DNA of 43,171 bases, taken from assembly GCA_023231475.1 (NCBI GenBank), contig JALJEE010000745.1:1-43171 (forward strand). The letters are read 5' to 3'. The DNA comes from Seison nebaliae (lineage: Eukaryota). Position 1 is the stretch's first letter; each line of letters opens with the position of its first letter. The notes under the pieces were generated by a model. The model did not search any database. It was given only the letters and a program-made list of their open reading frames with translations, and had not been told where the DNA came from. The position numbers and the translations under genes were made by a program. This document shows, in pieces, positions 1 through 43,171 of the stretch.

Positions 1-415
1 CCTTATTCGTAATCGATTTAACCATTTGCATTAAACCATCTTGGATCGTAGTATTCTCTGAAATCTTATCATTAATATTACGAATTGCCTCCGACATTAT
101 CACCATGCTTTCTTCTACACATTTCATGCTTTCTCCTACAAATTTCATTTCTTTCTTGAGGTGAACATTTTCCTCCAGAATTTGGTTCAATTTGAGCTCA
201 ATTGAAACAAGCTCAGTTTTCTCGATTGAGCAAGTGGCATCAAATTCCGGTTCCGTGCATATTCTCTTTAGAGTAGACGGAGTACTATTGTTCTTAGAAC
301 CAGGTGGTCTTCCCCTTGGCCTTTTGTTAATAGAATCATTTCCGCCAGTTTGAGGATTGTTCTTCTGTACGGACGGACATAATTGATCAGTTGTACCTGT
401 ACCTTGATCGTTCAT
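1..415 (-). CDS. N-terminal part of an AT-hook + coiled-coil protein running off the window edge (possibly a retroelement ORF1-like or DNA-binding protein)
   Basis: ATG at 415, open to base 1: MNDQGTGTTDQLCPSVQKNNPQTGGNDSINKRPRGRPPGSKN... contains an AT-hook core (RPRGRP), then a heptad-like segment (LVSIELKLNQILEENVHLKKEMKFV). Missed by the ORF track because it has no stop within the window. Confidence 0.6.
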   Translation of the reverse strand, partial: MNDQGTGTTDQLCPSVQKNNPQTGGNDSINKRPRGRPPGSKNNSTPSTLKRICTEPEFDATCSIEKTELVSIELKLNQILEENVHLKKEMKFVGESMKCVEESMVIMSEAIRNINDKISENTTIQDGLMQMVKSITNK

Positions 416-719
416 TTTTTTTTTCTCTCTTTCTTGAAGTCTCAATATAATGAATTAATTTAATCTTTTCGAATCATTTAGCCAAATAAAATAAATAATA
501 TATATTATATAGTAACTAAATAATAATAATAATTGCTAAATAATAATTAAACCAGAAATTTGAAAGTTAAAGAAAATTAATCAAATTTTCAAATATTTCT
601 TTTCGAAGAATTAATTTTTTGAGAATTATAGAAAGAATAATCGTTTAATATAAAATATTTAACGAAAAATATTTAATCATTTCTTCTCAAATCAATATTT
701 CGAGAGTTTGCCGTTAGAT

Positions 720-1781
720 ATGGCAATGAATAATTTCACCTTCTTCTTATCATCATTGTTCGCTGTGTTGTGTATGATAACGTCAAATGTTGATGGTTCT
801 ACATTTATGACGTTGTTTCTAAAAGAGAAACCAGATTTATTTCTCGATTCATTATTACTACCACAATACGATTGGCAGACGATTCAGAAAGGAATTGAGA
901 AATCGAGGCCAGATATGTTCTATTTATATGTGACGAATGAGGAATTGGGTGAGGAAGTGAACAAGAGATTAAATAGTCAATTTAATGTTTTTCATCAATT
1001 CTCCTTGATTGCGGAAGAGGAACGAAAAGCGCCTTCATTAGAAGATAAGAGATTACATATTTTCAATATTACTTCAATTGACGATTATCAACATTTTCTC
1101 GATGTATTCCACAGTAATAACTTCATAATTGTTCTAGCTCGACCAACTAAATTAGTACCAGCTGTTCGAAAGAAAAGAGCAGCGAAAGAAGAGCCAACTC
1201 CCTCCAATTCAACAATTGTTCGTGGCCCTAGTTGTTTAGCGTCATATAGTCAAGTGACTTATACTAATTCAACTGATCCGAAATCAGGAGGAACATTCAA
1301 TAAAGTCATTTGGAAAAGTTGTACGAATCAAACCGCCCAACTTGATATGACAACAGCTGGTTGGACTTTCTCCATCGTTTTCTCAGCGAAACAAAACGGA
1401 GAATGGTTAGTCAGTAATGCTACAGTCAGTAACAGCAAAATACCACTCTTATCAGATTATTCGATGGATTCTCCGGGAAAATTCTCTTTTGTTTGTAATC
1501 GAATCACTTTCGTTTGGTCGTCATCAAATACTTTTGGAATTTCTATCGATCGTTTACAAATTTTGCCATTCGGACTCACTTCCAATTCCTCATTCCCCAA
1601 TGAGATCAATGATTGTATCGGTTATATGTCAATTCCAATTTTTATGGGATGGTTCGTCTCAGCAATTATTATGATTATTATCACATATGGATTCTCGCTC
1701 TTGTTCTCAATAAAAAGTGTAGATAAGTTCGAAGATTCGAAAGGACCGAAAATTATGGTGACGAAAACTAAGTCTAAATAA
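720..1781 (+). CDS. ATP6AP1: V-type ATPase accessory subunit S1 (Ac45/ATP6AP1-like), intronless
   Basis: Signal peptide, furin site VRKKR, luminal domain, and the characteristic C-terminus NDCIGYMSIPIFMG-TM-SIKSVDKFEDSKG. First ATG is at 720 (the ORF track starts at TTG 708). Confidence 0.85.
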   Translation: MAMNNFTFFLSSLFAVLCMITSNVDGSTFMTLFLKEKPDLFLDSLLLPQYDWQTIQKGIEKSRPDMFYLYVTNEELGEEVNKRLNSQFNVFHQFSLIAEEERKAPSLEDKRLHIFNITSIDDYQHFLDVFHSNNFIIVLARPTKLVPAVRKKRAAKEEPTPSNSTIVRGPSCLASYSQVTYTNSTDPKSGGTFNKVIWKSCTNQTAQLDMTTAGWTFSIVFSAKQNGEWLVSNATVSNSKIPLLSDYSMDSPGKFSFVCNRITFVWSSSNTFGISIDRLQILPFGLTSNSSFPNEINDCIGYMSIPIFMGWFVSAIIMIIITYGFSLLFSIKSVDKFEDSKGPKIMVTKTKSK

Positions 1782-2076
1782 TTTTTTCACCAAAAAAAAT
1801 AAGGAAGTCAATCCAAATGGACATTATCTTTCATCAAATTATTTTCAATATTCATTTATTTATATAGTTCATTATTCCCTAGTCAATTCTTTTATTTTCC
1901 GTTAATTTAATTCCAGTTTGTTGAAAGCCTCTCGATTCTGTCTATTCACCATTTCAAGTTTTCACTAATAAAAATTTCTTTTATTTACATCGAAAATATT
2001 GGGAGAAAATAATAAATATTCTTTTGTTTTGTCGATAAGAAAGATTTTAAATTTATTGATATCGTCTTCATTCAAT

Positions 2077-2989
2077 TTAGACTAGAAAGGAGTTGATCGA
2101 TAAAAAATTATTATTCTTCTTTCGTTCTTTGTTTAAATAATTGATTGGTAGATTGTGAATTGTACATTCATCATTCGTCGATTTTGATGGTATTGGTAAT
2201 GATAAAATTGGAGGTTTATTCACAGTCTTCATATTAGGCGAAATTTTGGTAGTTGGGACGATTGTCGAATTTGGTGTTTGAATCAAATTCGAAATGAGAG
2301 TTTGTAATAAAATGTTGTTGAAGTCGGTTGTTGATGAGACTTCATTCTTAACATCTTCCTCCATTCTTCTCATCTTCTCTTCACCATTTTCTGAATGAGA
2401 ATTTAATTGACACAAATTTTTCTCTTTTGATAAACTGTCAGTTATCGCTTTTCGTTTACGATGTTTAGCACGACGATTTTGAAACCAAACCTAGATTTCA
2501 AATTTGATAGAAGGAAAGTGGAAAAGAATGAACATTTCAACTTGAACTCGTGCTTCGGTTAAACATACCCGATTCGCTAATTCGTCTCTAGTGACAACAT
2601 CAGGATATGGATTCGTTTGAAAACTTGCTTCCAATTCATTCAACTAATAAAATAATAAGATAATAAGAATGAAGAAAATTTAGAACTTGATATATGGAAA
2701 AAGTTGTTCGATTTCGACGTTGTTTCCTCTGATTCCCAATTTCCAGAAGAGCATTTTTCGATTTTTGAATTGTCGAATTGAAATTGTTGTTGAGTTGGAA
2801 ATTACTACTCAAAAATTTTTTGGAAGACGCTGTCAAATATTTGTCATCTAATACAGATGATGTTGATGGTGAAGTGTTGTCGAGAATATTTGATCGGAAT
2901 GACGCCAAGTTATTTTGTTGGAACCATTCTTGTAATTTGAGGAAATTGTTCGGATCATTAGACGATAATAAATTCGTATCAGAATTCAT
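2077..2989 (-). CDS. Paired-like (PRD class, Q50) homeobox transcription factor, Drgx/Prrx-like; 3 exons
   Basis: Spliced homeodomain [60 protein letters not shown]. Introns 2644-2686 (GTTCTA..TAG) and 2491-2541 (GTTGAA..TAG); the second lies at the classical PRD-class position between homeodomain codons 46/47. Confidence 0.9.
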
Positions 2990-5291
2990 CAGGATAAATC
3001 TGAAGGTATTTTGAATAATATGATTTTGAATTGGATTAATAGAATTGGATTAAATAAAATGAAATTAATAATAAGATGATTAAATGAGAAATGAGATAAA
3101 GGAATTTCTTGTAAAAGAATAGTGATACTATTTAATACGGTATAAATAGTAAAATGAATCTATCTAATTATCACATCATAACTCATTAGCTACTTCAGTT
3201 AAAACGGAACGATTTTTGATAAAAACTTATACTGTTTTGGGCGGTAACTGAACAGCTTTCGACTGCCACTCTCCAAAAATACACACTTATACACATTCTC
3301 CTTCATTAATAGAGAAATTGGAGGAAGAGGATGGAAGAAGAAAGAAGAACGATAATTAATTAGTTAAGTTTATTCATCTCTTTTCCGACGTTGTCTTGAG
3401 AAGATGATTTCATATTAGTAAAAAGGACGAATAAGAGAATTTGTGGTGTAATGAGGTTCCCTTCCGTTTCTTATTAATTCAATTTGAATTAATCGAATTC
3501 TTTCACACTTTCCAATACTATATTGAATGAGTTCGCTACAATGAGATGGTCATCGAATTTACGTTGGACAATCGGGAAATTTCTCCCAAAAAAATTGTGA
3601 ATGAATATTTTTAGGATTGATCTAATTTGAATTTGATGAGAAAAAGAAGGATTAACTAACTGATTGACTGTCTGACAGAATTGCATATTGACATAATGAA
3701 TAAAATACAATTGAATTATGACTCGTTAGAGTTTTCGTAAGGGAATTCCACAATTATCGTTACATTAATTGGAATAATTAATTAATAAATAAGATTTTAG
3801 TTAATCGAATCACGCCGACTAATTATTCCCAGCTGCTGATTCAATTTGATCAGAGTGAAGCAGTCAAATGTTCTAACGGAATTTCAGTGCTAAATCAACT
3901 TGATTCTGTTCAAATTGTCTATGCAACTTCTTCCCAAATGAAATTTCCTCACAAAAAAAATTTCATTAATTCAATCACAATTGTGACGAATTATAGACAC
4001 AATAAATGGAATTCATAAAATATTCGATGAAATTTTTCATTTTAGAAATATTTCAACTAATTTTAATTCAAATTGAAATTTAAATTCATTTAACGTTCAC
4101 CATGAAGAAGATGCCATTTAACGATTGTTATTAAAAACAAACTAGAAAAAGATTCAGTTAAATAGATTCGCTCAAAAACCGGTTTCTCAAACTATGATAA
4201 TGTTTTCGGATGATTAGCAAATAAGTCAAAGAGAAATGAAATTTTTTCATAAATGTAATAAATTGAAAGAGAAAATTAGGAAAATGAAAAAGAAGAATCT
4301 TAGTTAGTGAGTGATGAAGATGATGAGGATGAGGATGATGAAGTAGAAGTAGACAGAAGAAGAAGAAGAAGGAAGAAAAGGTGAAGAGATCATTTTGATT
4401 CTATTATGAACAAGAAATTTGTGATTCCGATACATTTCAATTAAGGAGAATAAGCAGAAGTGTCGATTATTAATCATTATGTAATTGTTGCATTATTGAC
4501 GAATAAGTGCTCTTGTTGGAATTAGATCTCAATTCATTACAATTATTCGATAAAGATTGCCGCCTTATGATCTTATTATTGATGATGATTATTGTACTAG
4601 AGTTAAGAGTTATGACGAATAAATTTACATGTCGATTTACAAATATTAATTGTAAGATGTGAATAGAATCAAAATTAATTTCTTATTCTTATCAACGAGA
4701 CGAAAATCTCATGACAAAGTCATGAAATTAATTAATTAATATATATCATCTCTTATACATCTCGTTTATTTGAACAATTAATAAATTATTATAAAAAATG
4801 ATTACGATATTTATCTTATTCGATTCTTGTCAATATCGATCGAATATGGCATAAAATTCTATTCGTCAAAGAGGCGAGAAAACTATTAAAAATTGAACAT
4901 AAATAAATTGATAAAATGAAGTTGATGTTAGGTTAGAATTGGAAAGCATTTTAATTTTATTATAATTGTCGAGATGAAACTAATCTGAATAATTAAAACT
5001 TTAATGAAATAGTTTTTGACAACCGTCGATCATATCACAACAGATGGTCGTTAATCTTGTGATTATCAAATGGAAATTGAATAATTAGATCTTAATCACA
5101 TTTAATGTTTCTTATGATTTGTTTCTCTAATGATCTTTTCTCTTTATTATCTGTTACCATTTGATGATATTCGTATAGACTGATATAGACGATGATAGAA
5201 GAAGTTCAATTAAATAACTTTTAATCGTAATCAATTACATTTAAGTGTATTAAATCGAATTAAATTTCTCGTGAAATCATTTCGCTATCGT

Positions 5292-6964
5292 TCATCCTTG
5301 ATCATACGATTTCACCATTTTCATAAAATGGTTATTGATCTTAATTGATTCGTTAGATTTCTCTTTTGCCGATCGATTCTTCATCTTCTTCTGTTCGATC
5401 ATCTTTTCGAAGTTTTCCAAATCGAAACTGAAATTGTAATTATTCTTCTTATCTATCAGCATCGTCGGCGATAGGAAACGATTCGCCCATTTAATTTCAT
5501 GTGGTAGATAAGAAGTTCGTAGTTCTACTGCACTGCCGTTCGTTTCCGTGTTGCCCGTCAACATGACAACAATTTCGAAATTGGGTAAACGAGTATATTT
5601 CTCGGCGAGGAACATGTTGTTCTTCGTTTCGACTTCTTCCGAGAAATCTTCTTCTTTCATTTCATAAAATGGAGAGTCTTCATTCACCTCATGTTCCACT
5701 AGGAGAGGATACATCGAAAACAAATGGGTAGCACCTTCATAAGCAAATTGGGAGAAGTTAAATCAGACTTAAATTCAAATTTACTTAACCTGAACAACGA
5801 CATTTAATTTCCGTCACTTTTACTGGTACCGATTGTACCGATTCATCTTCGCTGTCACTTTCTTTGTCATTCGATTTACTGAAGGAGAAACGACGTGAAG
5901 GCAACGTTGCTGATCGATCTAAAACAGTTTCTGGACTTAACATTGGACTCTTCATATTGGTTATTTCGCTCCAACAAATAAAAGGGGAACTTACCGGAGT
6001 AACTTGATTTCTTTTCACTTTCTTTCCTGTCGGACTGAATGAAACTGAATCTGACGATGATGTTGTCGTCGTTGGAATCGAACCATTTCCTTGAGATTTC
6101 GATGGACTTTTCCGATTTCTGTACCATTGATTAGAAATTCTTTCTTCTAATTTCGTTTTAGTAGTTGAATAGATGTTGGTTGAGTTGTATTGAAGGAAAA
6201 ATACTTTGAGTTCGGGAGACAATAATTGTGCTCGTCGAATATTTCCTAATTGGAAAGAGAAATACAGATTTCCATTTTCACCTTCATTAATTGTGGCGAA
6301 GTGAGTGAATACGATTGTACTTCTTCGTTTTTTCGGTTTTGTAAACTTTGAAAATATGAGACCTTAAATGGAAAATTTTAATAAATTAAATTTATTTCCT
6401 AAAATAGTTTTAACCAGTTACAATCACTTGCATCAAAAGTCCAAGTATGACTTGAAAATGCATAATCGTTATAACAACTTCACAATGTCTTGTAATATAT
6501 CCTACAAAATATAAATTAATACGATGATTATAATAAAATATTTTAAACGGAATCCATATCCGATCGTATGTTGAGTCTCAATAGAAAAAAGGAGGATAGA
6601 CGTGAAATCGAATACGTTTTGAATACATGGACTGAATCCTTCTTCATTTTTATAAGAATTATTTTTTGCATATTCGAAATCGCCATGATGGTAAGAAATA
6701 CCCCAATAAATTACACCAAAAAATAACCATGTCCCAACGAAACCTTTGAATTCGTTCAATTTTAAGTAAACTCCCAAAAAACTAATAACCCAAGAAGAAT
6801 AATACGAGAATCCATCTCCATTGAGATTCCATCAAAGTATAAAATATGTCAGCATATTGTCTACGACGTTTGGACGGAATACCTCGTAATTCATAATTAA
6901 GTAAACCATTTTTTTCAACCGTTCTAATGAATTTTGGTCTTTTATTCCGTTTGCGACACAGCAT
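5292..6964 (-). CDS. Inward-rectifier potassium channel (Kir/Irk family); 5 coding exons
   Basis: M1 WRWILVLFFLGFVGTWLFFG, pore FSIETQHTIGYGFR, M2 followed by FSKFTKPKKRR, and cytoplasmic HEVNEDSPFY / FEIVVMLTG / RTSYLPHEIKW. Introns 6744-6789, 6502-6548, 6363-6414 and 5735-5789, all GTT..AG. Start codon is uncertain. Confidence 0.93.
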
Positions 6965-7567
6965 GACACTTTTCGGACGAAATGACGAGAACTGACAAAT
7001 TTATGATTTAATTTGAGGTAGAATTTCCACTTGACAAGTGAAAGAACCTTCAACAATTCGTCTTTTGTCAATGGAATTTCATATGAAATTCACTAAATTC
7101 GATTATATTCTCGAAAGCGAAAAGATGAATAAAAGTTCCTTTCTGTTACCTATTGTGAACTGGAACATATAGCAGTACCATGTGAATTGTTTTCACATTG
7201 ATGAACAATGTTCACAATTCAATACTCTTCCTATTGACATTAATAAAATCGAAATATATTTGACTTTCGATCATTCTTCAATTTCATCACATAAACGTCT
7301 ACCACAAAACCTCTTAAATTATTCTCATCCATAATAAGCAGACATTGAATAAAAATAAAATTTATTTTTTTCCAATTTATTCATATTTTATTTTCAATAA
7401 ATTGAACATTTCTACAATTCAAATGAATATCGGAAAAGAAGAAAAGTTTATAACGAGACTTTATAAATGTCTAAATAAAATGTTTATTGTTGAAATAAGT
7501 TCAAAAAGAAAATGATAAGAATAAGAAAGATATAGTTTTAAATATTGAATTATATTGAAAATCTTTT

Positions 7568-10500
7568 TTAGTCAAGTGCAATGTGTATTTTTTCCAAATT
7601 TTTCTTCCATTTGGCCATTCCATGATGTTCCAGCCATTCTTCCCAGAACGACCTGATTTTGGCCATGTATGCTAAAATGGAGTAATATGAGAAGAACTAT
7701 GGAAAATGAAAAGGAATTTAACGTTTCTTTAAGTTCTCTTTATTGTAGCAGAAGTCGATTGAATCCTTTTTACCTTTTAACTTCAATTTCAGATATTTTT
7801 GGAAAACTGGCGATATGTGTCCAGCGATCTCCATGCTGAAATTAAGTCGTTCACATTTAAGTGCTACCCAAATTTAATTATTAAGTGAAATTCACAAATA
7901 TTTTAAGCTCAACTAACGACTCTTGCAATTATTATGATCACATTGTCTGGAAGTGTCTTTGTCCTTCAATAAAATTTCAAATGTCGACCAAGAATTTAAT
8001 CGATTCCATCGACGCCAAAAACGTGTCAAAATTTTTTCAACTGACAACTTCTGATCGATATGGCGCCGCTTAACACAAACTGGTACTAAAACATTATTTA
8101 ATTGTTTTCCTAAATAATATTTGTAAAATTTCGTTAATCGACTATCAACATCGTTCAATAATTTCTTATCGACTCTCACACCGAAACAAGTGGCAGCTCG
8201 TGGACATCGGAATATATCGAAACAAATATCGATTTCCTGAAGAACGCCTGGTAATTTTCTTGTTGCTAAACTCTTGATATTATTCTTTAATTTCCATTTA
8301 TTCTGTCGTCTCACTTTTCTCCTATAAATGGCTATTATAGTTCGTTGTTCTACAAATAAGCGAAATTAATTATCATTCTGATAAGAAAATTGAAACTTAA
8401 TCCAATAAATTTATCTTTTATACAAATTTCAAATTTATTCGATTGAAGTGGGAGGTATTGGGTGAGACGTTTATAGAAAACATCTCGACTTCTTAGATAT
8501 CTACTATTTTTCAATTGATAACAAACTTTATCACTACCACAATCACGATTGCAACCGAATTCATTCACTTTTGAAAAATAAAGATCATTTGATGAAAAGG
8601 CAAATAAATTTAAACTGCTATTTTCAAAATTCTTAGCACATTCATAATTGTTGAGTTCTGTGTACATACATTGTTCATTTTGAGAACATGTTTGAGTTGC
8701 CGGTCTCTCTTTCAATTCACCGTTTTTCGTACATTCGATTTCCGTCTGACAATTCTTTCCAAGAACTATAGTATCACGTTTGATAACTTCGTAATCGGCA
8801 TGATGACAACCACATTCATTCTTTTTAACCAATTCAACACCTTCATACAAATATCCATCATCAGCTTGACAATGGTCGAACATCATCTTTTCGGCCTGAC
8901 CACATTCCATTCCCGATGGATCGTTACACGTTTTATGACACAAATTATTTTCTCTCATATATTTGGCATTGGTTGGACAAATTCGACCTAGAAATTATTT
9001 ATTATAAATTCCATATCAGATTAAGCAACTAACGACAATTTCCTTTCATAATATCTACATTTTTGATATTTTTATTTGCACAATCATCTGCCGTTCTCTT
9101 TTGATATTCACAGAGAATATCATCGATGTCTATTTGATCGCCTTTCTTCAATGATTCTTCTAATTCACTTCGACAATCCTTTACATTATTTTTTATAAGA
9201 TTTCCGTCTTCCTATTTTCATTTTAATAAGAGACGAAAACAATGAAAACCACATCGATGAAAAACTAACCAATTGGCAATTCAGGAAAGATTCCTTCACA
9301 TGAACATCACAACCTGTTTTTATAGTTTTTTTTACCATATTATCCTCCAAATTATTATGTTCGATACCCATTCGTCGTAATTCGACGCCCATTCGTTCAC
9401 ATCTGCAAAATAAAAAAATTTCAATTAATATTTATTTTTAAAATTTGAACGAACTCGTCAATTCCCGAATCATCTGGAACTTCGTAAGAATAGCCACCGT
9501 TCCATTGAGGATTGACATCCTTCTTCACACCAAATGAATCGAAATCATCATTATTATCTTCGTCGTCAAAATTGCCACAAATTCCGGTCATTCGATTTTT
9601 ATAGTGGTCCGTCACAGACATTTGAACGAATCCGTCCGATTTGAAAACTAACTTCCAACCACACACTTTGTTTTCAATCGTCAATTTGTTCGTTAGGAGC
9701 AAACGACTAATTGTGATGAAATTATCAAAATCATGAGCATCCAAAGTTCCTGGTAACGAAATTGTTTGGCCGTTTACCTGTAATTTATTTTACCGTTTTT
9801 TTTTTAAATCGGAAAAACCACCAACTGATACTGTGTTTGATAATAAACGTATTTTGTGAGATAAAGTTACCAGATCGGCCAACAATGTTTTTCTACCATT
9901 ATCTCCATTAAAACGTTTAATTTGAACATCGAACCAACAGGAATCCTTTTAGAAATTTTTAAAATATTTATTTCAAGTCTTAAAACGAACTTGATATTGT
10001 TCTTTAACAGCTGCCATCGAATATTTGCAATCTCCTATAAATTCGAACTCTCTTTTATCAAATGTCTCAAATCGACGTGTTCGTTTTACAGTACATGCAT
10101 ATAATTCTTTATCAGCTAATTGTTGGATAATGGAGGAAATATATTATAATTAAAATTTAAAATCTACTAACCAACGTTAACATCTTTCATTTCATGTAAA
10201 AGTAACAGATGTCGTTGCACTGGATTTGCATTCTTCAATTTTTGCAGATTTTCAATTTCATCTAATGTCGCTCGTTGTTTTAAGTCATTCCTAATCTTCC
10301 TTAAATTGTCCTTCAACGTATCTTTTAATTGTTCAAGTTTTTCCAAATTTTTTATTTTATCGTTTTTCTTTAGTTTATCTTTTTCTTTGATGACTTGCAT
10401 GATATCCCTTATTTTCAATTTCATTTGTTCCCCACTTAACATATCACATTGTGCTTTTAAGGCTAATTTAGCTTTATCCACCTTAACGTCCAGGCGACGT

Positions 10501-13500
10501 GTTAAGAAGTTTTTCACGAAAGTGTTTCTCTAAAAATTGGAATGACATGAAGTTTGAAAGAGATTAAAATAAACTTGAGCGACTAATGCTGAGTGTTTGC
10601 GAACTTTATTTCCAACTTTCTCTTTTCTTTCCATACGCAGTCGTCTGATACGCCTTCTCCTATTTCTCGATCTATTTCTATTTCTCGGTTTATTTTGTTT
10701 TTTCTTCTTTTGTTTTTTCTTCTTTTGTTTTTTCTTTTCTTTCTTCTTTGGTTTAGTCGTATTCTTGGTTTCTTCTTTTTTCTTGAAAATTGGTAGATTA
10801 AAAAGGTGTTTGAATATATCTAAATGGCGTTTAAATCTAGGGGGTGCAATTTTTTCGGTCAACATAATTTTCATAGTGTCCTCCTCATCATCATCGTCAT
10901 CATCATCATCATCCATCAAATTTGTCTGTTCAATATTTTCCACATGATTTTCTTCCACTAGTTCCTGCATTTTATCGTCGATAGTTTTCAGTTCATCTGT
11001 TTCCGGTATTGCAATCGAACGTTTCTTTCTACCAAAAAAATGACGAGCTAAATTCGCGAGGAGACCATGGTTGTGTTGATGATGGTGGTTTTGCACTTTC
11101 TTCTCCTCATGATTTTCCTTTCTCTTACTATCTGTCGCATCTATCATATTTTTCTTTTGATTGTTTTTCTTCTTTTGGTTCTTCTTCGTTTTCTTTATTT
11201 CCTGGCCTAATTTATCTGCTACTTTCTCCCATTTATCATGAATTGCCTCTCCAGTCAATTTCACAATATGTTTTGCGTCAGAAAATTCGAATTCATTGAT
11301 CCAATGATCTCCGTCACATAATTTACTTTTCGTTACTTTACCATTATTCTTTTTAATTTCTTCTTCGTCCTCCTTCTCTTTCATTTTTTGTTCTTCTTCT
11401 CTCTCTTCACGTCGTACATTGGCCATTTGAGGTAAATCTTCAACCGTCTCCTCAATACATTGAAACTTAACGACCAATACAGCGCCTTGTCGATGACAAA
11501 AACTTCCATGAAAAATTCGATTGTAAACAAATATGTCACAAGACGCTGAACCATCACATTTCTTCTGTACTACATCTAACGCGTTAGGATCAGAACATGG
11601 GAAATCATCCGCGTTCAATGGTGGATTGACTTTCGGTAAAGGACATTGTGCAATTCCTGTTTCTAGACGAGGTTTTCCATAGAAACTACCGATAATTCGG
11701 ATAACTGATGATTTTGGACATTTAATTACCAGATGATCGAACGGACATACAATTCCGGAAGATTTTGCAGGAACTTCTGCAGTTAACGACCATAAATATA
11801 CATCTAATGCAGCCGATTGATCAGTAAAAAGAGGATCGTGAATTTCATTAATTTTTTCGTCCGTCACACTATTTTCCCCAACAATTCCATCATCAATTAA
11901 CGTTCTTATTGCTTCAGATTCGATTGAAATTTAAAATATAAGAAACATTAAGTTAAAATTAACCACACGCACTATTCGGATTGCCAGCGAAACCATTATT
12001 ACATTGGCATTCGAATAATTTGTTTTCGTTCAAAACACATGCCGCATTCGTTCCACATTTCGTTTTCGATGATCTACTTCTCAAGTCATTATGTCCGACA
12101 CAAGTGTAGATGGTTTGACAATCGGATGCCAAAGCCTCTTGACCGACATCCAGTTGTCCAATATTCAATTGGGAACATCCACATTTGGAAGGTAAAACGC
12201 ATTTATCTTTGAAATGTAAATATCCCTCTTTACAAACACATTGATCACCGGGCAATGTTAGAATAATGGGATCACACGCTACTCCTTGAGGATCATCACA
12301 AGTTTTTGGACAATTTTGTATTCCTGGAACATACTCCGAATTTTGTGGACATGTAATAGCTAAAAGAGAATAATTTATAAAATTCTGTAAAGTTCAGACT
12401 AACGGCAGAAAAATTCGCTTCTCCATTCAACTATTTTTCCCGTCGTCTTTGCACATTCGTCCGCCAAATTTCCAGCATGAGAACATTTAATTTCTTCTTG
12501 CTTGAGTGCTGGTCCTTTTCGAAATAGTGCCATAATATCCATTTTACATAAATTAACTTTCTCCACTACTAAATCGTTGTGTTTTTCTCCACATACTTGA
12601 AATGCGACAACTTTCAACATCTCTTCACATAATTCATCGATCTCATCCTTCTCTTCTGGTATGAGAGGTGGTGGTAAATTCTTATCTACATCCTGTTCCG
12701 ATTTCACAGAACAATCTATATCTGGACTGTGACATAAAAAATTATGAGAGAATTATAATGAGAATTAGAATTATTTAAATAATTAAAAACTTATATTGAT
12801 CAATGATTCCAGTGTCATCATGTACTTGGAATGAATCACCACCAGCCCAATTAATCGGATCCAAATATCCTTGCATTATTCCATTGGCATCGTTCTTATC
12901 ATCTTCTCTATCTCCATTCGCATTACCACAGATACCCATCACCTTCTCTGCATATACTTCATTAATCATAATATAAGCATTCATTAATCGATTGTATATT
13001 ACTTGGATACCACAACAAATATGTTTCACCGAAACGTAAGAACTACGAACGATGGATATTTTAAAATTTCCCTTTTGAATTTCTCCAGTTTCCGGAACCG
13101 TAATATTTTTCCCATTGAATGTCTATTTCAAAAAGAATAATATAAGAATTTTAATTTAAAATAATTCACCGTATAAGATCGAGTAATTCGAATATGTTCA
13201 TGATGAGTTCGAACATCGATTGCTTGTAAAGTCGATCCAAATGCTCCATTACTATCCAACGTATGATCTTCCGTTTGTTTCACTTCCATAGTAAACCAAC
13301 ATTCACTACTCTCATCAATCAATCTAGCAGCAGTATATTTACAGACGCCTTGAAAATGATTATAAATTCCGTCGAATGTTCGGAAATGAGGATCGCCTGA
13401 AATTGAGCAAATCTTCTTATTTACCAAATCTAAATTATTGTCACCCAAACATGGATCAGGAAAAGTAGCTGGTGTAGGTTTCTCCTCAAGAAGACCTTGT

Positions 13501-15577
13501 TCAATCTTCTCCTTAACATCATAATCTAAACATACAAATTTCACCACCATATCATAAGTTGTATTTCCACAAGGAGCATCGAAAGATTGCATGTTATTTT
13601 GGAATAAACAATTCTGTTTATATGTACAACGTGATTGGAGTGAGGAATGTATGGTAGAACTGAAACATGGTGCTGGTTTATCTAACGATCTCGTTACACA
13701 TTTTGCCGTTTCAGGATTATCTGTTAATCTTCCATAAAATACCCCATAAATATGAACCCAATAATCTTCGGGACAGATTAATTTCGCACGAGTACCATCA
13801 CAGATATATGAAGTGGTGGTATAATCATCATTCTCTTCAACTAATGCTTGTATGAATTCTTCCAATTCTGGTACTTTAATATCTTTCTCTTCATCGAAGA
13901 TTAATGAGGAATGGTCATGAACTCGATAATCATCAATTATTCCAGTTTTCCCATGGAATTCCAGCACCACATCTTCGCATAGACGATAAGGATTTCCATT
14001 AAATCCTTTCTCACATTCACAATCAAATTCACCATTCAATTGTCGATTACATATAGCGTTGAAACCACATGGTTTCGGATTCGTCAATGTCTCTATTTTA
14101 TTCGGACCCGAACAATGAATTATCGTTTCACAGTCCTCCGACAAAACTTTATCTCCGATCTAAATTCGAAATTTGAATTAGTTTAAAATTCGTCGAAAAA
14201 ATTTTTTAAAATTAAAACTGATAATTCTCCATAACGCTTATCATAACATCCACATTCATTCTCCATTAAACATCGGCCATGGTGCAGATACATTCCTGAC
14301 ATACATTTACAACCTTCTCTCGGCACTTTCTCCATCTCGGCGCAATTTGTACCTTGTTTGTCATGACATGTCTTTAGACAACCTACCACTCTGGAAAAGA
14401 ACATCATCTCATCATTCTCACATTGGAAAGCTTTAGAGAAAAGTATTTGAATATATTTAAATTTAATCAAATCGAAAACTAACGACAAAAATCATATGAT
14501 CTCCAATTGATACCTTTATTATATTTTTCGGCACAAATCTCACCAATCTCTTCCATATAACTACAAATATAAGACATACGGTCATCATCGTTGGCTGTAT
14601 CACCTTGCTTAATGAAATCATTGACACAATTCTCAACATTTCTTCTAATTAATTCTTTATCTGTCTCATCCTAAATTAGAATTATATTAATAAATAGAAA
14701 TAAATTCGTTTTTTAACTTCCATGCAATGACTTTTAAATGCTTCATTCTCCCCCATTTTCTTACACATCTTTGTCAATCTCAATCGATCTTCTGTTGGTA
14801 TTTGAACCGCCGAAATTGTTTCGTCAGCCTCAACTGTTCTCTCCACTCCTCTAACCTCACATGTTTCATAAATTGTATCGTCATATACTTCGAACGAATA
14901 ACCACCTAACCAATGGAATGAATCCGTATTTCTCACATATTTATTATTAGCATCATTATGATCATTGTCCTTATTTCCTAGAAAATTAAGATATTTTTAA
15001 AACAAATTCAAATTCGAAAAAACTGAATGAAAGAACCGTCATAATTACCACACATTCCTTGGACCTTATTACCAAACCATTTATCTCTACATAACTCGAC
15101 ATAAACTTTCAAATTCTTATTATCATTTGCATATTGCAATCCCCATTTACAAGTTTTATGATTCAAACGATATTCATGTCCAACTTTTCTAAGTTCCAAA
15201 TCATCAGTAGTAACTGGATATGTTTCGGTTTTCCCGTTCACTGTTACTGTGTTCATATCGAACTTGAGAACACGAATTCTCGACGATTTTGTGATAACAT
15301 CAAACAATAACATTCCGGTTGGTTGAACACCGTTTTTAGGTCCAAATCGAGTATCAGGAACTGATTTGTATTCGATTGCAAACCAACAATCATCGTTCAA
15401 GTCTTTCGCTCCGATTAACAAATATTTACAATGTCCTTGGAAATCGTTCCTGTTACCATCGAACGTCCATGTATGTGGATCTCCACGAGTCCTACACTGT
15501 CCAACTTGGGAACAGCCTGGTAGGACACTGTAACATTCATGAACGATCAATGATAGAAGTAAAGGAAACACGAACAT
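7568..15577 (-). CDS. Large secreted multidomain protein (zonadhesin/IgGFc-binding protein/Sfp1-like): SP-VWD-C8-TIL-EGF-SUEL lectin-VWD-C8-TIL-EGF-SUEL lectin-charged linker-VWD-C8-TIL-EGF-3x Cys/basic repeats; about 20 exons
   Basis: Signal peptide MFVFPLLLSLIVHECYS; GDPH-TFDG VWD starts and GxCGNxD ends; SUEL motifs (ICDGTRAKLICPEDYWVHIYGVFYGR; VCPFDHLVIKCPKSSVIRIIGSFYGK); EGF motifs CECEKGFNGNP and CQCNNGFAGNP. About 19 short introns join all the minus-strand ORF pieces in frame to TAA at 7568-7570. Confidence 0.8.
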
Positions 15578-16327
15578 TACAGAAATGTTCTAATAAAGAA
15601 ACTTATAATATTTCCTACTTATTCTTGTTTAATTTATAGTTGAATCTTCTCGTACTTATCACCAGATGCTCAAGAACGTCAAATAACGATTTTAATAATA
15701 TTTACCCTCAAATATCTCTGATTGGAACTCAATTAAACAACAATTGAATTTTTGAAGACAATTGGAGAACAAAAATGCTTCAAATTAATTGTAAAATTAA
15801 TTTTTCCACATGTTCCTCTTTGACAATTTCCCAATAACTTTAATAACGAAATTAGTTCCAAAAAATAATTTTAAACTCAATTATCATTCTTCCTCTACAT
15901 TAACATAACTTTTAATTGTATTGAACGAATAATCAATATTTTTCAAGTTACTTAAAATCATCAAGTGTTATTTTTATTTATTTCCAATTACTTTCATCTA
16001 TCAGAAATATTCTGAATTCATTTATAATTCAAATTGATAATGAAAGTTCTTATAAATTAACTATAGTCATAACATTTTATCTCATTTGAAATTTAATAAA
16101 GATTTATTGATATTTTGATAATAATGATATTATAAATGTTTATTGTTTTTTTGATAATTAATTAATTTAATTAAATTCATATTTTTGAAATTTAATTCAA
16201 TTGAAGAAGAATTTGTTAGTTTTTTAAGAAAAAAATTCATTGTATGAATATGACATAAAATAAAATAGTTGTTGAATGAATAAATTGCGCTTCTTCTTAA
16301 TAACAGTTAGTTAAACCATAGGGAAAT

Positions 16328-18175
16328 ATGCCTATCGAAATTCCCTTGAGTGATATCAGACAAATCTTAGATCCGATATTAGACGGCGATGTTGAAAATA
16401 TTGCAAAAAAGAATTATTCCGATAGTTCTCTAGAGAAAGAGATTAATAATTTTGGACTTCATTCAAAAGGAACATTTTATGCATACCCCAAAAATGATCA
16501 ACATAATAATCAATTTCGTAACATTTTGGGACAGATTCGAGAAACTTCATATACATCTCCAATTTATCATTGGTGGATTGCAAAAGGTTTATTAGGAATG
16601 TGTGTAATAAAAATTATATTCTTCTTCTTAATCATTGCCACAACAACGAACTTTAGTCAAATAAAATCATGGAACACTGAAATACCTGCACGAGACGCTT
16701 TTCGTGGTTGGGTTCTAACGGTCGAATTGAGATTTCGTTTGATCAAATACGTTTGGAGAAGAATTCGTCCTCCCCCATCAATAGAAACCATAAAAAATTT
16801 CGAAACTAATTATTATTCGACACATTATGGTTCGAATTATTATGGTACACTGGATTATGAGGATTCTTTAAAAAAACGGAAAATTAGTTACACGACAGGA
16901 AACATGTTTGAAATGAATTGTGTCTACAAGAAATTTCAGACAATGAATGCCTCTCAGAATATAGCTGGTGATACGATGAGAAATTTAGCGGGTGAGAAAG
17001 TTTCGTACTTTTCCAATATGTTTCCTGGTTTATCACATCCAATGACGGATTTGGATGCATTGAAATCGTCTCCTCCTTTACATTTTGCGACCATGAAAGA
17101 ATTTGACAGTTGTCGATATCAAGCAGCATATATTGTATTCCTTAAAGCATTAGTTATCATTTTGGTCATCGCTTACATTATAGTGTTAATTTTACTTCTA
17201 ATTTTTACTATTATGAGTGGCCGTTTTTGGTTGTTACTCCCACTCAAATTTCTTCTGGGCTTACTTTTATTTACAATCGTTATACTTTATACGTTCGTGG
17301 GAGTATACACAATTTATCTGAACGTGGAAGAAGAACAACATATAAATTTTCAAAAATATTTATGTAACACAATTGCCTCTATTTCCATGTTATATTATCC
17401 GACTGATGTCCGAAATGACGCCTGTTCCTTCATCGATTATCATAACTTTCTTAAGAAAGATGTGTTCGTTCAACAGAATGTGGAGAATACTTGGAATCCT
17501 TCAGGTAAATTACGATTAGCTAGTCATTCCGAAGATTTCAAGAACATCTTTCAACCATCCTCACTTTTAACGGGGAGGAAAGGTTTCGATGATTTTTACG
17601 ACGAAGTACAAGACCGATATAAAAACCGTAATTCCTCTGATATATCATATCGACTACAAACCATATATCCATCATGCCCTATGCTCGAAGTGGTGAATAA
17701 TGTGGATGAATCAATTAGAAATTCATCAAGTACCGAAGGAAGATCGTCAATATTCAGATCGACACATACAAATGATGATCATCAGGAAAGAAATCCATAT
17801 CGTGACAATCCCCATCTTCGAGCTTTATTCACCAAATTAGGTGATTCAATTCTGATTATATTTCTCATTCTAATTTCCGAACATTTCTCTCTCGTATATT
17901 TATTCTTCGAATATTTACGTATCAGTCATTTAAGAGCACGATATGAAATGTCCGAATTAGTTTTAGATTTTCTACTCTTAGCCAAAACCAAATACAATAC
18001 TACCAGTATGAAGAAAATAGCGTCAGCTTATCTGAACCGAAGTAAACAATCGAATCAAACGGAAAAACGAACTGATCGAGTATCGAAAAGTACGTCACGA
18101 GGACTCTTCCAAAAACAACAAAGTTTCCGTGGTAGTGACGGTATGTCATTGCTTGAAAATCAAAGAAAATTTTGA
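16328..18175 (+). CDS. Uncharacterised multi-pass (about 4 TM) membrane protein, 615 aa, intronless
   Basis: Long ORF with hydrophobic segments at about aa 85-105, 268-297, 301-331 and 508-528, and Cys-containing loops. No family recognised. Confidence 0.75.
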   Translation: MPIEIPLSDIRQILDPILDGDVENIAKKNYSDSSLEKEINNFGLHSKGTFYAYPKNDQHNNQFRNILGQIRETSYTSPIYHWWIAKGLLGMCVIKIIFFFLIIATTTNFSQIKSWNTEIPARDAFRGWVLTVELRFRLIKYVWRRIRPPPSIETIKNFETNYYSTHYGSNYYGTLDYEDSLKKRKISYTTGNMFEMNCVYKKFQTMNASQNIAGDTMRNLAGEKVSYFSNMFPGLSHPMTDLDALKSSPPLHFATMKEFDSCRYQAAYIVFLKALVIILVIAYIIVLILLLIFTIMSGRFWLLLPLKFLLGLLLFTIVILYTFVGVYTIYLNVEEEQHINFQKYLCNTIASISMLYYPTDVRNDACSFIDYHNFLKKDVFVQQNVENTWNPSGKLRLASHSEDFKNIFQPSSLLTGRKGFDDFYDEVQDRYKNRNSSDISYRLQTIYPSCPMLEVVNNVDESIRNSSSTEGRSSIFRSTHTNDDHQERNPYRDNPHLRALFTKLGDSILIIFLILISEHFSLVYLFFEYLRISHLRARYEMSELVLDFLLLAKTKYNTTSMKKIASAYLNRSKQSNQTEKRTDRVSKSTSRGLFQKQQSFRGSDGMSLLENQRKF

Positions 18176-18229
18176 AATTTTATTTGGTTTAAATGTTCAA
18201 GATCATCTATTATTTCATTAATTAAGTCT

Positions 18230-18607
18230 CTAAAATTTTTGATTCTTCAAATCATAATGTTTCTGCAAAAATCTTATCATCGAATACGGTACACGTTTGA
18301 TGGAATTCCTTTTGTCAAATGAATCGAATGCACGTTTATCGAATGAATCGAATGCACGTTTATCGAATGAATCGAACGCCCGTTTATCGAATGAATCGAA
18401 AGCTCTCTTGTCGAATGAATCGAAAGCCCGTCTTTCGATGTCTTTGAGTAATCTGGATATGGGTAATTGATTATTATGATTCTTCAACAGATTTCCTGGT
18501 TCGCTTTTGACGACAATGAAAATGATGGAGAACTTTTTAAAATTAATTAGTAGAAGATGATAATACGAGACATGACTAACTATAAGAGAGATGGATGTCA
18601 ACTGCAT
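18230..18607 (-). CDS. Neuropeptide precursor with five AFDSFD peptides (pedal peptide/orcokinin-like); 2 exons
   Basis: Removing the 48-nt intron 18533-18580 (GTTAGT..AAAG) gives a clean signal peptide MQLTSISLIFSIIFIVVKS. This is followed by RR-AFDSFD-KR and four more AFDSFD-KR units, encoded by 24-nt repeats with synonymous variation. Confidence 0.88.
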   Translation of the reverse strand: MQLTSISLIVSHVSYYHLLLINFKKFSIIFIVVKSEPGNLLKNHNNQLPISRLLKDIERRAFDSFDKRAFDSFDKRAFDSFDKRAFDSFDKRAFDSFDKRNSIKRVPYSMIRFLQKHYDLKNQKF

Positions 18608-18692
18608 TTTTTTCGTCGATGAGAAAAGAATTTGTGGATTATGTGCGAAAATGAAGAAAAGATGAGAAATACATAAAAGTGAGTAATGCCGA

Positions 18693-18699
18693 ATTTATA
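18693..18699 (-). promoter_or_regulatory. Candidate TATA box of the neuropeptide gene
   Basis: CCTATAAATT on the minus strand about 85 nt upstream of the ATG. Weak evidence in an AT-rich genome. Confidence 0.3.
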
Positions 18700-19382
18700 G
18701 GAAACGACAGAAAGCAGCACTATTTGCAAAGATATTAGTTGGAGTGATATGTCTATAAATCAATTTTTATCGACTTAGAGAGTTACTTATCTTCTAAAAT
18801 ATACTTCGTAGGCGATTATTGACAAAGAAATTTATCAACATCGTCCCCCATCACCATAATTCCTTCGCGATTCCTTATTATCATGCACGAATTCAATTCC
18901 CTGACGTTCTCTTATAATTTCCGTTTATCTTTTTAATTGTTTTTCGGATCATTAAACATTAGTGATGAGAAACTTATCTAGAAAAATTTCTCATTTACTA
19001 AATGATAAGTGAATGAAATGACGATTGTCCCAAAAATGATACTAATTCAATGAAACCTCTAGCTCCAATTTAACTAATGACCTAAATAATAATTTAGCGC
19101 GATGAAAAACGATTTTCATTCCAAAAATTATCAACACTTTAAAAGATTGAACTGATAATTTTGATGTTTACTTCTCTTCTGATATGTTTTTCTAACCAGT
19201 ATTATTCTTGGCAAACATCGAGGTCAAATGTCACCAAATCGTTCTCCATAAAATGTTATTCACTATCTTGTAAGTGAGAGATGTTATTTACACAATCTTT
19301 GAACTGTTTACTTTAGTCAATAAACTTGTCATATAAAAAATGAGATTAAATGTCGGAATGACACTTTAAAATTATTTAAAAA

Positions 19383-20070
19383 ATGGTTCATTACAAATTA
19401 TTATATTTTCCATTATATGGTAAAGGAGAAATTATTCGTCTCCTATTTGCTGCTGCCAATCAAGAATATGAAAATTTCATCATTAAAATGGAAGATTGGC
19501 CAACATATAAACCAAGTTCCATTTCCATTTATTAAAGAATGTTGTTCATAAAATTTTCATTCAGAAATGCCAAATGGAATGCTTCCGGTTTTGGAAGTGA
19601 ATGGAAAACAAATGACTGAAAGTTTAGCCATCTCACGATATTTAGGTCGTGAATTCCGTTTGTATGGAAATGATAGTAGCGATGCATATGAAATAGATAG
19701 AATTTTAGATATATATGTCGATGCAATGGTGGGATTTAATAAATCTGGTGCTCCAATGGCCTTCCTCCAACATGGAATGAATGCAGCAGAAACGAAAGCA
19801 GCTCTAAACAAATATTTTGAGGAAACTGTCAAAAAATTTTTCCCGATATTTAGAAAGGTTTTGGAGTCCAATATGACCAACAGTGGATATTTTGTTAAAG
19901 ACACTCTAACACTTGCTGATCTACAAATGTTCGTTTATTTGGATGTAACCAGTCAATTCTTTCCCGATTTCTTCGCCACTTATCCAATCTTTCAAAAGTT
20001 TTTGGAGAAAATACGAAATGATTCCAGTTTGAAAAAATATCTCGCTGATCGACCACAAGCTCCGTTTTAA
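19383..20070 (+). CDS. Glutathione S-transferase, sigma-class-like; 2 exons
   Basis: MVHYKLLYFPLYGKGEIIRLLF...EDWPTYKP|KMPNGMLPVLEVNGKQMTESLAISRYLGR...LTLADL. Intron 19516-19564 (GTTCCA..CAG). Confidence 0.92.
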
Positions 20071-21459
20071 AGAAACTTTAACCAGAATAGTTCAAATATG
20101 AAACACCTTATTAATTAGTTTAATTATAGTTAAATAAAATTTTTATATCCAATTATAAACTTATCAGATAATTGAATTGAAAAATAAAAAACTTTTAGAA
20201 ATAATCAAAAAATGTGAGAAAACAATAAAGTTCTATTATTTATTTTTCAAATTTCCAAATTAATTTCAATTTTCAAGTACACAAATATGTTTTTCCATAA
20301 AAACTTAAACATTTGACGGATGACTTTTTCATTTGTTGTACAACTACCATAGAATATGTCGTCATTCTGTTGTCATAGTCTCATCATAGTCCATTGTATT
20401 TTTTGAAGGAATTTTTTTCGCGATCACCATAAAATTATCATAAGAAAATTCAAAGAATTAACTGAGCACTAAATTTTCCTAATTCCCTTAACATATTAGG
20501 AAAGCAGGAATAATTTTAATTCATCGTGGTGGAATCAAGGGAGTCTAGAAAATTAACAAGAAATTATATAAAGAGTGCTGGGAAAAATATTTCTAAAAGT
20601 TTCTTCAGGGAAAAATATTCGAAATATATCGCCACCTCTAAATTTATGTAACATCTTGAATCGATACAAGAAGACATCATATAAGAGAAGAACATTTAAT
20701 GTATCCAAGATTATTGTCATTCCGCCATATGATAAAGACAGAACAACACTCAAATCATTGGAACATAATGGAATACTTAAAAGGAGAACAAAAGAACTAA
20801 CTGTATCTTTTCTCTTCAACGTCGTATATTTGTTACTGAAAGTGAGAAATAGTAGAAGATACATGAACAATCCCTAAATAATTTTAAAAATAAAAAAATA
20901 TTTTTCAAACAGGCCAATAATTTCTATCTGTACATAAATTTAAAAAAAATAACCATAATTTCTTTTAAAACTCCTTCTTACATATATTAACTTTATATGA
21001 GAAAGAATAAAATTAAAATTTTTTCGAATTGAACGTTAATAAATTCAATTAACGAAATGCCAAATATTTATCTGTGTTCATCACATAAACTTTTACTCTG
21101 AACTCCAATTTTCCATTCCAGTTGCTAGATCTTGTAGTAAATTAACATAGTAATAGTTGTTGACTTTTAGAAATTTATATAAATGTTTTATAATTTCGCA
21201 ATTTCAATTTATGTAAAGTTGTCAAACTAATAATATTCCGTTGTCAAGTAGAGAAAATGGTAATATTCTTTAAGCTTCATAGTTAAATAAGAGTTTTAAT
21301 CGATTTTCAATCTAAGCAATACTAAAAATATGTTTCGGGAATTTTATTGACTTTTTTTCCATCTATGAATGTTTTGTATATCTCTCTCTCATTGGGGAAA
21401 GAATAAAATTTTCAATATATTATTTTGTCAAATTTGATTGTGAAAATTTGTGTTACAGT

Positions 21460-23048
21460 ATGGCCTGTGCAGCGCAACGTGCAGTGCTTGATGAATTGAT
21501 GGGAGCACATCGTAATGATGATCCGAATGTGGAGCACGAAAAAATTGATTTTACCCATCACTCTGTTAGTTGATTTGATGATTGTAGAATTGTATATTAA
21601 TATGATTTGTTGATTGATAGATTTGCAAATACTTTCTTTGCGGATTTTGTCCACATGAATTGTTTACAAACACAAAGGCAGATAAAGGACCTTGTCCACA
21701 TACACACGATTATAATATTCTTAGCAAGTTAGTAAAAATTTTATTATTTTCTCTGTGAAATCGTTTCTGAGAAAAGTTTTATTTTGAGCTGATTAAAAAA
21801 AAAGAAAGAAACGAATTGACCTAAAAGTGTACATCTAAAAATAAATTGAATGATTTTGGGATAAAATGATTTGTTTATTTTTAATTTATTTTAATGACAA
21901 TAATATAATCTTATAATACTTTAGAGCTGATGGCGATAAAAATTATTTGTCTCGTAAAAGAAATTAAATTATCTCTTTTTGAGGAAAATTGAAAGATATA
22001 CAGTTTCTCGTTTATTCTTCTTGTAACACACCTCTCATCACTATTTACTTCCATTTACTATCTGTCTTCCTTCCTGTTTGGAAGAATCATCATTTAAAAT
22101 CATTTTTCTGTTTTAAATTCTCTCTGATCATTCTGACAATTTTTCAAGAGGTTTATCTCGTCATTCGATATTTAATTATATTTTCTTTTTCTTCTTCTAA
22201 TAATCGTTTACGTCAGATATCAAGCCAGTTCCCGTTTCAATCGTCTCGGATATGAAGAACAAATGGAGAAGTATTGTCGACAACAAATCGCAGAAATCGA
22301 ACGACGAATTGTGAAGAATAAAGAACGTCTCGCATTAACTCAATCTGATGATCGTTCATTTTTTTCATTTAAATTTTAAAATTTTTTCATTTGAATAGAA
22401 CCGAATAAAGCGATTGCTCTAAAAAAGGAGAAAATTACTTCACTCGAAAAAGAAATTTCGGAATTGGTGGAAAAATCAGGAGAATATGGCAATAAAGGTG
22501 AAATAGGAAAAGCTCATGAATTTATGAATGAATGTCAAAAATTGAAGCAAGAAAAACGAGACTTAGAAATGGTTATTATTTTTCCTTTCTAAAAATCATC
22601 AAATTCTTTTAGTCATTGGCACAACCGACAGCAGCAGGAGAACAAAAATTAATGGAAGTTTGTGTTGTTTGTGGATCATTCCTTGTCGTTAACGACGCCG
22701 AGACAAGAGTTAGAGAACATACTAATGGAAAACTGCATGTTGGCTACGCAAAATTACGTCAATATATAATCGATAGAGAAGTTAAATTTTTTTTAATAAA
22801 TTTTTTCTTATTTTTTTTAGGAAGAAAAACATAAGAGATCGTCAAGCGAAACTGTTGACAGATCATCTCCACCTAATCGTTCACCATCGGACGATCGTGA
22901 GAGAAGAAGACGTCGACGATCACCATCAGATGACGAAGGACATCGAAATTCCAGACATCGACGTCATCGTGGACACCATCGTGACCGATATGATAGAGAT
23001 CGTGATCGAGATCATCATGATTCCCGAAGGAAATATCGCCGTCATTAA
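21460..23048 (+). CDS. LUC7L3: LUC7-like protein 3 (U1 snRNP-associated splicing factor); 6 exons
   Basis: AQRAVLDELMG..ICKYFLCGFCPHELFTNTKADKGPC..H (ZnF1), SSRFNRLGYE, MEVCVVCGSFLVVNDAETRVREHTNGKLHVGY (ZnF2) and an RS/RD tail. The motifs match the LUC7L3/CROP subfamily. Five introns, all GTT; intron 2 is 21728-22216. Confidence 0.9.
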
Positions 23049-23404
23049 TGAACAGAATTAATCAAATAAAAGAGAAAGATAAAAATTTTGATTATTTGAC
23101 ATTTCAATTAATTTTTTTCGATCAGACTTGTGGAAAGAAGAAAATCAACTTTCTATTCAGTCGGGAGAACATTTTCACTCACCATAACTTTTATTTGGTG
23201 ATCATTTTTTTTCTTTCTTGTCTATTAGTCCAAAAAGACTCGATTATTATTTTATTAATAAAACAAAAACAACTTTGTAAAATTTAATGTGAGATGATTC
23301 TTTATAATTTCTAAAAAATTTGAAATTGATACAAATAATGAAATTATTGAAAAGAAAAATCGTTATTCAATACCACTGCTCTATAATTTGATTCTTTCCT
23401 TTAC

Positions 23405-24418
23405 TTAATGACAGTTGTATAATTTTCGTATTTTCTGAACGTCTTGATTAGTGAGATATCGTCCTCCCAACGAATAACCATTGTCTGTTCTGGTGATGGT
23501 GGATAAACCGTTTTTGGAGAATGCAGAGGCGAAATAGTGCATGATTGAATCGAAACCATATGCTAAACCATAAGTCTTTGTTGAATATGTTGAATATTTA
23601 TTGAAATTGTGTTCTTTGCCTTATTGAAGGAAAAGAATAAAAATCAATTCTTTCAATAGAGATCAATCAAACCTGTTTTAATATTCTCCCAATGAATTTT
23701 TACATAATTATCTCTATCAGGTCGTGATTGTTCATGACGGAAACCCATTGCATGCATCGTTTCATGTTGTATCGTTCTCTCTGACATACACCCTGAACTA
23801 CTTAAGTTAATTGTATGCCAACCACCACTAACTCGTTTACCTACCTAAAATATTAAATATAAAAATATTTGAAATGAAAACAAAACGAACATGAGATGAA
23901 CAATATTGTGTTTGTCCGTTGAAAAGTAATTTATCGACATTACTGTTTTTAATTTCATTATCGGTAGCAACGCGCACGTTAATACATGAGGAAGAAAGAC
24001 CATTATTCACCGCACTTGTCAATTTATTTAAAGATTTGAGAATAGATTGTCGTTGAGCCAATGCTAAAGATAATAAATAATGAAATGATAAATAAATGAA
24101 AAAATGGAAACTATAATGATTCAATCTGAATGCATATGGTACGTCGCCATTCTTCCAATAACAATTTGAACAGACGATTGCTGCTCTTGCTCCTAACGCT
24201 TCTTCCAATTGCTCTACGATCAAAGGATGATCTTCAATCGATGACAGTTCAATATCTCCTTCAAATAGTCCTTGATCGTATATGTCTGTCTCATTTTCAG
24301 GAATAGTCTAAATTTATGAAATGTCAAATTGGAAATAATTTAAAAGAACTGGCGATAGGACAAATGCTTCTAATTGAAAGGTAATTGTCAAAACGGATAT
24401 TAAAGAAAAAAACAACAT
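23405..24418 (-). CDS. Astacin-family zinc metalloprotease (signal peptide + propeptide + catalytic domain only); 5 exons
   Basis: Propeptide LFEGDI, zinc motif HETMHAMGFRHEQSRPDRDNY, Met-turn SIMHY, end DVQKIRKLYNC. Four GTT introns. Confidence 0.92.
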
Positions 24419-25121
24419 ATTTTACAAGAATCGGATATACTTTTCTAAAAAAAAAAACCTTCAGAACTACTTCACTATTGAAGTTGAGTAGAGTCATCTT
24501 TTAATAAAACTTTCAGTTTGTGAAGAAAACCATATGGTATTGCATCATGTCCAATTGCCTCCTACAGAATCAATATGCTTCCGACTATAGTCGTTTTGGA
24601 AAAGTTTCATATCAAAACTTTATTGATCAGGTTTAATTGTTGTCAATTGACAAATAATAACGTCCATTTCCTAATAAAACGCACATGGGAATTCCTGAGA
24701 ACAAAGTTCAACTTTCAAATTATTTGGATAGCAATTAATTCTTCTTTGTAAATTTTATTTTCATATTTAATTGCCGATATGGGAAGGTATCGATTGATTA
24801 TGAAAATTGTTTCGTTTGAGTTAACCGAAATTTGACATCAACGACCATTTTGTATAGAGATGAGTTCGTGACTATACGTATAATTGTTTGAAGTTCGTTT
24901 TTTAAATAGTGTGAAGAAGAACATCGTCATTCATTGATAAAGGGAAGAGGGCGAATTATATTGTTGACGTCACTTCCTCTCTTTTATTTGATATCGATAA
25001 CTGAAATAAAAACGCGGGAAAGCTGTTCACTATCATAAAAATAGGGAAAAGTCTCTGAATGTGAAGAAATTTCGTCTATTGACAATTCCGACAACGACAG
25101 AGAATTTCAGGGAGAAAACTC

Positions 25122-25616
25122 ATGTCAAAATTTTCAACTTTTTTCTATCTTTTTTTTATAGTCTCGTGCACAAATGGTTATTTTTGTTGAATGGGACAAA
25201 TATGTCTCTTAATCATTTCTTTGGAACAGGTTTTATTTTCGAAGAAGGAACAAGTGGTTTAGTTTGTTTTTAATTTTCCTTCTCTTATCATTTTTTAAAA
25301 GGCTTCCCTTATTTTACGGTAACAATGGTCTGTAGTATCGGTATATTATTTATATTCATATGTTAAATTTATTCTTAAATTCAAAATTTTCTTTAAATTT
25401 TTATATTTAGATAAATTTTTGAAATATTATTTAAGGAAGAAAAGAGTGGAGGAAAGTGAAGGAACACATATGGGAGATGTTCAGCCGGTTTTAACTGATA
25501 ACGTCCTCACCGTCCAACAGGAACGAGAAACAGCCAATTTAAACGTGAATGATCTTCTTCCCACATATAGTGAATTTATTAATAATCGCAACATTCCTGT
25601 GACAGATCGTAATTGA
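25122..25616 (+). CDS. Small single-pass type I membrane protein with a cytoplasmic LPxY motif; 4 exons including a 27-nt microexon
   Basis: Splicing three GTT..AG introns gives MSKFSTFFYLFFIVSCTNG-FIFEEGTSGFPY-FTVTMVCSIGILFIFIY-KFLKYYLRKKR...DLLPTYSEF..., i.e. signal peptide, tiny ectodomain, TM, basic stop-transfer and a PY-like motif. Confidence 0.65.
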
Positions 25617-25631
25617 AGTTTCTTCAAAATT

Positions 25632-26357
25632 TCATGTTCGAAATTTGATCTTTTCAAAGTACTTGCAGGGAAGATAACCTTCTCTATTTCCCGGTGTTAA
25701 TATGGCACCATTATCTGCCAAATAGAACTTATATCCATCTGGAAAGACTTGTGAATTTATACGAAAATGAAAATCTCGTAACCGTTCATGGCACTCGCGA
25801 CATCGATGAAGATGAAAGTGTCACATTTACGAGGTACAGCTGAAGGTTTATTTTCGTAAGTCATATGGATATGGTTCCTTCTCATCTTGTGCAAACCATT
25901 TCTAAACAATAAATTTTATTTATTTCCATAATTTTTATTTTTTAACTTTTGAATAGAATCGAGAAATGATTTGTAAGTTCCGTGATGAATGTTAATGAAT
26001 CGATGAAGATCTTCAAGATGTAATTCTTTGAAATTAATGTCTATTTCCTTCATGGAATGACCTTGATTCGCTCGAATTAATTCTTCTCCATTAGTTCCCC
26101 TAATCATTTTATATCGTTGCTTTGGTGACGTTTCAACCATCGTCTTCAATTCATCATAGCTTATTCGATGTTTTCGAATTTGAGGATGATTCAGCACATC
26201 TTTCACACTAAAATATCCATCTTTTATTCCGAAATATTTAATGATGGAAATTGAAGAAATTGAAGAAGAAACCTCCATAACTTCGAAGTTTCTCTTCAAT
26301 AGCTCCATGACGTAAAAGCCAAGTTAATGTCATGCTACTTTTAACGTGATTATCCAT
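25632..26357 (-). CDS. TRPT1: tRNA 2'-phosphotransferase (Tpt1/KptA family); 4 exons
   Basis: LTWLLRHGA, DGYF, KQRY, IRANQGHS, HGT, GLHKMRRNHIH, FYLADNGAILTPG motifs. Three GTT introns. Confidence 0.92.
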
Positions 26358-26516
26358 TGTAAGTGTGAAATGTTTTCTAGAATATTGAAAAGAAAATTTC
26401 AAAATTCTCTATTTTTAAAGAAAGAAATAATTGGAAGAAATATTTTAATAAAAAATCGATTTGTGACTAATAAAAAAGTGAAATGTGAGATAAATGTTAA
26501 TGACGTAGAATTTCGT

Positions 26517-27790
26517 TCAACTATTCCGTAATTTAAACGCGGGTCCTGTAAAAGCTGAAAAATCTTTCTAGAAAATTTCAAACAAAATTTTCATTTTCAA
26601 ATAATAGAAAAGTAATTTAACATTCGTATTCAATTCGCTCTCATTTACCGGTCGTTCATGAATAAATCTTATATTTCCTAAAGGATAATCATAATTTGGA
26701 ATTCCACTAAATAATCGAATATCAAAAATGAAGAAAAGAGAGGACAGAAGAAAAAACCGTTTAACAGAATGATTTATTATCTGATCTCTTTCTTCTTCTT
26801 TCTCCATATCAACTTTCTTCACTTTTTTCGGTTTCCCATCTAATCGGGTTCCTGTTCCTGCGAACGTCGACTGATATGAAGAAAAATTAAATAATTTGAA
26901 TTGAATTAAATAATTTTAATTTGAATGAAACCTGATTTTTTCCATGAATGGCCATATTGATATCATCATCTTTCGGTTTTATATTGAAATATTTATTCTT
27001 CTGAGTATTGGGACTCTCGACGAGAAACTTATTGTGAATATCGACACTAATATCAGTTTCTACAATCGATATCGCTCGTTGTGGTTTACATTCAACTACT
27101 TTCATGAAATAAATCTTTCGAAAATTATGAGAAGAAATTGAGAAGAAAATAATGAATAACTTTCCCATTATATTCCATTGCTATTCGATCGTCTTGAGTG
27201 AGACAAGCTTGTGCTCGTAATTTCATTTCTAATCTATTTGAATTGACATTGATTTGAATTGAGAAATAAAGTAGAAAATGAACACAGCAAAATAATCATG
27301 AATTTCAAAAAAATCTGGAGTTTCCGGTTCGAATCTGACAAAAGTGCCTTGTGGTAGACTGATGTAACTGACATTAATTCCATTTAACATCACTCCCAAA
27401 TTATTCAATATCCAATCCGGAACGACAACTGTTCCTTCTTCTGCTGTGAATTCGAATACTCCACAATGGGTGACTAATTTTGTGTCGATCGCTTCTAATT
27501 TGAAGAGCATCGGATATTGAACACTCATTCTAGTTAAACGATCGAGAATACTAGCAGGTAAATTAACTGGGAGAAATGAAGATAATTAATAGTAATGTCT
27601 AATGATCAACCTTTCCCTCCGAATTTCATTTGTTCATTCCTACCGATCGCCGTCATCGATACCGGTTTCAAACCGATAAATACCGGAGGCATTGCCATTG
27701 AATTGAAATCTTGAAATATTTGGTGCTAAGCAAATAACAAATGAGAAATGTGAAATGTTAAAAAATCATGTTTGAAAGTTAAACCATCAT
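26517..27790 (-). CDS. UFD1: Ubiquitin recognition factor in ER-associated degradation 1; about 8 exons
   Basis: GGKVNLPASILDRL, YPMLFKL, THCGVFEFTAEEG, AVLEMKLR, AISIVETD, FAGTGTRLDGK, GIPNYDY and C-terminal FSAFTGPAFKLR. Seven GTT introns; the first exon (ATGATG at 27790) is inferred, with an alternative start at 27698. Confidence 0.88.
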
Positions 27791-27938
27791 GATGGAAATG
27801 TGTTTTTATATGAATGGATCGTGTAAAATATATATGAGAGAAACAAGTGGCGTAATTGATGGTTTGAGCTTCGTTCTTCAATATCCACTTCATTTATATA
27901 TTCAAAAATTTTTTAAAAATTTACACTAGATTTAACAC

Positions 27939-27952
27939 TTCTCCATAGCAAC
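27939..27952 (+). promoter_or_regulatory. Candidate X-box (RFX binding site) upstream of IFT52
   Basis: TTCTCCATAGCAAC matches the X-box consensus RTHNYYWTRRNRAC at 13 of 14 positions, about 65 nt upstream of a ciliary IFT-B gene. Confidence 0.6.
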
Positions 27953-28016
27953 GTCAATTCATCAACAATTTTATTCTTTTGGTATTTTTTTCCTCTGCTA
28001 ATCATTCCACCGGAAT

Positions 28017-29622
28017 ATGCCACCACAACAAGTTCTTCATTTTTAAATTAAATCATTTCAATTATTATTCAATAGAATATGATGGATGTCAGTTCAAGTG
28101 ACATTCGTATTCTAATCGACAACACGAAGAAGGAACCATTACTATTTCCTGACGGCTTCAAAAAGATGGAAAAGGAATTGAAAAGATGGAATGTTTCAAC
28201 GTTCGTTCTTTATATTTCTTCATCATTTATTCTCCCCATAAATCTATTTCAGTCATGAGAAAGGTATAACAACAGAAATTTTGAAAAAGTATCAAATATT
28301 TGTTGCACTTAATCCGAGAGAGAAGTTCACCGAAACCGAATTCCATGCTTTGGAAAAATTCATTGAGGAGGGTCACTCCGTCTTCCTAACACTCCACGAA
28401 GGAGGAGACAATAAATATGATACGAATTTGAATTATTTTCTAGAGAAATTTGGAATTTCTTGGAATAATGGTTTTTTTCCGTTTTTATCATTCTATCTTA
28501 ATCGAGTCTTTATTAGATGCTGTTGTTCGAACATCTTATTACAAATATTTTCATCCAAAAGAAGCATTGATACCGAATGGTATTGTCAATCGTAAGATAG
28601 GAGAATATTTAGGGAAGATTGCAATAAATGATGATTTCGGAGGTGGTGGCGATGATGATGATTATAATAAAAATAACGAGTTAAATTCATTTAAAAACTT
28701 AATTTTAGTAATTAAATAATTATTTTACTAATTAATTATAGATCAGTTCGATTTGTTTATCCTTATGGGTCGACATTAGTATGTCAGAATCCTGCAGCAA
28801 CAATCCTTTCTTCAGGCAGTGTATGTTATCCATTATCACAACCGATATGTGCAGTACATGGATATGATGATAAATCGTCAGGTAAATTAGTTGTACTGGG
28901 ATCGACGAAGATGTTATCCGATCAATATATCGATAAAGAAGAAAATAAAAAAATTTTGGATTTTATTATCAATTTCCTTCTGGGTAAAATTGATTTGAAC
29001 GAAATGGATGCGAATGATCCAAATGTTAATATCGATCAATTATTTTCCAATAATATTCCATTAATCAGATTGGAGAATATGTGTACATTCCAGATATTGC
29101 ATATCTATCGGAAACTGTCAAAACATGTCTACAGGATACTGATCAGATTCCTCGAGATTTCACGAAATTATTCGATCATAAATTATTCACTCTCAATACA
29201 TCATTAGTTCGTTTCATTCTCATTCTCTTCTCCTTCAATTCCCTCCGCAGGTACCGACAGTTATCGAATGTTACAAAGATTTGCATGTGGAACATACTCC
29301 GTTGACTCTTATACCACCAGAATTTGAAACTCCTCAAATGGATTTACAATTGGCAACTTTCCCGCCGCAATTCCGAGATTTGCCAGGCCCATCACTTGAC
29401 TTATTCGATTTAGACGAACAATTCTCGAGTGAGAAGACGAGACTGGCTGTCTTGACGAACAGATCGAAGAAAGAAAAGAGTCTTGAACATTTCATAAGAG
29501 AAGCGGGTGAGATGATGGGAATTATGCCTCAACTACCCGAACATTCCCGTACAGCTAAACATGTTTTGGCCTATATATTTCGAGAAATTGCAGAATTTAA
29601 GAAAAGTGAAGTTTTCGGATAA
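28017..29622 (+). CDS. IFT52: Intraflagellar transport protein 52 (IFT-B; OSM-6 orthologue); 7 exons
   Basis: PREKFTETEF, TNLNYFLEKFGI, DAVVRTSYYKYFHPKEAL, FVYPYGSTL, DQYIDKEEN, IPRDFTKLFD, LTLIPPEFETP, LDLFDLDEQFSSEK, IAEFKK. Six GTT introns. Confidence 0.95.
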
Positions 29623-29794
29623 TTTGGCATTTCTTTTATTATTTTTCATCTATACAATTTCAAAATAGAATAATTTTATTTTAAATTAACTTAAACTCAA
29701 ATAATCATCAATTGATTATCAAAATTAATTCAAATAATGAATTAAAATAAAAATAGTAAATTATCATAATTCAGTAGGAATGGCCATTTTCTCC

Positions 29795-31330
29795 TTATTG
29801 TCGATTATTAATTTTTTTCATTACACATGAGTCACTTACTTTGTTCCATCCAGTTGAAGGATAATAAGTAAATCCAGACACGTTCCGTTTCCGACTCACA
29901 CATTGACGGCTATTTTCATTCCTATATATAATAAATTTTCAATCAATTTTCTATGAGAAAAAAACTAACGAGACATTAGATGGTTTTTCGTCATAAATTC
30001 CATTGGGAATATGTATCACGTCATTGGTGCTCACTGATTGGACGAGACTACAAGAAATGGAATAAGAAAAATATTTTCAATAAAACTGAACTTTCCGACA
30101 ATTGTCTGTTCGGGAATGTGCGAAATATCAGTATTTTCAACATTCTTCACCAAATTGACATACTCCTTATAATTCTTATCATGACTAATCCCCTGATTCA
30201 TAACGGTACGCGCATTTATTTCACGATATCTCTCTGCAATTTTTCGACAATCCTTTCCCACATCTTCACTGACAATTCTTCTCATTTTACATTCCTTATC
30301 GATCGAATTGAAGATATCGAAATCGACACTCTCAAAACTAGTATCATCCGTTGGCAATTCAGATTGCCCACAAGAATCTCCTAATTTACATGTCTGTTCA
30401 AGACGTTCATTTATACTCTGGTCTTTATAATTCCGTCTGACAGATAAAGCACATAAGTTCAGATATAGAAAATAAAGAAAACTTCAATTTTTCAGTGACT
30501 TTTGCTTGTGCTAAAAAAACTGGTTGACTTCCATACTGGTTGTTTAAGATACCTAATACATTCGAATTATTTCGAATTGGTATTATATTTATCTTATTTT
30601 TGGGATAAATATTCTTCGTTCGCAATTTATTTGATTCAAAATTTTTCATAAGAATATCAATTTCATCCTTTATGTCGTCACTAAAAAGTATTGCAAGTTA
30701 TTAATATTCTATCTTCAAAATATAACCTCCTAATTATTGATAAGTATTTATTTATCCCGAATGCTATAATAAAATAAGCACCACGTTGAAGTAGTTTGCA
30801 AATCTTTGGTGAATATATTGCCCGTTTATGATTTAGTTCTAACAGAACACGATTCTCCAATCGTAATAAATTTTCGAACGATTTTACGTTATGAATTCCA
30901 TCGGTCAATATTTTATTGAAATTCGGTAGACATCTCACAAGATCTTCATTGGTTCTTATATCGGCGAACAAAATCAATTGAGATCGGAGTGTAACGAGAT
31001 TTTTTAATAAAATTGATCGAATCATCGATAAAGGTTTCCAGTAAATTAAATTTGAAATTCGACTGAAATAAAAGTGGATGTTTAAGAGAAAACGGTGACG
31101 TTGCACTATATTTATAAAAACATCAATAAATACGTTTAATACAACGTGTATACGTGTAAGTATACGTGTACTTACAATAGCTCGTCATCATTAGATATAT
31201 TCCAGTAATCTTTTAACTATGAGTCATCCTTACGGATTTGTTTTTGCATGAAATGGAGAGAAATCATCGTCATCTTTAATAAAATGTCATTAAGACTGAC
31301 ATGTGAAATGGATTTCAATTTCTCCGACAT
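29795..31330 (-). CDS. Uncharacterised protein, about 6 exons
   Basis: Five GTT..AG introns (including 31063-31217) join ORFs 30681-31106, 30425-30649 and 30031-30357 into one frame from ATG 31330 to TAA 29795. No family recognised. Confidence 0.55.
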
Positions 31331-31514
31331 ACATACATACATCGAATCTATCTATTACTTCTCTTCTCATTCATTTCGTTTCTAGACGTTTAATTCTTTA
31401 CAAATTTTATTTTCAAATTATTTTAAATATTGGAAATATTGACTAATTAGAATATAAGATGTAATCAATAAATTAGTAGATCTTTCAGAATTATGAATGA
31501 TTAAATTTTATAGT

Positions 31515-32039
31515 TAGAGCTGTCCAAATGAACATGAACAGAATGTACATTTTTCGAACGAAAATTGTGGACTCATGCGGTTCAAAGATGCGGTTCTTGA
31601 AAAGTGTTCACATCAGTTGTTTGAACAAAGTTTGAACAATTATTTAATTAATTAATAATTTAATAATAGTAGTTACTAATAATTAATGTAATAACTAAGA
31701 AGTCCAGATTTCCGCACTGGAAAAATCTAAAAATATAACAAATATATTTCGTTAATACTTTTATTATTAATTACATAAATATTTAGTTATTTGTTATATT
31801 ATTATATGTTTCCAGTGCGGAAATCTGAACTTTTTAATTATTACATTAATTATTAGTCACTACTATTATTAAATTATTAATTGTTCAAATTTTTTTCAAA
31901 CAACTGATATGAACACTTTTCAAGAACCTCATCTTTGAACAATGTATAGGAGTTTCATGAAATATGTTTTTTATAAATCCTGACTCCACAATTTTCGTTC
32001 GAAATATGTATTCTGTTCATGTTCATTTGGACACCTCTA
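31515..32039. mobile_element. Foldback/MITE-like non-autonomous DNA transposon with long inverted arms (Mutator-like TSD)
   Basis: Left TAGAGCTGTCCAAATGAACATGAACAGAAT... is the reverse complement of right ...ATTCTGTTCATGTTCATTTGGACACCTCTA. The arms pair for about 230 nt (e.g. CAGATTTCCGCACTGGAAA / TTTCCAGTGCGGAAATCTG). Flanks TTTTATAGT (31506-31514) and TTTAATAGT (32040-32048) form a 9-bp direct repeat with 1 mismatch. Confidence 0.85.
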
Positions 32040-32282
32040 TTTAATAGTTCTAACAAGGGAAGTATCCGATATGCAGGAAACGAAATTAAAATTAAAAATA
32101 AAAATAGGATATGTAAAAAATAATGCTTATTAGGATAGCATTTTTATTTTCTGCCATTTGTTTCTATTAGTGCCTAAAATGGTGCAAAGTTCGTGTAGTT
32201 ACTATAAATACAGTAATGGCGGTATATAGCATTTTTATGTAAAATTAATTAATGTTTTTTTAAATTTTTTTACGATTTTATA

Positions 32283-32456
32283 CGACGAATTCACCGAAAT
32301 ACGACTAAATGGGTGACAAATTCACAGTTTAGCAAAAATACGCAAAATTTAACATTAAATTTTTTTCTTGGGTGACGAAATCACCGAAATACTCTAAAAG
32401 GGGTGACGAAACCACCGATTTTCGCTTAAAAATTATAGGGTGACGAAATCACAGGG
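32283..32456 (+). repeat. Array of about 5 degenerate GGGTGACGAAATCAC(C/A)G units
   Basis: Copies near 32283, 32311, 32370, 32401 and 32438. The core GGTGA-CGAAA-TCACC is a mini-palindrome. Confidence 0.7.
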
Positions 32457-32898
32457 AATAACTCTAAATTCTTTCCTTGTAAATAAGTTCTTAATATCAG
32501 TTTATCGTATTAAGAGAACTGAAAACAGTTGTTGTCATCAAATTAATAAAAATCGCAAATATAATCAATATCCACTATTATTATTATTATTATGTGAATG
32601 AATGTTTTATAGAAATATTCCAATTCACCAGAAGCACAAATGAGTGATTGGAAATGTTTGAATGGAATTTATCTATTTGAATTTAAAGGAATTAAAATAA
32701 TACAGAAAGAAGCTTTGTCTTTACAAATGAAAGAAATATGAAAAATTCTTTTATGTTTCTTTGAGCGACGAAGAAACGTTGAATTATTAGTGCAGATGTT
32801 GTTGCTTACTTGATTTGTTAATAGCGAAGTGTTGCTTAGTAAAACGAAATAATAGTTGGTTTCTAAAGATTGTTATCCGATAAGAAAACAAGAAGAAT

Positions 32899-33248
32899 AT
32901 GGTTCCTATTATGATTATCTTCTCTAAATTCACTAATTTTCCGTTTCTCAGAGTGAAGTGGAGGATTCATTGAAACGTATATCATCACACCGAGGCGTCA
33001 TTGGCGTGGTTATTGCTAATAGTGAAGGTGTGCCCATTAGAACAACATTGGACAACTCAAGTGCAGTGCAACATGCGGCGTTATTACAACGATTAACATC
33101 GAAAGCACGAAGTGCTATTCGTGAATTAGATCCACAGAATGATTTGTGTTTTATTCGACTCCGTTCAAAGAAACATGAAATAGTCATCGCACCCGATAAA
33201 GATTATATGCTCATCGTTCTCCAAACACCAATTTCACAAGAAACTTAA
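32899..33248 (+). CDS. DYNLRB: Dynein light chain roadblock type; 2 exons
   Basis: ATG|intron 32902-32951 (GTTCCT..CAG)|[18 protein letters not shown]...[32 protein letters not shown]. Confidence 0.95.
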
Positions 33249-33542
33249 TCTCCAACGAACTATCGTTTAACATTTTAATTTCTCAACTTTCGAACACCAA
33301 ATTCATCGGCTAATCATTCCTTTTCGTTTCGATTTATTCATGTCGAAATTTTTTCCGTTTAAAAGAAATATATATAATAATATTCTCCGAAATTCCACAA
33401 ATTCCCAAACTATCGTTCATTTAATTTAATGTTTAAAAGAAAAAAAGTTGATGATAAAATTTCGTTTAATTTGTCATATTTAATTTGTTGGTAAAAATAT
33501 TTATGAAAATCGATTAATAACAACCATAGTTCATTCGTGCTC

Positions 33543-34115
33543 TTAACATGTTCCAATCAGGTGTTCTTTCTTTATAAATTTGTATATAAATAAATAGAGA
33601 AAAAACGAACTATTCACCACAAATGTCTTTGAGCGATAACCAGAACGATACTTCACGCAAGCGCAGATAACACCTGTACTCCAAGTAAAAGCATCCGATT
33701 TCTTGTAACTGTCGGGCGTTCGGAGTACTTTAAAAATAATCCCCCGGTCAATTTCATTTGAAACATCCATTATTAATTCCTTTTCTCCATCTAGAGTTTT
33801 ACGTACGAATATCTTATCGCCTGATCTAATGGTCTGCACATAAAATCGATCCACTACACAAGTTTGTCTGAGAAATGTGTTTAATTTGTTTGAATAAAAG
33901 GGAAGGAATGTTGAGGCATGATCTATGCAACTGGTTACATCATCACCATAATGATTGTTGTTATTACTATGGTTTTTACACAGAATTGATATTCCAAATT
34001 GTTTCTCGTAGTATTGGAAAGGAATCATTGGGTTGGAATAAAATATAGAGGATGTCATATGAATGTTTGGAAATATGGCAAACATTACAAGTTGTAGGAT
34101 ACTTTTAAGGAACAT
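33543..34115 (-). CDS. Uncharacterised secreted protein
   Basis: Signal-like N-terminus, several Cys, and a TATAAATA about 55 nt upstream. A probable GTTCGT intron near the 3' end (from about 33610) makes the true stop uncertain (33543 or about 33514). Confidence 0.55.
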   Translation of the reverse strand: MFLKSILQLVMFAIFPNIHMTSSIFYSNPMIPFQYYEKQFGISILCKNHSNNNNHYGDDVTSCIDHASTFLPFYSNKLNTFLRQTCVVDRFYVQTIRSGDKIFVRKTLDGEKELIMDVSNEIDRGIIFKVLRTPDSYKKSDAFTWSTGVICACVKYRSGYRSKTFVVNSSFFLYLFIYKFIKKEHLIGTC

Positions 34116-34610
34116 TGATGGATGGAAATTGGGAGAATTAAATTCCTCTCGAATAATGAGTACCTATTTATATGAATGTTGTAAAAGTAAAGATTTAAAT
34201 TAGATTATTCATCTTATGAATAATTTTGTTTTCTTTAATTAATTGAACAAATTTATTTATTTCTAAATTTTCAGATTGTCAAATATGATAAAGAACTAAT
34301 TACAGATAAGTAATGTATTAGTTTAAGTTTCGCAGTTTATTCAATGTCGAATATAGTTCAAATAGAAATAAATTTTATCCAAACAATTATATATATTATT
34401 CTTATACATAATCATCTTATACAATTCAGACTAAATTGTTTATGGCATGATGGAATAAGTGGGAGAAATATGTTGTGTGGAAATCGGAAGAATTTCTTGA
34501 CGTCAACAGAAACATCTCGTTGCACAAATGTACTTATGATGAGTAGAATAGATGATAAATAAAAATTTATTTTTGAACAAACAACAACAATGACGTTAAA
34601 CAAAGTTTAT

Positions 34611-35324
34611 TTAATAAATTACATGACAAATAGGTTTGACAACTCTAAATTTATTCTTCAATCCTAAACCGTTAGATGAAGTACAACATTCTACTGGAAG
34701 TGTATGAAATAAAGATCTTGTCGTTACAATTGAATCGAGACGATTCGGTTCATTATTAATTGCAACTTCTTCGCAAATTATGTCATGATCGGGTGCTAAT
34801 GCTTGCATTGGATAGTGATATGATTCACGATTACATAAGCAATATTCTCGATCCCATTCTATCTTTTCATGACAATTATCATAATGAGCAATATCTCGTC
34901 GTTCACAAACCATCGGATATTTTTGAAGATCATCCAAATAATCTTTGTATGAATAACAACGAGCTACTTGACTGCAATGACAGCCCATTATATTATTTTT
35001 TCGTTCATTCAATCGTTTCATTAAATCGTAATATTCGTCATGACGAGGTAATTTTTTAGATTGACGAGAATTACAATAAATTAAAGCCGTCATATCAGTA
35101 TTCATCTTACTTTGGGGACAATTCGTATAATCCTTAACAATCTTATCCATCGGAGTAGACATCGGATATTTATTTCGTGGTATCACACTCTTCCGACTAA
35201 TCAATTTCATGATGGATTGATGTTTCACAGAATTATGATCTCGTGTATATGGTTTCAATATTTCATACTCCTCCACTGTCGGACTTTTATCACATTCACA
35301 AGGAATCTTTTTACATTGATACAT
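34611..35324 (-). CDS. Uncharacterised Cys-rich protein, 237 aa
   Basis: Long single-exon ORF with ATG; no recognised domain. Confidence 0.6.
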   Translation of the reverse strand: MYQCKKIPCECDKSPTVEEYEILKPYTRDHNSVKHQSIMKLISRKSVIPRNKYPMSTPMDKIVKDYTNCPQSKMNTDMTALIYCNSRQSKKLPRHDEYYDLMKRLNERKNNIMGCHCSQVARCYSYKDYLDDLQKYPMVCERRDIAHYDNCHEKIEWDREYCLCNRESYHYPMQALAPDHDIICEEVAINNEPNRLDSIVTTRSLFHTLPVECCTSSNGLGLKNKFRVVKPICHVIY

Positions 35325-35484
35325 AATGACAACTAATAAAAGAAAGAGAAAAAACAGAACAAAAATCTGAAAATTTTAAAAACTTTCACTTTCATTTATT
35401 ATGTTTTTTAAAGAATTAGAAGAAGATTAGAAAAAGATTAGAAAAAGTTTAAAGAATCCAAAAGAATTATCAGATATATTCCAT

Positions 35485-38400
35485 TCAACTCTTCAATTTC
35501 AGAACGTCAATAACTTGTGTTGGTTCTTGGAAATATGGCCAAATATATCCCAACGTATTCTCGCTAAGCATCGTCCTCATCGTTTCGAAGAGATCGACCA
35601 TCGGTGGGAATGCTCTATATACGAAAAAGAAATCGCGAAGAAAGACAAAACAATTTGGTCGTACAACTATGGCATTAGTGAATGAAGTGAGTGATATTTC
35701 AAAAAGTAATTCGTTTGGAATTACACAGGTAATGATGGAAGGCATAATATCGGCATGTTGGAGAATTTCGATAAATTGTTTGATTGTTGATTCATCCCAT
35801 TTCAACGATGTTTTCATCATTGTCAATATTTCTAATGCAGTTACACCACAAACCATTTGCCAAGGCGGAAATGGTGCTTCTATTTAATTAATTTTTTTTA
35901 TGAAAATATTTTTCTGAAAAATAATAATGAACCTGATTGAGTAATTTCACTAACACCTCCTAAATTCATTAAATTTTCTTCATTCACTTTCTCATAATAC
36001 TCGACACAACTATCATAACTGATCAAATTGGAACCGAAAGCATTTTTCAAAATTATTTCAAGCTATTCACAAAGATCAGAAATAAAGAGAGAAAATAATT
36101 GTTAAACGTTACTTTGAATTACATTGTGTGCGTTCTCTATTGACGCATATAGCGGTTTCATACGACTTGCACTTAAATCTTTCATTCGTTCCAAAAAATC
36201 TAATTTGCCTTGTTCAGAAAATTCAAATTTATTATTTTCCATTTCTGAAAGAATCCACATTCCTAAAGTTTGATGTAATTGTTCCCGATCACAAGTTTCA
36301 CCTAAACTTTTGAAATTTCATTGATAAAATTTAATTTTCAAACTTGAATTAGATTTCTTATCAATATCCACCTCCTCCACGATATAGTACACCAATTCTT
36401 GTAATGTGTCGTTATCCAATTCGGAGATGATGGAACGTGTTTCATTTAGAATCAACATTAATATAATACTTTTCATAATATCCTCACGTCGACCTCCACA
36501 AGCTGCTGAATATAATAAGTGATCATGTTGTTCGATTGTTGCATTTTTAGGCCATAAATATTGGAATGGTTGTTCATCTATTCAATTGGAATCGTTTAAG
36601 TGAATAGAATGAAAATAATGGAAACGTTGTCGATATTTTTCTAAGGGAGACGATCCTGATTTCGACCTCTCAATTTTCTCTAATGATGTATTTATCTTTA
36701 TTCGATCACTAACACCCAATTCTCCGAATACTGAAAAGAAAATTAAAATTAAAATTTTACAATGAAGAAACTTAACAAGTATCATTTAATTCTTTATCGA
36801 TTTCAGGAGATAAATTCTTTACCGGACAATTAGTTCCGGAAGAAAAGCGACTTGTACGATTGGCGTCTTTAATCTTCTTCCGATACCCAGTATCGACGGC
36901 AGCGAACAAATCATAATAAGACTCTGAACATTTTAATTCGATTAATGATAGATAGATGATTTGATTTAATAAACCTTGATGGACGGAATCCGATTTTAAT
37001 AATTGATCAGCAATTGTCTCTTTGTTAATTCCCTTTTTCACTTCCATCATTTCAACTGCTAAAATCACTTTATTCTTTACATCCTTGAACTCCGGTAGAG
37101 GATACTCTATGAAAACATTTGACGATTTAGCGCAGTATATGTCATTTGTAAAAGAACGGAATGATCGACCTTTCCCCACATACTCCAACAGATTAATATA
37201 AAGCGCTTGACGTCGATAATGTAACGTGTCATTATCTTTTTCGTTCAATTCCGTCAATTCTCTTATAATTTTAGTGTTACGTTTCAAATCGGTAACAGAT
37301 GTATAATCTAATGCACCTGGTGGTAGAAACATCTATGGAAATTGAATTATCATTTCCGAGTTGTTAAACTAACCAAATTGGAACTCATCCATCTAGCTAG
37401 AATATCAAAATATTTACTTACACCTTTTCCTTCTTTCGTCGAGAATTTATTGGTCACTTCTGCAGTGAAATATGATATTCCCATTTCGTCAATCAAACGA
37501 CTCAACAACTCAATTAAAATATTGGTCAATTCTTCCACTTCTATCAAAAATCGAGTGAAAAAATTAAATAAAGGGAAGAATTAGTTAACTGAGCGATGAT
37601 ATATTGATGTCTGGTAGATAAGCTAAACAAACTAGTTCCTTATATAAAGTTTCGAGAGAATTCACAGGAAAATTCTCAAAATATTTCTTAATTGTTCGAA
37701 TATACAATAAACGAATCTATAAAATTTAATTTAAGTTTTATCACAAAATTAAAAAGATTCTCCACTTTCTCTGGTGTCGGTATCTGTTTTAGGGTATCAG
37801 AGAAGCCTAAGGTATTGGCGATAGTTTTCAAAATTTGTTGCTTTTGAATTTCATGTTTGGCATTCATGAATTCGTGAAAAACTTTCCGTCCAATATTCCG
37901 AAAAAAATAATCTCGAAGTTCCGTAACAATTTCTTCTCTATCTGAATGAAGTTGTTATTTAAATATTTGATGGTGAATGGACAACCTTGTTTCATATCCA
38001 AAATTTGCATTGGAAATGTTTCCGATAAAGTTTTCTTATAAAATTGAGTTAGTCTTTTCAAATCACAATTCTCCAATCTCTCCGACAATTCCGTTGACAT
38101 CGGTTTAACTTTTTCTGGTTACAATTGAAATTTTCTTCTTAATCTCAAATATTATCGGAATGGAACTTTTTAGCTTAAAATTTTTTAGAAGTAAATTGTG
38201 ATAATCTTTCTGACGGGATGCTAAGTCGTCCATGAACCAATAGAGATGTTCCATAACCAGCTTCTTCTCGAACGGAGTATTTACCAATTTCTGTGTTAAG
38301 TTAATCAATTTATCTGTATCGTCTTCTAATTCATCATCTTTTGTCTATTTTGAAAATTCTCATTAATACTAATTGATATGAGAAGAAAAACCTTTTTCTT

Positions 38401-38761
38401 CTCATTATCCTTTTCTGCTGGTGGCTGTTTTTAGTAAAACAATTTAAAATTATTGTATTTGAGTAATATTGTTAACTTCTAACGAAAATTCGACGTCTTG
38501 ATTCGCTACATTAATCGATGCCGGTACAGTTTCTAATTCGATTCTATGCTCATCTTTTAACTGAAGAATTTTCTTAAATCTTTCCGTATATTCATCTTTT
38601 CTCCTTTTAGCATAATCTACTCTTTTACGGACAACTGCATTAGGTACTGCTGAATCAGGTGCTACTATAGTTGGAATTAAAATGAGAGAAGATTCGTGTA
38701 CAATCTTCCTGAAATAATTGCATCGTTGTTCATTAAATTCGTCATCTGATCTTCCATCCAT
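35485..38761 (-). CDS. Large uncharacterised protein, about 13 exons
   Basis: Twelve short introns (11 GTT; 1 GTG at 37717-37765) link ORFs 38450-38761, 38105-38308, 37864-38100, 37350-37547, 36772-37332, 36582-36785 and 35485-35856 into one frame. No family recognised. Confidence 0.65.
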
Positions 38762-38923
38762 AATGTTCGGATGTTTATGCGCACAAAGAGAACTAATATT
38801 CAGGAGAAATATATTGAGGAAAAAATGAGTTGGAAGATTTTTTGTGATATTTTAATTTTATTTTAAAATCCAAAATTATTTTGAGAAAATTTTAAAAGAT
38901 TAGCTCAAAACCGGCGGAGAATA

Positions 38924-40063
38924 ATGAGCAGTACATACGTAACAGAACCTCCAGTAAACGGTCGAGTCATCATCCATACGAATTTTGGAGAGCTTGATGT
39001 TGAGTTATGGGGAAAGGAAGCTCCGAAAGCCGTCCGAAATTTTATTCAATTGTCGATGGAAAAATATTATGATAATACCGTTTTCCATCGGATAGTTCCC
39101 AGTTTCTGTGTGCAGGGAGGTAGTCGAGATAGAAAAGATGGCGAATCGATCTATAATAATCGACCGTTCGATATTGAAGTTCATTCACGTCTTCGATTCA
39201 TTCGACGTGGTTTAATGGCGACAGCCAATACAGGAAGAAATGATAATAATTCTCAATTCTTTTTTACTTTGGCACCATCTCTTGAACTACAAGGCAAACA
39301 TACAATCTTTGGACGTGTCAGTGGAAAAACCGTTTTCAATATTCTCAATATTAGTGAAGTTGTTATTGATAAGAATGGATATCCATCGGATGATATGAAT
39401 CGACCGACAATAATTTCCATAGAAATCATAAAAAATCCGTTTGAAAATGAAATTATTCCCAGAACTGATTGTTATTGGCAACAGAAAGAAGTAGAAAATA
39501 AAGAGAAGTCAAATAGTGTTGTGACGGCGAAAGGACAAAATAAAAGAACTTTACTTTCATTCAATAACGATGAGGATGATGATGATAACGACGAAAATGG
39601 AATATCTTTCATAAAAAAGAGTAAAAGTGGAAAAAGTATTTATGATTTGGAGAATGATGAAAAAATTTTGAAAAAACAATTTTCTGATGAAGATTCAGAT
39701 GATATTGTGAAATCATCGGATGAAATTAAATCGATAGAAACGAAGGAAGAAAAGAAAATAAATGAAAAGGAAAAAACGGAAAATGAAAAAGTTGCAGAGA
39801 AAGATGTGGAGAAAGTGAAATGTTCTTTTGTAGAGAAGAAGAAATTATCGAAGGAGGAACATGAAATTGAAACGATGAAAATGTTGGAAAATTTCCAATC
39901 GAAATTATCGAAAGGAAATGGATGGATGAGTCATTGCTTGACATTTCCGGAGAAAGATAAAACGAATAAAACGATCGATGCTAATGTTGATGATCCGGAG
40001 AAATATACGATAATTGATCCACGTAATCCAATAAATCGTCGTAGACGAGAGAAAAAAAATTGA
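38924..40063 (+). CDS. CWC27: Spliceosome-associated cyclophilin-like protein CWC27, intronless
   Basis: MSSTYVTEPP, ELWGKEAPKAVRNFIQL, EVHSRLRFIRRGLMA, SQFFFTL, KHTIFG, and C-terminal GWMSH...IIDPRNPINRRRRE. Confidence 0.93.
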   Translation: MSSTYVTEPPVNGRVIIHTNFGELDVELWGKEAPKAVRNFIQLSMEKYYDNTVFHRIVPSFCVQGGSRDRKDGESIYNNRPFDIEVHSRLRFIRRGLMATANTGRNDNNSQFFFTLAPSLELQGKHTIFGRVSGKTVFNILNISEVVIDKNGYPSDDMNRPTIISIEIIKNPFENEIIPRTDCYWQQKEVENKEKSNSVVTAKGQNKRTLLSFNNDEDDDDNDENGISFIKKSKSGKSIYDLENDEKILKKQFSDEDSDDIVKSSDEIKSIETKEEKKINEKEKTENEKVAEKDVEKVKCSFVEKKKLSKEEHEIETMKMLENFQSKLSKGNGWMSHCLTFPEKDKTNKTIDANVDDPEKYTIIDPRNPINRRRREKKN

Positions 40064-40154
40064 TTTGTCTTCTCATCGTTTCTAAAATTTGAATTTCATG
40101 TAAATTATTTCTTCTTAAATTAGAGTCTTTTTTTTCATTCCAGTTTTCCTTCTA

Positions 40155-40880
40155 ATGAGAATGGCTTATTTTGATCCGAATGAAGCCAATCGGCGACCAC
40201 AGACAACTGGATTACCACCAAATGCTGTCAATCAAATGCTTCATACGATGGACGATTCGAATTCTCAATATAATTATTTCCAGCCAATTACCATCAAAGT
40301 AAATAATCTGCCTAATCAAAATAATGAGAATAACGGTCCAGATGACGATGAACCGTTATTGAAGGAATTGGGAGTTGATTTCGAAGTGATCCAAACGAAT
40401 ATCAGATCAATATTTCATCCATTTTCATCAACTTCCTCAAATTCTTCAGTTTTATCTGAACAAGATCTCGCCGGTCCTTTAGTTTTCTGTTTACTTTATG
40501 GATGTTGTTTGTTATTGGGTGGGAAACTACATTTTAATTATGTCTATGGAATATCAACAATCGGTTCGTTCGGAATTTATTTACTCTTGCAATTGATGGT
40601 CGACCCACATCGCTCAAACGATAAAGTGACATTTGTTGGTGTTGCTTCAGTTCTCGGCTATTCTTTATTGCCCATTGTTTTATTATCGGCCATAGGTATT
40701 ATGATTAATTTGAAAGGACTATTAGGCTTAATAATTTCTCTTATATCCGTTATCTGGTGTGCAATTTCGTCGTCAAGACTATTTGTAGATAGTTGTCAAC
40801 AATTACAAACGAAACGATTACTTGTCGCTTATCCTTGTCTATTACTTTATGCCGTTTTTGCATTAATTGCTATTTTCTAA
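40155..40880 (+). CDS. YIPF5: Yip1-domain family protein (YIPF5/7-like), intronless
   Basis: DEPLLKELGVDF, DLAGPLVFCL, GKLHFNYVYG, SVLGYSLLP, LVAYPCLLLYAVFALIAIF. Confidence 0.9.
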   Translation: MRMAYFDPNEANRRPQTTGLPPNAVNQMLHTMDDSNSQYNYFQPITIKVNNLPNQNNENNGPDDDEPLLKELGVDFEVIQTNIRSIFHPFSSTSSNSSVLSEQDLAGPLVFCLLYGCCLLLGGKLHFNYVYGISTIGSFGIYLLLQLMVDPHRSNDKVTFVGVASVLGYSLLPIVLLSAIGIMINLKGLLGLIISLISVIWCAISSSRLFVDSCQQLQTKRLLVAYPCLLLYAVFALIAIF

Positions 40881-41905
40881 TAAACTTTTTTCTTTTCATT
40901 CTTTCATTGTCAATATGGTAATTGGTTGCTATGAGTCTACTACTACTTAAGTATAAGAAACATAATACGGAAATAATTATTCTTATTAATTTATTTATGT
41001 AATGCCATTATTAAATATTATATAAAATCATCCACTTCAATTGAATTAAATTCATATTATTAAAAAAAACATATACAATTCTATATATAGTGTATAATAT
41101 ACAACATTCACACAATCTATTACAATGATGGTATTAATGCTGGTACACACTGAATATTTTTCATGTCTGCACAATGAACATTTACAGCACTGCAACATGA
41201 AGTGAAGATTTTTAGTTTAACGTAACAGAATAACAATTTTGGTTTCTGAATATGAACTATGAATACGTATGATGAATTTTATGATTTATTAAATTAGTTA
41301 TCACAGGATATGGTCTAGTAATATATCGATAGTGATTAATAAATTAGTTTCTTAATCATGGTACGTAATGTAAATACTATAATGATATGTAGAATTTTGG
41401 AATAAACTTCGTTTTTTTTTGATGCAATTTATGATATGATTCATATTATAATAAAAAAAAAAAGGAAACAATTCTGGTGATCAACAAATATTCCATAATT
41501 ACAGCACAGAATAATGATTAATTAAATGGAAGATTATGTGCTAAAATCATTAAATTTTCAGATTATTACCAAGAGGAATTTTATACAATAAAAGTGAATT
41601 GAAGTTTTTGTCTAGAATTTCGAACGTTTCAGCTCGTTATAATTTTTAACGAAAACAATTTGTCTTTTAAGTTATATTGAGTTCAAGTAATAGTAGTTTC
41701 CAAAAAGTATTTATTTTTGATCTCTATGAATTGACCCCATTTTAGTACTCTTTTCAGCGAAAAGATATCTTAACAGGAAAATTCAAAGAATCTCATCCTA
41801 CAGAACCATTTCGGATTGATACGATTCAGGAAAGGATCTCATTATATGAGATTAATGTATTAATCTCTCATATTGTTTTAGTTATTGTTTTTTCTCCTCA
41901 AAGTA

Positions 41906-42071
41906 CCCCGTGGGGACTTTATTTATTAACAAAGTATAAATAAAAAAACCTGAAATTTACAGTTGTTCTATTTGTTGGATTGTTATTGTTGAACAGAAGA
42001 ATTATTAGGTAATGATTATTATATTTCAATATAACTTAATTTTTTTATTATAAAATCAAATCCCCTCGGGG
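41906..42071. mobile_element. Short MITE (Tc1/mariner-Stowaway-like, TA target duplication)
   Basis: Terminal inverted repeats CCCCGTGGGGACTTTATTT / AAATCAAATCCCCTCGGGG, each flanked by TA (41904-41905 and 42072-42073); AT-rich interior. Confidence 0.65.
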
Positions 42072-42575
42072 TAAATTAAAAAGAGGTTATCTTTCATTTA
42101 GGATTATCAGATTTCCAACGTAGAATTTTTTTCATAAATGTCAATAACGATTGAACGTTAATTAATTTTATTAGTAGAAATAATACCATCATAATTATAT
42201 GGGTATGTTGATTTTCTCAATATTACTCTTCCATAGTAACGATGTCAAATTAAATATAACATAGTTACTATTAGTTACGATGTCAAATTAAGTCTTAATT
42301 TACCCTTATTATATTAAAAAAGAATGTTTATTTGTAAAAACTCAGGTTTCACAGAATTAGGCAAATATGAGATTTATTTGAAATACAGTTTTCCTAATAT
42401 CATTCTTTTCTTGAAGGTTTTTCGGGTTTGTTTGAATAGTTTAAATTTGAGAACTATGTTAAACTATTTGAGAACTATTTGAGTTGAGAACTATGAATTT
42501 ACATCAATTCCTAAATCAATTATAAACAAACACCACTATAATTCAATATTTTAAAATTATCATCTTCAAATAGAA

Positions 42576-43013
42576 ATGAAAAAAAAGAACATCGTTTTTT
42601 CTTTGAGTCTATTTTCTTTTGTGCTCATCTACTACCTTGTTTGGAATATGTTGAAACTCAAGAAAGAAAATAATTTAATGTTTACCGATGAGCATAATTT
42701 GGATAATTCTTTTAATAAACCGCGAGAGATCAATATTTATAAAATTAATGAAAAAAACGGAAAATCATCTTATGAAATCAAAATTCTATCCAAAAAATAC
42801 AATGGCGATTATTGTTTCAGTTGTCATATACTCAAAGAGGATATGGTAGAAAAGGAAAAAGAATTAGTCGTCAATCAAACAATAAGCATGAATTTGCTAA
42901 ATTGGTTGAATGAAACCGTCTTAGATGTGATATTCAGATGGTATAAGATAAATAGATATCTCTATCAGATTCAACCAAGACATAAAGAAAAGTTAATTTC
43001 ACAATTATATTAA
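42576..43013 (+). CDS. First exon (or remnant) of a type II membrane protein, possibly a Golgi glycosyltransferase (GT49/B4GAT1-like)
   Basis: MKKK + TM + stem. ELVVNQTISMNLLNWLNETVLDVIFRW loosely resembles the start of the GT49 catalytic domain. No continuation is resolved within the window. Confidence 0.4.
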   Translation: MKKKNIVFSLSLFSFVLIYYLVWNMLKLKKENNLMFTDEHNLDNSFNKPREINIYKINEKNGKSSYEIKILSKKYNGDYCFSCHILKEDMVEKEKELVVNQTISMNLLNWLNETVLDVIFRWYKINRYLYQIQPRHKEKLISQLY

Positions 43014-43171
43014 TTTTGTATCATGTTATTCTAATTAGAATTATCTATTGTAATGTTATGGTTGATCCAAGTTGGAAAGGTGAAACATGTAATCATAGTA
43101 CTAAATATTGTACATTTTACTGCGAAAAACATGACAACAAATGTTTACCTTCTCCAATATATCATAGTGTC

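Follow-up and report, generated by a model that had tools for sequence, protein, structure and literature searches.

Introns predicted in a 43,171-bp contig of Seison nebaliae (Rotifera sensu lato), which we call the window and which amounts to about 0.1% of the genome, begin almost without exception with GTT, and we are confident that this donor bias is real. Few features of animal donors are as constant as a purine at +3, for which pairing with U1 is the explanation. The excerpted text of PMC11732430 likewise gives this purine as the usual animal consensus. In our curated set of 73 introns from 16 genes, all predicted from DNA, 71 donors are GTT, two are GTG (13123-13169 and 37717-37765) and none is GTA or GTC, which places the GTT share at 90-99.7% (95% CI) and that of GTA at no more than 4.9%. 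A preliminary description of this DNA had arrived at about 73 introns, about 71 of them GTT, with GTG at the same two sites and no GTA, and our recount reproduces it. Our literature search found no report of GTT donors for Seison, nor did it yield frequencies of the +3 base in bdelloids, monogononts or acanthocephalans.

Robustness of the GTT bias

The curated set combines 63 of the 74 introns in the gene-model list with six introns from NCBI models and four chosen by eye, the latter not blind to GTT (24064-24111, 27726-27784, 32902-32951 and 35333-35383). Eleven gene-model introns, nine non-GTT and two GTT, were left out. Eight of these are joins of 157-856 nt that fuse genes, overrun the end of a gene, leave out an exon or run antisense. 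The others are 15291-15339 (GTG), antisense within an exon; 37942-37982 (GTC), for which the NCBI GTT site 3 nt away was used instead; and 58-103 (GTG), where the gene at the contig start is unsettled and a donor-blind gene finder gives a GTT intron at 115-166.

These selections, the roughly 50% T content of the introns, their prediction from DNA and the unspecified training of the NCBI predictor could all point to an artefact of T-rich mutation bias, of circular gene prediction or of this contig alone, and 9 of 69 introns do have a further feasible GTA or GTG donor within 30 nt. We nevertheless consider such an explanation highly improbable. T makes up 49.6% of intron interiors and follows 50 of 95 non-donor intronic GT dinucleotides, and the GTT excess is far above both backgrounds (binomial p = 2e-19 and 1e-17, respectively), in line with the earlier claim that T at +3 exceeds composition. 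The gene finder, given no donor information beyond GT, still called GTT in 44 of 51 introns, and where only a single donor is feasible it is GTT in 38 of 39 cases. Four NCBI protein models have GTT in 33 of 34 introns, all 34 with GT...AG ends that restore the frame. The GTT placement ranked first in 13 of 13 introns when scored with HMMs of non-Seison homologues, and the introns of nine homology-anchored genes are, as previously described, all GTT (33/33). Of 12 genes tested, 11 scored lower when GTT was forbidden (the neuropeptide gene by only 0.4), and IFT52 was left unparseable. No convincing hidden GTA intron was found among 536 in-frame candidates. The top candidates reached an LLR of 4.2, called introns having a median of 8.7, and the best GTA candidate (6577-6615) was rejected, as it sits inside the conserved IRK domain.

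Genes and introns of the window

A homeobox gene (2077-2989, minus strand) has introns at 2644-2686 (GTTCTA) and 2491-2541 (GTTGAA). The second falls between VQ and VWFQ and separates exons matching Pfam Homeodomain positions 13-46 and 46-57; we take it to be the ancestral PRD 46/47 intron, and on that assumption the earlier claim of an old intron position with GTT stands. The gene for an inward-rectifier K channel (Kir; 5292-6964, minus strand) has four GTT introns (6744-6789, 6502-6548, 6363-6414 and 5735-5789), the last beginning with the shifted-type motif GTTAAGT. A perfect canonical GTAAGT at 5989-5994 (minus strand) lies inside a predicted Kir exon; the 45 nt at 5950-5994 could form an in-frame GTA intron, but they score as exon-like (LLR -3.8).

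The longest intron series, 17 of 18 GTT, belongs to a 2360-aa VWD/TIL/C8/SUEL protein (7568-15577, minus strand) whose only basis is frame continuity and an ab initio model. Its introns lie at 14978-15036, 14671-14717, 14431-14483, 14160-14218, 13123-13169, 12727-12790, 12360-12403, 11912-11963, 10530-10574, 10116-10171, 9946-9990, 9778-9825, 9403-9454, 9212-9269, 8988-9033, 8350-8396, 7864-7917 and 7672-7722. The GTG exception at 13123-13169 (minus strand, GTGAAT) has no other feasible donor within 30 nt. A likely neuropeptide precursor with AFDSFD repeats between KR sites (18230-18607, minus strand) has one intron, 18533-18580 (GTTAGT), which is in-frame and stop-free with a weak placement, and a glutathione S-transferase gene (19383-20070, plus strand) has one at 19516-19564 (GTTCCA).

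The LUC7-family gene SNEBB_004344 (P0166; 21460-23048, plus strand), presumably of the L3 type, has retained both zinc fingers, as an alignment to yeast Luc7 shows, and its introns at 21565-21620, 21728-22216 (489 nt), 22354-22398, 22572-22612 and 22781-22820 are all GTT. All introns are likewise GTT in the genes for an astacin protease (23405-24418, minus strand; 24308-24349, 24064-24111, 23845-23890 and 23620-23672), one exon of which had no PDB match; TRPT1/Tpt1 (25632-26357, minus strand; 26221-26272, 25902-25946 and 25739-25782); UFD1 (26518-27787, minus strand; 27726-27784 after the ATG, 27567-27610, 27234-27283, 27115-27160, 26871-26931, 26707-26757 and 26568-26621); and IFT52 (SNEBB_004348, P0001; 28017-29622, plus strand; 28032-28075, 28201-28252, 28471-28516, 28680-28741, 29025-29068 and 29207-29250). 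The NCBI model SNEBB_004347 joins UFD1 to TRPT1 through 26377-26538, which is also GTT and probably a false intron. A 44-Mb assembly and mRNA reads of S. nebaliae are published (PMC8351084), and the species has two diverged lineages; a low-depth second lineage spans some introns of the window, for example at 28092-28566, with 78 differences in 476 letters.

Several smaller genes follow the same pattern. Ab initio prediction is the only basis for a small gene with an unsettled start (25162-25616, plus strand; introns 25257-25301, which begins GTTTAGT, and 25362-25410) and for a gene without assigned function (29795-31025, minus strand), whose introns at 30681-30726, 30437-30482, 30048-30091 and 29922-29969 are all GTT and which has an exonic GTAAGT at 29834-29839. 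The Roadblock/LC7 dynein light chain gene (32899-33248, plus strand) has an intron chosen by eye directly after its ATG (32902-32951, GTTCCT); the GTA alternative of the gene model, at 32222, lies inside a high-depth repeat and was rejected. Two further genes without assigned function have one intron each: 33570-33610 (GTTCGT) in a gene with an unsettled 5' end (33514-34115, minus strand), and 35333-35383 (GTTTTT), chosen by eye, in a cysteine-rich gene (34611-35383, minus strand).

Finally, SNEBB_004353 (P0165; 35485-38761, minus strand) encodes 885 aa without a Pfam family and has 13 introns, at 38425-38476, 38345-38391, 38115-38166, 37942-37985, 37717-37765, 37541-37589, 37333-37373, 36924-36974, 36731-36776, 36578-36625, 36302-36343, 36063-36107 and 35880-35932. 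The second GTG exception (37717-37765, minus strand, GTGGAG) is part of the NCBI model and has no GTT alternative within 30 nt. A canonical GTAAGTAA at 37416-37421 (minus strand) lies in frame with the GTTAGT donor at 37373, 48 nt upstream of it. It is skipped in the NCBI model, and the 48-nt segment is exon-like (LLR -4.4). Homologue searches with SNEBB_004353 and with a LUC7 exon returned Seison proteins only, so the 18 introns of these two genes rest on the NCBI models and, for LUC7, also on Pfam and yeast Luc7.

Donor register, acceptors and intron class

G+5, U+6, G-1 and A-2 are retained in the normal register, and the switch is at +3 only. G occupies +5 in 20 of 73 donors (4.7x, p = 4e-9), 18 of which also have U+6 (coupling p = 2e-4), while G-1 occurs in 25 (1.9x, p = 6e-4), T-1 is depleted and +4 is mostly A or C. 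G+5 is anticorrelated with A-2 (p = 0.03), and two donor classes are seen, an intron-side GUU(A/C)GU and an exon-side A(A/G)-GUU. There are 31 different hexamers, led by GTTAGT (11), GTTAAA (8) and GTTCGT (6), close to the earlier figures of about 11 for GTTAGT and about 5 for GTTCGT. These enrichments contradict the statement in the preliminary description that +4 to +6 and exon -1 vary freely. Its view that GTRAGT has been abandoned is correct in that +3 has switched and GTA is missing, but overstated for the rest of the motif.

Canonical U1 might also read these donors one base off, in a shifted or bulged register in which U+3 pairs with U1 A7. Such registers were reportedly described by Roca and Krainer as rare in human 5' splice sites, and the likeness to Seison lies in GUUAAGU-type donors: GTTNAGT occurs in 4 of 73 versus 0.67 expected (p = 0.005), A+4 is associated with R+5 (p = 0.006) and summed shifted and bulged pairing is above a matched null. 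However, the G+5 excess also inflates these scores, 18 of 73 donors have GT at +5/+6 (p = 2e-12) versus only four at +6/+7 (p = 0.16), neither G+6 nor U+7 shows enrichment, and A-1 is unlinked to A+4A+5. As a general account the shifted register is quite improbable; its donors are a minor class at most in Seison, where the main class lies in the normal register.

All 73 curated introns have GT...AG ends that restore the frame, with TAG (43), CAG (18) and AAG (12) acceptors. From these ends and the normal-register G-1, G+5 and U+6, we class them on sequence as U2-type (major) introns. A purine is found at +3 in only 2 of 73 and A in none, which is a departure from the animal consensus and no argument against U2-type splicing. 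U12-type signals are absent, with no GTA donor and TCCTTRA in 0 of 73 introns. YTRAY/TRAY branch-point motifs show no excess (29 versus 27.2 in shuffles), and animal branch sites are degenerate. In coding sequence GTA is depleted (z = -6.4), but so is CTA (z = -6.9), which indicates a general avoidance of TpA.

U1 snRNA

No Rfam families were found in the 43,171-bp window. The sole U1 gene recovered from four DNA runs, in a search that reached genes at least 80% alike to U1 locus L036 and lost some contigs to a filter, has a canonical 5' end, AUACUUACCUGG, rather than the compensatory end that had been predicted. It likely belongs to Seison, although it could derive from another organism in the pool. 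Each of the four runs yielded exactly one U1 contig (0.6-2.2 kb) spanning the gene, which is identical to L036 at 78 of 90 letters, with a loose end that gives the canonical 5' end in register; contig depth relative to the window was 0.41 in run X1 and 0.59 in run X2, both of which behave as DNA. Mean duplex energies with canonical U1 are -4.5, -4.4 and -2.6 kcal/mol for A, G and U at +3, and because it pairs better with A or G than with U, the bias cannot stem from U1 pairing.

Instead, the dominant U1 could come from a second gene whose 5' end is compensatory (AUACUAAC, which pairs with GUUAGU), with the canonical gene a minor paralogue or foreign. GTTAGT is indeed the top hexamer, the canonical U1 contig is less deep than the window, and intact natural U1 genes with such an arm exist, L026 and L027, 2 of 130 loci (RF00003, 140.9 and 138.5 bits). 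The U1 tree did not resolve L026, L027, L043, L130 and L080, and a third arm match among the 130 loci, L059, is not a U1. A co-evolved U1 is also known in Entamoeba, but the same preprint, in the portion cited, has canonical U1 kept in most lineages with atypical donors (bioRxiv 10.1101/2022.06.08.495308), and the U1 of Fritillaria is canonical as well (excerpt of PMC13326754). With one gene-spanning contig per run, a near-identical paralogue is not apparent, and the X2 depth ratio is near that of the second depth class (81x/131x) published for the main genome of the species. We therefore think a dominant compensatory U1 unlikely.

Canonical U1 RNA might alternatively be combined with altered U1C, LUC7L/L2 or U1-70K, or with altered U1 modifications (loss of pseudouridine 5/6, 5' m6A), that favour U at +3. 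The canonical U1 gene fits this, and there are precedents in the excerpted sources: Fritillaria, its U1 ends unchanged, accommodates odd donors by way of snRNA m6A patterns (PMC13326754), Entamoeba U1C is highly diverged (bioRxiv 10.1101/2022.06.08.495308), and LUC7 paralogues bias donor class (PMC11732430). We remain doubtful of it; the sole LUC7 gene on the contig, with both zinc fingers intact, speaks against it.

Discussion

As a canonical U1 was found despite GTT donors, a later splicing step likely reads the changed signal. We tentatively favour the reading that U at +3 is selected after U1 binding, at the hand-over to the U6 ACAGAGA box, and not by a rewritten U1 RNA, though we hold it at somewhat less than even confidence. 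The observations from which it starts are T at +3 in 71 of 73 donors, never A, a donor otherwise in the normal register with its intron-side and exon-side classes, and a U1 gene with a canonical 5' end, presumably that of Seison. Canonical U1 would pair despite a U-U mismatch at +3, aided by the 40-64-nt size and AT-richness of the introns. The +3 base would then face U6 position 44, where U could wobble with G44, or form a full pair if G44 were changed to A, and where A would fit worst; tri-snRNP or B-complex proteins may enforce the choice. In the available text of PMC11732430, +3 faces U6 G44 in a weak interaction when it is A or G, and the cited part of the Entamoeba preprint suggests that U+3 could lengthen ACAGA pairing (bioRxiv 10.1101/2022.06.08.495308).

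We count in favour of selection at the U6 step that exonic AGGTT is under-represented (8 versus 18.1 expected, z = -2.5) and AGGTG is not; this depletion is weak, since 15 words were tested and AGGTA is also low (11 versus 16.2). Counted against it is the top hexamer GUUAGU, the exact complement of the natural U1 variant of L026 and L027. Computed for canonical U6, the +3 bases rank C > G > U > A, so A is indeed worst, but G44 wobble alone fails to explain the absence of GTC (0/73).

The closest known system is that of Entamoeba, whose GUUUGU(U) donors (88-90% GUUUGU) have a co-evolved U1 (ACAAAC) according to the portion of bioRxiv 10.1101/2022.06.08.495308 cited here. Both have U+3 as the rule and keep G+5U+6, and improved U6 ACAGA pairing is noted there too. 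However, in Entamoeba, a protist with few introns, the hexamer is strict and U1 is compensated, whereas Seison is an intron-rich animal in which only +3 is fixed, the U1 found is canonical and GTTTGT occurs in 0 of 73 donors. Fritillaria borealis, with 95% of introns outside GT-AG in a new class (excerpt of PMC13326754), is also an animal with an altered donor code and an unaltered U1 5' end, for which U6 and snRNA modification are invoked; Seison, in contrast, retains GT-AG ends and has a switched +3 base, with GTT in at least one presumably ancestral position. Excerpts of PMC11732430 and PMC10581693 describe 5' splice sites as falling into two classes (U5 loop 1 versus U6 ACAGA), with A/U switches at +4 tied to METTL16 and SNRNP27K. 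Seison has the same exon-side and intron-side split, and in both cases the identity of a donor base can change from one species to another, but the described switch is at +4 and in fungi; those excerpts describe no switch at donor +3, the "3 position" there being in the acceptor.

It is conceivable, though we hold it with slightly less assurance still, that Seison has recoded its whole intron set, ancestral introns included, to GUU and refuses GUA, with its U1 RNA unchanged, through a rewired +3 checkpoint in U6 or in proteins. An animal with a fixed U at +3, the rest of the signal kept and a seemingly normal U1 would separate U1 pairing from donor choice. It would offer a natural experiment for +3 specificity, whether in U6 position 44, SNRNP27K, PRP8, U1C or LUC7, and sequenced rotifer and acanthocephalan relatives exist for comparison. 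Seison genes would be mis-predicted by gene finders whose training came from other animals, and the finding is relevant to how old introns in their thousands may be recoded jointly.

Introns and their donors

Seison nebaliae, the source of the window, is a seisonid rotifer, and the NCBI models on this contig include SNEBB_004344, SNEBB_004347, SNEBB_004348 (matched by an IFT52 exon) and SNEBB_004353. All window introns are predictions, because they were read from DNA, and sequencing depth in X1 and X2 is even across exons and introns, a DNA-like pattern. Our curated set of 73 introns in 16 genes, which leaves out 11 gene-model intron calls, comprised 71 GTT and two GTG donors, with no GTA or GTC (95% interval for the GTT share, 90-99.7%). 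Their lengths were 40-64 nt in 72/73 cases and 489 nt in one. The preliminary description had reported near-universal GTT donors and suggested comparing +3 T with intronic T content; T is far above that content (0.496) on this contig (p=2e-19), and also above the frequency of T after non-donor GT inside introns (50/95; p=1e-17).

Five tests of whether the bias is real bear the claim out, and none of them scored the +3 base. A gene finder whose training set was the interiors of long ORFs, and whose sole donor requirement was GT, returned 51 introns in the window (44 GTT, 4 GTG, 2 GTC and 1 GTA); after self-training without a +3 term it placed GTT in 61/66 short introns and gave the same IFT52 structure as the NCBI model. 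The four NCBI proteins, themselves gene-model predictions, mapped exactly, with one GY-AG placement for each of 34 introns (33 GTT, 1 GTG), of which one (26377-26538) is probably a false fusion. For IFT52 and UFD1, all frame-compatible GT/GC-AG alternatives within 45 nt were scored against HMMs of non-Seison homologues (12 and up to 80 sequences). The top rank went to the GTT call at 13/13 introns, by 0.6-26 bits over the best non-GTT site, four of the 13 having no non-GTT alternative. Across 13 complete genes, 39/69 introns had a single feasible donor within 30 nt (38 GTT, 1 GTG), and at nine an additional feasible GTA or GTG donor was present. Forbidding GTT lowered the parse score of 11/12 genes, and IFT52 could then not be parsed. 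A scan through exons of the window for GT-AG segments in frame and free of stop codons gave 536 candidates, none of them a convincing hidden GTA intron. Perfect GTAAGT words occur three times in predicted exons (5989-5994, 29834-29839 and 37416-37421), the last of which precedes a GTTAGT donor by 48 nt, in frame with it, and is left unused in the NCBI model. The GTT-donor observation is confirmed for this one contig, on predicted introns, and we consider it very improbable that the bias is an artefact.

The other donor positions, described earlier as varying freely, also carry signal. G at +5 is 4.7-fold enriched (20/73 donors) and is accompanied by U at +6 in 18 of these 20, while G-1 is enriched 1.9-fold and A-2 1.4-fold, T-1 is depleted, and A-2 tends to be absent where G+5 is present (p=0.03). 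The enrichments and this opposition point to two classes, an intron-side GUU(A/C)GU and an exon-side A(A/G) followed across the junction by GUU, which resemble the U6-type and U5-type donor classes in the available text of PMC11732430. Four GTTNAGT donors (p=0.005) could suggest that a shifted register explains the bias, but GT sits at +5/+6 in 18 of the 73 introns and at +6/+7 in only four, and we regard this explanation as quite improbable; shifted-type donors are a small class at most. The donor is an ordinary one, with only +3 switched from R to U. Acceptors were TAG (43), CAG (18) and AAG (12), and no branch motif rose above shuffled sequences in the 73 introns.

Other features of the window

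Low-depth contigs in X1 and X2, about 81-85% alike to the window at 27194-27568, 28092-28684, 32950-33251, 34611-35105, 37025-37334 and 40272-40887, represent a second lineage, as strains A and B described for the species; some of these contigs span introns. SNEBB_004347 fuses UFD1 and TRPT1 through the GTT intron 26377-26538, which is probably false; the UFD1 frame closes at a stop near 26518, and an ATG for TRPT1 lies at 26357. Minus-strand features include a likely neuropeptide precursor (18230-18607) in which AFDSFD occurs five times, separated by KR/RR sites, presumably like the pedal peptide or orcokinin types, and a Ser/Thr/Pro-rich insertion (5800-6170; roughly 130-140 residues) in the cytoplasmic domain of a Kir channel, after the portion that aligns to solved Kir structures. 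Also on this strand is SNEBB_004353 (35485-38761; 885 aa), which matched no Pfam family and had no homologue in one word-based search. A repeat region (31260-32590) reaches up to about 20 times the window's depth and contains both short tandem units and inverted copies. Amid intron-rich neighbours sit intron-free genes for an ATP6AP1-like protein (720-1781), an unknown membrane protein (16328-18175), a cyclophilin that we take to be CWC27-like (38924-40063) and a Yip1 protein (40161-40880).

U1 snRNA

A compensatory U1 5' end had been predicted for these donors. A metagenome scan for the U1 pattern gave 130 matching loci. The U1 gene of one of these, L036, served as the reference to which contigs from four runs (X1, X2, X4 and X5, from two samples at most) were aligned at 80% likeness, a search that reaches genes at least 80% like L036 and that a more diverged second U1 would escape. 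Each run had one U1 contig, alike to L036 in 78/90 letters (U1 bases 27-116), whose loose end (U1 strand) reads AUACUUACCUGG, in register, and whose opposite end carries an Sm-type site. In X1 its depth was 5.4 and that of the window 13.3; in X2 the values were 16 and 27. The X2 ratio fits Seison, because the available text on the published assembly gives a second depth class (81x vs 131x; PMC8351084), and the X1 ratio is lower. This canonical-end gene likely belongs to S. nebaliae, and the compensatory-U1 idea is weakened, as the single U1 found, among genes at least 80% alike, reads AUACUUACCUGG.

A second U1 might nevertheless explain the GTT donors. The intact metagenome genes L026 (276-436, minus strand; RF00003, 140.9 bits) and L027 (401-561, plus strand; 138.5 bits) have the predicted arm AUACUAAC, and their 5' arm AUACUAACCUG would pair with GUUAGU; both are close to canonical U1s and have a similar upstream element, so variant U1s can exist beside normal ones. 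However, among genes at least 80% like L036 the four runs each have one contig only, with the AUACUUACCUGG end, and we think a second U1 unlikely. L026 and L027 resemble the canonical U1s L043, L099 and L130; the element upstream of L026 and L027 is like that of L080, L119 and L130.

Comparison with known systems

GTT is a sizeable minority donor class in other AT-rich invertebrates. No GTT-dominated animal appears in the available survey text of PMC10599564 (30 species) or PMC3033335 (61 species), nor +3 data in that of PMC10125929, PMC13161344 and PMC3464624. The Seison genome paper (PMC8351084) has "intron" twice only, about gene span, neither of its two supplementary files contains the terms splice, intron, snRNA or snRNP, and we found no report of a Seison or rotifer donor consensus in a literature search that most subscription journals lay outside. 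Entamoeba is a protist precedent, with GUUUGU in 88-90% of introns according to the accessible sources; its U1 matches the donor, whereas the likely Seison U1 is canonical. Most lineages with atypical donors retain a canonical U1, as stated in the accessible part of an Entamoeba preprint. Fritillaria, as partially available sources describe it, is an animal precedent, with a changed donor code and unchanged U1 ends, but unlike those of Seison its introns have left GT-AG.

Recognition of the +3 base

The calculated mean pairing of the donors with canonical U1 is -2.6 kcal/mol as they stand and about -4.5 kcal/mol with A or G at +3. As these bases would pair better, U1 pairing opposes the GTT bias, and something else must therefore read +3. 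That U1 proteins or modifications set the preference seems unlikely to us; the LUC7-family protein of the window keeps both zinc fingers, which decides nothing on mechanism. Once the donor has been handed over, its +3 base lies opposite G44 of U6, and an A or G there interacts only weakly with G44 (PMC11732430, in the text available). In a calculation with canonical U6, A was the worst base at +3, which fits the absence of GTA, and C was the best, yet GTC is absent, so plain wobble is insufficient. Position 44 of U6 might be changed, U might be the sole base that both U1 and U6 tolerate, or a protein might read the base. The mechanism is narrowed, and we tentatively suggest that the +3 base of Seison donors may be read at the U6 step.
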